This document shows, piece after piece, positions 1 to 64,000 of a DNA stretch of 64,000 nucleotides. The stretch comes from Botryllus schlosseri (taxonomy: Eukaryota). The notes under the pieces were generated by a model that searched no databases, had not been told where the DNA came from, and worked only from the letters and a program-made list of their open reading frames with translations. Position 1 is the first letter of the stretch. Each line of letters starts with the position of its first letter. The stretch lies in contig CM119372.1 in the NCBI GenBank assembly GCA_051294905.1, positions 26,972,001 to 27,036,000 on the forward strand, written 5' to 3'. The position numbers and the translations under genes were made by a program.

Positions 1-217
1 CGTACGCCGTTTACGCAGTTACCACACTTCAAGTCGCAGCTCAACGGCGCACCTCTCGTGGCACATACGTTAAAATCACTGTTGCCGGGAAATTCATGTT
101 ACCGTACCATCATTAAGTTACTTGTTTACGTTGGAAAACGCCATAGTGACGTCATCTTGATAAAAAGTCGCTTGCAGCCCTTGCCCCACCACCCGATATT
201 GTCACGAGCCGCCACTG
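1..217 (+). mobile_element. Right end of a hAT element, same family as 39433-47603
   Basis: Ends in ...CCCTTGCCCCACCACCCGATATTGTCACGAGCCGCCACTG, matching the right terminus at ~47564-47603; similarity extends over ~200 bp. The left end is outside the window. Confidence 0.85.
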
Positions 218-1949
218 CCACTGGTATATATTATATACACATAGTCGTTTTATCACCATACTGACCGGGTCTCGATTGTACGCATACGGTACTGTACAGA
301 CGCCTTCGAATCTTATAGTAAATTAGTAAAGATGCATGTATCACAAATTGCTGAACCCACAAGAATGATCTAACGAACGCAGTTCCTGTTAGTTATAACA
401 CATTACTTCATATAACACATTACTTCATATCAACTGATGTTAATATTGTAGTACATACGGCATGGTACTGCAGACGATATCCATTGGCCGAGAATACCAT
501 CGGGGCTTTGGTTGATGTGTTGTAAATATGTATAATCATCATACAGATATAGCGTAGAGCAGAAAGCTCGACCAGTATGGTTGAGAAGTGATGATGACTG
601 ATGACGAGTGACCTCAACACCATAGAAATGAATGGAGTAGAATGGTAGAACTCGTGTGTAAGCGCAGTTCGAATACGGAGGCTTCCTGGGGAAATAACCG
701 AAGCCAGGACACCTTTCACACTTCATACTTCAATTTGGGATCACATAATACTTAGAGCGGCAGGTCTTCTTTAATATCTGACTGACATTGGCATTTCCGT
801 CAGTTTCGAGGTTATTACTATAACACAATATAGCATATTGCTAATATTCCATATGATTTCTTCTAGGTAGAGCAAGCGTACACAAGGGCACTAGCAATTG
901 CTCCCTTCAATCAATCATAAAGAGTGAAGACATTAGTCCAAGTTCAAAGTCTTAATAACATGGTACAAGGATATGGCAATAAAGACTCGAAATTTTCTGG
1001 TTACGGTACTGAAATTAATAAAACGTACCTGATCCAACGCACATCCATAGGAGGCAGGCAACAGAAAACATCATGTTCATTGTGTTATCAACGGATCTGG
1101 CTGAATAGACTGATAATTTTCTATAAAAGAATAAAGGTATGATACATGAATGGTGTTACTTTATCAATCTCATTAGGGAAGCACTATTGTTCTCGACAGA
1201 AATGGGGTGGTCGTGATTCACAATCTTTATCTACCTCTGAATCTCGACATCCATAGCTAATTCGAAGGCATGCACATAGACTTCTATAGATTCTATATCG
1301 GTTATTTTAGCATTGGTAGACGAAAATTGGCGAGTGCTATACATTGAACTGAAAATGCATATCATGACTACAACATACTATTACGTCGGTATGTGATAGC
1401 TCTTCATACATTCCAGCACTTATTGCACATCACACAAGTTTGCGAGAGATTATATGCTGAGTAATATTGAACTTATTGCAATTTATACTTGCCTATGCGG
1501 CAGTGCTTTTCAACCTGTTTCGCGCTACGGGAAGCATTAATCGTTCTGTCAATTCTGTCTTATTCTCCGACGACTCCTACAACTCTATCAAATATGCCGG
1601 ACCTGATTTATGGAACAGCACTCCCGGGAATTGAAAGGACACTAATTGGTATTTCACGGTTCTTACTTCTTAGTATCTATCTGAGTTAGTGACGTGGGGT
1701 GAGGTTCATGTCTGGTGAGACACCGACTCCATATTTACAAATATATAAACCCAACATGGTATCTCGTTCAGTTGGCTGTTGATACCTATGAGCATTAGCA
1801 CATAGTAGCACTCTACACGATCAGGTTACGTGAAAAGTCACCACATATTCACGTTTGAAGGTTGCTGTGGATTGAATATACGGAGCAGCTATATCATTCC
1901 TGATTGTATTTTCTCTACTACATGTTGCCCGTCGCAACTACGCGATTGT

Positions 1950-2220
1950 AGTGGCTATTTGTGGTATTCCGGGTGTTTTTCGACTGCGATGGTCATTTAC
2001 ACCAGGCCCATATTCTCCATTTTTGATTCCGCATATGCCGACTTGTAGCACGGCCCAGTTCTAGGCTTTTTTAGACACCGATTATGCAGATCAGATGGCG
2101 AGGAGCCTAGATTAACCTACAGCATTTGAGAAGAGATTCTCGACTCGACGTAGGCCGAACACGAATCCCAACCTATTGATGTTGCAGCTGTGGATTATAC
2201 CACTGCGACATCTCGGCCCC
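1950..2220 (-). mobile_element. tRNA-derived SINE (near full length, diverged)
   Basis: Minus strand begins GGGGCCGAGATGTCGCAGTGGTATAATCCACAGCTGCAAC (A-box-like, GCA anticodon-like loop) with a degenerate B box. The body is shared with copies at ~9620-10085, ~11850-11920 and 38142-38283. Confidence 0.75.
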
Positions 2221-2227
2221 CAACTAT

Positions 2228-2648
2228 CAGAGATGAGCATGGATTAAGATTAGGATTTGAAAAAACAGGATTTGTGAAATTTTGTCGGATTTGCATTGGA
2301 TTAGGATTAGAGATTGTTTTCAGAACGGATTAGGATTTGGATTGGATTTACCTATTTTCTGGGAGATCGATATGTCGTGTGGCGAATGGCGACAAACCTT
2401 ATTCAGATCAGTTATTAATGTACTTATGGTTACTAAGTTATCTTGAATCAAGGGAATCGTTGGTTGTGAAAGAAAATTTTCCAATTCCTCCCTCGCATAA
2501 ATTAGCATTTTCTCTGAATTTCCAGTTAGAATCGGATTAGGATTGGACATGAACTAGAATATGAAAAAGTTATAGATTAGGATTTGGATTTGGAGGTTCG
2601 GATTTGGATTGGATTAGGACATAGAAATTCCACATCCGCTCATCTCTG
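2228..2648. mobile_element. hAT-type MITE with GGATTA/GGATTT subterminal repeats
   Basis: TIR CAGAGATGAGC...GCTCATCTCTG; 8-bp TSD CCAACTAT at 2220-2227 and 2649-2656. Confidence 0.9.
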
Positions 2649-4725
2649 CCAACTATGCACGATTCATACAACACCGATGGTAACTGAATCGATAGCAAGC
2701 CGAATTTCAAAATCTTTGACCCATTTCCGGGAGTTCGGTACTTTAACATTCTTGATATTTAGTGCGGACAAAACCGTTTCTTCGCTAAGTTCGGCCAAAC
2801 GGGAGTGGAATCAAAGTGCCAGAATTAAGCGGAATGGACTGTATAACTGTCACTATTTAGGCTTGTTGGAACCATGTCACACCACATACAGCTTATTTAC
2901 GAGAACTCATCAACGAACAAAATTGCAAGCTGCTCGTAATCCAAAAATTGGCTCGTCCATTTGACGGGATTCGTAATGCGATCGAAACTGATATTTTGGT
3001 TAAGGATGTCTTCTCACACTGTCTCAAGTGCTCTTTCTGGACGCATAGCTCATGAACAATACATTACTATAAAACTGCCTATTGCAATAGTTCGGCGGGA
3101 ACCCCAATATAATACGTCTTACTGCTATTTTGCCTGGTCTAACTAAATGAGTTAGCTAGAGAAATCAGCAAATGATCTCCAATCCAAGCGTCTTGTGTCT
3201 GACATTCGACCTATTCCATAGCCTGAATAACTTCCCTATTTGTGGGCTCCCTTGCATGAGTCAACAGTATGGACGTCATACACACACACAAGGCAACACC
3301 GCCATACAGTGTCAAAGTGATTACGTGATCACATGGTTGCGATTAACCCATCGCGTCGCGAAATATCTCGAGTCTACACGCACGTGAGTCGGGCAGAGCC
3401 AATACTAAATCTACCGCGTATTACGTGATTACGTCCGATAAGTGATTTTCTGATTATTTCGTACGCACAGCACAGGGCTCTCCTGCTAATTAATCGAGCC
3501 AGCTAAACGTAAAACTTATCGTTCGCACTTCTACTTTCGGAAATAAGTCCTTATCACCGGAGTGATGCGTTGAACGTTGGAATAGGAAGACTTTTTGACG
3601 TTCGTCATCGACCTTATATCGAACTGATCCGTACGCCGTTCGCTACATTCACGTATCGCAAGTAACAGCTTAGAAAGACCAATTCCTGTTCGCCATCGTA
3701 ACCTATTTGCTTTGAAAGTCTGAACTATGCATGGCTCATGTTTTCATGACTAGTAACTACGCCCATGTCCTGTAATCCTGACATAATGTATCCCTTACAT
3801 CAGGGGTTCTCAACCTGCTGCCCGCAGACGTTTATTTTGCGGCTCGCGACATCTTTCATGATGAACGCAATCGCCTGTGGCACAGTATTGTTACTAGCAA
3901 CTTGGCTCCCTCTCTTTAATTATTATTAGTCATTCTTTGATGTGTTGTGGTTTCTTGATATTGCTCGAGTTCAGATTGTTATTGTTTTGAATCGGCATTC
4001 GGCTGGACTCCAGTTCAAGAGACGCGTGGTACAGAGTGTTTCACTCACCGCAAATGATTTGAACAGACACCAGGCTAGTAACGGGGGATTGAACGGCGTT
4101 AACTGCGTTTTAACTCTGCGTGAAACAGTGAACTTGCTTTCTCAGATATAAATGAAAAACAGCTGTGTCATATTTGTCGAAGAACGGTTGTCATAAAGAA
4201 GCATGGAAGTTAAAAATTATACCATAACCACGACAGTATCTTCTGGAGTGATACATAACGCCTGATCTTAGTAAAACATTGCTAGCTAGGTATCAAGCCC
4301 GGCAATCCATATTTCGAGGCATTGTTAAAATCAACGACGACGTAAGATACGTATCGTTCAAAATTGCTTACAAAAACGCTAAACCCAAGAACGAATAGAA
4401 CTAGAGAACGAATAGAACTTTATCATACTGTGCGAATATTCGCGGTTTCCGGGAATTAGCAGCAAGTACCACATCACCCGACAAATTGCGAAGCTACAGT
4501 TGTCTGATTCAAACGTGGCCAGAAGAGTAACAGCAATGTCAGTATAAATTTTATCGCATGTTCTGAAACACGTTGTCGCGTAGACGACTTTGGCCTAGCA
4601 TTAGACCAGCGGTGGGCAAACTTTTGGCTCGCGGGCCGCATACAACATCTAAATCCATTCGCGGGCCGCACTGAATTAAATTGAGATTATTAGCCAAAAG
4701 GCAATATTGGTATTTAATCATATAG

Positions 4726-4992
4726 CATTGGTGCTTAAACTTTATCAGACACGTCCCCTTAATGAAAGTGAAAAATTTTGCGCCCCCTTTATCGTGATAT
4801 CACAAAATATCCAAGAGATGAATCAGATTGCTAGCAATCCAAACGGATTGTTTGATATGAAATACGGACATTAGACAGAGCAATAACCATTAAATGGACA
4901 CAAATCGCGCCGAGCGCGAAAGTTTTTTCAGTTTGCTGTGGCTTCGCTCCTCCTTTCAGATGCTTCCACGCCCCCCAGTTTGACAACCACTG
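4726..4992. mobile_element. hAT MITE
   Basis: Degenerate TIR CATTGGTGCTTAAACT...AGTTTGACAACCACTG; TSD TCATATAG at 4718-4725 and 4993-5000. Confidence 0.75.
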
Positions 4993-5827
4993 TCATATAG
5001 GAACCGAAGAAATATGGATATAATATATAAGTGGATCGTCCTCATCAGTAACCAGGTTGAAAAGAAAAACACTCGTGGACCGAGCATTCAACGTCTAAAT
5101 CCATTCGCCTACCGCGCTATATAAAATTTGTATTATAAACCAAAACGCAATGTTGGTATTTAATTATATAGTGAGGATGTGGAAATTGGATATATTTCAT
5201 TTAAAACCAACCAAGCATTGATTTGAGGATATGGTACAAGCGTCAGAAACATTGGCGAGATTTCATAAGCTACTGGTCAACCTCAATATCACCAATTTTC
5301 AAAGCTTATATCGGGATGAAAGTCGGTTGTCCTGATTCTTAGAACAGGATGGAGATTTGAATCTGTGAGCAGTGATCTGTTTATAGATTTGCTGATCCTA
5401 CTTTTGGTTCAACTCCAGGACACACAATGCTGACAGCGTCATAACCATGTTAGCTTCAAATATGCTGTATATAGATTTTATAAATATAAATACTTCTGTA
5501 CATACAGAGAACGTAGGTAGATTACCAAACGCGCGAATCTGTTTTCCAAGTACAGCACCACCAGCTATAAACTTGCTGGGGTGGCTATTTAAAATTACAC
5601 TAGTGATCCGAAAGTCATTACCATTTTGACTTTCTGTAATGTTTAGCAATTGAAACCTTTTAAAATGCGTTGGCGTGGGCACCAACGATGAAATAAAAAT
5701 ATACTAGACAGAATCTAACTTATAATTATCATAGTGAAATATAATGAGAAAAAGTTTAATCGAGTACCTGCAGAAATTAGATTTTTACTGCGCATTTTTT
5801 GAATACTTTAAATACGATGCATTAGAC

Positions 5828-7825
5828 CAGTGGTACTTAACCTTGTCTTCAGCGCCCCCCAAGGGGCGCTGGCGATTTTGGAGGGAGCGGAAACGCTCAG
5901 GGGGCGATACGGGGAGTGGAAACGCTCAGGGGGCGATACGGGGGGCGCTAGGCTCAGGGGGGCGATATGGGGGGCGCTTAAGAAAAATGACTTCGCAGTA
6001 GATGATGTAGTAGTAGGACATATCATTAATGAGTATTCAGAGCAAATTAACATTCCACAAAACATGTCAAATCTCGAAATGTTTGGTCGCGCTACGCGAT
6101 GATGTTGCTACATGTTTTCATTAATATATTATTGGGTTAATATAATTCATGTAAAATGAATCGCGCGTACTTTTAGTCGTCAATTCCCCGTTAAAACACT
6201 GCCTTTGCGCTTGCTAGGGTTATTTTCAAGAAAATATTTCGAAGTAGGTATTATATCCTGCAGCGCAGAGCGTGTGGAAATCGAAGAAAGAGGCACTGTA
6301 TCTTGGAGAGTGAGAACATAAAATATTCTACATAAAATATGCTTTGAAGCTTTGTGCATAACTAAATATACTTGTGTTGGAGAGCTACAAAATTAAATCG
6401 TCAGAATACTTCTTCATCGTATCACAAAGGATGATACTATCTAGTGTTGTGGTCCACAACATCACATGAACGATATATAATATGAGTTGATTTGTTTGTA
6501 ATACACTCAGTACTAAATTCAATGTGAGCAGATATATGCATCCCATTCTCAGTTGACTTACTTAGTCACAAATAGCTATAAAACAAAATCCACTACCATT
6601 AATTTCCCCGTATTGCCAATCGCAGATGTGATTTAGGGATGTGTGCATCTGGTTTCAACCACAGGGTACATCTGGTTCGAACCACAGAGTCCGTACCCGA
6701 TAATTGTTATAAACAACTTTGATTTGACCCTGAATATACCACATACAATTATTATATCGTTTAATATAGTCGAGTTTTCCTCGGGCGCGATTAAAGCGCG
6801 AAATATTTCCACTACTAAAGTCCCAAAAAGACCAACCGGACTTTGACCTCTTTCCAGGACCGAAACTGGTGCAACCCAAACCCTCCAATCGGTGAAAGGG
6901 TCGGCGAACTCGAAGGGTGCCTTCAATTATTTCGGTGAATGAACATAAATTACACATCATGTTTTGACGACTCCCTAACGAAAAAATATGCATAATTAAA
7001 GAAAATAGAAATAGGCATTTCGGTGTCGGCCATTACCCCGCCACGATGCGCGAAGACATTGAAGTTTCGGCCAATATGGGACTCCGGAAAGTGAGCCAAA
7101 AAAATAGTCAGCGAGAAAACCTTAGCCGAAGAGGATTGCCCTTATGTTGACTGTAAACTTCCATGTAGGCTATATAAGCCTAATTGTCCATAGGTGCTTA
7201 AATCGCTCGTGCCAAATCATCATGTCGTCGCAATCTGAACCACACAGGACGAATAAGATCCATCAGAGAAAAATTATTCGCCAGTGAAGAAATACCAATT
7301 TTGAATTATGTGCTTCTTTTAGTTATATACGTTTATGCCATTCAATATCTTTTGACAATATAGCGGACAAGAGGTAGCATGATAACATCATGTAACGAGG
7401 TAATTGTACCCACGGGCAACCCCAAATATGTTTAATTATTAATTACGTACCCTACCTTTTCTAAGACAACAGCTCACTCAGCGCTACTGGGAAACCAGAT
7501 TACGGGGGCTGAGAGGATAAAAAAATTTTGCCGACATTATATGCAATTACCACCTATTCATTCATGCTTCATAGAACTTTACTGACCATTGAAATCACGC
7601 GACGGGGTACTTGGGAGCGAAGCCCCCAGAAGTTTGGTTTATCACGCTATGGATGCCCAAGACCATCGTTCTTAGAAGGGGGGGGGGGGGGCTGACGAAG
7701 TGCTGTTACGTTTCTCCCTCTTACCCATTGTTTTTATTACAGTTCATACAATATGGGGGGGGGGGCGCTAGGGCATGATAAATTTTGAAAGGGGGCGCTG
7801 GAGGTAAAAAGGTTAAGAACCACTG
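5828..7825. mobile_element. Non-autonomous hAT (Buster-like) element, 2 kb, G-rich subterminal repeats
   Basis: TIR CAGTGGTACTTAACCT...AGGTTAAGAACCACTG; perfect TSD CATTAGAC at 5820-5827 and 7826-7833; GGGGGCG repeats near both ends. Confidence 0.88.
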
Positions 7826-8498
7826 CATTAGACGAATCCACCGACTCCATGGACATTGTATAGCTAATTATCTGGGTGCGTTTTATCAGAGTGGACATAT
7901 TTGCAGGGGGGATGGTGGCAGGGCAAACGTGGGGGAAGGGACCAACAAAAAACATCAACTTGACAAAACTGACTTCTGTAACTATTGGTGCAGGGCTCCA
8001 GTCATGGAAGGAAAAGAAAAGGGTTGATTGGTTAGCCCAGAAATGACCCCGAACGCCAGACTTCTTTTCATATCACTGAGAGCTCAAAGTGATAATGGCC
8101 TCTGTTACGAAAAAGTTACCGTAATTTTATACTTGCTCGCTCACGCATTGAAAAGTGGAGTTTGGTTCTCTGGTGGAAGGGTTTGAAAGTGCATATACCG
8201 ACTAGGCAAGGAATGCAATGCACGCTCCATGAAGTGATTTACTTGCGCCGCTGGAATGTACCTATTCTCACAAAAAAACAGCAACTACAAACTTACAGAC
8301 GCCGTCCATTAATGCTTTAGAATGCATTGAAATGTAATAAATGCCCGTATACGACTGGTAAATAGGATACAGTAGCCTAAATGTAATAGTAGCCCACAAA
8401 TACATGGTAATAATGTTCTGCGGCCCGCAACGTCCTTTGGTATTAAAATGCTACCCGTTAAACATAGGAAGTTGAGAACCCCTGATGATGCCTTTCAT

Positions 8499-9469
8499 CA
8501 GTGGTTCCCAGCCTATTTTGGTGTCGGAGCCGCATTTCAAATTTCAGAGTACCTTTGGAGCCGCACGAATACACTAATTAGGTATAACAAAAATTATAAA
8601 GCATGAAAGCACGTACCAACGAATAGCAACACTAGCCAGAAATAAAATACACAAATCAATTTAATGTCCAACTTGGCATTGACTTTGAGCTTCAAGAAGT
8701 GTGTCAAAGCGAGGCGTAATTGCAGAGAATACAGTACGCAGTAGCTGCTTGCTAAAAAGCGCCTCACATACATAAGTTGATCACAATGAAGAATCGTTTT
8801 TCTGGGCATTAGTTATCAAGTTGGGATACTTTCCCTCTGGAGCTTGATTCCAAAATTCAAGTAATTCTTCACTTTTAAATAATTGCTTGAGCTCGATATC
8901 GGACTGCATGTCTAGCAAGTATCAACTCAAGTTGAAAATTACTAGGGGCAGTGGCCACATTAACTGCAATAGAATTCAAAAATATTTTCATCATGGGCAA
9001 AAAAGCATTCATTCCATCAAAGCGGCGGCTAAACTCATCAATAAAGTTGCTGATAAGCCTGTTGTATGCATCAAATGATCCATTTGTTTGATGGGCAGAT
9101 TCCGTTGGAAAATGTGTGGGAACAGCATCTGCACTTATGTCTGGTGAGGTGAGCTGACTTAAATTTGAGTGCCGATACGAACGCATTTGAGCGTGAGTAT
9201 ACTTTTTGGCGCGAGTTGAGTAACGAAGTCGTTGTTGATCGGGGAATCACTACTCGACAGCATAGGAATTGGTCTCCACCCTTAGCCTAATTATAAACTA
9301 CCGACTCTGAGCCAAGCAAGGGTAATTTTTAAACATTAAGTTTTTTTGTTTTGTTATATATATATATATTTTTTAATATTTTTGTGGGATTTTCAAACGT
9401 CAATGGGAGCCACAAGAACCCTAGCTGGGAGCCACATGCGGCTCTCGGAGCCGCGGTGGGGAATCAGTG
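8499..9469. mobile_element. hAT MITE
   Basis: TIR CAGTGGTTCCCCA...TGGGGAATCAGTG; GGAGCCGC subterminal motifs; degenerate TSD CCTTTCAT/ACTTACAT. Confidence 0.7.
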
Positions 9470-9750
9470 ACTTACATAGTTAAGCCCACAAGACAGTGTT
9501 TCTCAAACTTTCACCAGTCACGTACCACTACTTTTTTTACCACACCGCGTACCACCTCGATCTCGAATGACCTATTTTAGAGAAATGTAACAGTATTAAT
9601 AATAATTTGCGTTGTTGTTGTTCGTGGTATTGATGGCGTTGGTTGACTACTATGGTCATTTATATCAGGCCATCTGTCATCATTTTTATTCCGTAGATGC
9701 CGAGTTATAGCACGGCCCACCTCTTGGCTTTTGTAAGACACCACTAACAC

Positions 9751-10052
9751 TATGGTTACGATATTTTAGAAAGCTAAAAAGAGGACACTTTTACAAAATT
9801 TTCATACTTGCAATACCGGAGGAAAATCCTGAAAATGGTAAGAGGTCAACTTTCCGGCCCAACTTCCGAATTACCCGTCGGAGCGTTATTGAGTACTGAT
9901 TTCCTATATTTCAGCCAAATTTTACCCTATATTTAACCAAAATTTTGAAAAGAGAGGACAAATTCTCAAAAAAGATAACATTAGGGCGTACACCGAGGAC
10001 CCTTTCAAAAAAGAGGAAAAATCCTTTTAAAAGAGGACGTATGGTATCCCTA
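9751..10052. mobile_element. MITE (TAGGGTTACCAT-type termini) inserted in a SINE copy
   Basis: TSD ACTAACAC at 9743-9750 and 10053-10060; AAAAGAGGAC repeats; SINE sequence resumes on both sides. A related copy lies at ~42173-42516. Confidence 0.8.
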
Positions 10053-10416
10053 ACTAACACTGGTGTGATGGCGAGGAGGAGTCTCGGGCTGTCATAAAAC
10101 CGGAATTTCCCGGACATGTCCGGAATTTCACTGTACAAACTTGCTTCCGGAAGGAATTTTTAAAATATGCCCAAATGTCCGGAATTTTGAAGGCTTGACG
10201 TAGGCTAATAATTTTTTTCGTAAATCAACATATTAACATTATTTTTAACAATATTTATGGTACATGATATTTTTCGTCGGGCCGCGCGCGATTTACTATC
10301 TCATTTATTGATTTTAATATGGGGCTATCACCCTCTCAAATGCAATAAAATATAAACAAAAATAACAGTCATTTGCTGAAATAAGCCTAATTGTAATCGC
10401 AATTATAGGAGAACGG

Positions 10417-11015
10417 CAGGGTTGTAACCAAGTCACAAGGCTCCGAGTCACAAGTCAATCTCCCTTTTATACTTTTGACTCGAGTCAAGTCGAGTCATTT
10501 TCAATTCACCACCGAGTCAAGTCCTAGTCCAAGTCAGCGAGCATAGGGAAAAGTCCGAGTCATTATACTATGACTCGAGTCCGAGTCCAAGTCATTGTGC
10601 TGACTGCTCAGTTTCCAGTTAAATTTTTGTTGAAGCCACTTTTTATAGCTCTGTTTGGTGATATCGGATATTTTGCATCTACTATACACTAATTTCCTCA
10701 CTTTTAGCAGTTTCTGGTCGAATTTTCAAGTGCCAGTACCAATAAACGAAATCCCAATAGTGTTGTTATAACTTTACTATTCTTCGAAATTACAAATAAA
10801 TGTCGGACTTGGCCGTCTGAGTCTCGAGTCATATGACTTGGTTCGAGTCATGAGCAATGACTCGAGTCCAAGTCGAGTCAATACAAAAATTGACTCGAGT
10901 CGAGTCGAGTATTTTCCGTATTTTGAGAAAATGACTCGAGTCAAGTCGAGTCATCAGAAAAACGTGACTCGAGTCGGACTCGAGTCGACTCATGACTCGA
11001 GTCATTACAACTCTG
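10417..11015. mobile_element. hAT-type MITE with dense GACTCGAGTC subterminal repeats
   Basis: TIR CAGGGTTGTAA...TTACAACTCTG; TSD GAGAACGG at 10409-10416 and 11016-11023. Confidence 0.9.
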
Positions 11016-11849
11016 GAGAACGGTGTATTGCTAGAGATGGTTAATGCTGTTTGAATGCTTTATTCAAAGATAGCGGTTCCAAACGTGGGGGTTGTTTGCC
11101 TTCATTCTGGGGTTCGCGAATATGTTGAACGTAATCAGCTTCCAAAATAGCCCGCGGGTAGGTCTGGGCAAAGGTCCTGACTTCATTTAGTAATCAGCTC
11201 ATTAAATTTTGATCTGGGCCACGGAATATTTTCAAATGGGAGATGGAGTCGCAGCCATAAAAGGTCGGAAACCACTGTATGTGAGGTGTTCATAAAGTTC
11301 CGTGGTGCCCACCGGCATAAGGCTGATAAACAATCTTATCGGTGTGACATGGACATGACTTAACGATATACAATTGTACGCTCCCTGTATTTTCGAAGTC
11401 ATTAGCATCCACCAGCTCTACCGCTGACTCTGATCATGTGGGAGGAGAGAGGATCAAACTATATAGTAATATGGAAGAACCAATATTATTGACAGAGTTC
11501 ATTCAAAATATAGAACGACAAGATGCATATAGAATCCAGATGCATATATAGCACGCTTCTCCGGAAGTTGCATCGATTATACCTTATGGTGGGCCCAAAA
11601 TTATTGTTTATTAGGGCGGGAAAGGTCTGAAAAAATGTGGTTTCACAACAGACAGTCACATACTCCTGAACCGGATCGTGACAATCTCTGATCTATAAGC
11701 AAAGCTTTAATAGTGTGACATCATATTGACGGACAATGTGCTCATAGCTCATTTTGAAATCCACTAGTCGGCGCTAAAGAGTGTCCGTAATTGGGGTCAG
11801 AGAAATATGGTAACCCTACTAGATAAATCTCAAACACTTAAGTATGAAT

Positions 11850-11920
11850 TCTGGAGTCGACCTGGGTCGGACTCGAACCCGCAACCCATTGGTCTTGCAG
11901 CTGTGGATTATACCACTACC
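11850..11920 (-). mobile_element. tRNA-related head of the SINE family
   Basis: Minus strand GTAGTGGTATAATCCACAGCTGCAAGACCAATGGGTTGCGGGTTCGAGTCCGACC, with a perfect B box GGTTCGAGTCC; matches the 1950-2220 head. Confidence 0.7.
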
Positions 11921-14147
11921 GGCACTACGTTATCGTGCCACAATTTTCGTTGGTAATATACCATAACACCGATGAACAGTAAGAAAAGCAGATTTAGCTT
12001 GATGCAACTGTTACCTGTAGACAAGATTGCCTATGCGACGTGTAACATCATTCACAGCACATCGTAGAATATGTCCATAGTCCAGGCTCAATTTGACAAT
12101 CTTGGCCATTTAATGACCGTAAGCCCTTCCCCGCACTAACACGCCGAAGTAGTGATATCAATTCTTATTTTCTGCATGTCTTGAATGAAAATGCCGTTTC
12201 AACAGGGTAGGCTCCGTGGTCGCGCCAAAAACCGTTTTCATACAAATTACACACAATATAAAATTTATCGTCCGTGCTGTACTGATGCAATATTATACTA
12301 ACCAGGTATTAGGAAACTATTGTCTTCCTTGCGACACTGATGCATTACAATGTCAGCCAGGGGTGGGCAATTATTTTTCTCCGCGGGCCAAATGAAAAGC
12401 AGCAGAAAGTGTTGGTGGTCCGAGTCAAAAAAATTTAACTGTATTCTCCAGCGTATTAATTCTATTTCTAAATTGAAAGCAGTGAATTACGCCGTTAAGA
12501 AATGCTGCTCGGGGTGTGTAAATATAAGGAAATGTGAAACTGGCGGTTATTTACCAAAAAATAATAGGCCTATTTATTTGCCGTCATATCTCGAAACAAT
12601 GTTTAACATGATATATTTTGAACTCTCTTTAAACCCCTATCCGCGTTTTTCTATCAAGACAATAAAATTTATTTGGGCAGCTACAAAGCTTATTGTCTTC
12701 GACGCTGCCTTCCGAGCAGTGTGCAATTTGGTGAAATAGCCTTGTTGTTGAGACAAGCTTGCAGTTCTTTTCTGAGATTCGCCCTCCCTTGACCAAGTGT
12801 AGCCTATATCTTCTTGTTTTTGTAAGACCGACTTAAGTTATACTCTTCAAACCCGGCGACCTGCACGCCACTAACTACTAAAACAGGGGTTCTAAACCTG
12901 GGGGGCGCGGGAAGCTCTCAGAGGGGGCGCGAGAAATTAACCACGTCTGTATGAATTCTGACTAAAAATGTGCATCACAATCATTCTGAGAAGACGATTG
13001 TTAAAGATGTAACTGATTTCGTATTCAAGAAATCTCGGAATAAATTCTAACTCCAGCATTCGCGCTCAACGGAGTATAGGCTGATTTCAACTTCATTTGA
13101 GCAAATTTTTGATATTCTTTGAAAATTTGGAGCAATTCTCACGTGTAAGTCATTCATTACTTCATAGCTTTGCAGTATCCTAAAGTTCAAGTTCGGATGC
13201 GCTGGGTAGCAGTTGTTATTAATTGGCGAACTGCACTGCCTAAGACAGATTTAGATGCAATATAGGTTACCCGGTTTCGCCCTCAATTAAGCTACCCTAA
13301 ATAAACACAATTTATTCAATTCCAAAACCGATCGAATTTAGCATGTCAGTACAGAACGATGCCGTGCTCTCTGTAGTCACTACCAGCATTAGGATTTCTC
13401 AGTGCAACCTACCTTAAAATAATTTAATGTCCTGTTCAATGTTTCTTTGCTATTTTCAAACAAGTTTGGGGAAATTTGTCAGAAATGTTAAAGACTCAAC
13501 AACTGGAATGCGGATTCAAACTTTGCGTAAGACATACCATATGTATATTATTAGATCAGGGAAGGGCAACCTGTTGCTGTAGATGGGAATTTGTGCGGCC
13601 GTCTACACCCAATTCAATTAGCATGTGTAGACATTCGTCGACATGCAAATTGAAATGACGAATTCACTCCAAAATTTTTGAGAGATTTTAATTAATTTTG
13701 AAATTTTCTTCACACTCCGCGATATTCAACATAACCTAATTTTTCGATTTTAATATAGTAGCGCCCTTCTCACTGTTAGCCGGAATCGGAATCGTGCGTT
13801 CCGCACGAAAGAAATTTGTTTATGGTACATTTGGGCGATTTTAATATATTTCCACTACCGATACAATCGACTATCCTGATCGGGGGTCACAAAATAACAG
13901 CATGCAACCAAGTGACTAATAACATTTGGCCCACCCGAAAATGCATTATCATTTATAACTTGCCCTAAATTTTCAAAAGCTCTCTCTCTCAATGAACCCT
14001 ACCGGTGTATCTGATCACATGGGCTAAGAGAGGATAAATATTTGATAATAATATGTGATACTGCTACTATTAATTACTAATATTAGGATCTTGGTTGTTT
14101 TCACACCCTATTTACCGTCCACTTGCAACGTAATAATTTTATTTATT

Positions 14148-14184
14148 ACACGAGCTTTCGGAGCTCCGCTCCTTCTTCAGGTGT
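14148..14184 (-). ncRNA. Minimal type I hammerhead ribozyme motif (PLE pLTR)
   Basis: Reverse complement of ACAC CTGAAGA A GGAGC GGA GCTCC GAAA GCTC GTGT. Confidence 0.85.
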
Positions 14185-14403
14185 TGAAATGAAAATAACG
14201 CAAAGCGATTCTGGATTCAAACATATACGCGTATTGTGACATCACAGAGAAGATAACTTTCAGGCCTAAAAAGTTTGTACCTTTGTGACGTCATAAACAA
14301 TATAATCGAGATTGTAATTTGAAAGGACTACAGCAAGTTATGGCACTGAAAATGAGGTTTGAAAGCGTATATACAATGATTAAATACATATGCACCGAAT
14401 TTC

Positions 14404-17163
14404 TCAACTGCAGATTCGCATGGTGTAATGTGACATGCACCCCCGATCTATATTAAGCCCTTGATGGAACGTATTGAATTGGTCGATGTATTTCTGTTCA
14501 GTGGCCTTGCGCAGGGTTGAGTCCTCGATGTTCCCGGCCAACACGTTAACAATCATATCATTTTCCGAGTGTCCCGCAGAAGAAAAGTGCTCACCGACAG
14601 GCTTCGATCTGTTTCGTTTAGAAATGTCATGTCGATGACTATTTATTCTTCTGTGGAGTGGTTGGCCAGTTTCGCCAATGTACCACGCAGCATCACATCC
14701 CTTTTTGCAACGAATTAAATATATCACATTATCAGATTTGCATGTGTACTGGCCTTTGGTCCTGTGATTAGTTTGTCCTCTAGTAATCACGGTGCTGGTG
14801 TCGAGAATTGGACACGTTTTACACGAAGTTTGTCCGCAATTTTCAACAACGTTTTTTTGTATTGTATGAGGTAATCTGCTTTGTACCAAAATGCTTCGCA
14901 AGTTTCGAGGTTGTCGGATGGCTAGAAGTGGCCTCCTTGGGAATGCCTCTTTACATTTTGGATCATTTTCCAAAATACGTTGGTGTTTCCGTAGCATCTT
15001 ACGAATCTTTTCCGCCCCGGGAAAATATGTGGTAACCATCGGCACTCTGTGTTCTTTTTTTCCATCACTACTACTGCTGCCAAGGAGTTCTTCTCGTGGA
15101 ACGTTGATAGCCTTGTTAATTTGGATCTTTGTCAGATTTTGATCATATCCAGAATTTATTAGTTCATCTCTTAGAACTTGCAGATGATAATCCCTGTCGT
15201 CTTTCTTTGAGCAAATACGATGTATACGAAGAGCCTTGCTGTATATTATGCCCTTTTTACAGTGCATCGGATGAAAGCTGTGATAGTTCAATATTTTACC
15301 GGAGTCCGTTGGTTTACGATAAAGTGATGTGGTAATAGAACTCTCTTCGATATTGACTAGCGTATCGAGGAATGGGACGGCGTTCGTCGAGTGTTCCATA
15401 GTTAGTCGGATATTTGGATGAAAGCCGTTTATGGACTCGTGAAACTGTTTTAGTGATTCTTCTCCGTGGGTCCATATCATAAATATATCATCGATATATC
15501 TGGTGTAGAATATAGGTCGCAATTTCTGGGTTTCCATAAAATCTTTTTCAAAATGATGCATGAAAATATTTGCATATTGTGGAGCAAATTTCGTGCCCAT
15601 TGCCGTACCTTGAAGTTGTAAAAAAATGTCGTTATTAAATTCGAAGGTATTATGCGTCAACGTGAATCTGATGAGCTCCATGATGCTTTCTTTCATTGGG
15701 TGACTACTTTCCTCCAAGGATCTTTCCACAGCTTTCATACCATCACTATGTGGAATGCTCGTGTACAGTGACGAAACGTCCATGGTAGCTAATATAGTGC
15801 CTGGTTTCAATTTCTTGAAATGCTTGAGTTTGTTCAAGAAATCTGTTGTGTCCCGGCAAAAACTGGGTGTGCTTTTCACCAATGGTTTGAGATGTGTTTC
15901 CACGTATCCAGATATTTTTTCTGTTAGCGTGTTGTTGCACGAGACAATGGGGCGTCCAGGAATGTTCGCCTTGTGTAGTTTCGGAAGCAGATAAAAGCGG
16001 GCGAGGCAAGGATCAGCAGGCTTATTGATTTTCGATTTCTCTTCTTCACACATGTCTAAAGATTTGATAATGTCCCTCAATTCCTTTGTGTGTTGTTTTG
16101 TTGGGTCATTTGCTAATTTTTTGTACGAATCGGTGTCGTTCAGCTGCCTGTAACCTTCTTCTAGGTAGTCTTTCAAATCCATAACGACTACTTTTCCTCC
16201 TTTATCTGCAGGCTTTACCACGATGTCATGGTCATGTTTTAGTTCCCTTATTGCTCTTCTCTGCTCATTTGTGAGATTTTCGTCGTGGTTTCTTTTCCAA
16301 TTGTCAGATTTGCTGATGAATGTTGCATTTAACTCATTGTGAAAACTTTCCAGATATTTATCCAAATTAGCGTTTTCGCCGTGTGGTGCCCTCCATTTTA
16401 TATTTTTCTTCGGTTTCTTGCTGAGTATTTGCTCATTTGTATTCTGGACATTTTGAGACCCATCGTTTTTCGAATTGGTATCGTAGAAATGAAATTCATT
16501 TCTCATTTTTCTGTCAAATTCGTCTGCGTCTCCGGCGAGCACGTACGGATCTAGTTTTTGTGCAGGACAGAATTTCAAATTCAGACTGAGCACTTCTATT
16601 TGAGATTGGCTCAGTGTTTTGCTAGACAGATTTGCGATAGCCAGATTTGATTCATTGCTTTCAGCTGTTGCACCAGGAGGCAGTGATATTTCAGATTGCT
16701 GTCTTTCCGTTAGTAATTGCGTAATTTTTTTCTCCTTCTGCATGATCATCTCTTTTACTTCCTTTGTCGAAATATTTCGAACTACTTCACGCAACTCTCG
16801 TTGTGATTCGGGATTGGCAACTAAATTTATGGTATACTCAATATCGTACCTGAGCTTTGCTCTGCTTCTGTAATGCACATCAGTCAGATGTGCCATCAAT
16901 TTCTTCGACATTCGTCGAGCCAAATTTTCGGAGTATGTTGTCCTGAAGGTGTTACGTAAAGGATTCTGAATTCGTAGACCCTTTGGGATCAGGTCGCGCT
17001 TTTTGCATTCGGACAGAAAAAAGATGTCCGCGTTTTTGCGAGCAATCTTCTTTGCGATTCTTTCCACTTTAACTCGGCATTTTCTGGTGTGATCCATAGT
17101 TGAATAATTCTTTGGGCCGATAGCAGACGATATAGATAATATTAGGATCTTGGTTGTTTTCAC
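14404..17163 (-). CDS. Penelope-like RT-GIY-YIG endonuclease polyprotein, copy 1 (intact)
   Basis: RT motifs KPADKG, FYLLPKLHK, GRPIVS, TMDVSSLYTSI, QLQGTAMG, RYIDDIF, PFLD; Cys linker CGQTSCKTC; endonuclease NVIYLIRC..C..YIGETG..L.RRI..HR. The track start is a GTG; the first ATG is at 17097 (897 aa). Confidence 0.96.
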   Translation of the reverse strand: MKTTKILILSISSAIGPKNYSTMDHTRKCRVKVERIAKKIARKNADIFFLSECKKRDLIPKGLRIQNPLRNTFRTTYSENLARRMSKKLMAHLTDVHYRSRAKLRYDIEYTINLVANPESQRELREVVRNISTKEVKEMIMQKEKKITQLLTERQQSEISLPPGATAESNESNLAIANLSSKTLSQSQIEVLSLNLKFCPAQKLDPYVLAGDADEFDRKMRNEFHFYDTNSKNDGSQNVQNTNEQILSKKPKKNIKWRAPHGENANLDKYLESFHNELNATFISKSDNWKRNHDENLTNEQRRAIRELKHDHDIVVKPADKGGKVVVMDLKDYLEEGYRQLNDTDSYKKLANDPTKQHTKELRDIIKSLDMCEEEKSKINKPADPCLARFYLLPKLHKANIPGRPIVSCNNTLTEKISGYVETHLKPLVKSTPSFCRDTTDFLNKLKHFKKLKPGTILATMDVSSLYTSIPHSDGMKAVERSLEESSHPMKESIMELIRFTLTHNTFEFNNDIFLQLQGTAMGTKFAPQYANIFMHHFEKDFMETQKLRPIFYTRYIDDIFMIWTHGEESLKQFHESINGFHPNIRLTMEHSTNAVPFLDTLVNIEESSITTSLYRKPTDSGKILNYHSFHPMHCKKGIIYSKALRIHRICSKKDDRDYHLQVLRDELINSGYDQNLTKIQINKAINVPREELLGSSSSDGKKEHRVPMVTTYFPGAEKIRKMLRKHQRILENDPKCKEAFPRRPLLAIRQPRNLRSILVQSRLPHTIQKNVVENCGQTSCKTCPILDTSTVITRGQTNHRTKGQYTCKSDNVIYLIRCKKGCDAAWYIGETGQPLHRRINSHRHDISKRNRSKPVGEHFSSAGHSENDMIVNVLAGNIEDSTLRKATEQKYIDQFNTFHQGLNIDRGCMSHYTMRICS

Positions 17164-17206
17164 ACCCTATTTACCGTCCACTTGCAACGTAATAATTTTA
17201 TTTATT

Positions 17207-17243
17207 ACACGAGCTTTCGGAGCTCCGCTCCTTCTTCAGGTGT
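17207..17243 (-). ncRNA. Minimal hammerhead ribozyme motif
   Basis: Same motif as 31335-31371, reverse complement. Confidence 0.85.
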
Positions 17244-17462
17244 TGAAATGAAAATAACGCAAAGCGATTCTGGATTCAAACATATACGCGTATTGTGACA
17301 TCACAGAGAAGATAACTTTCAGGCCTAAAAAGTTTGTACCTTTGTGACGTCATAAACAATATAATCGAGATTGTAATTTGAAAGGACTACAGCAAGTTAT
17401 GGCACTGAAAATGAGGTTTGAAAGCGTATATACAATGATTAAATACATATGCACCGAATTTC

Positions 17463-20400
17463 TCAACTGCAGATTCGCATGGTGTAATGTGACATGCACC
17501 CCCGATCTATATTAAGCCCTTGATGGAACGTATTGAATTGGTCGATGTATTTCTGTTCAGTGGCCTTGCGCAGGGTTGAGTCCTCGATGTTCCCGGCCAA
17601 CACGTTAACAATCATATCATTTTCCGAGTGTCCCGCAGAAGAAAAGTGCTCACCGACAGGCTTCGATCTGTTTCGTTTAGAAATGTCATGTCGATGACTA
17701 TTTATTCTTCTGTGGAGTGGTTGGCCAGTTTCGCCAATGTACCACGCAGCATCACATCCCTTTTTGCAACGAATTAAATATATCACATTATCAGATTTGC
17801 ATGTGTACTGGCCTTTGGTCCTGTGATTAGTTTGTCCTCTAGTAATCACGGTGCTGGTGTCGAGAATTGGACACGTCTTACACGAAGTTTGTCCGCAATT
17901 TTCAACAACGTTTTTTTGTATTGTATGAGGTAATCTGCTTTGTACCAAAATGCTTCGCAAGTTTCGAGGTTGTCGGATGGCTAGAAGTGGCCTCCTTGGG
18001 AATGCCTCTTTACATTTTGGATCATTTTCCAAAATACGTTGGTGTTTCCGTAGCATCTTACGAATCTTTTCCGCCCCGGGAAAATATGTGGTAACCATCG
18101 GCACTCTGTGTTCTTTTTTTCCATCACTACTACTGCTGCCAAGGAGTTCTTCTCGTGGAACGTTGATAGCCTTGTTAATTTGGATCTTTGTCAGATTTTG
18201 ATCATATCCAGAATTTATTAGTTCATCTCTTAGAACTTGCAGATGATAATCCCTGTCGTCTTTCTTTGAGCAAATACGATGTATACGAAGAGCCTTGCTG
18301 TATATTATGCCCTTTTTACAGTGCATCGGATGAAAGCTGTGATAGTTCAATATTTTACCGGAGTCCGTTGGTTTACGATAAAGTGATGTGGTGATAGAAC
18401 TCTCTTCGATATTGACTAGCGTATCGAGGAATGGGACGGCGTTCGTCGAGTGTTCCATAGTTAGTCGGATATTTGGATGAAAGCCGTTTATGGACTCGTG
18501 AAACTGTTTTAGTGATTCTTCTCCGTGGGTCCATATCATAAATATATCATCGATATATCTGGTGTAGAATATAGGTCGCAATTTCTGGGTTTCCATAAAA
18601 TCTTTTTCAAAATGATGCATGAAAATATTTGCATATTGTGGAGCAAATTTCGTGCCCATTGCCGTACCTTGAAGTTGTAAAAAAATGTCGTTATTAAATT
18701 CGAAGGTATTATGCGTCAACGTGAATCTGATGAGCTCCATGATGCTTTCTTTCATTGGGTGACTACTTTCCTCCAAGGATCTTTCCACAGCTTTCATACC
18801 ATCACTATGTGGAATGCTCGTGTATAGTGACGAAACGTCCATGGTAGCTAATATAGTGCCTGGTTTCAATTTCTTGAAATGCTTGAGTTTGTTCAAGAAA
18901 TCTGTTGTGTCCCGGCAAAAACTGGGTGTGCTTTTCACCAATGGTTTGAGATGTGTTTCCACGTATCCAGATATTTTTTCTGTTAGCGTGTTGTTGCACG
19001 AGACAATGGGGCGTCCAGGAATGTTCGCCTTTACTTCGTTTCCATGCTCGGCCGATGGGCCCATTTTCGAGAGACTCGGCCGACGAACGAGAGAATTTTG
19101 TTGCGCATTTACAGTGATGCACACCCACGTCGGCCGACTCGTCGGCCATCTAGTAAATCCTTCGGCTTAGCCCTTCGGCCATGCTTGCGCTGTGTCTTCG
19201 ATTAGCTAATTGGTATTCGCTACTTACAATACACTTTTCGTATCAAATTAACCATGGCTGCACTCCGGACGGATCTTGGACGCCTTGAGAAACCAAGAAT
19301 TATGATCGCAACGGAATTTAGTAGTACCGGTACTGCTACGAATTACCCGTAGGCTACCGAAATCTTCGCGATCTGATCACATACGCTGCTGCCACAATTC
19401 GAAGGTTTGCGTTCTATGGTGCATGGATACAATACAAACTATACCGCTTGACCACAAACTAGGTGAACTTATTCACATTCCCCTGGTAAGCAAATCATCG
19501 ACAGGACACTGGACGTTCATGTCTGAATCATGACGAAGAAACAGTAGTACCGGTAGACTACTGGAGAAGTTACTATTCTGTGCTCGAAATTATTGGACCA
19601 CGATATCCCATATCTATATCCCCCACATACTAAGATATGCCACCAATTTTCATCTTTTATCCATCTTATTTTATCTTCTGTTAGTTTTAAGCAATTGGTT
19701 CATCGTGACCATTTTACATGTTGGATGCATTTCGTGTTCAAGGTCAAAGCGTGTTGTTTGATTGAATGACCGCTACAAGTCTTTTCGGCTCATTCCTACC
19801 GAGTCATTTATCGCAATCTTCTGATTATTATGAAATTGTTACTGAGTAAGTAAGCCAAAAACGTCATCGCGATCGCTTCGCCCACCTAGTTCGGCCAAGT
19901 CACGGTTGGGTTACGTCTGCTCATGGAAACACGGCCGACATGTACAACGCATGCGTCATGGCCTTTCGGCCGACCGTCGGCCGAGCATGGAAACGAAGTA
20001 TATGGTGCATGGATACAATACAAACTATACCGCTTGACCACAAACTAGGTGAACTTATTCACATTCCCCTGGTAAGCAAATCATCGACAGGACACTGGAC
20101 GTTCATGTCTGAATCATGACGAAGAAACAGTAGTACCGGTAGACTACTGGAGAAGTTACTATTCTGTGCTCGAAATTATTGGACCACGATATCCCATATC
20201 TATATCCCCCACATACTAAGATATGCCACCAATTTTCATCTTTTATCCATCTTATTTTATCTTCTGTTAGTTTTAAGCAATTGGTTCATCGTGACCATTT
20301 TACATGTTGGATGCATTTCGTGTTCAAGGTCAAAGCGTGTTGTTTGATTGAATGACCGCTACAAGTCTTTTCGGCTCATTCCTACCGAGTCATTTATCGC

Positions 20401-21780
20401 AATCTTCTGATTATTATGAAATTGTTACTGAGTAAGTAAGCCAAAAACGTCATCGCGATCGCTGCGCCCACCTAGTTCGGCCAAGTCACGGTTGGGTTAC
20501 GTCTGCTCATGGAAACACGGCCGACATGTACAACGCATGCGTCATGGCCTTTCGGCCGACCGTCGGCCGAGCATGGAAACGAAGTAATAGTGTAGTTTCG
20601 GAAGCAGATAAAAGCGGGCGAGGCAAGGATCAGCAGGCTTATTGATTTTCGATTTCTCTTCTTCACACATGTCTAAAGATTTGATAATGTCCCTCAATTC
20701 CTTTGTGTGTTGTTTTGTTGGGTCATTTGCTAATTTTTTGTACGAATCGGTGTCGTTCAGCTGCCTGTAACCTTCTTCTAGGTAGTCTTTCAAATCCATA
20801 ACGACTACTTTTCCTCCTTTATCTGCAGGCTTTACCACGATGTCATGGTCATGTTTTAGTTCCCTTATTGCTCTTCTCTGCTCATTTGTGAGATTTTCGT
20901 CGTGGTTTCTTTTCCAATTGTCAGATTTGCTGATGAATGTTGCATTTAACTCATTGTGAAAACTTTCCAGATATTTATCCAAATTAGCGTTTTCGCCGTG
21001 TGGTGCCCTCCATTTTATATTTTTCTTCGGTTTCTTGCTGAGTATTTGCTCATTTGTATTCTGGACATTTTGAGACCCATCGTTTTTCGAATTGGTATCG
21101 TAGAAATGAAATTCATTTCTCATTTTTCTGTCAAATTCGTCTGCGTCTCCGGCGAGCACGTACGGATCTAGTTTTTGTGCAGGACAGAATTTCAAATTCA
21201 GACTGAGCACTTCTATTTGAGATTGGCTCAGTGTTTTGCTAGACAGATTTGCGATAGCCAGATTTGATTCATTGCTTTCAGCTGTTGCACCAGGAGGCAG
21301 TGATATTTCAGATTGCTGTCTTTCCGTTAGTAATTGCGTAATTTTTTTCTCCTTCTGCATGATCATCTCTTTTACTTCCTTTGTCGAAATATTTCGAACT
21401 ACTTCACGCAACTCTCGTTGTGATTCGGGATTGGCAACTAAATTTATGGTATACTCAATATCGTACCTGAGCTTTGCTCTGCTTCTGTAATGCACATCAG
21501 TCAGATGTGCCATCAATTTCTTCGACATTCGTCGAGCCAAATTTTCGGAGTATGTTGTCCTGAAGGTGTTACGTAAAGGATTCTGAATTCGTAGACCCTT
21601 TGGGATCAGGTCGCGCTTTTTGCATTCGGACAGAAAAAAGATGTCCGCGTTTTTGCGAGCAATCTTCTTTGCGATTCTTTCCACTTTAACTCGGCATTTT
21701 CTGGTGTGATCCATAGTTGAATAATTCTTTGGGCCGATAGCAGACGATATAGATAATATTAGGATCTTGGTTGTTTTCAC
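17463..21780 (-). pseudogene. Penelope-like ORF copy 2, interrupted by a 1558-bp insertion
   Basis: N-terminal part 20590-21780 (to ...LLPKLH) and C-terminal part 17463-19031 (KANIPGRP...) rejoin exactly when 19032-20589 is removed. Confidence 0.95.
19032..20586. mobile_element. 969-bp MITE (PIF/Harbinger-like TIR) plus tandem duplication of its right 586 bp
   Basis: TIR TACTTCGTTTCCATGCTCGGCCGA / TCGGCCGAGCATGGAAACGAAGTA. The right TIR occurs twice (ending 20000 and 20586); 19415-20000 is repeated at 20001-20586. TCGGCC subterminal repeats. The superfamily assignment is tentative. Confidence 0.88.
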
Positions 21781-21823
21781 ACCCTATTTACCGTCCACTT
21801 GCAACGTAATAATTTTATTTATT

Positions 21824-21860
21824 ACACGAGCTTTCGGAGCTCCGCTCCTTCTTCAGGTGT
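21824..21860 (-). ncRNA. Minimal hammerhead ribozyme motif
   Basis: Same motif as 31335-31371, reverse complement. Confidence 0.85.
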
Positions 21861-22079
21861 TGAAATGAAAATAACGCAAAGCGATTCTGGATTCAAACAT
21901 ATACGCGTATTGTGACATCACAGAGAAGATAACTTTCAGGCCTAAAAAGTTTGTACCTTTGTGACGTCATAAACAATATAATCGAGATTGTAATTTGAAA
22001 GGACTACAGCAAGTTATGGCACTGAAAATGAGGTTTGAAAGCGTATATACAATGATTAAATACATATGCACCGAATTTC

Positions 22080-24839
22080 TCAACTGCAGATTCGCATGGT
22101 GTAATGTGACATGCACCCCCGATCTATATTAAGCCCTTGATGGAACGTATTGAATTGGTCGATGTATTTCTGTTCAGTGGCCTTGCGCAGGGTTGAGTCC
22201 TCGATGTTCCCGGCCAACACGTTAACAATCATATCATTTTCCGAGTGTCCCGCAGAAGAAAAGTGCTCACCGACAGGCTTCGATCTGTTTCGTTTAGAAA
22301 TGTCATGTCGATGACTATTTATTCTTCTGTGGAGTGGTTGGCCAGTTTCGCCAATGTACCACGCAGCATCACATCCCTTTTTGCAACGAATTAAATATAT
22401 CACATTATCAGATTTGCATGTGTACTGGCCTTTGGTCCTGTGATTAGTTTGTCCTCTAGTAATCACGGTGCTGGTGTCGAGAATTGGACACGTCTTACAC
22501 GAAGTTTGTCCGCAATTTTCAACAACGTTTTTTTGTATTGTATGAGGTAATCTGCTTTGTACCAAAATGCTTCGCAAGTTTCGAGGTTGTCGGATGGCTA
22601 GAAGTGGCCTCCTTGGGAATGCCTCTTTACATTTTGGATCATTTTCCAAAATACGTTGGTGTTTCCGTAGCATCTTACGAATCTTTTCCGCCCCGGGAAA
22701 ATATGTGGTAACCATCGGCACTCTGTGTTCTTTTTTTCCATCACTACTACTGCTGCCAAGGAGTTCTTCTCGTGGAACGTTGATAGCCTTGTTAATTTGG
22801 ATCTTTGTCAGATTTTGATCATATCCAGAATTTATTAGTTCATCTCTTAGAACTTGCAGATGATAATCCCTGTCGTCTTTCTTTGAGCAAATACGATGTA
22901 TACGAAGAGCCTTGCTGTATATTATGCCCTTTTTACAGTGCATCGGATGAAAGCTGTGATAGTTCAATATTTTACCGGAGTCCGTTGGTTTACGATAAAG
23001 TGATGTGGTAATAGAACTCTCTTCGATATTGACTAGCGTATCGAGGAATGGGACGGCGTTCGTCGAGTGTTCCATAGTTAGTCGGATATTTGGATGAAAG
23101 CCGTTTATGGACTCGTGAAACTGTTTTAGTGATTCTTCTCCGTGGGTCCATATCATAAATATATCATCGATATATCTGGTGTAGAATATAGGTCGCAATT
23201 TCTGGGTTTCCATAAAATCTTTTTCAAAATGATGCATGAAAATATTTGCATATTGTGGAGCAAATTTCGTGCCCATTGCCGTACCTTGAAGTTGTAAAAA
23301 AATGTCGTTATTAAATTCGAAGGTATTATGCGTCAACGTGAATCTGATGAGCTCCATGATGCTTTCTTTCATTGGGTGACTACTTTCCTCCAAGGATCTT
23401 TCCACAGCTTTCATACCATCACTATGTGGAATGCTCGTGTATAGTGACGAAACGTCCATGGTAGCTAATATAGTGCCTGGTTTCAATTTCTTGAAATGCT
23501 TGAGTTTGTTCAAGAAATCTGTTGTGTCCCGGCAAAAACTGGGTGTGCTTTTCACCAATGGTTTGAGATGTGTTTCCACGTATCCAGATATTTTTTCTGT
23601 TAGCGTGTTGTTGCACGAGACAATGGGGCGTCCAGGAATGTTCGCCTTGTGTAGTTTCGGAAGCAGATAAAAGCGGGCGAGGCAAGGATCAGCAGGCTTA
23701 TTGATTTTCGATTTCTCTTCTTCACACATGTCTAAAGATTTGATAATGTCCCTCAATTCCTTTGTGTGTTGTTTTGTTGGGTCATTTGCTAATTTTTTGT
23801 ACGAATCGGTGTCGTTCAGCTGCCTGTAACCTTCTTCTAGGTAGTCTTTCAAATCCATAACGACTACTTTTCCTCCTTTATCTGCAGGCTTTACCACGAT
23901 GTCATGGTCATGTTTTAGTTCCCTTATTGCTCTTCTCTGCTCATTTGTGAGATTTTCGTCGTGGTTTCTTTTCCAATTGTCAGATTTGCTGATGAATGTT
24001 GCATTTAACTCATTGTGAAAACTTTCCAGATATTTATCCAAATTAGCGTTTTCGCCGTGTGGTGCCCTCCATTTTATATTTTTCTTCGGTTTCTTGCTGA
24101 GTATTTGCTCATTTGTATTCTGGACATTTTGAGACCCATCGTTTTTCGAATTGGTATCGTAGAAATGAAATTCATTTCTCATTTTTCTGTCAAATTCGTC
24201 TGCGTCTCCGGCGAGCACGTACGGATCTAGTTTTTGTGCAGGACAGAATTTCAAATTCAGACTGAGCACTTCTATTTGAGATTGGCTCAGTGTTTTGCTA
24301 GACAGATTTGCGATAGCCAGATTTGATTCATTGCTTTCAGCTGTTGCACCAGGAGGCAGTGATATTTCAGATTGCTGTCTTTCCGTTAGTAATTGCGTAA
24401 TTTTTTTCTCCTTCTGCATGATCATCTCTTTTACTTCCTTTGTCGAAATATTTCGAACTACTTCACGCAACTCTCGTTGTGATTCGGGATTGGCAACTAA
24501 ATTTATGGTATACTCAATATCGTACCTGAGCTTTGCTCTGCTTCTGTAATGCACATCAGTCAGATGTGCCATCAATTTCTTCGACATTCGTCGAGCCAAA
24601 TTTTCGGAGTATGTTGTCCTGAAGGTGTTACGTAAAGGATTCTGAATTCGTAGACCCTTTGGGATCAGGTCGCGCTTTTTGCATTCGGACAGAAAAAAGA
24701 TGTCCGCGTTTTTGCGAGCAATCTTCTTTGCGATTCTTTCCACTTTAACTCGGCATTTTCTGGTGTGATCCATAGTTGAATAATTCTTTGGGCCGATAGC
24801 AGACGATATAGATAATATTAGGATCTTGGTTGTTTTCAC
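22080..24839 (-). CDS. Penelope-like RT-GIY-YIG polyprotein, copy 3 (intact)
   Basis: Translation matches copy 1; first ATG at 24773. Confidence 0.96.
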   Translation of the reverse strand: MKTTKILILSISSAIGPKNYSTMDHTRKCRVKVERIAKKIARKNADIFFLSECKKRDLIPKGLRIQNPLRNTFRTTYSENLARRMSKKLMAHLTDVHYRSRAKLRYDIEYTINLVANPESQRELREVVRNISTKEVKEMIMQKEKKITQLLTERQQSEISLPPGATAESNESNLAIANLSSKTLSQSQIEVLSLNLKFCPAQKLDPYVLAGDADEFDRKMRNEFHFYDTNSKNDGSQNVQNTNEQILSKKPKKNIKWRAPHGENANLDKYLESFHNELNATFISKSDNWKRNHDENLTNEQRRAIRELKHDHDIVVKPADKGGKVVVMDLKDYLEEGYRQLNDTDSYKKLANDPTKQHTKELRDIIKSLDMCEEEKSKINKPADPCLARFYLLPKLHKANIPGRPIVSCNNTLTEKISGYVETHLKPLVKSTPSFCRDTTDFLNKLKHFKKLKPGTILATMDVSSLYTSIPHSDGMKAVERSLEESSHPMKESIMELIRFTLTHNTFEFNNDIFLQLQGTAMGTKFAPQYANIFMHHFEKDFMETQKLRPIFYTRYIDDIFMIWTHGEESLKQFHESINGFHPNIRLTMEHSTNAVPFLDTLVNIEESSITTSLYRKPTDSGKILNYHSFHPMHCKKGIIYSKALRIHRICSKKDDRDYHLQVLRDELINSGYDQNLTKIQINKAINVPREELLGSSSSDGKKEHRVPMVTTYFPGAEKIRKMLRKHQRILENDPKCKEAFPRRPLLAIRQPRNLRSILVQSRLPHTIQKNVVENCGQTSCKTCPILDTSTVITRGQTNHRTKGQYTCKSDNVIYLIRCKKGCDAAWYIGETGQPLHRRINSHRHDISKRNRSKPVGEHFSSAGHSENDMIVNVLAGNIEDSTLRKATEQKYIDQFNTFHQGLNIDRGCMSHYTMRICS

Positions 24840-24882
24840 ACCCTATTTACCGTCCACTTGCAACGTAATAATTTTATTTATT

Positions 24883-24919
24883 ACACGAGCTTTCGGAGCT
24901 CCGCTCCTTCTTCAGGTGT
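24883..24919 (-). ncRNA. Minimal hammerhead ribozyme motif
   Basis: Same motif as 31335-31371, reverse complement. Confidence 0.85.
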
Positions 24920-25138
24920 TGAAATGAAAATAACGCAAAGCGATTCTGGATTCAAACATATACGCGTATTGTGACATCACAGAGAAGATAACTTTCAGGC
25001 CTAAAAAGTTTGTACCTTTGTGACGTCATAAACAATATAATCGAGATTGTAATTTGAAAGGACTACAGCAAGTTATGGCACTGAAAATGAGGTTTGAAAG
25101 CGTATATACAATGATTAAATACATATGCACCGAATTTC

Positions 25139-27898
25139 TCAACTGCAGATTCGCATGGTGTAATGTGACATGCACCCCCGATCTATATTAAGCCCTTGAT
25201 GGAACGTATTGAATTGGTCGATGTATTTCTGTTCAGTGGCCTTGCGCAGGGTTGAGTCCTCGATGTTCCCGGCCAACACGTTAACAATCATATCATTTTC
25301 CGAGTGTCCCGCAGAAGAAAAGTGCTCACCGACAGGCTTCGATCTGTTTCGTTTAGAAATGTCATGTCGATGACTATTTATTCTTCTGTGGAGTGGTTGG
25401 CCAGTTTCGCCAATGTACCACGCAGCATCACATCCCTTTTTGCAACGAATTAAATATATCACATTATCAGATTTGCATGTGTACTGGCCTTTGGTCCTGT
25501 GATTAGTTTGTCCTCTAGTAATCACGGTGCTGGTGTCGAGAATTGGACACGTCTTACACGAAGTTTGTCCGCAATTTTCAACAACGTTTTTTTGTATTGT
25601 ATGAGGTAATCTGCTTTGTACCAAAATGCTTCGCAAGTTTCGAGGTTGTCGGATGGCTAGAAGTGGCCTCCTTGGGAATGCCTCTTTACATTTTGGATCA
25701 TTTTCCAAAATACGTTGGTGTTTCCGTAGCATCTTACGAATCTTTTCCGCCCCGGGAAAATATGTGGTAACCATCGGCACTCTGTGTTCTTTTTTTCCAT
25801 CACTACTACTGCTGCCAAGGAGTTCTTCTCGTGGAACGTTGATAGCCTTGTTAATTTGGATCTTTGTCAGATTTTGATCATATCCAGAATTTATTAGTTC
25901 ATCTCTTAGAACTTGCAGATGATAATCCCTGTCGTCTTTCTTTGAGCAAATACGATGTATACGAAGAGCCTTGCTGTATATTATGCCCTTTTTACAGTGC
26001 ATCGGATGAAAGCTGTGATAGTTCAATATTTTACCGGAGTCCGTTGGTTTACGATAAAGTGATGTGGTAATAGAACTCTCTTCGATATTGACTAGCGTAT
26101 CGAGGAATGGGACGGCGTTCGTCGAGTGTTCCATAGTTAGTCGGATATTTGGATGAAAGCCGTTTATGGACTCGTGAAACTGTTTTAGTGATTCTTCTCC
26201 GTGGGTCCATATCATAAATATATCATCGATATATCTGGTGTAGAATATAGGTCGCAATTTCTGGGTTTCCATAAAATCTTTTTCAAAATGATGCATGAAA
26301 ATATTTGCATATTGTGGAGCAAATTTCGTGCCCATTGCCGTACCTTGAAGTTGTAAAAAAATGTCGTTATTAAATTCGAAGGTATTATGCGTCAACGTGA
26401 ATCTGATGAGCTCCATGATGCTTTCTTTCATTGGGTGACTACTTTCCTCCAAGGATCTTTCCACAGCTTTCATACCATCACTATGTGGAATGCTCGTGTA
26501 TAGTGACGAAACGTCCATGGTAGCTAATATAGTGCCTGGTTTCAATTTCTTGAAATGCTTGAGTTTGTTCAAGAAATCTGTTGTGTCCCGGCAAAAACTG
26601 GGTGTGCTTTTCACCAATGGTTTGAGATGTGTTTCCACGTATCCAGATATTTTTTCTGTTAGCGTGTTGTTGCACGAGACAATGGGGCGTCCAGGAATGT
26701 TCGCCTTGTGTAGTTTCGGAAGCAGATAAAAGCGGGCGAGGCAAGGATCAGCAGGCTTATTGATTTTCGATTTCTCTTCTTCACACATGTCTAAAGATTT
26801 GATAATGTCCCTCAATTCCTTTGTGTGTTGTTTTGTTGGGTCATTTGCTAATTTTTTGTACGAATCGGTGTCGTTCAGCTGCCTGTAACCTTCTTCTAGG
26901 TAGTCTTTCAAATCCATAACGACTACTTTTCCTCCTTTATCTGCAGGCTTTACCACGATGTCATGGTCATGTTTTAGTTCCCTTATTGCTCTTCTCTGCT
27001 CATTTGTGAGATTTTCGTCGTGGTTTCTTTTCCAATTGTCAGATTTGCTGATGAATGTTGCATTTAACTCATTGTGAAAACTTTCCAGATATTTATCCAA
27101 ATTAGCGTTTTCGCCGTGTGGTGCCCTCCATTTTATATTTTTCTTCGGTTTCTTGCTGAGTATTTGCTCATTTGTATTCTGGACATTTTGAGACCCATCG
27201 TTTTTCGAATTGGTATCGTAGAAATGAAATTCATTTCTCATTTTTCTGTCAAATTCGTCTGCGTCTCCGGCGAGCACGTACGGATCTAGTTTTTGTGCAG
27301 GACAGAATTTCAAATTCAGACTGAGCACTTCTATTTGAGATTGGCTCAGTGTTTTGCTAGACAGATTTGCGATAGCCAGATTTGATTCATTGCTTTCAGC
27401 TGTTGCACCAGGAGGCAGTGATATTTCAGATTGCTGTCTTTCCGTTAGTAATTGCGTAATTTTTTTCTCCTTCTGCATGATCATCTCTTTTACTTCCTTT
27501 GTCGAAATATTTCGAACTACTTCACGCAACTCTCGTTGTGATTCGGGATTGGCAACTAAATTTATGGTATACTCAATATCGTACCTGAGCTTTGCTCTGC
27601 TTCTGTAATGCACATCAGTCAGATGTGCCATCAATTTCTTCGACATTCGTCGAGCCAAATTTTCGGAGTATGTTGTCCTGAAGGTGTTACGTAAAGGATT
27701 CTGAATTCGTAGACCCTTTGGGATCAGGTCGCGCTTTTTGCATTCGGACAGAAAAAAGATGTCCGCGTTTTTGCGAGCAATCTTCTTTGCGATTCTTTCC
27801 ACTTTAACTCGGCATTTTCTGGTGTGATCCATAGTTGAATAATTCTTTGGGCCGATAGCAGACGATATAGATAATATTAGGATCTTGGTTGTTTTCAC
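25139..27898 (-). CDS. Penelope-like RT-GIY-YIG polyprotein, copy 4 (intact)
   Basis: Translation matches copy 1; first ATG at 27832. Confidence 0.96.
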   Translation of the reverse strand: MKTTKILILSISSAIGPKNYSTMDHTRKCRVKVERIAKKIARKNADIFFLSECKKRDLIPKGLRIQNPLRNTFRTTYSENLARRMSKKLMAHLTDVHYRSRAKLRYDIEYTINLVANPESQRELREVVRNISTKEVKEMIMQKEKKITQLLTERQQSEISLPPGATAESNESNLAIANLSSKTLSQSQIEVLSLNLKFCPAQKLDPYVLAGDADEFDRKMRNEFHFYDTNSKNDGSQNVQNTNEQILSKKPKKNIKWRAPHGENANLDKYLESFHNELNATFISKSDNWKRNHDENLTNEQRRAIRELKHDHDIVVKPADKGGKVVVMDLKDYLEEGYRQLNDTDSYKKLANDPTKQHTKELRDIIKSLDMCEEEKSKINKPADPCLARFYLLPKLHKANIPGRPIVSCNNTLTEKISGYVETHLKPLVKSTPSFCRDTTDFLNKLKHFKKLKPGTILATMDVSSLYTSIPHSDGMKAVERSLEESSHPMKESIMELIRFTLTHNTFEFNNDIFLQLQGTAMGTKFAPQYANIFMHHFEKDFMETQKLRPIFYTRYIDDIFMIWTHGEESLKQFHESINGFHPNIRLTMEHSTNAVPFLDTLVNIEESSITTSLYRKPTDSGKILNYHSFHPMHCKKGIIYSKALRIHRICSKKDDRDYHLQVLRDELINSGYDQNLTKIQINKAINVPREELLGSSSSDGKKEHRVPMVTTYFPGAEKIRKMLRKHQRILENDPKCKEAFPRRPLLAIRQPRNLRSILVQSRLPHTIQKNVVENCGQTSCKTCPILDTSTVITRGQTNHRTKGQYTCKSDNVIYLIRCKKGCDAAWYIGETGQPLHRRINSHRHDISKRNRSKPVGEHFSSAGHSENDMIVNVLAGNIEDSTLRKATEQKYIDQFNTFHQGLNIDRGCMSHYTMRICS

Positions 27899-27941
27899 AC
27901 CCTATTTACCGTCCACTTGCAACGTAATAATTTTATTTATT

Positions 27942-27978
27942 ACACGAGCTTTCGGAGCTCCGCTCCTTCTTCAGGTGT
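27942..27978 (-). ncRNA. Minimal hammerhead ribozyme motif
   Basis: Same motif as 31335-31371, reverse complement. Confidence 0.85.
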
Positions 27979-28197
27979 TGAAATGAAAATAACGCAAAGC
28001 GATTCTGGATTCAAACATATACGCGTATTGTGACATCACAGAGAAGATAACTTTCAGGCCTAAAAAGTTTGTACCTTTGTGACGTCATAAACAATATAAT
28101 CGAGATTGTAATTTGAAAGGACTACAGCAAGTTATGGCACTGAAAATGAGGTTTGAAAGCGTATATACAATGATTAAATACATATGCACCGAATTTC

Positions 28198-29402
28198 TCA
28201 ACTGCAGATTCGCATGGTGTAATGTGACATGCACCCCCGATCTATATTAAGCCCTTGATGGAATGTATTGAATTGGTCGATGTATTTCTGTTCAGTGGCC
28301 TTGCGCAGGGTTGAGTCCTCGATGTTCCCGGCCAACACGTTAACAATCATATCATTTTCCGAGTGTCCCGCAGAAGAAAAGTGCTCACCGACAGGCTTCG
28401 ATCTGTTTCGTTTAGAAATGTCATGTCGATGACTATTTATTCTTCTGTGGAGTGGTTGGCCAGTTTCGCCAATGTACCACGCAGCATCACATCCCTTTTT
28501 GCAACGAATTAAATATATCACATTATCAGATTTGCATGTGTACTGGCCTTTGGTCCTGTGATTAGTTTGTCCTCTAGTAATCACGGTGCTGGTGTCGAGA
28601 ATTGGACACGTCTTACACGAAGTTTGTCCGCAATTTTCAACAACGTTTTTTTGTATTGTATGAGGTAATCTGCTTTGTACCAAAATGCTTCGCAAGTTTC
28701 GAGGTTGTCGGATGGCTAGAAGTGGCCTCCTTGGGAATGCCTCTTTACATTTTGGATCATTTTCCAAAATACGTTGGTGTTTCCGTAGCATCTTACGAAT
28801 CTTTTCCGCCCCGGGAAAATATGTGGTAACCATCGGCACTCTGTGTTCTTTTTTTCCATCACTACTACTGCTGCCAAGGAGTTCTTCTCGTGGAACGTTG
28901 ATAGCCTTGTTAATTTGGATCTTTGTCAGATTTTGATCATATCCAGAATTTATTAGTTCATCTCTTAGAACTTGCAGATGATAATCCCCGTCGTCTTTCT
29001 TTGAGCAAATACGATGTATACGAAGAGCCTTGCTGTATATTATGCCCTTTTTACAGTGCATCGGATGAAAGCTGTGATAGTTCAATATTTTACCGGAGTC
29101 CGTTGGTTTACGATAAAGTGATGTGGTAATAGAACTCTCTTCGATATTGACTAGCGTATCGAGGAATGGGACGGCGTTCGTCGAGTGTTCCATAGTTAGT
29201 CGGATATTTGGATGAAAGCCGTTTATGGACTCGTGAAACTGTTTTAGTGATTCTTCTCCGTGGGTCCATATCATAAATATATCATCGATATATCTGGTGT
29301 AGAATATAGGTCGCAATTTCTGGGTTTCCATAAAATCTTTTTCAAAATGATGCATGAAAATATTTGCATATTGTGGAGCAAATTTCGTGCCCATTGCCGT
29401 AC
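28198..29402 (-). pseudogene. 5'-truncated Penelope-like ORF, copy 5 (from TAMGTKF onward)
   Basis: Matches the C-terminal ~400 codons; truncated at the inversion junction; one R>G change (KDDGDY). Confidence 0.93.
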
Positions 29403-29403
29403 G

Positions 29404-31115
29404 TAGCAAATGACCCAACAAAACAACACACAAAGGAATTGAGGGACATTATCAAATCTTTAGACATGTGTGAAGAAGAGAAATCGAAAATCAATAAGCC
29501 TGCTGATCCTTGCCTCGCCCGCTTTTATCTGCTTCCGAAACTACACAAGGCGAACATTCCTGGACGCCCCATTGTCTCGTGCAACAACACGCTAACAGAA
29601 AAAATATCTGGATACGTGGAAACACATCTCAAACCATTGGTGAAAAGCACACCCAGTTTTTGCCGGGACACAACAGATTTCTTGAACAAACTCAAGCATT
29701 TCAAGAAATTGAAACCAGGCACTATATTAGCTACCATGGACGTTTCGTCACTATACACGAGCATTCCACATAGTGATGGTATGAAAGCTGTGGAAAGATC
29801 CTTGGAGGAAAGTAGTCACCCAATGAAAGAAAGCATCATGGAGCTCATCAGATTCACGTTGACGCATAATACCTTCGAATTTAATAACGACATTTTTTTA
29901 CAACTTCAAGGTACGGCAATGGGCACGAAATTTGCTCCACAATATGCAAATATTTTCATGCATCATTTTGAAAAAGATTTTATGGAAACCCAGAAATTGC
30001 GACCTATATTCTACACCAGATATATCGATGATATATTTATGATATGGACCCACGGAGAAGAATCACTAAAACAGTTTCACGAGTCCATAAACGGCTTTCA
30101 TCCAAATATCCGACTAACTATGGAACACTCGACGAACGCCGTCCCATTCCTCGATACGCTAGTCAATATCGAAGAGAGTTCTATTACCACATCACTTTAT
30201 CGTAAACCAACGGACTCCGGTAAAATATTGAACTATCACAGCTTTCATCCGATGCACTGTAAAAAGGGCATAATATACAGCAAGGCTCTTCGTATACATC
30301 GTATTTGCTCAAAGAAAGACGACAGGGATTATCATCTGCAAGTTCTAAGAGATGAACTAATAAATTCTGGATATGATCAAAATCTGACAAAGATCCAAAT
30401 TAACAAGGCTATCAACGTTCCACGAGAAGAACTCCTTGGCAGCAGTAGTAGTGATGGAAAAAAAGAACACAGAGTGCCGATGGTTACCACATATTTTCCC
30501 GGGGCGGAAAAGATTCGTAAGATGCTACGGAAACACCAACGTATTTTGGAAAATGATCCAAAATGTAAAGAGGCATTCCCAAGGAGGCCACTTCTAGCCA
30601 TCCGACAACCTCGAAACTTGCGAAGCATTTTGGTACAAAGCAGATTACCTCATACAATACAAAAAAACGTTGTTGAAAATTGCGGACAAACTTCGTGTAA
30701 GACGTGTCCAATTCTCGACACCAGCACCGTGATTACTAGAGGACAAACTAATCACAGGACCAAAGGCCAGTACACATGCAAATCTGATAATGTGATATAT
30801 TTAATTCGTTGCAAAAAGGGATGTGATGCTGCGTGGTACATTGGCGAAACTGGCCAACCACTCCACAGAAGAATAAATAGTCATCGACATGACATTTCTA
30901 AACGAAACAGATCGAAGCCTGTCGGTGAGCACTTTTCTTCTGCGGGACACTCGGAAAATGATATGATTGTTAACGTGTTGGCCGGGAACATCGAGGACTC
31001 AACCCTGCGCAAGGCCACTGAACAGAAATACATCGACCAATTCAATACGTTCCATCAAGGGCTTAATATAGATCGGGGGTGCATGTCACATTACACCATG
31101 CGAATCTGCAGTTGA
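29404..31115 (+). pseudogene. 5'-truncated Penelope-like ORF, copy 6 (from ANDPTK onward)
   Basis: Matches the C-terminal ~570 codons in the opposite orientation; starts at the inversion junction. Confidence 0.93.
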
Positions 31116-31334
31116 GAAATTCGGTGCATATGTATTTAATCATTGTATATACGCTTTCAAACCTCATTTTCAGTGCCATAACTTGCTGTAGTCCTTTCAA
31201 ATTACAATCTCGATTATATTGTTTATGACGTCACAAAGGTACAAACTTTTTAGGCCTGAAAGTTATCTTCTCTGTGATGTCACAATACGCGTATATGTTT
31301 GAATCCAGAATCGCTTTGCGTTATTTTCATTTCA

Positions 31335-31371
31335 ACACCTGAAGAAGGAGCGGAGCTCCGAAAGCTCGTGT
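31335..31371 (+). ncRNA. Minimal type I hammerhead ribozyme motif
   Basis: Stem I ACAC/GUGU; core CUGAAGA; stem II GGAGC-GGA-GCUCC; GAAA; palindromic AGCU in place of stem III; predicted cleavage after CUC at 31367. Confidence 0.87.
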
Positions 31372-31414
31372 AATAAATAAAATTATTACGTTGCAAGTGG
31401 ACGGTAAATAGGGT

Positions 31415-34174
31415 GTGAAAACAACCAAGATCCTAATATTATCTATATCGTCTGCTATCGGCCCAAAGAATTATTCAACTATGGATCACACCAGAAAATG
31501 CCGAGTTAAAGTGGAAAGAATCGCAAAGAAGATTGCTCGCAAAAACGCGGACATCTTTTTTCTGTCCGAATGCAAAAAGCGCGACCTGATCCCAAAGGGT
31601 CTACGAATTCAGAATCCTTTACGTAACACCTTCAGGACAACATACTCCGAAAATTTGGCTCGACGAATGTCGAAGAAATTGATGGCACATCTGACTGATG
31701 TGCATTACAGAAGCAGAGCAAAGCTCAGGTACGATATTGAGTATACCATAAATTTAGTTGCCAATCCCGAATCACAACGAGAGTTGCGTGAAGTAGTTCG
31801 AAATATTTCGACAAAGGAAGTAAAAGAGATGATCATGCAGAAGGAGAAAAAAATTACGCAATTACTAACGGAAAGACAGCAATCTGAAATATCACTGCCT
31901 CCTGGTGCAACAGCTGAAAGCAATGAATCAAATCTGGCTATCGCAAATCTGTCTAGCAAAACACTGAGCCAATCTCAAATAGAAGTGCTCAGTCTGAATT
32001 TGAAATTCTGTCCTGCACAAAAACTAGATCCGTACGTGCTCGCCGGAGACGCAGACGAATTTGACAGAAAAATGAGAAATGAATTTCATTTCTACGATAC
32101 CAATTCGAAAAACGATGGGTCTCAAAATGTCCAGAATACAAATGAGCAAATACTCAGCAAGAAACCGAAGAAAAATATAAAATGGAGGGCACCACACGGC
32201 GAAAACGCTAATTTGGATAAATATCTGGAAAGTTTTCACAATGAGTTAAATGCAACATTCATCAGCAAATCTGACAATTGGAAAAGAAACCACGACGAAA
32301 ATCTCACAAATGAGCAGAGAAGAGCAATAAGGGAACTAAAACATGACCATGACATCGTGGTAAAGCCTGCAGATAAAGGAGGAAAAGTAGTCGTTATGGA
32401 TTTGAAAGACTACCTAGAAGAAGGTTACAGGCAGCTGAACGACACCGATTCGTACAAAAAATTAGCAAATGACCCAACAAAACAACACACAAAGGAATTG
32501 AGGGACATTATCAAATCTTTAGACATGTGTGAAGAAGAGAAATCGAAAATCAATAAGCCTGCTGATCCTTGCCTCGCCCGCTTTTATCTGCTTCCGAAAC
32601 TACACAAGGCGAACATTCCTGGACGCCCCATTGTCTCGTGCAACAACACGCTAACAGAAAAAATATCTGGATACGTGGAAACACATCTCAAACCATTGGT
32701 GAAAAGCACACCCAGTTTTTGCCGGGACACAACAGATTTCTTGAACAAACTCAAGCATTTCAAGAAATTGAAACCAGGCACTATATTAGCTACCATGGAC
32801 GTTTCGTCACTATACACGAGCATTCCACATAGTGATGGTATGAAAGCTGTGGAAAGATCCTTGGAGGAAAGTAGTCACCCAATGAAAGAAAGCATCATGG
32901 AGCTCATCAGATTCACGTTGACGCATAATACCTTCGAATTTAATAACGACATTTTTTTACAACTTCAAGGTACGGCAATGGGCACGAAATTTGCTCCACA
33001 ATATGCAAATATTTTCATGCATCATTTTGAAAAAGATTTTATGGAAACCCAGAAATTGCGACCTATATTCTACACCAGATATATCGATGATATATTTATG
33101 ATATGGACCCACGGAGAAGAATCACTAAAACAGTTTCACGAGTCCATAAACGGCTTTCATCCAAATATCCGACTAACTATGGAACACTCGACGAACGCCG
33201 TCCCATTCCTCGATACGCTAGTCAATATCGAAGAGAGTTCTATTACCACATCACTTTATCGTAAACCAACGGACTCCGGTAAAATATTGAACTATCACAG
33301 CTTTCATCCGATGCACTGTAAAAAGGGCATAATATACAGCAAGGCTCTTCGTATACATCGTATTTGCTCAAAGAAAGACGACAGGGATTATCATCTGCAA
33401 GTTCTAAGAGATGAACTAATAAATTCTGGATATGATCAAAATCTGACAAAGATCCAAATTAACAAGGCTATCAACGTTCCACGAGAAGAACTCCTTGGCA
33501 GCAGTAGTAGTGATGGAAAAAAAGAACACAGAGTGCCGATGGTTACCACATATTTTCCCGGGGCGGAAAAGATTCGTAAGATGCTACGGAAACACCAACG
33601 TATTTTGGAAAATGATCCAAAATGTAAAGAGGCATTCCCAAGGAGGCCACTTCTAGCCATCCGACAACCTCGAAACTTGCGAAGCATTTTGGTACAAAGC
33701 AGATTACCTCATACAATACAAAAAAACGTTGTTGAAAATTGCGGACAAACTTCGTGTAAGACGTGTCCAATTCTCGACACCAGCACCGTGATTACTAGAG
33801 GACAAACTAATCACAGGACCAAAGGCCAGTACACATGCAAATCTGATAATGTGATATATTTAATTCGTTGCAAAAAGGGATGTGATGCTGCGTGGTACAT
33901 TGGCGAAACTGGCCAACCACTCCACAGAAGAATAAATAGTCATCGACATGACATTTCTAAACGAAACAGATCGAAGCCTGTCGGTGAGCACTTTTCTTCT
34001 GCGGGACACTCGGAAAATGATATGATTGTTAACGTGTTGGCCGGGAACATCGAGGACTCAACCCTGCGCAAGGCCACTGAACAGAAATACATCGACCAAT
34101 TCAATACGTTCCATCAAGGGCTTAATATAGATCGGGGGTGCATGTCACATTACACCATGCGAATCTGCAGTTGA
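31415..34174 (+). CDS. Penelope-like RT-GIY-YIG polyprotein, copy 7 (intact)
   Basis: Translation matches copy 1; first ATG at 31481. Confidence 0.96.
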   Translation: MKTTKILILSISSAIGPKNYSTMDHTRKCRVKVERIAKKIARKNADIFFLSECKKRDLIPKGLRIQNPLRNTFRTTYSENLARRMSKKLMAHLTDVHYRSRAKLRYDIEYTINLVANPESQRELREVVRNISTKEVKEMIMQKEKKITQLLTERQQSEISLPPGATAESNESNLAIANLSSKTLSQSQIEVLSLNLKFCPAQKLDPYVLAGDADEFDRKMRNEFHFYDTNSKNDGSQNVQNTNEQILSKKPKKNIKWRAPHGENANLDKYLESFHNELNATFISKSDNWKRNHDENLTNEQRRAIRELKHDHDIVVKPADKGGKVVVMDLKDYLEEGYRQLNDTDSYKKLANDPTKQHTKELRDIIKSLDMCEEEKSKINKPADPCLARFYLLPKLHKANIPGRPIVSCNNTLTEKISGYVETHLKPLVKSTPSFCRDTTDFLNKLKHFKKLKPGTILATMDVSSLYTSIPHSDGMKAVERSLEESSHPMKESIMELIRFTLTHNTFEFNNDIFLQLQGTAMGTKFAPQYANIFMHHFEKDFMETQKLRPIFYTRYIDDIFMIWTHGEESLKQFHESINGFHPNIRLTMEHSTNAVPFLDTLVNIEESSITTSLYRKPTDSGKILNYHSFHPMHCKKGIIYSKALRIHRICSKKDDRDYHLQVLRDELINSGYDQNLTKIQINKAINVPREELLGSSSSDGKKEHRVPMVTTYFPGAEKIRKMLRKHQRILENDPKCKEAFPRRPLLAIRQPRNLRSILVQSRLPHTIQKNVVENCGQTSCKTCPILDTSTVITRGQTNHRTKGQYTCKSDNVIYLIRCKKGCDAAWYIGETGQPLHRRINSHRHDISKRNRSKPVGEHFSSAGHSENDMIVNVLAGNIEDSTLRKATEQKYIDQFNTFHQGLNIDRGCMSHYTMRICS

Positions 34175-34393
34175 GAAATTCGGTGCATATGTATTTAATC
34201 ATTGTATATACGCTTTCAAACCTCATTTTCAGTGCCATAACTTGCTGTAGTCCTTTCAAATTACAATCTCGATTATATTGTTTATGACGTCACAAAGGTA
34301 CAAACTTTTTAGGCCTGAAAGTTATCTTCTCTGTGATGTCACAATACGCGTATATGTTTGAATCCAGAATCGCTTTGCGTTATTTTCATTTCA

Positions 34394-34430
34394 ACACCTG
34401 AAGAAGGAGCGGAGCTCCGAAAGCTCGTGT
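34394..34430 (+). ncRNA. Minimal hammerhead ribozyme motif (terminal pLTR)
   Basis: Identical to 31335-31371, 3059 bp downstream. Confidence 0.85.
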
Positions 34431-37172
34431 AATAAATAAAATTATTACGTTGCAAGTGGACGGTAAATAGGGTGTGAAAACAACCAAGATCCTAATATTA
34501 TCTATATCGTCTGCTATCGGCCCAAAGAATTATTCAACTATTAATTACGGAATTCATTCGTGAATCTGAAAATTTTTCGCGCTCGGCGCGACAATATGCA
34601 ATCCCAGCAACTATTCATAACATTGCAACTCGCGATTTCGGTACGTACAAAAAAGGCTTTTGTTAAAAGTATAATCGTCCGGACTCCGTAGTTCACCGGC
34701 AATGGATATGGACAGTTTAACATAGGTCTTTCGCGTCCAGTTAGTTCATTAATGCTATGCCCTGGAATGCGGCCTCAGGCTACATAAGTAATCGAAATGG
34801 GCCGTGATTAGCAAAAAGGGTGCCTACCTCTGTACTAGATGATATTCTCTTTTCGACATGACGAAAAGGGCAGGGGGGCAGGGGGCGCAATATTTTCGAT
34901 CATCCCCAAGGGGGGCGCATGTCCAAAAAGGTTGAGAACCGCTGTACTAAAAGGACGGATTTACCCTTGACTTGACATATTTAGTGCTCCACAGCTTCTT
35001 TAAATTTCAGCTTCCGGCTTTCATGTTTTTGGACATGCCCGTTCATCCATGGGTGATGATGATGCATAATATTCACGGGCACTGATTGACTTGTTTTACA
35101 AATTAGGAATTTGGAATTTGGAAACGTATCCCGTAACAATTCTAAGCACATAACGTGTATTGTGCAACGTGGCAATGGCAACAAAGGTTTGGTGACTTTT
35201 GTGACTTTAGTGTTACGGCATAATTTGCTACATTGACTTATTTTGAATCTTGATTACGCATGTGGAGACGTAGGCTGCGTAATCGCGGTATATTTATGAA
35301 CATGCTTGAAAATATACGAATTTTCGCTTCAGTTTATACAGCCTATGCTTTCGGTCCACGCAGCAACATTATTAAAATGTATAGGTTTTATGTTTTGAAT
35401 TCCAAACAACGTTTCGCGGCCCTCAGAAGAGCTCCGCGGGCCCTACGCTTTATGCCGCTACTGATCGTACACATTGGGTGTCCGTTTAGTGGGTGTATAG
35501 CCTGGACGCGCCAAGCGCGAATTTTTTTAAATTTATGATTGAATCCGTCAGTAGGATAGGGAATTGCATATATATGCAATCAATTTTTATCCTCGCTCTG
35601 CCCACGTAATCAGATTTACCGGTAGAGCTGATCGAGCGAGGTGTGTTGGAAAAGCAAAGACCCCTAAATAATAATCAAACATCTTTGGGCGTACCCGTTG
35701 GTATAATGAATTCGGTACATGATGCTATTTCGTGTCCTCCTATCTACTGTGTCAAAAGATATTGAAATCGCCCACACGTACTAAACTAAAACGTACACGA
35801 TTTCAAATTGTTATTTCTTCTTTGAAAAAGTTGCATAAATTTCGAAAAAAATACTACATGATTTATGTTTATTCACGAAATAATTTTGGTTCCCCTTCGA
35901 GCTCGGTCCCCCCAATTGGGGGATTTGGGGTGCGACAATGACGGTCCTGTGCCTAACACCAGACGTGCGTGTATCCATTCGAGTCACATGATTCATTGAT
36001 AGAAGCAAAGTACATCATTTACATTTAGTTTTATTGCATGACTCCAGATATTCACAATATGAGTGAAGAAGGGGAACTACGCTCCAAACATGATGTGGTC
36101 CCGACTTGAAGTTAAGCCATTGAGGGCATTTTTTCAGAAAGCCACCACGTTTGAGCTTCAGCTGAAATATTTTCGAGATATGCACCATAACACACGTGCG
36201 ACCCTGTGGCGTCGCAAAGGTTAAGAAGCATTCACGCGCAATGGCGATAAACCTCGACATCTTGGATATCGAGCGTGTGCTATGGTGCACATTTTGAGGG
36301 TGTATTGGCTTCAGTTCGACTGCGGTGGCTTTCTGAAGAAATTGAATGCTATTCCTTTCCATATTTTGCTTCCAGACATATTTTGCAGAGCAGACCTTTC
36401 TCGCTCGAAAAAAAAATCTGACCTAATTTTACAGTTTTTTCTTCCGTTTTCACATGCTCCGACAACCATTCCATGTTAAACGAATCGCACTTCTTGTTAA
36501 TTTGGCTTGATGAGGGGATGAGAGACTACCCATTCGTATTGCCATTATCAAAAGCGGTCAGTATATACATAGTGCAGAATTAGCCACTCCGGCAAGCAGA
36601 TATAGCCAAAACACTAGTAGCGACACAAATGGACGCCTGTAACCGCAAGTACTATAGACCAGTCGTTCTCAACCTTTTTCACCTCGCAGACAGGTAAAAT
36701 TTCAATAAATAATTGGCGGACCGGTGGACCTTCAAAAATTGAAATCAACCCAAAATGTAAAGTATTAATATTATTAATATTCTTTATTCACAGTAAAACT
36801 GGTTAATACACACATAATCTGGGGAGCAACCTGCCCCCAAAGGAAAATGGCGGGATTGGAGTAAATTTTTGATAATTTCAGTAATACAGTCAAATTGTTA
36901 TTCCTATGCAATAAATGGAGAAGTCAAATTACAGAATTGCATTAGATCAGTGGTTCCCAACCTGTGGTACGCGTACCACTAGTGGTACGCGAAGGTCTTC
37001 CAGGTGGTAGGTAAGTAGATTCTGTTTTTTTTTTCGACCGAAGGACGTTATTGGTGCAGGTGGGGTTGATTTTGATTTTTTTGAAGCCGTCGTCGTCGTG
37101 GTAAGGTACGTCGAAGAAACAAAACCGACTTGTTGCGACCATGCATGACTTTCGATGGGCTGTGAGCTAGTG

Positions 37173-38748
37173 CAGTGGTTCCCAACCTTTTTCTTCTCGT
37201 GAACCCCTTGGCCAAAATTTGAGCCAAAATTTCCCCCAACAGAAATCAGCCCAATGATTAAGATCGTTTTTTCTCCGCGCACACACAATGTTGACTGAAG
37301 AATAAGGCGGACGCTAGAGAGAACTTGTGTCAAGGAAAGCCGCAATAATACTTTGCCGACCTCCAAAAATGGCATTTGTCCCAATCAACACAACTTTTGG
37401 AAGGCTTCGCTAAGAAGTCACACCAACACAAACACACGCGATTACACACCCTTTCCGTAGAAAACTAGGTCCGGTATTACGCGATTGGTAGATCTGGCCG
37501 TGCTAGGTAACGGTTAACGCAAAACTTATTCATTTATGTTTGCCGGCTCATCATACACCAATCGCTAATATAAATGATGTGAAAAATCAGTATGCCTAAA
37601 TTTAGTAGTCGCATCACTGTTTTTTTTCTTTAGTTTATGTATGAATTTGGTCAATAATATTGGAACTTCCATAATCCACGTATAGCATAAACGTGATCAG
37701 ATTTCCTGCGGGAGCTGATGGAAATGGTGTCTTCGAAAATTTAAGACACCCAAATGTCACACAGTTAAGACTATTGTTGAAGTTTCGGATGGATCCACAT
37801 TACTTTGTTGGGGCATGTTGTTATTTCGTGAGCTCCGGTAAAGATTGTCACTAGGCCACTCGAAAGATTCCTAATTCGTAGTTCTTGACCGGGTGATGTG
37901 TTTTTCTCGTCGGGTCGCATTTTTACAGGTGGGCTCAGATTTCAAGGTAGAACTATTCGTAGCCATTATTTCGGAGCCGCGCAGTCATATCAATATCGAC
38001 AGTTTCGGTAAACATTTGTCGGTCATTTTGGATTCTAAGTTTATCACTGTCGATGTTTCTGGAAGCACACTTTGCGGATTCGCATATTTTGCGAAACGTA
38101 TTTATGTCGTGATGTGTCCTAGCGCGGATATGCATGTGCCACCTCATCCGCGGTGTCTTACAAAAGCCTAGAGGTGGGCCGTGCTATAAGTCGGCAGTTA
38201 CGGAAAATAAGAAGAATATCGACCTGGTGTAAATGACCATAGTATTCGAAAACACCATGAATACCCCAAAACAAACAAACAAAATATGCATGTGCCAAGT
38301 GATCCCGCAGTAGCCTACTGCGCAACTCTAGACTGTTGCATTCCTACGGGCTCAAGCGAGACTAAATAAATACCCTCCTTTCATAAATGCGAATACCGTT
38401 TTACTCAATTCTGTAAATCAAGCGTATTTAATGCGTTCACTTAACGTAAAGCAAGTTCACGTGCGATCTCTTTGCCTTGAATCGAGGACTTTGTACTGTT
38501 TTGTAACTTGAAATTTCAAATAGCATTTGAACATATATTCCAGCAAGAAAAAACAGCCAAAAAGAACATACGCTCAGAAATAACTAGTTGACTACTTAAC
38601 AGTTCGGAAATGAAACAATTTGTAAATCCGTAACAACTCCAAGGCAAAATCCCCCCTATAAATTACAAAATTACCCCCAATGATATATATCATTGATTCC
38701 CCCTAATGCTGGAATTCCCCCCTCCCCCATCCTGGCTGGGAATCACTG
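37173..38748. mobile_element. Nested non-autonomous hAT element
   Basis: TIR CAGTGGTTCCCAACC...GGCTGGGAATCACTG; TSD AGCTAGTG at 37165-37172 and 38749-38756. Confidence 0.88.
38142..38283 (+). mobile_element. 5'-truncated SINE with (CAAA)n tail
   Basis: Matches the 3' body of the SINE at 1950-2220; 14-bp TSD ATATGCATGTGCCA at 38128-38141 and 38284-38297. Confidence 0.85.
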
Positions 38749-41700
38749 AGCTAGTGGAAAATAAACAAATTGACTTTTGTTGTTTGTTGTTATTTCATTA
38801 TGTTGTTCTCCTTGTGACTGGTGGTGAAATAACGATTCCATGAATTCCATCAACCATGGCTGATAATGCCTAGCTTAATAGAATTGGTTAGTACACCTCG
38901 CATAGGTCAAATACTGGATTATGACGTCATAAATGGTGTATGTAGGTGGTACGCGAGCACTGCATAAAACCTCAAAATGGTACGTGGTTGGAAAAAGGTT
39001 GGGAACCACTGCATTAGATGAAGAATTGGCAAGGGTTACAGAGCAGAGGTAGAGATGATTGAAAAGGAAGAATCGAAATTACATAAATTATGCTGTGATT
39101 CACAAGTGTAATTTTAGTCCAGTGGTGCATTCAAGGCCTTCCGAAGAATATACACAGTGTCCAATAACGTGATCTGTTGGATATGTCTCATGAGTTTTTT
39201 GCTTACGACACCTGTAGCACCAATGACTATCGGTACAATGTTTATGTTGCATCGCCACATTTTCTCACATTCCATTTTGAGGTCTGCGTATTTGGATTGT
39301 TTTTTCTGATTCTTTTTGTAGTATGTTGTGATCAGCTGGGACAGCCGGTTGAATGAAAAAGCATTCTCTCTTCTTCTTTAGTTTGATGATCATATCCGGG
39401 CGGTTGCTCCTGATTTCGCGGTCAGTTATAACCAGTGGCGGCTCGTCCTATAGGGCAACTGGGGCATTGCCCCACCTAAAATTCTGTTCAATAACAATTT
39501 AACCATTTATAGACGCACAGCGCACAATATATACCGAGATCACAGCGAAACCCGCGTTCTTCCTGTGCTTTCGCTTGCAAATGCCCATACATAGCGAAGT
39601 CTCTGCGAAAATCGAATTCTCTTCTGTGTTTTCGCTTTGTGAATGCGTAGCCGGGGCTTGCCCCGGTAGCGCTCATAACAAGCTTTCACTATCTATTCTC
39701 TCAAAGCCGCGCACAATTAAGAAACGGTGATATACTCTCTCCTATTCGTAAAATGGCCGAGCAACCGGGGCATATATGCCTGTCGCCCCTAAGGTGTGAT
39801 GTAACAATCGTATCTATGTCTGAACTCGGATACCGTGATATGCGTTGAGTCGACCTTTGCTGGTATAGGTCGATTTTGATGGTGTTTCACACCATGATAA
39901 TTCTTGAAACTTGGCATGTCATGTCGTGATGGTGGTATTTAACACTGTCCTAAGTTTCAGGGTTTCTACTCAAAGTTTAGGGTAGTAATTCCGTTTCCAA
40001 AGTCGAGTGTGTGCTGATCCGTCATGTATCGCAAACATATTTCACGCAAAGCCGGTATTGGTCTCCATTAATTTTAACGATGCTCCTTAGCTAGATCCGT
40101 CATGAGCTTTTACATGGTATGTCTTGATTTTAGTATCGAACGCTGTGCCAAGTCTCAAGGTTGGCACTCAATGATTAGGGCAGCAATTTCGTTATCAAGT
40201 TCGAGTATGGTAGAGATGTGCGCTGATCTGACACTTAGCCTACCTAACGCATTGCGGATTTCACGCAAAAGCCGGTGTATCTGTGTTCCATACTGAGATA
40301 GGTGATGAGATGATGATATCATGAAACAGTTTACTAACATCCTCGGTTTGCATTCAAATATTTAGTTTTATTTTATATTCTCCAATGTCAATTTCACCGT
40401 GGAATGGTGGCCTTCGGGCCATTTGCTCACAATTACAACCCCTGTCAAGCGCGATAGCTGTTTCGTTTTCGATGGCGGCTAACAGCTTATCGCTTGATCA
40501 GCCTATTCCTCAGTAAATTTTACGCAAAATTCGGCGTTGATCAATTCGTATTAATTTTGACAGTGTACCATACCGAAAACGGTCATGAGGCTACTTCTCG
40601 ATGATTTCATGTAACAGTGTACCAAGTTTTCGGCTTTCATCCACGTATTTATTCGGTAATATATTTTCCGAAGGCGATTTTGCAGCAGACATATAGACAG
40701 TAGACACTACAGACCGTAAGCCGTATGTGTCGTGTGTTAATCTCCAGCCTCAAGGTCAAAATCTCCCAAGCTGTACCGGGACCGAATTTCCGAGGATGCT
40801 ATCCGTAGTTGTTCAGAATGATGTTTTGGATTCAATATGACATTTCCTTGTCCAATCTATGAGATAACAATTGCGTATGTGTCCGAACTCGTTGACCTTT
40901 CCAGTAAGGCATACGCAATCTCTCGATTTATAGTCATTTCCATTTCTGCAGATAAGTAGTCAGGTCAAGTGCGAACATGAATCGTGTTGAATCTTTGCTC
41001 CGTACGCCGTTTAGCCAGCTGCCTTTAGAGCAAAAATTAGAGGTAAAACGACTAGGTCCGTATCAGCCTAGAAATTGCCCATAAGTCCAATCGTACGCCG
41101 GAGGAAAACGCACTCGTGCCTTTTCTTCAGCGCATTTCGATAAAAATGAATGGCTTACTTATAGCGAGGATAAAAACGCCTTGTTTTGCTTTTACTGTCT
41201 TTTATTCGACAGTGCCGGTACCGGAAGCAGTGGCTCTTGTTGGAACAAAATTGGTTATCGCGATCTGAAGCATTTGTCAGAGCTTGTGAAAGCGCACCAA
41301 AAATCCCAAGTGCACATGGCTAGTGCAGTTAAATATAAATTGTTTGGCAGAGTAAATGTAATGTCGCAGCTCAATGAAAGTTATCGCGTATCAGTCTGCA
41401 AGAACGATGAGCTTGTAGATAAGAATAGGCATGTTCTCTCTCGGGTGATTGATGCCATTCAATTTATTGGAGTTCATGAATTGCCCCTTCGAGGCCACGA
41501 TGAGAAGGAATGCTCTCTCAATAGGGGGGTATTTTTGGATCTAATTAAATACACGGCACCCATGGATAGCATTTTGCGCGAACATCTCGACACCGCGACA
41601 GTAGCTAAGGGTACCTCAAAGACTATTCAAAATGATGTGCTTGATTCGATATATCACATCTATCTACAGCAGTGCTTTTCAACCTTTTTGAGCTCCATTC

Positions 41701-42933
41701 GCACTTTTTTTTTTAAATAATTTCATTCGCACCAGTCAGCCGAAATTTAGTACACGAAAATAAAATGAAGAAACTTATCACTTTTGTATTCGAAGAGCTT
41801 CTTGGAGGTACAGAGCTTCATTATTTTGCATTCAGCGCATCGTATTATTGACTAATCAAGCACTAAAATCACTGCAGTAGGAAAATCACAGATATCGCAC
41901 TCTCGTTGTTCTCAAGAAGTTAGTTGTATTTTCCGGGGGTATCGCGCAGTGATTTCCTTGGAAGCTTAACGGGCGAACCCAAGAACAATATTCACTCACA
42001 ACAATATCACTTCGTCATTAAATCCATATGTTACGTCATCGCGATGTGAATGTGTTTGCATTTAGAACGCACAAAATAGTGAAACTGCACTTGAATCGTA
42101 GCATCAATGTTGCGACTAGCACCTGCTTGTGGTTCATTTTTCTGACAACATTCGAAAAGATGCTACGCGTACTAAGGTTTGTGCGATACGACTACCATAC
42201 GTCCTCCTTTAGGAGGATTTGTCCTCCTTTTTCGGGTTTTTGAAAATCTCCTCCTTTTTGAGATTTTGACCTCTTATTTAGGAATTCTGGTCAAATTTAT
42301 AGCAAAACTCAACTGAGATGCCGTAAATCAGCACCGAAGTGACGCTGCGGCGAGTATTTCGGGAGCTGAGCGAAAGTTGACCTTTTTTTTATTTTAGTCA
42401 ACCGACTATGAAGTGGTAAATATTTACTACTTTTTCAGGATTTTCCACCGGTATTCTGTGTTTGAAAATTTTGAAATAGTGTCCTTCTTTCCCGATTCCG
42501 AAATATGGTAACTCTAATGTTAGACGATTGGATGGCACGGTGGACATTAAAATCAGGAATGCATTGCTATACAAAGCCACACAATCCGAGTAATTGATGA
42601 CTGTTGTTTATGAATAAGCTTAGGCTTCATTCACTTCTTATCTATGCAGTACACGAATCAACATATCTTTCAATAACAACGTTCGGCATCCCCGTGTTGT
42701 CAAAGCCAACACATTCACCTTCTTGAATAATTATTACTCACATAAGATTCATGATTACCACACAGTTATATCGGCCCGGGCAGCCAACTGCGAGATGGCT
42801 CTTAGGTCAATCGTACATTATTGAAAAACTGACTGAAATAATGCCAAATTATCTTTACTATTACAAATATCCTTATGCATAAAGAGTTATAAGGTTCAAC
42901 AGTCTAATTAGGCTGCATAAGGAATATCGTAAC

Positions 42934-44207
42934 CAGGGCTTTGGAGCAGCCGTAAATTTAAACTGCTCCAGCTCCGGCTCCGGAGCTTTCTTCTATCATA
43001 CATTAGCTCCGGCTCCAGCTCCGGAGCCGCATTATTACCACTGCTCCGGCTCCAGCTCCGGCTCTGAAATTATCGAATGGGCCTGTCTATATCAGGGGTG
43101 GCCAACCTGCGGGCCAAATGTGGCCCGCGAGATGGTTTTGCGTGGCCAGCGAGGTAATTTCCTATTATATTATCGAAAATGAATTGCTCAAATTGTGAAC
43201 TTGCAATGCCAACCAAAAATTACAAGTCTGGCTGCGACACTTGGGATGTTGATGACTAAAATATCAGTTCCGAGGCATTGGCAGATCCAGGGTCCAGTCA
43301 CATTTTCAGTAAATCGTTGTACATTACAATAAACTAAAATAGTAGTGAAATTTTTCTTCACGCTTCGCGTTTATAATTGTCACACGATTTCTTGCTTGGT
43401 AGCCTACCCCTACTGAAAATGGAAAAAACGCCTAATTTACCCGATTGAGTTTAACTTATTTCGCAATTACGGGAGAAAGTCTTTTCGCGTTTGCGCTCGC
43501 ATAAAGATCGTCGACGGTGAAATATAGGCACAAAATGATTGTCGCATATGATCGGAGACCTTCGATATCGATGTGACCAAACGCCGAATAGTCGTGTCCT
43601 TGCAAACTGAGCCTAGCGGGCGGTATACAGTAGACCCGCAATATACTCAAGTAATAAAATTATTGACCTAGTTTATTTATAAACTTTGAATATTTTCACC
43701 CGTTTGGCGCGGCTAGTGGACTGCGCACTCGTTTGTCAATCGCATGTGCCCCTTTAGCCGAAAAGGTTCGCCATTCTTAGTCTATATATATTACTAATCT
43801 ACCCCTAGGTTAGTTATCTATAGTAATCTAGAGTCTGTCAGCCGTCAGTAACATCCGATGTAGCAACAAAGACATAGGTGCCGCCGTGCTGGCTTGTGAC
43901 GTCATACTTGTCAGTTCTCGATAACATCATAGTTGCACTAGAACGCACTTTAATCTATATGTCATTGCTGTGCACAGCATTAAAATTCAGGCCTGCTGTT
44001 CAATTACGATAAATCAGCAGATGTGGTTGTTGCATATATAATAGCATCTTATGAAATACGTCGGAGCCGGAGCTACTCCTCAAATAACTGGCTCCAGCTC
44101 CGGCTCCGGCTCCGGCTGAATTTTATTTAGAGCTCCGGCTCCGGCTCCAGCTCCGGCGAAAATGCACTGCTCCGGCTCCGGGCTCCGACTCCGGCTCCAA
44201 AGCCCTG
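42934..44207. mobile_element. hAT-type MITE with (GCTCCG)n subterminal repeats
   Basis: TIR CAGGGCTTTGGAGC / GCTCCAAAGCCCTG; TSD ATCGTAAC at 42926-42933 and 44208-44215. Confidence 0.92.
43093..43779. mobile_element. hAT MITE (innermost nested layer)
   Basis: Left TIR CAGGGGTGGCCAACCT, degenerate right TIR AGGTTCGCCATTCTTA; TSD GTCTATAT at 43085-43092 and 43780-43787. Confidence 0.8.
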
Positions 44208-47200
44208 ATCGTAACACATACGGCTTGGTGGATTTGATTTTGCTCTGCAGAGGGTGGTCACTGCTCATCTGCTCAAGCTAAACCGGTAGAGTATTACAAA
44301 GTTTGTTGTACAAAGGCGGTACGATTCGTACGAACACGAACTAGGCAAACTTTTCCTATGAATCAGCAAGCCTAGTGGAATCACCAATACGTTATATATA
44401 GGCCTATGCCTTTACGATCTAGACTTGGCCTGAGATCATCAGTCCAAGAACAGTGAAGCGTGTCTAAGCCTAAATTGTGTAGTTCATATTACAAACAGGC
44501 CATTGCACTGGTCAGTACATGAACTGCCCAGTGCCCAGTGACTTGATAATTCGATGTGATGCAAGATAACTATTTATTGGACGTAAGACGCTAATGTGCT
44601 TACAATAATTTTATTTATAACAGCCTCTAATCCTTAGTGAGGTACACGAGGAAACAAAACTTGTTATAGATCTAATGTGCTAATTGTTATAGCTGAAGAA
44701 AGGCTAAATTATGTTGTTAACCAACATGAATGTGTGCCAAAATTCTAATATTTTGCATTCAAACATGCCAAATGTCAACACTGGCATCAGCTACTTTTAC
44801 CTACATTCCTACAAGGTCCGTATACAATATCCAATCCATACACGGTGTATGTTCCCGAGCAAGTGAGCAACTAATACCGATTCAACTCCTTCTTTTTTCT
44901 ATGCAGTGACATAATCCTCTCGCGCGGAAATATTATCTCAAACTTTGCATTGTACAAGTACACGCATCGGGATCGTTCCTCACTTCTGAACTAGAAAAGC
45001 CTATCCACCAACAAGTTTTTAGAGTTGCTTCCAAACGACAAAATTAGTTGACTTATTCCACGTTGGAAAAAGTGAGAAACTCAGACAATTTTCATTCGCA
45101 CTCATCCGGATTTTTCATTCGCACCACGCTTGCCGTTCGCACTCATCCAGATTTTTCATTCGCACCATTCGCACAACGCTCGTCATTCGCACTGAAATTT
45201 TTTTCGTTCGCACTAGTGCGAACCGTCACACAGGTTGAAAAGCACTGATCTACAGCATTTGTTTACCGAGATTGTTGACGCTGAATTTCTATCTATTCAG
45301 TCTGACGAAACAACTGACATTACGTGTTTGTCACAACTAGTCGTGATTTTTCGGTTCACGAAATTTGGTATGCCAGTCGAACGATTCCACAGCTTTGTGG
45401 CTGTTGACGATCGCACTGCTGTCGGAATTTCTTACGTATTAAAAAAAAACATTACAGCCCTATTCAGTTGAGTCGAAACTTATTGCGCAAACCTACGACG
45501 GCGCAGCAGTCATGAGCGGATTGCGACATAGCGTACAAGTTTTAATGAAAGAAGTTTACCCGCATGCGCATTTTTTGCATTGCTACGCGCATCAGCTCAA
45601 TCTTGTAGTGAAAAAAATGTGCTTAGGAATATCTTCTGTCAAGATATTCTTTGCAAATCTTTCTGGGTTCTCCTCCTTTTTCTCTGTTTCGCCAAAGCGA
45701 TCTGATTTATTGCGCGACATATGCAAGCACCGGTTACCTAGATGCGTATCAACACGGTGGAACTTCCAATCCAGAGTTGTGCAACGAGTGTCAGATAGTA
45801 GGGTGGAGCTTCTGGAATGCTTCTCAGTGATTGAGAGCTCTCCTGTCTGGGATGATACTACCATACGTGAAGCGGCGGGGCTTAAACGACTCCTGGAAGA
45901 CGAAGAATTTTTGTTCTTTTTGAAGCTTTTTTGTGACATCTTCATGCACGTCGATACACTGTACAGCACTTTTTCGTCGCGTATGGCCAATGGTACTACT
46001 GCGCAAATGTGTATTGCACACTTTTGTGAGGCAATTTCGCATGTTCGGGAGAATGTACACTTCGTGGTGACACAGCACTTTTACGTCGTGGGATGAGTGT
46101 GCAAAACCTGCTTGTTGCGGCTTACGAATGTTGCGATATACTGATGTCCCAAATCCAACATTGTCTGAATAGTGACCAGTTGGTTACTTTCGCCCTGTTA
46201 AATCCGAGAAATTTCCCTGCCTACAAAATTCATTTTCCTTCTGGACTACTGCGCAGCGTGCCTCGTTATTACCCGATGATCGACATTGCTCGGTTGGAGA
46301 ACGAGTTGACTTGTTTGTATTCTAATACATCCTTTTCGGAAGTTAAAACCACTAGTGAACTTTCAAAATTCCTAGTTAAAAATTCGCTTTCGATCAACTT
46401 TGCTATACTGTAACTAGCTTTCTGAATATCATTTTGACCACCCCGATATCATCCGCGGAATCCGAGCGCAGTTTCAGCACATTGAAACGTATCAAGACCT
46501 TTCTCAGAAACAGGATGGGCCAAGATAGGCTTAATGCGTTGGCTGTTCTCTCGATTCACAACGACGTGGTTCTGGGAATTCCAGATTTCAATAAACTCGT
46601 TATTGAACATTTTTCTAATAAGAAATCACGTCGCGCACAATACTTATACAAGACATAAATTAATGCTGGTGGGCGGACGACTGTACACATCATGTTCTTT
46701 CCGAATAATTTCAATCAAGTGAGCCCAGGTAACTCAACCATGTCTATGGCTAAGGAAAAGTGAGTGGTTTTCATCCTTATTACTCGAGGCACACTGGCAG
46801 TTAATTTACCGATATATTTTGTTATGGCTATGGAAAAAAAGTAAAAAATTCATCAAGATGAAATAATTTATTCATGAAATTGTTTAATGCGATATGTGCT
46901 CGCATTTCAATTTAACACAATGCTTGGATTCCTGCTTGAATGATGGCAGGCAGACTCGTAATTAATCTTCCATGGATAACAGCTGGCTTTTTATAATGTT
47001 TTACGTTTATGGGTGCCACCGCTTTGATTGCCTATCCCCTGGTCGTAACGCATCAGGATCGTGTACCAAACACTTTCGGACGGGCTTAGAAAAACGAGGG
47101 CAAATCGATTTGACTCGCTTTCAGGGCGAGAATCCTACCATATACAAATCGGGTCGGAGGCGCTGCAGCACTTTACAGAATTGCTGAGCATGGAACGATT

Positions 47201-47761
47201 AAAACACCACAAGGTGTCATGCGAATGCTCTTTGTAGGTATAGTTGGTCTGTGTATTTTTTGGTATAGTCTTACTCGGCGCTTGCGTAATCTCTACCACG
47301 AAATCATAACGCATGCTACTAAGGATACCCTGATGATTGATTCGTGGCATGGGAACGATTCTTAGTTCGCGTACATTTTGTAAAATAATCATTTGAATAA
47401 AAAACAATGAATAAAACATTTGTTACCGCACTTCAAGTCACGCCACCGGCAAACCTCTCGCGGCACCTACGTTAAAAATCATTGTTTACGGGAAATTCAT
47501 GTGACCATCATGAACGTTGAAAAACGCTACTGTGACGTCATATTGATAACAAGTCGCTTGCGGCCCTTGCCCCACCACCCGATATTGTCACGAGCCGCCA
47601 CTGGTTATAACTGGTACATTCCACAGAATTTTTACTTGGTCGTTTTCTGTCACTGGTGCTGGGCTGTAATCGTACCAATATTTTGTCGAAGTGGTGATGT
47701 TAAAATGTTTGCATAATTCAAGATGAATGTAGTGACCAATCCTATTGTGTCTCCATGTGTA

Positions 47762-49844
47762 TTATTATCAGTGTTGGGATCAAGTCACTTCCTTCGAGTC
47801 ACGAGTCATCTCGAGTCATTGCACATTTTGACTCGAGTCAAGTCAAGTCAATCCATTTTCGAAAGTGACTCGAGTCAAGTCAAGTCACTCGTTGTTTGGA
47901 GGTGACTCGAGTCAAGTCGAGTCGAGTCAAGTCATGTCACGAGTCAAGTCACGATTCAAGTCAAATTGAATTTTCCAAGTATAAGTAATGAATATAAGTC
48001 ATTAAATTTTGATAACTGGGTGACGGACAGATAAACTGGCCATTTATCTTGAATCAAATAACGAATATAAAGGTAAATATACGTAAAAAAGGCGTTGTAT
48101 CGCTCACACACACACACGTACAACTGCTAATATAATGCGTGAGTAATTGCGTAAAGCTTTAGCTACATGCTACGGTCTGTTATCAGCCAAAATAGAGTAT
48201 CGAATAAGTTTCGAGAAGTTGAAACAAATTGATATGGTACAGTACAATACCCATCTACACATCCGCGAGAATATAAACACATAAACTATGTTTGTTCGAT
48301 TTAATTTATAAAAGAGGGTTGGTGAAGGTGAGCACTGCGTGATGTAACCACTGAGCCGTCTAAGAAACAAAGATGCGTTGCTATTAGATTAATCTACGAC
48401 AACGTAGGCAGGGATCGCTTCGTTTGCGGTCAATTTATTTGTGATGTAACAATGAAGGATCAGTGAAACGTACAATCAGTAAATGACTGGTTGCTCTAAC
48501 ATAGGTGACACCTGCGTATCGCGAACAATCCGAAAATAGATGAGATGGGGTGATTTAATCGAAACCGTTTACTTGATGACTTGAAATTGACTCGTTAATT
48601 CTGCTCCGAGTCACGAGTCAATTGACATTTCTGAAGCGCCGAGTCAGGTCAAGTAAAGTCATATTTGCAAAGTGACTCGAGTCAAGTCAAGTCATACGAA
48701 AAACTCGAGTCAAGTCATGACTCGAGTCATCCCGACACTGAATATTATCATTATTATTGTCGAGTTTTAAGTGGCTCGTGTCGCCGTTTCCGGCCTTGCG
48801 CACCACGGACAAAATAGGTTATCAAGGATCGAATTTTCGTGCTCTGGAACTATGTATACAAGTTACATGAAATAATAAACTCGGCGATCGAGGTAAATAA
48901 TTGCGGCATAGTAAGTAAATTGGTTAAAGTAAGAGGTACATTGAGCGTGGTATATACGTCGGCACGAAATGTTCGGTGAAAGTCATATTTTTCGCAATGC
49001 AACAGTGTGTGGTCAACCGTGTCGGGGACGTAACACACATTACAAACGGGGGAGTCGGCGCAACCTATTTTGAACAGGTGTGCCGCCAGGCGACAGTGAC
49101 CGGTTTGGAGGTGAAACAGAATTCTTTCAAATAGACGATTTAGGCAGGAGTCTGGCGCCACTGTTGATATATAGATGGTCGCAACATCCGGTAGTGGTGC
49201 TCTCCCTCCTCTGCGGTGAACTCGGCTTGTCATTTGTCTCTGCGGAGCTGACGGGTGACCGCTTTTGCCTCTGATAATGTTAATGCCGGGATATCGATAC
49301 CGGCTTCCAGCGATTGACTTGATGCAGCCGGAGCTATAGTTGGTCAGCCTTCTCGTTGCCGTCTATTCCGGTGTGATCTGGTATCCAGGCAAATGTTAAC
49401 ATGCCACTCGTGGTCTTTATCTGTGAAAGAATATCAAATGAGAGAGAGATTTTCTTATGCGGCTTACGGGTATGCGGGGCCGACAAGGCCCTCATGGCCA
49501 CAAGGCAGTCGGAAAAGATCACATAGCGTCGATTCGTAGAAATGCTGTGTTGTAATATCCAGATCAGCGCGAAGACTATAGCTTTCAATTCGGCTGAGAA
49601 TGAGGACGATAGAGTCGGGCGAGCCCGACTATAGCAATGCAAATATTTTGGGATGTAGACCTCAAGTCCAGCACCATCTTCAGTCTTTGAACCATCAGTA
49701 AATATCTGGACGTATCCGACGTATCTTTCGAAGATGAAGTCGAGACACCTACTTTTGATGTACTGTGGTACGTCCTGTTTCGAGACTAACCTAGATAGGT
49801 CGATATCGACGCATGGAATCGGTAAATCCCACGGGGGGGGGGGG
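47762..49844 (-). pseudogene. 5'-truncated I-clade-like LINE (RNase H + C-terminal CCHC, (TAA)n tail)
   Basis: PPW...QIFTDGSK...SFSAELKAI...IFSDC...WIPDHTGIDGNEKADQL (RNase H) and QTGHCRLAAHLFKIG..DSPVCNVCYVPDTVDHTLLHC. ATT-repeat tail is interrupted by a MITE. Candidate TSD TGTGTA at 47756-47761 and 49845-49850. Confidence 0.82.
47769..48740. mobile_element. hAT-type MITE with GAGTCAAGTC repeats
   Basis: TIR CAGTGTTGGGAT / ATCCCGACACTG; TSD ATTATTAT vs AATATTAT (7/8). Same family as 57789-62454. Confidence 0.85.
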
Positions 49845-50001
49845 TGTGTAAAGTATGAAAAGGTTTATTGAACGTGTCGTACTAGAGCAGGGGTCACCAA
49901 ACCGCGAGGTCATATTTTGCGACCCACGACTTGATGTGAATGCTACGAATGCTAAGAAAAGCATTTCGAAATGCTGAAGTTGATTACTGTTTCAACATAT
50001 T

Positions 50002-50002
50002 C

Positions 50003-50033
<31 letters not shown>
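50002..50033. repeat. (GTT)n microsatellite
   Basis: About 10 perfect GTT units. Confidence 0.9.
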
Positions 50034-50035
<2 letters not shown>

Positions 50036-50071
50036 CAAAATAAACTATTCTCCTGATCCCAACATCACAAT

Positions 50072-53000
50072 AGGCCTTTTGCAGGACTTCGATCACGTGA
50101 CTAGATACGCATAGCAACAACAAATTGGTTAGCAAGCTACTTTCTCGCGCACCTGCTTCAGTGCTAAATATCGCATAGTGTACTGTTGATTTCTGGTTGT
50201 AAACGTTTCGGAAATTTGTTGTAGAAGTCATCAGAGATTTACCTATGCCAGATGTCGATCCTGTACAAAGCACATAGAATGATATCGTCAGAATTACGCA
50301 GAAATCCGTCGTTAACGTAGCCGTATTTCGAATACAGTATATTATCGTTTTCGGGCTGTAAACGTTCTCAAGTGTCATGGAGATGCGCAAGGATTCAAAT
50401 ATGTTGGATGTCTTTGATTCATGAACTATGTAAACTCCTTGCGTCAAAATGATCGACATTGTAGCCGTTATTTGGTAGTCAACTATGATTTTATGACACA
50501 AAATTCGACATTGCAGGACATTGACTGCGTGATATTTATTGCAGCATTAAGTTAGGTGTGGATAGTATACTATAGGTGTATTGTAGCGCTAGTTGGTAAG
50601 CATTGCAGCATTTTGATGATTGATATCGATTGCAATATATATAGGATACTGCTATTTTTAAGCCTAAGAGACAATGACTGCCAGTGCCAGTACGTTGATG
50701 TGTTATGAATTCATGCAATGTGCTACATAGGGGAGACCGGGGACAATTGTAACACTTTTCGTATTTTCCAACATTACGAGTTCTTCTCGTGAAAATTTCA
50801 CTTTCTAAGTTTTATATAAAGAAGCCAACAACTCGATAGTTGATATGAAAACTAAATTGGAACTCAATCAACAATCAATCATGGAAATTTTGGGTCGCAA
50901 AAATTGCTGCTCAAATGTTACAATCGCCCCGTACCCAGGGGCAATTGTACCACCCTTGCGGGGCAATTGTAACAGTGGTATTTATTACTAAACACCAACT
51001 GAATGAACAACGAAAACGTAAGCACAAATTGTAACATTGCATGAAACTAAAGGAAGAGACGTTTGAACGCTTCCAAGCTACACCCCATCGCATTTATGGC
51101 ATCTGAATGCAATATCACCCTTCGTGTCTTGTTCAAGCTTAAAGTGTACAAGAGACACATTCATTCCATCATCTCCCTACACATATTCGGCCTCTTCTAC
51201 CAAGTTTCTGTTGTTCAGCGGGCATAATGGGTTGGTCATTCGGTCACCTGCGAAGGTGCGAAACCGACCTGGCTAACATATCTTGGTTGAATGGGCCGAT
51301 GATAGTATAGTAAAACGAGGACGCAACATTGTGTGGCGTCAAAGCTATAATGACATTTATCTGTGCTGTAGAAAATTAACATAAATTGTTCACATTAAAT
51401 ATCAAAATGTAAGTGGGCCATGATCAAAGTCAGAGGACGAGAATTAAGACATGACTATTGAAGTTCGACACACCAAAAGTCGATCAACATGGGAACGGGT
51501 GGTTGAATCACGAAAATAACCGAACCGTCAGATTCACATCACCACTATTGTATGGCCGTTTCGACAGATGATCATGTTAGAATTGGTATCGCAAGGCAGT
51601 ATCTGTTCTGGTGAACTTCTCGCTGTTGCAGGATTAATCTGCAGTAGATGAATGGTAATACCAACATATGAACAAAGACATTCAGAATTGATAACATATT
51701 GTAACGGGGCAAAAGTAACAGAGTGTTACGATTGCCCCTGACACGCTCCACCATGATTAGTGTCTCAGTATGGTACCTTCCCGGCGATGCAAGTCCTATT
51801 CTTTCGATCACTACGGTAGACTATAGTAACATTGTTCCAGCTACACATATTACGTTGTAACTACTTGAGGTACTATTCGTCCAGACAAATTATTCCAGAC
51901 CAGAAAAACTTTACTCAAGGGTCAAAAATTTCGTTTTTTGCTAAATATTCCGGGGTTTCGCGTCGTAGCTCAACGTAGCTCCGGGTATAATAGGAGAGAT
52001 AACTACTGCATGTGCACTTAAAATATCAAACTGATTTCTCCATCCTACTAGCGGTGAGGTCGATTGTTACATTTGCCCCTAGTTACATTTGTCCCCGGTC
52101 TCCCCTACCATATATATATTAAATATCCTAAGCTATTGTATGACTTCTCAGTTAAACAATTCAAAATATTTAGACCTCTACACCTATATTACAAGTTATT
52201 GATCATTCTATCATGCTGCCAAGTGCCACTACCCGAAGGAAAATGATCATCAGCTCCAATTGAGGGTGAAACAAACTGTCCCGGGGCCTGGATTACTTGA
52301 TTGATTGCCTGGATTGGATTACTTCACTCTACGGCACAGTGCAAATATCTTGAGTTTCAAGACATATGGCTATACCACATGCATACGGATTAATGATCTG
52401 ATGGATTATCCCAAGAGAGCCGAACATAGGCAACTAAGAAATTGATGATGCCCTCGTCAAGAATTCAGCCTGGAGCCAATTATTATCACCACATAAAATT
52501 TGGTCATGCGGTGGAAGGCAGCGTGGTTTCATGCCAACAGAAAATGTCAGCAGATGATCTGACCACTGACTAACTGTCCTGAACTTCTTTCCCGATGTTG
52601 ATGTCTGCTTTGAAAATGATATTTCATTTGTGTACAGCAAGACAAGCGCTCTTCCGTGGATGCTATGAATATGTCTAGACAAGTGGCTATGGAGGTAGAG
52701 GAAAATACATAGGCATAACAGTCTCGGCAGTTATTGAACTTGATAAGGTTAACATCCATTTTTCTTCAACTATTTCTTATGCTCCGGGTATCGAATGCAC
52801 AAAAATTAATAAATCGATCTTCTTTGCAAGTTTATTTGTAAATTCAATGAATCAAAGAATATCATAAGTTCAGAATATTACGGAGTCAATGCGAAAGAAA
52901 CAATGTTAGTCGTCTTTAGAGGATGTTTCTGAGTTGGTTGAGCCAATACACAGAGGGGGTCAGCAACGAAGTACTATTTTACCTGAGTACTAGCGTCATT

Positions 53001-54218
53001 ATGAGTTTAGGCTACTTCCACTTCTACTTGACACTTTTTAGGTAGTACTTTTTTGTCAGGTTTGGGATTTTGTCAACTAGAAAGTAGCTTTGGCGCATGA
53101 TTGCATCCCCTTGAAGCGTGAGGTTGTCATAACAACTGGGCAAAATAGCCCCAGTACCACGGTGACTAAATTAATTTTTGAAAATTGCACTTATTTGTGG
53201 TGTCATCATCCTTTTGCGTTGATCAAGAAGATGCAACATGCAATGTTTACAGTTGTCACATGGCATCAATTTCTAAAACTAAGTGACCCTCAGCCAAATC
53301 TACTTCATGTAACGAATTTCTTGACCGCTTTTCAGAAATTCATTTCTACTTCCACTTGAAGTACTTTGGACATGTCCTGGAAGTAATTAGTGCTACTTGT
53401 ACTGGAGTATAAATTAAGGCATTACTTCTACTCGGTTCCCAACAATGACCACGTTGACCACGTCTGGGTATAGGATGACCGATCTTGTCACTGCGTTTGA
53501 GCTGATCTAAGAGTTATATGATAGTTACTTCCCTTAGTTCGCTAAATATCGCACATATGTGACATCAACTATTTATCAAAATCGAGTGTGATTTGCCAAA
53601 TCCACTTCAATCGCAGTTGCGAAGTAGTGGTAATAAAATTGGCATTGTATAATGTATAAGGCAACAATAAAGTGCACTGATTTGCTTAGTCTTGACGGCA
53701 GGTTCTCCCAAAAGATACTTCCGATGTGTTCAGCGACATTTGTTTTATAGCAGCACGCCAGCACCCAAACCAGCAGACAGTATATCCTGATCCTAGCCCT
53801 TGCGGGTCCCGGCTGCTTCAGCCATATCTTCCATCCAAAATCAGGCTCCACAACAGACACATAGTACTGTTTGAACTAACAAACACTCTTACCAGAATAT
53901 AAGTCAATCGCTTTACTTCAAATGCGTAAATTTAAGTACATATGATCAGAGTTTAGTACCGTAATACGACTACGTTACCGATGGATTTCTGCGTAATTCT
54001 GACGATATCATTCTAAATGCTTTGTACAGGATTGACATCTAGCATAGGTGAATCTCTGATGACTTCTCCAACAAATTTCCGAAACGTTTACAACCAGAAA
54101 TCAACAGTACAATATGCTATATTTAGCACTAAAGCAGGTGCGCGAGAAAGTAGCTTGCTAACCAATTTGTTGTTGCTATGCGTATCTAGTCACGTGATCG
54201 AAGTCCTGCAAAAGGCCT
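50072..54218. mobile_element. Long-TIR non-autonomous DNA transposon (ISL2EU-like, tentative)
   Basis: ~260-bp imperfect inverted repeats at 50068-50327 and 53962-54222 starting AGGCCTTTTGCAGGAC; ends read CA-AT|AGGCC...GGCCT|AT-TG. Confidence 0.7.
50728..52107. mobile_element. Non-autonomous DNA transposon (Tc1/mariner-pogo-like termini, tentative)
   Basis: TIR TAGGGGAGACCGGGGACAA / TTGTCCCCGGTCTCCCCTA; internal GGGGCAATTGTAAC repeats; no intact ORF. Confidence 0.75.
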
Positions 54219-55218
54219 ATTGCTTGTTAACTAAAACGGCTTTGGCGATGGCAACACCATTCCATCAAGGGAGAATCAGTAGATAGACTAGACTAAAAAA
54301 AAGGTCATCACTTCGTATTTTTTAGGCGCAGCTTAGATTTTCTGTACACAGAGACCGTGTCAGCACTGCGCAATTGCACAGCTTAGAGCAGGGGTTCTCA
54401 GCCCTTTCTTGGCCGTGGCCCATTTACCGGTTTGAAAATATGCTGTGGCCATCCTTTTATCTAGAGTCATAATCATGTTCAATGCGTGGTAATCGACGGC
54501 GCCGATATGTGTATTTTTCTGATGATTAATTTACTGATGATATTTAAATGCAGATCTTTCTGCCCACGGAATAGCGCGAAGCGCGACGAAAATTTTCAAG
54601 AAGTTGAATAAATATCCTACAACAAACGACCAACGAAATAATTCTGACCCCTTCGAGCGCCCGCCATTGGGGGTTTGGGTGCAGCAGTTACGATCCTGGT
54701 AGGTCATAGGCTAAAACTGGTGTGTATACTATGATCGTTTGCTGCTCCATTCGCGTCACGAAACAGCCTTTTCACATGCATCAATTTGATATCCCGACAC
54801 ATTTGAGCGCGTCGAGCGAGTTCCAGTTGATCAGTTAACTGTGACCGATTCGAGAGAATACGTCATGACCTGAGGTTTTGTCGGGCGTGTTTATCGGGCG
54901 GTTGTCGCTCGACTCTGGAGCAGGAGATTCGTGATTTGTCGGGTGATATTGGTAATCTCGCTCACCGGGAAATGTTAGCTGCTAGATCATGTATCAATTG
55001 ATAGGCGAATTTCAAAGAATTTGACGCGATGTATGTTTACTTATTGCAGTTCAGTGGCTACTTGCATATAGAATTAATACTTTATTACAGTTATTGTGCA
55101 CGTTACACGTTACAGTACGTTGTGGAATGTCGGAATCTGGGAAAATTATATACCCCCAAAAAAGTAAGGTACTTCTGATGTATTTACACAGTTCTCTAAC
55201 ATATCCGCATGTTTCTAG

Positions 55219-57235
55219 AAAACATGGAACAGTGCGGCTATCCAAGCCTTGCTAGGGTTGATTAACGAGCGTGGTGTCTTGGCCCAACTAGATGCCCGTC
55301 GGCAAAGAAATCGGCCGATTTTCGAAGATTTGGCCACAAGTCTAGCTGAGGCAGGACATGTATTTACATGGTTAAGTACATATCTCTACTGAGTTTGTCA
55401 GGCAGATAAACAGTTTTATCTCGAATACAGGGAAGAGGTCAAAAACCAGTGGAAGTAGGCCTACCTGAAGAAGCAGTATTACAAAGTGAAGAAACAGCTA
55501 ATGACATCAGGAATGGGGGCAGAAGGGCGACATTGGCCACCCTTTTCACAACTAGATGAGCTGCTTCGAACTAGGCCGAGAACTGCGGTATTTTGATTTT
55601 TTAATCAATTAGATATTTGCGAGGTGGCTCATGCGTAACCCATTACAGGCACTAGTTACTGAAGGTCTCCAGTCGTTCCCAAGGCTGACTGTGGAAGTGG
55701 ACGAGGCCAGTCTTACGGTCTCTGAAAGCACAGGTAAAGTGTTTAGTATCAATCCAGAATGTGTTGACACCCACAGTACTGCGTAGCACGATTTTTGTTA
55801 CGTTGCAAAGTGTGAGTGCTTATAGGGCCTAAGCTGTTCTCAAAAATATGGTTTGTTATATCATGTGATAATCTCTGTTCAATCTGCTCGGCAGCTGCTG
55901 CTGGCCAAAGCGGAGACCCTGACGACAGCATCACCGCAAGTGACCATGAAGGTAGGCCTGTCAAGTATCAAGGAGGACTGAGGAAAAGTTCGTCAGTCGT
56001 AGTTCTATCCTCTCGGGGATAGGCTATAGGAAAGTGTCCCACTTTCGTTGCAGCAATCACTGTTTTGATCCCAGGGTCTTCCACAACCGTTGGCAGCAGA
56101 GGAAGATCCAGACAAAGAGCTTCGAAACATAAGAGAAGACGTATGTTTGATTTCCTGGTTTATAGAGTAGAGGCGAAAAAAGCATTGCGTTACTACTTGT
56201 AGGATCTGGAAGTTTTGAAGAGAGACTACTGAGCCTTATCGAAGAAGAGCGGAAGCTGAGGCGAGAAGAGATAAAGGCTATACAGCAGGAAAGCCGGGCA
56301 GACAAAGACCTTATGGACAGACTTGGACAACTAGAAAATTTTCAACTTTTTCAAATTAGATTAGAATTAGAATTAGAGCTATACATTTTTTCCAAATTAG
56401 ATTAGAATTAGAATTAGAGCTACACAGTTTTTCCAAATTAGATTAGAATTGGAATTAGAGTAACAAAATTTTTCCCAATCAGATTAGAACTAGGATTAAA
56501 GCTACACAGCATTTTCCAAATTATATTAGAATTAGAATTACTGAATTCGCAAATACTTGGAAATTAAATGTAATTGTGAATGAGAAATAAATGTAGCAAA
56601 AATCAAGTTCAGTTCATATCAAATCACAGTGCGTTCCCATATACATGAGAATGGTTAACGTCTGTACACCAAACTTGGCTCGTTTTGCACTCAGCAGGGT
56701 CCACCAAGACGCTGGCCACATGCGGCCGGCAATCTGATTTGTGATTTTGGACGAACGCGAAGTAAAGCATTTTCAAATGCTGAAATTGATATCAGTTTCA
56801 ATTATTGTTGTTGTTTTTTTCAAAATACTATGATCGTACGTACGGTGTACTGTAAGTAATGTGATGGCGGCTCGGCAGTGGCTCTATAGATTTCCCTGCG
56901 CGAGAGGGATATTCTTGTTAACTCGCTGCAATATGCCGCGGACAACGAGGCATTTTCAGGAAAACAATAAATTAGATTAGAATTAGGATTAGGGCATAGA
57001 AACATTTCACAAATTAGATTAGAATTAGAATTATAACATAGAAACATTTCACAAATTAGATTAGAATTAGAATCAGAGCATGGATACATTTCATAAATTA
57101 GAGTAGAATTAGATTACTTGCATTTCGCTCTAATTTAGTGAAAGTAGACAACTAGAATTATCTAGTTGTCCAAGTCTGCTTATGGAACAATTTATGTCTA
57201 CCATAACTCGATTGGCAGATTCAATGCAAAAATAA
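55219..57235 (+). pseudogene. Multi-exon Myb/SANT-like (trihelix) DNA-binding gene, ORF2 of a Harbinger element, disrupted
   Basis: Spliced at GT-AG: KTWNSAAIQALLGLINERGVLAQLDARRQRNRPIFEDLATSLAEAGHVFTW|EEVKNQWK*AYLKKQYYKVKK...HWPPFSQLDELL...; coiled-coil-like last exon split by MITE 56318-57178; convergent to the transposase. The first exon was not determined. Confidence 0.78.
56318..57178. mobile_element. hAT-type MITE with (ATTAGA)n subterminal repeats
   Basis: TIR CAGACTTGGACAACTAGA / TCTAGTTGTCCAAGTCTG; TSD CTTATGGA at 56310-56317 and 57179-57186. Confidence 0.93.
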
Positions 57236-57889
57236 ATTTATTATCATATTGGCAATAACATGTCAACTCAAAACTTGAGTCGATCTGGGAGATGTTGTTA
57301 ACAGAATAGGACTTCAGCAATTTGAAATAATTATCAATGATAAGCAAGTTACTTTTTCGAAGTGTGTGTCAAAGCAGAGCTGTGGAAGTTCACTGACTAC
57401 AGAAATCAAATCATAATAAATCAATTGGCTGATTTTTAAATTCTCTCACTACCAATATTCTCTCCCACATTCATGTAAATCTACTTACTATATACACCTT
57501 ATGTATGGTTCACAGGAATTAAGAAACCGTACAGAATACGCATTCGTCCGCATCATGGGATGCAAATTATTGATATGGAAATGCGATGCTAATCCTTCGT
57601 TTACTTGAACACTCCATTTTCAAATGTATGATGGCATGGCACCCCAGCCCATAGCTTAGTCGAAGAGCAATACGGAGAAGTTGTAGCGGATCGTATACGT
57701 TATTAAAATATGGCGGATTATAAAACGTAAATAAGCCATACAGTGAAGGAAAATGGAGACATTACTTCACTTGCTTTTATACTTTAACCAGTGTTGGGAT
57801 CAAGTCACTACCTCCGAGTCACGAATTATTGCTCATTTCGAGTCAAGTCACGATTCAGGTCAAATTGAATTTTAAAAGTATGAGTGATG

Positions 57890-58023
57890 TGTAGATAGTA
57901 ATTGTATTCACAGAATTAGTACAGGCAAACTTAGTCCGACATACCACCGCCGCCGCTCTCACGTTCTCCCCACACCAGTGCCTCTCGCAGGTCACGGTGC
58001 ACATACAACGCATGCAAACCACA
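57890..58023 (-). repeat. 3' LTR
   Basis: Direct repeat of 61946-62079; the only difference noticed is 3 adjacent bases (AGT vs TAA). Confidence 0.95.
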
Positions 58024-58100
58024 TACCCCCCTGATCTCAAGATCAAAAGCGAACGAAATGAAACAAATCACTAAACAATGCAACAAACTAGAATATAATG

Positions 58101-61100
58101 CTATCCCATATCAAAGTCTGCCAACCAGCCGGGTTGTGCCCTTCTGCGAGATGGTCTTTGTTCTACTTCTGGCATCAATTCTTCACCCAGCGGTTCACCT
58201 TGCGAAGCCATTGTCGATTCACTGGCATTTTCGTCATCAGTTGAAAATAAGTCAATCAGATGTGGCATTCTGCTCTGGCTTCGTTCCTGATCTGGGCCGC
58301 AACCCATTACACGTCTTATATGTGATATGTGACGGTTCGTCCCATTCACTTCAACAACCGAGTCCGATACAATATCGGTCACAGTTCCTTTGCTCCACAC
58401 AGATGTACACCTCGCATTAGGGGGCTTCACAAAGACACTTTCTCCGATGTTGTATGGGTTTAAATGTTTCTTTCTGGAATCGCGGTCTTTTGCTACTCCC
58501 CGCTCTCCATCTGGAAGAGTAGACTCATAACGAAATACCCTCTCAGCTGGTACGACATTCTCAAAGTTTGGGGTATTATTATACCAATACACCATCTCAC
58601 TCACACTACCACCAGTCCTGGCCACCATTCGTTTGATGGTCCTGTGATTTCTTTCAACAATCGAATTTCCGGAATGTTTGTAAGCACAGCTGAATACATG
58701 GCCAATTCCCCAATTCCACAAAAATTGTGACATTTCGTGACTTCTGAAGCAACTACCATTGTCACTCAAAATTTCGTCGACAGCCCCACGCTCCAGCAAC
58801 ACTTGGCTTAGATGCTGGATGACTTGTTCGGTAGATTCGGTTGTTATCCTCCTCCATATCGCAAATCGACTTGGACCACAATCAATCATACTTAAGTAAG
58901 GCTGCCCACCAACGTATGTAATGTCTAATGCCAGCCTACTCCATACTTTATCCACCGACAACTGCCCGTGTTCCCACTTGACTGGATGAGGATCAATTTG
59001 GCGACATATGTTACAATTGTCAACCACCTGTTTAACCGTTTCCCGGCTTACTTCCCGCCCCAAGCAGCGTTCTGCTACATACAATGTTCTATCTGTTCCC
59101 AGGTGATGCTTTTCGTGGATCCTCTTGACACGATCTTCCACCGCTTGACTTTGCGGGGCAACCCCCACACAAACTTTCTGGTACCAAGTACGCGGTACCC
59201 TTGTCAAAGCATCGGCTATGTTTTTTGCAGAGGGGACCAAACGGATATCGACTTTCATATCATATTCTTCAATCAACTGTGCCATCAAACCCAACCTTCT
59301 TCTCACAATCATTTCACTCAAGCCATGCACTCTTGGTCGGTTCAAATCCTCCAAAATTGATCTCACCCAGTTGTAAACACTGGCAGAATCAGTAATAATC
59401 TCGACTTTCCTTACTCTCCATTTTAGCACTAGATTCAGTCCCTTCACCACAGCCTCCAATTCTGCAACATTGATGTGAGCACCATCATCCTGCTTTCTCA
59501 TCCAGGCCGCATCTTCCACTACATGACCATCCACCATCAGACAACACCCAATTCCTAGGTTACTAGCATCACACCAAAGTTGCGCCCTTCCTCCAGCAGG
59601 AGCTGGCCAAATTCCCCCCACCGGATCTTTCTCTTTCACCCTCGCAAGGATTTCGCCAGCTAGTTGTGACACATGATGTGGTACCGTTTCGTCCCACGCC
59701 ACTTCATTAGCAAGGCGCTTTACGTAACTGCAAGCAATCCTCAGCTAGCCGGCCACAGGGTAGTGACCGACAAGTTTACCAAACATAGAAAAGAGCTGCC
59801 TCTTTGACCATACTTCACCAGAGTCCGGCAGGATTCCATCTCTGGCCCATTCATACGAACCCGCAGCTGTCGCAGAGACTCTCAGTCCTAGTACCCGTGC
59901 ATCGTTCAATGGGACAGGCTCCTTTGCTCTCAGCCCATACCGTAATAAGTGCGTCTTCACCGTTTCCACATCCGCGATACTGGCATCAACAAATATATCA
60001 TCGATATAATGATCTGTTCCACGTTTTATCTCTTGACTCTGCGACAACACCACCGACAGGATCTTTGACATTACTTTTGGCGCAACATTGAGGCCAAATC
60101 CCATACGTGTCATGACGTATTTCTTTCCGCCATGCTGCATAATTTGAAATGTGTGCAAGCGCTCTGAAATGTGAATCTGCAGATATGCTTTTTGCAGATC
60201 TAAGATATATGCATGTGTACCTTTCTTCCGCCATTCTCTCAGTTTTTCTTGGCACACCACAACATCGGCACCGGGATGACTCATCACATGACTATTCATC
60301 TCGCGGTAATCCATAACTGGCCGCACCTTTTTTGATTTGTTTGGTTGTTTTACTGCCATCAGAGGGATCAGACCCTTTTGACGTCCATGAACGTCTGGGT
60401 TGTATTCTTCCAACCAACCGTTTTGAATCCATTGATTCACTTCATGATGGAACTCTTCTTGGCACTCAGGGGGAATCGCGTACCCCGGACAACGGTTTGA
60501 CAAGGTTGGTTCTTCATTCGTCCATTTCCACTCTACAACCCACTTTGAACCATCAAAAATAGCGTTAAAATCTTTATCATCAATTACCAGCTTCTCCACT
60601 TCTTCTTCAATCAACTTCTCATCTTCTTCTTCTTCACTCAGCTTCTCATCTTCTTCTTCACTCAACTTCTCAACTTCATCTTCAATCGGCTTCTCAACTT
60701 CTTCTTCGCTCAACTTCACAACTTCTTCTTTAATCGGCTTCTCATCTTCTTCACTCAACTTTTCATTTTCTTCCTGACAACTCACACCGACAGCAGCATA
60801 TGTGGGAAGTGCACCAAACAGTACTCGAAGATCTGGACCAACAAACACCCCATCCATCATCTCGATCACATCCGTCCCCAGAATCATCCTTGCATCACAA
60901 ACCAGACGAGTTGCTATTAAAACTTCCATACAGAGGTCAACTTTGTCAATTTCTAGTTTGACTGTCGCTTCACCATGGCAACGTGTTAATTCACCATTCA
61001 ACATTTCCACAACTAGTTTCGGTCCCTTCACTGGCACGCCCAATTGCTTACACACATCTTCTCGCACCACTGATCTCTGGCAACCACTATCAACGAGAGC

Positions 61101-61211
61101 TTCTACAGATAGTCCAAATATTTTTACAGAAATGATTGGCAGCACCTTTTTCCTCACTGTCGGTGGCTGGGGAACCCATCCGATGCTGACCGTTCCCCAT
61201 TGCCGTTTCCC
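58101..61211 (-). pseudogene. Gypsy pol (protease, RT, RNase H, integrase) with one in-frame TAG at 59745-59747
   Basis: ALVDSG (PR); RPVMDYR, LDLQKAYLQI, MGFGLNVAP, YIDDI (RT); LWCDAS, NVAELEA, ITDS, NIADALTR (RH); H-H-C-C zinc finger, LALDI, LSDNG, VERNHRTIK (IN). ORFs 59745-61157 and 58101-59702 are in the same frame. Confidence 0.93.
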
Positions 61212-61930
61212 TGATTGATTGGCCGTGTAGCACCGTTCTTGCAGAACCGAGCTATATGACCAGGGTTACCACACTCGAAACACTATATTGGCGGCTGTCC
61301 ACGGCCATAGCTACGTCTCCATTTATCTCTATTTGGGCACTCGCGTGCTATATGTCCGTCTTTCCCACAAGCGAAGCACTCAAAAGTCTTCCTTTTATAT
61401 GTGCCAGCCGCACAGAGCATACCAACAGGCACCCTGGTGGACAAGATCATTCTAGCTCGTATCACCAATTCACCAATTTTCAGTTTCTCAATTTCAGCAA
61501 GAGATTTTAGCTGGTATGCCACATCGATCGGAAGCCCCGTCACAAAAGCGCACTTTACTATCGGTTCTGAAGCATCAGGATCCATACCCACAAGAGCAGC
61601 TAGTCTCTGGAGGTCAGCTACGAAAACATCAACACTCTCACCTTCTTGAAGAGTCCTACGCTGAAACTGGCCGTACGCATCGTAACAATTGACGCCAAAC
61701 GCTGCCAAGAGAGCAGCCTTTACTGTATTGTACTCCTTTTTATCCTCATCACTCAATTGTCTATATACTGAGAACGCCGCGGTGCCCAACAGTAGAGGAA
61801 CATATTCTTCTGGCTTGTTACCTCGCAGTTTCACAACAGTCTCAAATTTATCAAGCCACACAGCTACATCGCCCGAAGTAGCGAAGTCCACATACAAAGG
61901 CATAAGGTCCGTTATCCTCACCGTCGACAT
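61153..61930 (-). pseudogene. Gypsy gag with two CCHC knuckles and an in-frame TAG at 61283-61285
   Basis: CFACGKDGHIAREC, then after the TAG the same frame continues CFECGNPGHIARFC...QGNGNG...HRQ*. Confidence 0.88.
61168..61211 (-). promoter_or_regulatory. Programmed -1 ribosomal frameshift signal (gag-pol)
   Basis: Slippery G GGA AAC in the gag frame, 5-nt spacer, 8-bp stem UGGGGAAC/GUUCCCCA; the -1 frame is open into pol. Confidence 0.8.
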
Positions 61931-61945
61931 ACTGCCGCGATAGCT

Positions 61946-62079
61946 TGTAGATAGTAATTGTATTCACAGAATTTAAACAGGCAAACTTAGTCCGACATAC
62001 CACCGCCGCCGCTCTCACGTTCTCCCCACACCAGTGCCTCTCGCAGGTCACGGTGCACATACAACGCATGCAAACCACA
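61946..62079 (-). repeat. 5' LTR
   Basis: Direct repeat of 57890-58023. Confidence 0.95.
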
Positions 62080-62817
62080 TGATGACGGAGAAGTCGTTAC
62101 ATTTTGCCATCTTGGCTGATGACGAAACAGTATATCAGACCGTCAATATATATATATGCAGCATACGTATCGCTCACACGCAAGTAGAACTGGAAGTACG
62201 TATATAGCTACATGCTGTTATTAATTTAGTATCAGCAAAATAGCCGATCAAATACAAAGCCTCGACAAATTGAAACAAATTGCAATGCTCAGTGAATGAC
62301 TGGTTGCCCTCACAAGTGACATAATAGTAGTGTGAACAATCCGTACAACCATCAGATAGGGTCATTTAATTGTTACTTGATGACTTGGAACTCGTAAATT
62401 CGGTCACGAGGCAATTGACATTTCCGAAGTGCCAAGTCCTGCATCCTAACGCTGACTGAACAACTCAAAGTATGATACCGCCGGGAATTTGAAGAGAAAT
62501 GCAAATACTACTTCTAAAAAGCGTTCTTTTAACCAGAAAGTTTCAACGGTGATCCGATAAAACAGATCTAAACCTCAACATAGTAAGAGTCCACTTCTCC
62601 AGAATAGGAAACGCTAAAGGCTGTGCTAGACGATGAGATGAATAATAGATGCGAAATCGTATAGTTTCAAACGTTATGATGGGCCATATTTACTGTGATA
62701 GAATATATCACATGACGACAATGCGGTGTGAACGGAACCACACAACCCGCTACTGAAATTATGTTCACCGAATCAATCCTCAAGAAGAGGAAATTCACCG
62801 AAGCGTCAAAGGCCAGA

Positions 62818-63962
62818 TCACACATGCGGCCGTAAGCTTCTTCTAAGCGGGAGATTTGTGGCAATGTGTTCAGTAAGCGCCCGCCGGACTTCCGATGCAA
62901 TAGGTGGCTGCGGCGAGGGTGACGGCAAATCATGAGCCTGGACCAGATTCGGCATCATTTGAGATGAAATGTAATTGGCACTAGACCACCCACTAATAGG
63001 GGTATGGGATCGTTCGCAAATATTGTGCAGAACACAGCATGTAGCGATGATTTGAGGTGCCAGGTCTATTCTTGCATCCAGTTTCTTCCCAATCATGCGC
63101 CAGCGTTCTTTCAACTTCCCGAAGGCATTTTCAACTACTATGCGGACACTGCTCAGATAGGCATTGAAAGACTCTTCAGCAGGGGCCAAATTTCTCCCGG
63201 TGTAAGGTTTCTGAAGCCATGGTAATAGCGGATAAGCAGGATCTCCAAGAATCAGCAATGGAACCTCCACATTGTTTATTTGCACTGGAGCCTGTCAAAA
63301 TCAACACGTCATATGAAACAGATGAAGATGACAACAAAGCATGATAAATTGATACGTACCCTAGGTAACACATTCATGCTTTCGTAAAGTCGAGAGTTTG
63401 TGAAAATGAAAGCGTCATGACAACTTCCAGGCATGGTGACGTTAATATCCCAGAAACTGTAACAATTACATGTCAATCTGAAATCTCTGAACGGTCGAAT
63501 TTTCAATGAATATACCAGTAATTATCATCAACTACTGCTTGTAACACAATAGACTCTCCTCCTTTTCTATTTTGATAATCACGCTTGCCATTTACTGGAG
63601 CAGTCACTTCTATATGGCTTCCATCAATGCATCCGAAAACCTAGAAAATGGAAAATGTTTTCCCAAAAATGTCGGGATGGAATTATCAATAAGACATCGT
63701 AGGTTCACGTTCGCATTGACATTGAACCTTTTGAAAATGTTCGCGTTCACATGAACCAGACATTTCAGGGGTTCACACCATCCTCAATACACAGTTATAA
63801 TGGTGAGAATATAGAATATTTTTCGTGGGATATTTGAAACGCACAATAGGTACCTGAGGAAAACCATATTTGACTTCAATTCTTCGCGCTATGTCCTTGG
63901 CCTCCTCATCGGATGGCGGGTGTATGAAGTCCGGTAATTTGAGGCATATGGTAGTGCAGAAC
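62818..63962 (-). pseudogene. Intron-containing PIF/Harbinger (HARBI1-like) DDE transposase; 5' part runs out of the window
   Basis: Exons ~63854-63962, 63516-63640, 63360-63456 and 62818-63291 with GT-AG introns give GFPQVFGCIDGSHI, YQNRKG, PGSCHDA, ILGDPAYPL, VENAFGKLKERWR, CCVLHNIC. There is an apparent frameshift after NRKG. Confidence 0.9.
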
Positions 63963-64000
63963 CTAAAATTGATATTGCAAATCATAATTTTCTAGCAATA

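Follow-up and report, generated by a model that had tools for sequence, protein, structure and literature searches.

A block of about 20 kb in the genome of Botryllus schlosseri consists of seven near-identical units of a Penelope-like element (PLE), some of them partial, in a head-to-head array. The question that it raises is whether an array of this size entered a single target site and, if so, whether all of its units were made in one event. Coordinates refer to the window, i.e. the whole 64,000-nt stretch of DNA that was analysed.

Organization of the array

In self-BLAST and in a column-by-column comparison, the units repeat every 3,059 bp exactly. The left arm (14078..29402, minus strand, 15,325 nt) contains 4.5 tandem units and amounts to 13,767 nt without a 1,558-nt insert, the unit number and insert-free length being those that an earlier note on this DNA had given. 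The right arm (29404..34541, plus strand) contains 1.68 units; its length, put at 5,138 nt (1.7 units) in that note, is better stated as 5,133–5,138 nt, because its end overlaps a flanking 12-mer by 5 nt. Internal unit junctions were located at four positions in the left arm (17093-17136, 21710-21753, 24769-24812 and 27828-27871) and at one in the right arm (31442-31485). The left arm extends from unit position 3020 at its 3' end (14078), a tail-less "short" start site, to unit position 1490 at its 5' end (29402). The right arm begins at unit position 983 and ends at unit position 3056–3061, a tailed "long" start site, which is 36–41 nt beyond the unit position reached by the left arm. Both arms are thus 5'-truncated where they meet, as had been proposed.

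The head-to-head (5'-5') junction (29400..29405) reads …GCCGTAC-G-TAGCAAATG…, with an orphan G at 29403 that fits neither arm. Neither arm, if continued as predicted, would give the observed sequence, and the comparison revealed no microhomology at this junction, where TACGTA forms a 6-nt palindrome.

The units of the left arm are 99.8–100% identical and contain no indels. Only 5 of the 18,905 element positions vary, and each substitution (at 15766, 14818, 18393, 28989 and 28264) is confined to a single unit (private) and is derived by comparison with those young (at least 95% identical) family copies that were compared; one of the variants, the A at unit position 2628, also occurs in an older copy (L019). 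The majority sequence is common to both arms, and both right-arm units are identical to it.

The array contains four intact 897-aa ORFs (the earlier note had claimed at least four), one ORF split by the insert and two that are 5'-truncated. The intact ORFs lie at 14404..17097 (minus strand) in the 3'-most unit of the left arm, with two private substitutions (15766 and 14818); at 22080..24773 and 25139..27832 (minus strand), both in units with the majority sequence; and at 31481..34174 (plus strand) in the right arm. The split ORF (17463..21714, minus strand; pieces 17463-19064 and 20542-21714) carries the private substitution 18393, and the truncated ORF of the innermost left unit (28198..29402, minus strand) carries the other two (28989 and 28264).

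The insert (19032..20589, plus strand) is present as the earlier note had indicated, but it is not simply a MITE: it comprises a 969-bp TIR element (19032-20000; TIR TACTTCGTTTCCATGCTCGGCCGATGG), a 586-bp tandem duplicate of the right part of that element (20001-20586) and the trinucleotide ATA. At least 40 copies of this TIR-element family, with 86–100% identity, were found among 286 candidates. Since only one unit carries the insertion, it is younger than the array.

The encoded protein

The 897-aa protein matches RVT_1 (residues 382–565; E 2.4e-13), and its last 157 aa match GIY-YIG (PF01541; residues ~790–880; E 6.1e-7, 30.1 bits versus a cut-off of 22.6). The best homologues are proteins of sharks, a turtle, amphioxus, echinoderms, bivalves and corals, and homologues at 32–51% identity carry PF00078, PF28514 and PF26215. 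A297-D298-K299-G300 and D536-D537 do not vary among 25 aligned homologues, and neither do the zinc-finger cysteines C754, C759 and C762 of the Cys-rich linker or the GIY-YIG residues Y793, Y806, G808, R817, H821 and H837; E867 and N882 are nearly invariant. The protein of the array has every one of these residues, including DKG, YIDD and the catalytic residues of GIY-YIG. The locus thus combines a PLE-type RT ORF, a C-terminal GIY-YIG domain after a Cys-rich linker, pseudo-LTR (pLTR) partial tandems with 5' truncation, an inverted 5'-truncated copy within one short duplication at an AT-rich site, and a one-ended tail. Judged from these features, the element is almost certainly a canonical endonuclease-bearing (EN+) PLE.

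The target site

The 12-mer ACTATTAATTAC occurs exactly twice in the whole window, at 14066..14077 and 34537..34548 (plus strand), i.e. at the outer ends of the block, just as the earlier note had it; a third similar site, with one mismatch, is present at 7435. The chance of a 12-nt match at two given ends is ~9e-8, or ~9e-6 if 10 x 10 offsets are allowed. Both copies had been described as abutting the 3' ends of the element. This applies to the left copy, but at the right end element homology enters the 12-mer by 5 nt: its first five nucleotides (ACTAT) correspond to unit 3057–3059 plus the AT of the next ATG, and constitute microhomology with the template.

The flanks are the two parts of a ~1.59-kb high-copy host repeat. 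In comparisons with three paralogues, homology of the left part (12884..14065, plus strand) begins at 12884-12899 and extends to 14077, and paralogues match positions 1–408/413 of the right flank, the right part being located at 34549..34944 (plus strand). A search of the genome for this repeat gave 4,806 candidates at first look, of which 40 were scored, at 89–95% identity. In all 12 paralogues fetched, the site is uninterrupted and ctgct-ACTATTAATTAC-ggaattc is read once, the empty-site reading that the earlier note had predicted, and the two flanks overlap by exactly the 12 nt of ACTATTAATTAC. These 12 paralogues therefore serve as the empty site and show that the 12-bp target-site duplication encloses the whole block. 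The host-repeat identity of the flanks is new here, and the empty site comes from paralogues, not from an allele. We consider it very likely that there was one target site, filled from both sides.

Copy number and assembly

Assemblies are known to have difficulty with tandem and inverted PLE structures (PMC8557442 and PMC3846280), and the number or arrangement of the near-identical 3-kb units could itself be an assembly artefact. The private variants 15766 and 14818 were absent from the contigs of three runs, which is compatible with such an artefact, although contigs drop rare variants, and no contig bridging 14077/14078 was present among the contigs listed. The outer junctions, however, are fixed by the duplication and the 12 of 12 empty-site paralogues, and the opposite orientation of the arms requires an inversion junction. 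The centre deviates from a perfect palindrome (unit position 1490 versus 983), unlike that of a hairpin-read artefact, and stretches that lack a unique anchor (flank, TIR insert or centre) reach at most 8.8 kb. In run X1, an element contig, an exact 157-nt match, had a word depth of 118.9, compared to 18.35 on average in four contigs of the flanks that are identical to the window, a ratio of 6.5; according to the warning of the tool, word depths are not copy numbers. The 157-mer occurs five times in the assembly, each time within the array, and the ratio is not below these five assembled copies. It should be noted that X1 may derive from the same sample as the assembly of the window, and its depth is not independent support. 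An artefact is, on this evidence, very unlikely.

The tail and a hammerhead-like motif

The "tail" (unit 3021–3061, 36–41 nt) is present at the right end only (34501..34541, plus strand), and within arrays the same 39 nt link one unit to the next. All seven units also carry a minimal hammerhead-like motif, e.g. at 14148-14184 (minus strand) and at 34394..34430 (plus strand; ACAC-CUGAAGA-A-GGAGC-GGA-GCUCC-GAA-AGCU-C/GUGU, the slash marking the predicted cut at 34426/34427, unit 2946/2947). Compared with type I hammerheads, the motif has the core CUGA(A/U)GA, a 5-bp helix II and a 4-bp helix I, lacks a stem-III loop and has one additional A, which follows A9 and precedes helix II. The differences between families at position 7 and in loop II are those that hammerhead rules permit, and of the 17 arms of a ~75%-identical sister family, where the core reads CUGAUGA, most have kept the motif (exceptions are L032p, with CUGAUAA and a degenerate helix II, and L033m, with one helix-II mismatch). 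Searches of Rfam matched no family, even at E up to 10.

Tandem hammerhead repeats are also found in animal non-LTR retrozymes, whose movement has been proposed to involve circular RNA and PLE enzymes (PMC7761336 and bioRxiv 10.64898/2026.07.22.740005). These retrozymes resemble the array in their head-to-tail identical units, in the minimal type I hammerhead-like motif of each unit and in their link to PLEs. Their units, however, are 150–450 bp long and non-coding, whereas the unit here is a full 3,059-bp autonomous element encoding an 897-aa RT-EN protein, and a non-LTR retrozyme was ruled out on this basis.

Other loci of the family and its sister family

The earlier note had suggested a survey for outward-facing arrays with one duplication. 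Fifteen two-armed loci from the family of the window and its sister family were surveyed, and such a single duplication, of 8–14 nt, was found at 12 of them. Thirteen loci pair one short end (3014–3026) with one tailed end (3045–3061), and the remaining two are unreadable; no short+short or long+long combination was seen among the readable loci. Under independent choice, 13 of 13 such pairs have a probability of 1.1e-4. Primer/start-site overlap at the ends evaluated, as counted by a crude script, was 0–6 nt, with 5 nt at the tailed end of the window locus.

These results bear on the possibility of two independent PLE insertions in which one arm landed precisely on the inner border of the other. 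The family has a preference for AT-rich sites, and PLE sequence can itself serve as a target for PLEs. A second insertion should nevertheless have brought its own 8–14-nt duplication, like those at 12 of the 15 loci, and no such repeat flanks the left or the right arm alone. Moreover, there is no host-repeat sequence between the arms, and the pairing of short and tailed ends at 13 of 15 loci, without exception among the readable ones, argues for coupled ends. Two insertions are extremely improbable.

The right arm is the reverse complement of internal left-arm sequence and might have been copied at the DNA level from a one-armed array, by fold-back or replication template switching. A true fold-back form does exist in the family: the arms of the small locus L022 are symmetric, both ending at unit position 2662 with a 9-nt overlap. 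The arms of the window, by comparison, are out of register by 507 nt, and the right arm ends exactly at the tailed start site beside the duplication. Such an end, with its 5-nt primer microhomology, is a signature of RNA priming and not of a random replication switch, and we give an inversion at the DNA level hardly any credence.

The window locus has five internal junctions, and no other locus of the family or the sister family has more than two, which bears out the claim that its scale is beyond the usual. In the rest of the young subfamily four junctions were found at three loci, with a maximum of two per locus, and in the sister family five junctions at five loci; the other loci have 1.05–1.97 units per arm.

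Comparison with known systems

Tandem and inverted PLE inserts within one duplication and with a one-sided tail were described in 2013 (PMC3846280) and 2021 (PMC8557442). Pen2a_Av of Adineta vaga (PMC3846280) and the type that Craig et al. 2021 draw in their Fig. 2 (PMC8557442) share with the window locus direct pLTRs derived from partial tandems, an adjacent head-to-head inverted 5'-truncated copy, a 30–40-nt tail at one end and a single short duplication around the insert (9 bp there, 12 bp here). The scale differs: 4.5 + 1.7 units (18.9 kb of element, four intact ORFs) are present here, compared to one ORF plus pLTRs there, and the inverted part consists of 1.7 units with an intact ORF instead of the solo pLTR of a typical Penelope insertion (PMC3846280 and PMC8557442). 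The architecture (tandem units, inverted copy, one duplication, one-ended tail) is therefore already published, and only the size is unusual; the locus is a very large case of a known PLE pattern.

The purified protein of PAc (Poseidon of Anolis carolinensis) cleaves and extends both DNA strands in vitro (PMC11167929). PAc and the present element share an AT-rich target, cleavage and extension of both strands (which we infer here), two internal RT start sites 30–40 nt apart that define the tail, and tandem genomic organization. The start sites lie ~75–115 nt downstream of the hammerhead cut here (predicted cut) and about 85–92 nt in PAc; they are 111–118 nt inside the ORF in PAc, but 2–40 nt upstream of the ATG here. 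No primer/start-site homology is reported for PAc, compared to the 0–6 nt counted here. PAc shows no strand difference in start site in vitro (PMC11167929), whereas each readable two-armed insert here has one of each.

A single duplication enclosing an inverted structure is also a product of LINE-1 twin priming, reportedly described by Ostertag and Kazazian in 2001. In that process both 3' ends of the break prime cDNA synthesis and the cDNAs are joined mid-way, with microhomology or a few extra bases; the second primer anneals within the same RNA, and only one arm reaches the 3' end of the element. Here, in contrast, both arms end at 3' start sites of the family (3020 and 3056–3061) and both hold whole tandem units, which rules out a LINE-1-type twin-priming inversion.

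One event or growth in place

The claim of a single two-sided insertion can thus be retained as regards the one site, the one 12-bp duplication and the outward-facing 3' ends; that all 6.2 unit-equivalents were made in one event at insertion has, in our estimation, about an even chance. The five private substitutions, the lack of indels and the majority sequence common to both arms are consistent with one event, and substitutions that are all private favour it only weakly: if growth came later, the chance of finding no shared variant would be 0.38–0.69 per step, and concerted evolution could hide the age of the array.

A smaller two-armed insertion of the usual size (e.g. 1.5 + 1.7 units) may instead have come first, the left arm then growing in place through unequal sister-chromatid exchange or replication slippage between the identical 3-kb units, or through renewed targeting by the element of its own pLTR-ORF junction, after which homology would resolve the new cDNA. 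All other arms examined have at most two internal junctions, the right arm has the usual single one, and two steps would be enough (from 1.5 to 2.5 and then to 4.5 units). In general, tandem 3-kb units that are identical lend themselves well to unequal exchange. For PLE-derived repeats, bioRxiv 10.64898/2026.07.22.740005 invokes the formation of tandems and subsequent unequal crossover. On the other side, no variant is common to a subset of units and the TIR insertion is in one unit only, so that any growth pre-dates all six changes; the resulting likelihood ratio is roughly 1.5–3 against growth, and about nine older arms in the two families have not grown. We regard growth in place as a serious rival, though less likely than not.

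Proposed mechanism of insertion

The following order of events may be proposed. A young canonical PLE would have inserted once into a copy of the ~1.6-kb dispersed repeat. The GIY-YIG endonuclease would make a staggered cut leaving 12-nt 3' overhangs, each of which would prime reverse transcription of element RNA and thereby give rise to the two outward-facing 3' ends. One cDNA would begin at unit 3020, the short internal start site, and the other, with 5-nt primer microhomology, at the long site 36–41 nt downstream (unit 3056–3061), and this difference would be the one-ended PLE tail. Both cDNAs would traverse several template unit lengths, one as far as unit position 1490 and the other as far as 983; the two 3' ends would then be joined with one untemplated base, and each cDNA would template the second strand of the other.

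For all units to be made in one event, the template would have to be a multi-unit RNA or one of unit length that was used repeatedly. The assembly has no source for a linear 4.5-unit transcript, since every other locus of the two families has two junctions at most. Since no strand difference in start site was reported in vitro, the strict pairing of short and tailed ends has no published mechanism. It is conceivable, though in our view rather unlikely, that the arms were spun from a re-used unit-length template at insertion, with a dimeric ribonucleoprotein assigning one start site to each strand. Re-use might mean that a 3,059-nt RNA, processed by the hammerhead and circularised, underwent rolling-circle reverse transcription, or that homology-guided template switching took place repeatedly between terminally redundant RNAs. 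If true, template re-use would explain how the left arm, with four junctions, came to exceed any possible source in the assembly (at most two), why all units were identical at birth, and the presence of tandem units in PLE insertions generally. The strict pairing (13 of 13 readable loci, P about 1e-4) would, if the second part is true, reflect a dimeric ribonucleoprotein that gives its two RNA start sites one each to the DNA strands.

Structure of the PLE array

The 12-mer ACTATTAATTAC occurs exactly twice in the 64-kb window, at 14066-14077 and 34537-34548, and encloses two opposed tandem blocks (arms) of a Penelope-like element (PLE). For two given ends, a chance match of this kind has a probability of ~9e-8, rising to ~9e-6 with 10 × 10 offsets permitted. 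Self-BLAST of the sequence between both 12-mers revealed a unit period of exactly 3,059 bp with 99.8-100% identity, and no indels were found in the comparison of the array units. The left arm (14078-29402, reverse strand) comprises 13,767 nt of element sequence after removal of a 1,558-nt insert (19032-20589), while the right arm (29404-34541, forward strand) comprises 5,138 nt. The arms meet head to head, with their 5' ends at unit positions 1490 (left) and 983 (right), on either side of an orphan G (29403) belonging to neither; there is no microhomology at this central 5'-5' junction. The array holds four intact 897-aa ORFs, a fifth that the insert interrupts, and two with 5' truncations.

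The 12-mer search, self-BLAST, unit comparison and ORFs showed the numbers reported for the locus in the earlier note to be correct. That note also had the 12-mer directly abutting both outward-facing 3' ends. It is indeed present at both, but the right copy does more than abut the arm, as homology to the element extends 5 nt (ACTAT) into it. Two further repeat pairs in the window, one direct (18-217 and 47422-47603, 81.6% identity) and one inverted (50068-50330 and 53960-54222, 95% identity), are not PLE-related.

Empty target site in a dispersed host repeat

Both flanks of the array belong to one dispersed repeat of ~1.59 kb (window 12884-14077 and 34549-34944). In the 495.5-Mb assembly, in which the window is G000:C2:26972001-27036000, a first look gave 4,806 and 4,295 candidates for this host repeat (40 scored each). 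The thousands of candidate copies show 86-95% identity (loci L001-L012 and L036-L038). In the paralogues, the matches to the left and right flanks overlap by exactly 12 nt.

An empty site with a single 12-mer had been predicted for the other haplotype or other individuals; it was found by paralogy instead. All 12 fetched host-repeat copies read ...ctgct-ACTATTAATTAC-ggaattc... once, and the 12-mer is letter-perfect in seven of them. Because the paralogues display this single-12-mer empty site, sequence comparison shows 14078-34536 as entirely inserted relative to the host repeat, with 12 bp duplicated upon insertion. No other direct repeat flanking either arm alone was found, which argues against two separate insertions. 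The paralogous empty site confirms and strengthens the original observation, and the proposal that one target site was filled from both sides is upheld.

Assembly and read evidence

The possibility that the array is an assembly artefact is argued against by three observations: unique anchors lie at most 8.8 kb apart, the sequence at the centre falls short of a perfect palindrome, and a second haplotype copy of the locus is absent from the assembly. In a search for a second allele or haplotig, the unique parts of the flanks (11890-12357 and 34950-35434) matched only their own place.

Four sequencing runs were compared over 10000-17090, where the flank is mostly high-copy repeat; three of them gave contigs, and the one raw-read run (Hi-C, X17) gave 0 reads. 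The contigs listed, 24 of about 26,000, include no bridge across 14077/14078 and no loose end there. Run X1 yielded four window-identical flank contigs with a word depth of 15.5-20.8 (mean 18.35) and an exact 157-nt element contig (16573-16729) with a depth of 118.9, a ratio to the flank of 6.5. This element 157-mer is present at exactly five places in the assembly, all within the array. Since word depths are not copy numbers and X1 is perhaps the source sample of the assembly, the reads give no sign of fewer copies than assembled, and say no more than that.

Just left of the array locus, at 10000-11200, very high contig word depth and many short skips in all three contig-yielding runs point to a very abundant, internally variable repeat. 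Run X12, labelled as a different organism (D), gave a 1,491-nt contig of the PLE of the array with five differences (window 15613-17090), and its depth on the unique flank is almost nil (0.23 at 11896-12132). A near-identical PLE family seems to be common to more than one species label.

Coding capacity of the unit and a putative hammerhead

The unit consists of an ORF (unit positions 1-2694), a 3' untranslated region (2695-3020) and a 39-nt linker (3021-3059) that precedes the next ATG. The ORF encodes an RVT_1 reverse transcriptase domain (E 2.4e-13) as well as a GIY-YIG nuclease at the C terminus (PF01541, E 6.1e-7, over the curated cut-off). The protein carries the PLE 'DKG' motif, YIDD, a pre-nuclease cysteine cluster and the GIY-YIG catalytic residues, all of which show no or almost no variation when aligned with 24 homologues (32-47% identity). 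The homologues come from sharks, a turtle, amphioxus, echinoderms, bivalves and corals and are unnamed proteins.

A hammerhead-like core lacking the stem-III loop (ACAC-CUGAAGA-A-GGAGC-GGA-GCUCC-GAA-AGCU-C/GUGU) lies at unit 2914-2950, with an extra A after A9. The core is kept in most of 17 arms of a sister PLE family that is ~75% identical overall, where it reads canonical CUGAUGA and loop II differs; two sister-family arms, L032p and L033m, have changes in it. No Rfam family, hammerhead included, reached the gathering score in the window, and at E up to 10 there was no match in 31000-34700 or in the sister-family locus L024. PLEs carry minimal, dimer-type hammerheads, according to PMC7761336, and the putative hammerhead of the unit would be consistent with that type as described there.

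End pairing in two-armed insertions

The array was compared with other two-armed loci of this family and the sister family (n = 15: the window, L018, L019 and L021-L032). A single 8-14-nt duplication surrounds the whole insert in 12 of the 15 (exceptions L023, L029 and L032). In 13, one arm has a short, tail-less end at unit 3014-3026, and the other a long, tailed end at 3045-3061; the end pairs of the remaining two, L029 and L032 (with a 46-nt arm ending at 2960), were unreadable. Pairs of two short or two long ends were not found among the 15 loci. Among seven readable one-armed loci, five ends are short and two long, and under independent end choice 13 mixed pairs out of 13 have a probability of 1.1e-4.

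The centre junctions of the 15 loci show an overlap of 1-9 nt in seven cases, a gap of 1-7 nt in five, including the window, and a longer gap in three. At the outer ends, a crude script gave a rough element/duplication overlap of 0-6 nt (eight tailed and ten short ends valued; the script fails at the subfamily variants L018, L019, L022 and L030). For the window, it returned 5 nt for the tailed end and 0 nt for the short one.

Two schemes for the origin of the arms were ruled out. Synthesis of both cDNAs on one RNA, the tailed cDNA following behind the other, is incompatible with the tailed arm being the longer in 4 of the 13 loci, and hairpin self-priming of the inverted arm in the window is incompatible with arms that are 507 nt out of register. 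The small two-armed insert L022 (G000:C14:24224000-24231000, at 996-1738), in which both arms end at unit 2662 with a 9-nt overlap, does look like a symmetric fold-back form, in contrast to the window with its offset arms. Locus L013 (G000:C7:14280495-14286478, at 1001-4984) reads, in order, 2461-3059, 1-3059 and 1-326, which places the 3' end 326 nt into the next ORF and at neither of the usual start sites; the script found no duplication. The locus may be truncated or reflect a third mode of starting.

Size of the array and origin of its units

A 44-nt pattern across the unit junction (≤3 mismatches) was found at 13 places in the whole genome. Five are internal to the array (four in the left arm, one in the right) and one is its right end; another four lie inside three further loci, none of which has more than two, and the last three mark arm ends. 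In the sister family, five junctions were counted, spread over five loci. The left arm therefore holds more junctions than any locus able to supply a straight multi-unit transcript. Full-length copies of the 'GGCCC' linker subfamily occur in the assembly only within the array. Size alone is the outlier feature of this array, and a limited literature search found no report of a PLE insert with at least four units per arm in one duplication. Either the source is missing from the assembly, or units were multiplied. Multiplication could have occurred during reverse transcription, through a re-used unit-length template, possibly circular, or through homology-guided template switching, or else within the array after insertion, through unequal exchange or self-targeted insertion.

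The units differ at 5 of 18,905 positions (15766, 14818, 18393, 28989 and 28264). All five changes are transitions, each is private to one unit, and against the young family copies used for comparison all are the derived state; the A at unit 2628 recurs in an older copy, L019. Third-position synonymous changes make up four of the five, and R635G is the other (P = 0.045 for four or more of five at third positions, a post hoc value from a sample, n = 5, too small to interpret). Neither the uneven spread of the substitutions over the units (P = 0.077 for mutation-free length) nor the location of all five in the left arm (P = 0.20) is significant.

This star-like pattern of private changes, together with a secondary insert present in one unit only, fits units that were identical at birth, and we give even chances to all units having been made in the one event. 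But growth of the array in place after insertion would likewise leave no shared variant with a probability of 0.38-0.69 per step, and we regard it as a possible, somewhat less probable course. The claim in the earlier note that one event installed four intact ORFs is unproven.

The secondary insert at 19032-20589, previously labelled a MITE, is instead a 969-bp terminal-inverted-repeat (TIR) element with a tandem duplicate (586 bp) of its own right part behind it, and then ATA. The 40 scored copies of this TIR family (of 286 candidates) are mostly 95-100% identical, and the family is young. No target duplication was found at the window insert. Among the loci compared (L040-L044), L040 and L042 share the right-flank letters ATAGTGT with it, which may point to an aberrant, repair-type insertion or to transduction of the flank.

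Relation to known PLE biology

Specialists still call the formation of tandem and inverted PLE inserts undefined (PMC8557442), and PLE biochemistry comes from one in vitro study only (PMC11167929). As described by Arkhipova et al. (2013, PMC3846280), Pen2a_Av consists of pLTR-ORF-pLTR plus an inverted pLTR, is enclosed by a single 9-bp duplication and bears a tail of 31 bp on one side, and another such insert was proved by an allelic empty site. The purified Anolis PLE protein cuts both strands of an AT-rich target and extends them (Frangieh et al., 2024, PMC11167929). Its reverse transcription starts from two internal RNA sites, whose spacing equals the tail, and it requires RNA downstream of both start sites.

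The anatomy of the window matches published PLE anatomy. Since this anatomy and the biochemistry agree with it, the mechanism proposed in the earlier note, a staggered cut with both 3' overhangs priming cDNAs that are joined midway, is the current PLE model and not a new one. The window is a textbook-clean natural instance of this model, and the finding confirms known PLE behaviour at unusually large scale, not a new kind of element. It belongs to a young, probably active PLE family that includes many small two-armed insertions. Of most interest are two mechanistic points: the array is larger than any available source, and two-armed inserts make strict use of one of each start site.

The locus is a very clean natural product, with a proven empty site, an exact 12-bp duplication, both start sites, a one-base 5'-5' joint and seven near-identical units. 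Found in a young family, it can therefore serve as a concrete system in which to ask three things: whether multi-unit PLE arrays are made at insertion or grow later, whether circular or multi-unit RNAs serve as templates, and why each two-sided insertion uses one of each start site.

Follow-up and report, generated by a model that had tools for sequence, protein, structure and literature searches.

A young tandem Penelope-like element of Botryllus schlosseri with a minimal hammerhead motif is a candidate for copying from circular RNA

Two arms placed head to head, one of 4.50 and the other of 1.68 units, occupy 20.4 kb within one 12-bp TSD in the window analysed here (the whole 64,000-nucleotide stretch of Botryllus schlosseri DNA). 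The repeated element is very young and autonomous, is almost certainly a Penelope-like element (PLE), and carries a hammerhead motif in each unit; the evidence modestly favours circular-RNA copying of such elements. The element type, its hammerhead and the idea of a circle are all already in print. What an earlier note on this DNA presented as a new system (hammerhead cleavage, ligation to a circle and more-than-unit RT) had been put forward as a hypothesis for PLE tandems by Cervera & de la Peña 2014 (PMC4209133). The new part of our analysis is the mapping of arm ends across the family.

Results

Element and encoded protein

An intact ORF of 897 aa lies at 31481-34174 (+), and intact ORFs for the identical protein lie on the minus strand at 25139-27832, 22080-24773 and 14404-17097, the last with two silent changes; a further copy (17463-21714, -) is broken by a MITE composite. 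The protein has a DKG motif at 298, the RT motif YIDD at 534, a CX4CxxC linker (CGQTSCKTC, at 754) between RT and EN, and, at the C terminus, a GIY-YIG motif (VIY..C..C..YIG) with a Cys pair at 791-808. Pfam searches matched RVT_1 (E 2.5e-13) and detected no RNase H domain in the ORF. They gave no GIY-YIG match on the protein itself; PF01541, which we take to be GIY-YIG, is carried by many of the 120 homologues listed, whose records are unnamed or annotated as uncharacterized. The CCHH finger comprises the Cys pair within 791-808, a His in GEH (835-837) and another His assigned by eye. A search of solved structures with the protein returned no match.

A single ORF with RT and C-terminal GIY-YIG, a DKG motif and a CCHH finger, as in EN+ PLEs, thus accompanies the layout of that group: a pLTR formed by partial tandem, an inverted 5′-truncated copy, a tail at one end and a variable TSD. 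The CX2-5CxxC linker suggests the Neptune/Nematis type. The C-terminal-EN PLEs of this type described by Craig et al. 2021 (PMC8557442) are alike in their RT and GIY-YIG ORF, DKG, linker and EN Cys pair, as well as in a hammerhead-bearing partial-tandem pLTR, an inverted 5′-truncated copy and a 30-40-bp tail at one end only. In contrast to those elements, the insertion in the window has a 4.5-unit arm within a single TSD, which exceeds the usual partial tandem, and it lies in AT-rich repeat DNA and not in a (TA)n microsatellite; the clade is also assigned here by motif, not by tree. Neptune elements are biased towards microsatellite targets; in a raw tally, the insertion targets seen here are AT-rich and mostly not microsatellites. 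Three other classes were rejected: the Penelope/Poseidon clade requires that the Cys linker be absent, and it is present here; Naiad/Chlamys elements have an N-terminal endonuclease and no canonical hammerhead, against a C-terminal EN and a hammerhead here; and non-LTR retrozymes are non-coding, non-autonomous and 170-400 nt long, against a 3059-nt unit with an intact ORF.

Structure of the locus

The TSD is present as a left copy, ACTATTAATTAC, at 14066-14077 (+) and a right copy at 34537-34548 (+), both seen in the sequence and confirmed by the joined empty site, which occurs in 14 reads of run X23 and 10 of run X24. The first 5 nt of the right copy (ACTAT) also match element positions +111 to +115, a possible primer-template microhomology. 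Within this TSD, the left arm (14078-29402, -) comprises 4.50 seamless 3059-bp units, or 13,767 bp without an insert described below; it is 5′-truncated at unit position 1603, carries five private transitions and ends 3′ at RT start site A, +74 counted from the hammerhead cut. The right arm (29404-34541, +) adjoins it across a single junction base, 29403, that fits neither of them; this second arm is 1.68 units long, is 5′-truncated at unit position 1096, shows zero differences from the reference unit and ends 3′ at RT start site B, the "tail", at +110 to +115. The whole locus very probably represents a single insertion site.

Units are 99.9-100% identical to one another, and neither the MITE nor any of the five left-arm SNPs is common to two units. 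The window contains only four clean cut-to-cut monomers of 3059 nt: 31368-34426 (+), a candidate circle, and 24887-27945, 21828-24886 and 14152-17210 (-); the MITE-bearing unit (17211-21827, -) measures 4617 nt. Hammerhead spacings accordingly run 3059, 4617, 3059, 3059, 3393 (spanning the inversion) and 3059. The motifs of the earlier note are thus real, but its array consists of two inverted arms, with an insert in one unit. The unit number is taken from the assembled sequence, and given the near-identity of units and the trouble that PLE structures cause in assemblies (Craig et al. 2021, PMC8557442), the count might be an assembly artefact. This is very improbable, as the left flank, the MITE, the inversion junction and the right flank provide unique anchors 5.0, 8.8 and 5.1 kb apart, and units carry private SNPs.

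The insert (1558 bp, 19032-20589) is found in one unit only. A 969-bp MITE comes first, followed by the right part (586 bp) of another copy, nested at TAT, and finally by ATA; its 3-bp flanks do not match each other. An RT template switch fits it less well than a nested MITE composite transposed later, since it is intact at both termini, is flanked by the GTG preferred by other copies, and unequal 3-bp flanks also occur in 2 of 10 other copies having both ends.

Hammerhead motif

As the earlier note reported, the window contains seven exact copies of a 37-nt motif, and allowing up to 5 mismatches revealed no further copies in the window. Two lie on the plus strand: a minimal type I hammerhead at 31335-31371, with its predicted cut at C31367^G31368, and a terminal one at 34394-34430 (predicted cut 34426^34427). 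On the minus strand they lie at 27942-27978 (+1 = 27945), 24883-24919 (+1 = 24886), 21824-21860 (+1 = 21827), 17207-17243 (+1 = 17210) and, terminally, 14148-14184 (+1 = 14151). The anatomy is likewise as claimed: stem I ACAC/GUGU, CUGAAGA, an extra A, stem II GGAGC-GGA-GCUCC, GAAA and the palindrome AGCU. This is the minimal PLE hammerhead, in which the palindromic AGCU stem III requires a second copy. The minimal PLE hammerheads of PMC4209133 share the short stem I, the extra nucleotide before stem II, the palindromic stem III and an occurrence mostly as solo copies.

All elements of the family definition (the CUGANGA / GAAA / UH core, both stem I and stem II, and a stem III that is palindromic) are present, and a strict descriptor gave 7 matches in the window versus 0 in 300 unit-like random sequences. 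The seven motifs are one element copied and do not count as independent evidence. An older subfamily with ~76% unit identity keeps 33/33 constrained hammerhead positions, for which the chance at that identity is 0.76^33 = 1e-4, and differs at 3 of 4 free positions (N7, loop II); the hammerhead core is conserved across subfamilies. A search of the Rfam models, along the lines proposed in the earlier note, gave no hammerhead match at the gathering score nor at E up to 10, and no two-sided compensatory change was found among the 28 hammerhead variants listed. The single-strand fold energy of the motif is no better than that of shuffles (z -1.1 to -1.6), so the case for a hammerhead lies in the core pattern and in how well it is conserved and does not draw on the energy. 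In native-context folding, stem I is predicted in under 4% of the ensemble for 7 of 9 stretches, and the minimum-energy fold of two copies is a stem-II swap (-27.7 kcal/mol) rather than the double hammerhead (-19.3); both results count against the circle reading.

The 299-nt spacer of the earlier note had been measured to a GTG. The first AUG (31481) lies 113 nt past the cut, so the whole ORF fits within one 3059-nt cut-to-cut monomer, as that note maintained. Its argument that only tandem read-through could join two motifs did not survive: an ordinary pLTR-to-pLTR transcript with the probable start at -39, upstream of the hammerhead, would contain both, and pairing might equally occur between separate molecules. 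Two single-cell runs cover the element to an RNA depth of 0-2 and a third to 0, and read ends do not accumulate at the cut; the reads (X21, 0; X23, 128; X24, 103; mostly on the flank) are too sparse to bear on expression, cleavage or circles. Cleavage and circle formation here are candidates only, predicted from sequence.

Family-wide mapping of arm ends

We mapped the ends of 80 arms of the family across the genome. Their 3′ ends are bimodal, with 41 at +60 to +81, 37 at +104 to +120 and 2 elsewhere, and an early-site arm (+53 to +78) is paired with a late-site arm (+98 to +117) in 11/11 inverted pairs examined, as well as at the window locus. At the other end, 37 of 80 arms stop at -26 to -46 from the cut (mode -39; 7.4-fold hazard, p 1e-13), compared with two within 5 nt of the cut and none exactly at it. 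The pile-up of 5′ ends marks position -39, the A of TCATTT (31329, +), as the likely 5′ end (transcription start) of a linear template, and the site recurs at each junction. Because stops pile up at -39 and none falls at the cut, linear uncleaved RNA is apparently a main template, which probably served for some half of the family's arms. Starts at +1 are absent from the arms; cleaved linear monomers have thus left no trace, a point against the circle. Of the 42 short copies listed, 18 have a direct repeat of at least 7 nt in their flanks. Splicing or trans-splicing as the origin of the -39 ends is not supported, as the short copies have no common upstream sequence, except the pair L070 and L085.

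Arms longer than a unit behave differently: second-pass stops at -26 to -46 occur in 0/8 of them versus 37/71 first-pass stops (P 0.003, assuming that passes are alike and independent). If an older copy that begins at -54 and runs into the ORF (L114) is counted as a stop, the figure becomes 1/9 (P 0.014), and with young arms only it is 0/5 (P 0.025). These counts bear on a reading with no covalent circle, in which RT copies the redundancy (-39 to +74/115) at the 5′ end of a linear unit RNA as a strong stop and jumps to its 3′ copy, repeatedly, and the hammerhead dimer may only hold two RNA ends together. One template would then explain both the -39 pile-up and the seamless junctions, and the same route would also serve Naiads, PLEs that form the same tandems without canonical hammerheads and so count against the circle (Craig et al. 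2021, PMC8557442). Cleavage would be unnecessary, as in PAc, the Poseidon element of Anolis, whose hammerhead needed protein and whose hammerhead mutants did not affect insertion in vitro, cleavage being dispensable; no RNA-seq ends were found at the cut in that study (Frangieh et al. 2024, PMC11167929). These PAc results likewise count against the circle. However, such jumping predicts -39 stops in every round, against the 0/8 (or 1/9) seen in long arms, and no RNase H domain was detected in the ORF; we consider it improbable.

Origin of the tandem arms

Partners at young tandem loci (4/4) differ by 0-0.2%, versus 0.75-1.6% between full-length loci, and share 8, 9, 6 and 1 locus-private alleles at the four loci; no inter-unit difference recurs between these four young loci. 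Each array was therefore rebuilt from one unit, and the seamless junctions and shared private alleles reject independent copies inserting side by side at the 4 loci. Derivation from one unit, as the earlier note supposed, is borne out in the window, where 8 private alleles are present in all units of both arms.

That note also looked to a donor locus of at least 5 tandem units as the alternative source of the array. None exists in this assembly, and among 45 clusters no ORF-bearing locus outside the window has more than 2 hammerheads. A cluster with 10 hammerheads (C4) was rejected as donor, being a ~190 bp ORF-less remnant in satellite with 1.5-2.3-kb spacing, as judged from 8.2 kb of sequence holding 5 of the 10 copies. 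The array could still have been copied from a long, linear transcript that read through a donor of several units outside the assembly, on another haplotype or since lost. Frangieh et al. 2024 (PMC11167929) proposed an mRNA of multiple copies as template, and the window alleles do come from a donor missing in the assembly: +37G is found only in the seven window copies, and the nearest other copy differs at 12/2381 positions. Yet the transcript would have to be at least 13.8 kb, and linear copying only shortens arrays, leaving single-unit rebuilding at 4 loci unexplained, which makes this origin unlikely.

Alternatively, the left arm was inserted at ~1.5 units and grew to 4.5 soon afterwards by unequal exchange or replication slippage. 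Its length is an outlier, the next-longest arm seen being 1.97 units, and the absence of shared SNPs is weak evidence against growth, because simulated stepwise DNA expansion yields none in 33-38% of runs with uniform timing (84-87% with early timing). Growth at the DNA level would nevertheless need one arm to undergo three events, and the other none, within ~0.03% divergence, with 0/5 SNPs and no MITE duplicated, and the first more-than-unit step would still need another mechanism; we regard it as quite unlikely.

Discussion

The structure described above is that of one insertion event, and its chemistry can be modelled on PAc as two-ended target-primed reverse transcription. Nicks made by the endonuclease in the two strands of AT-rich DNA, 12 bp from each other, would give two 3′ ends. 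Priming from one of them would occur at RT start site A (+74) and from the second at site B (+110-115), and the resulting cDNAs would then be joined head to head. PAc is alike in its two internal RT start sites bounding the tail, its AT-rich target, the cutting and extension of both target strands and an AC-rich loop near the start sites (PMC11167929). It differs in belonging to the Poseidon clade, without Cys linker, and in an ORF that starts inside the hammerhead, whereas the first AUG in the window lies well past the cut, at RT start site B.

The family probably uses two template forms. RT running off the end of a linear uncleaved RNA that starts at about -39, directly upstream of the hammerhead, would produce the 100-160-bp solo-hammerhead insertions. 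The second template would be an RNA without a 5′ end, and an end-less template best explains the long arms; that it was a circle we hold to be nearly, but not quite, an even proposition. Most likely, such an RNA would arise when a unit transcript pairs its 5′ hammerhead with its 3′ one via AGCU, is cleaved with protein help and is ligated to a 3059-nt circle. The circle would place the RT start element behind the ORF and let RT go round, which would give the seamless arms that measure 1.5, 1.7 and 2.0 units elsewhere and 4.5 units here and would regenerate the pLTR promoter. More tentatively, we propose that the ORF RNA, circularised by its own dimeric hammerhead, was copied by rolling-circle RT from both nick ends for 4.5 and 1.7 turns; that the linear -39 RNA yields only solo-hammerhead stubs, a raw material for retrozymes; and that the circle alone brings the ORF to new sites and restores the pLTR.

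From the available text of PMC4209133, the circle hypothesis of 2014 does not differ from ours in principle; here, solo copies are mapped to a common ~-39 5′ end and long arms are tested against it. Animal non-LTR retrozymes are alike in having a type I hammerhead once per tandem unit, and target-primed rolling RT of a circle has been proposed for them; they are thought to be PLE-mobilised and PLE-derived (Cervera & de la Peña 2020, PMC7229834; Li et al. 2026, bioRxiv 10.64898/2026.07.22.740005). They differ in their non-coding units of 170-400 nt and demonstrated circRNAs, as described in the same sources, whereas the window unit is 3059 nt long and autonomous, with a minimal hammerhead and a circle that is only a candidate.

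The way in which tandems arise in PLEs has been named as an open question (Schostak et al.), and the function of the hammerhead in EN+ PLEs was called unclear in 2021 (Craig et al., PMC8557442). This family makes the tandem question directly testable: its four intact ORFs are identical, both RT start sites are mapped, the RNA probably starts at -39, and the hammerhead is cut upstream of the AUG. Under the circle model the crossover should lie at the cut, and under the strand-jump model at -39. If the two-template reading is true, it would explain pseudo-LTR regeneration in PLEs and give the PLE hammerhead its function. If the circle is true, a protein-coding retroelement would travel as a ribozyme-made circular RNA, a mechanistic link between PLEs and retrozymes.

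A head-to-head PLE concatemer

The locus consists of two arms of the 3059-bp unit, a left arm from 29402 to 14078 on the minus strand (4.50 units) and a right arm from 29404 to 34541 on the plus strand (1.68 units), which meet head to head with one extra base between them. The repeated units described in the earlier note hold up, but as two inverted arms instead of one plain array. A single 12-bp target-site duplication (TSD; 14066-14077 and 34537-34548) surrounds the whole 20.4 kb, and reads that pass straight from the left flank into the right TSD (14 in run X23, 10 in run X24) show an empty target, though perhaps a paralogous one because the flank is a high-copy repeat. The units differ by only five private transitions, all in the left arm, and four intact ORFs encode one and the same protein. 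This single-site concatemer is unusually long, and we consider assembly error a very improbable source of it.

By published clade definitions (Craig et al. 2021, PMC8557442, as far as its text is available), applied to the sequence in place of an RT tree, the element is a canonical endonuclease-bearing PLE of Neptune/Nematis type. Poseidon and Naiad identities are excluded by the same definitions. Protein homologues at E ≤1e-20 made up 943 of 8000 scored candidates, the best with 46-51% identity.

One unit alone carries a nested insert (19032-20589, 1558 bp). It is a MITE composite in which a 969-bp copy adjoins 586 bp from the right part of an outer one, and the junction within it occurs nowhere else in the genome. 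The MITE family, which we take to be PIF/Harbinger-like, has at least 40 near-identical copies with 3-bp A/T-rich TSDs, often adjoined by GTG or CAC; the 3-bp flanks are unequal at the window insert and at 2 of 10 other copies having both ends. Elsewhere in the window lie an LTR-retrotransposon-like element (57890-62080, minus strand) with 135-bp direct repeats 97.8% alike, encoding protease-RT in one frame and RNase H-integrase in another, and a 263-bp inverted repeat (50068-50330 and 53960-54222, 95% alike) enclosing ~3.6 kb, possibly a DNA transposon.

Hammerhead motifs

The window holds exactly seven identical copies of a 37-nt hammerhead motif (two on the plus strand, five on the minus), with no eighth copy at up to five mismatches. 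Both the number and the anatomy proposed earlier are thereby borne out: stem I (ACAC/GUGU), CUGAAGA, an extra A, a 5-bp stem II, GAAA and the palindrome AGCU, with cleavage predicted at C31367^G31368. A strict descriptor matched seven times in the window versus zero times in 300 unit-like random sequences. An Rfam search recognised no hammerhead in the motif, and its folding energy is not exceptional. The feature itself is real, and the best evidence for putative selection on it comes from comparing subfamilies of the same genome, between which changes fall mainly at N7 and loop II; all 33 constrained positions are retained in a subfamily at ~76% unit identity.

Single-unit origin of tandem arrays

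Across the assembly (496 Mb, 219 contigs), the hammerhead pattern matched 67 times in 45 clusters: 36 single, 7 pairs, the window locus and one cluster of 10, which, in the part read, proves to be a short remnant embedded in satellite DNA. There (L051, contig C4, 28.36-28.39 Mb), a ~190-bp two-armed PLE remnant with an intact hammerhead occurs in 10 copies, whose spacings are for the most part 1663 bp ± multiples of ~210 bp; arrays like those of retrozymes could arise from such a satellite. On the 3-Mb contig C17 (2.25-2.68 Mb), one set of PLE fragments reappears at 16.1-kb intervals and as a near-identical pair 77 kb apart, a pattern that reads as segmental or tandem duplication.

Within young tandem loci, partners show 5 differences over 18.9 kb in the window, 4/2859 on contig C14, 2/1596 on C5, and 1/486 and 0/439 on C7, whereas the four loci diverge from one another by 0.75-1.6%. 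Partners share locus-private alleles (8 window, 9 C14, 6 C5, 1 C7), and a difference between units at one locus is never seen again at another; the ancestor of each array was therefore a single unit. All 12 partner differences are transitions. An arm at L002 (4560-4998, on C7) ends 439 nt into the next unit at a point lacking a start site, probably through later deletion or insertion.

The +37G allele (numbered from the predicted cut) is confined to the window's own seven copies, so the assembly contains no donor and no progeny; scoring of 39 of the 495 candidates yielded no further ORF-bearing locus above 1.97 units (a lower bound). The donor of at least five units that the earlier note had weighed against its mechanism is absent from this assembly. 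A long donor lying unseen would fit the privacy of +37G, and we judge it unlikely as the source of the long arms.

Ends of genomic copies

Ends were mapped from an anchor (+1..+33) that carries no information on the 5′ end; among the best 100 of 119 matches, we counted 80 arms (79 terminal arms plus the window right arm), leaving out 9 internal junctions, 9 satellite repeats on C4 and 2 duplicates on C17. At least two pairs within the 80 duplicate each other (L007/L008, probably L052/L069). The 3′ ends fall at +60..81 (41 arms) and +104..120 (37), with 2 elsewhere, matching the pair of RT start sites that delimit the "tail" of PAc, a Poseidon-type PLE of Anolis, in the available text of Frangieh et al. 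2024 (PMC11167929). An early-site (+53 to +78) and a late-site (+98 to +117) arm are combined in all 11 inverted pairs examined (L029, L052, L053, L057, L059, L061-L063, L073, L092, L112) and in the window, suggesting fixed asymmetric priming, perhaps by an RT-EN dimer.

Among the same arms, 5′ ends lie at 0..-25 (9), -26..-46 (37) and -47..-150 (12), the remainder being longer or censored. The peak has its mode at -39, and the stop hazard within -26..-46, a range picked post hoc, is 7.4 times that of the surroundings (p 1e-13). No 5′ end among the 80 arms marks the hammerhead cut; two lie no more than 5 nt away from it, and both are fold-back junctions. Direct repeats of at least 7 nt flank 18 of the 42 short copies listed, including L102, which starts exactly at -39. 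This position is the A of TCATTT or TCACTT (G in the 76% subfamily), a context resembling the Inr-like TCACT of rotifer pseudo-LTRs (pLTRs) in the accessible text of Arkhipova 2013 (PMC3846280). We infer a linear RNA that would start near -39 and be copied while the hammerhead is uncut. Two copies, L070 and L085, both end at -57, and the ~20 nt of upstream sequence that they have in common does not resemble the references; it may stem from the pLTR of another subfamily or from a target repeat common to the two.

Template of the long arms

The circular-RNA mechanism of the earlier note is already in print as a hypothesis. Cervera and de la Peña 2014 (PMC4209133) described minimal dimer-type hammerheads of PLEs and proposed that PLE tandems arise when the RNA is cleaved, circularised and reverse-transcribed beyond unit length, as restated in a 2019 review (PMC6765202); retrozymes and their PLE link are treated in PMC7229834 and a 2026 preprint, and Schostak et al. 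2008 (PMC2377424) saw no obvious mechanism for pLTR regeneration, each as far as its text is available. In a literature lacking most subscription papers and supplements (Frangieh 2024 Fig. S2 may bear on 5′ ends), we found no paper on a strand-transfer model or a 5′-end pile-up at a PLE hammerhead.

If linear unit-length RNA templated long copies, full-length copies would be expected to begin at -39. Eight arms exceed one unit: both window arms, those at C14, C5 and C7, and three from an older subfamily. On the second pass none of them ends within -26..-46, versus 37 of 71 arms on the first pass (P 0.003; 0.025 for young arms only; 0.014 if L114, an older copy starting at -54 and running into the ORF, counts as a stop), in a test presuming passes alike and independent. 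Strand jumping on linear RNA sits poorly with this result, and we think it rather unlikely. RT start on PAc requires RNA downstream of the start site (PMC11167929, available text). The 3′ end of an insertion has no such RNA, so if the PAc rule holds, only a rejoined or internal junction would launch ORF copying; a hammerhead-made circle would offer such a rejoined junction within an endless template.

Against a circle, PAc hammerhead mutants insert normally in vitro and no PAc RNA ends were seen at the cut (both in the available text of PMC11167929), Naiads make similar tandems without canonical hammerheads (PMC8557442, likewise), and the hammerhead is predicted to be mostly misfolded in context. 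Coverage in the RNA runs mapped to the locus was shallow. Later stepwise DNA expansion, which leaves no shared SNP in 33-38% of simulations, also counts against it; we regard such expansion as improbable. A circle as template of the long arms is a tentative reading, which we place a little short of even. The mechanism advanced in the earlier note is neither proven nor refuted, and it is modestly favoured by the length of the concatemer and by the mapped ends.
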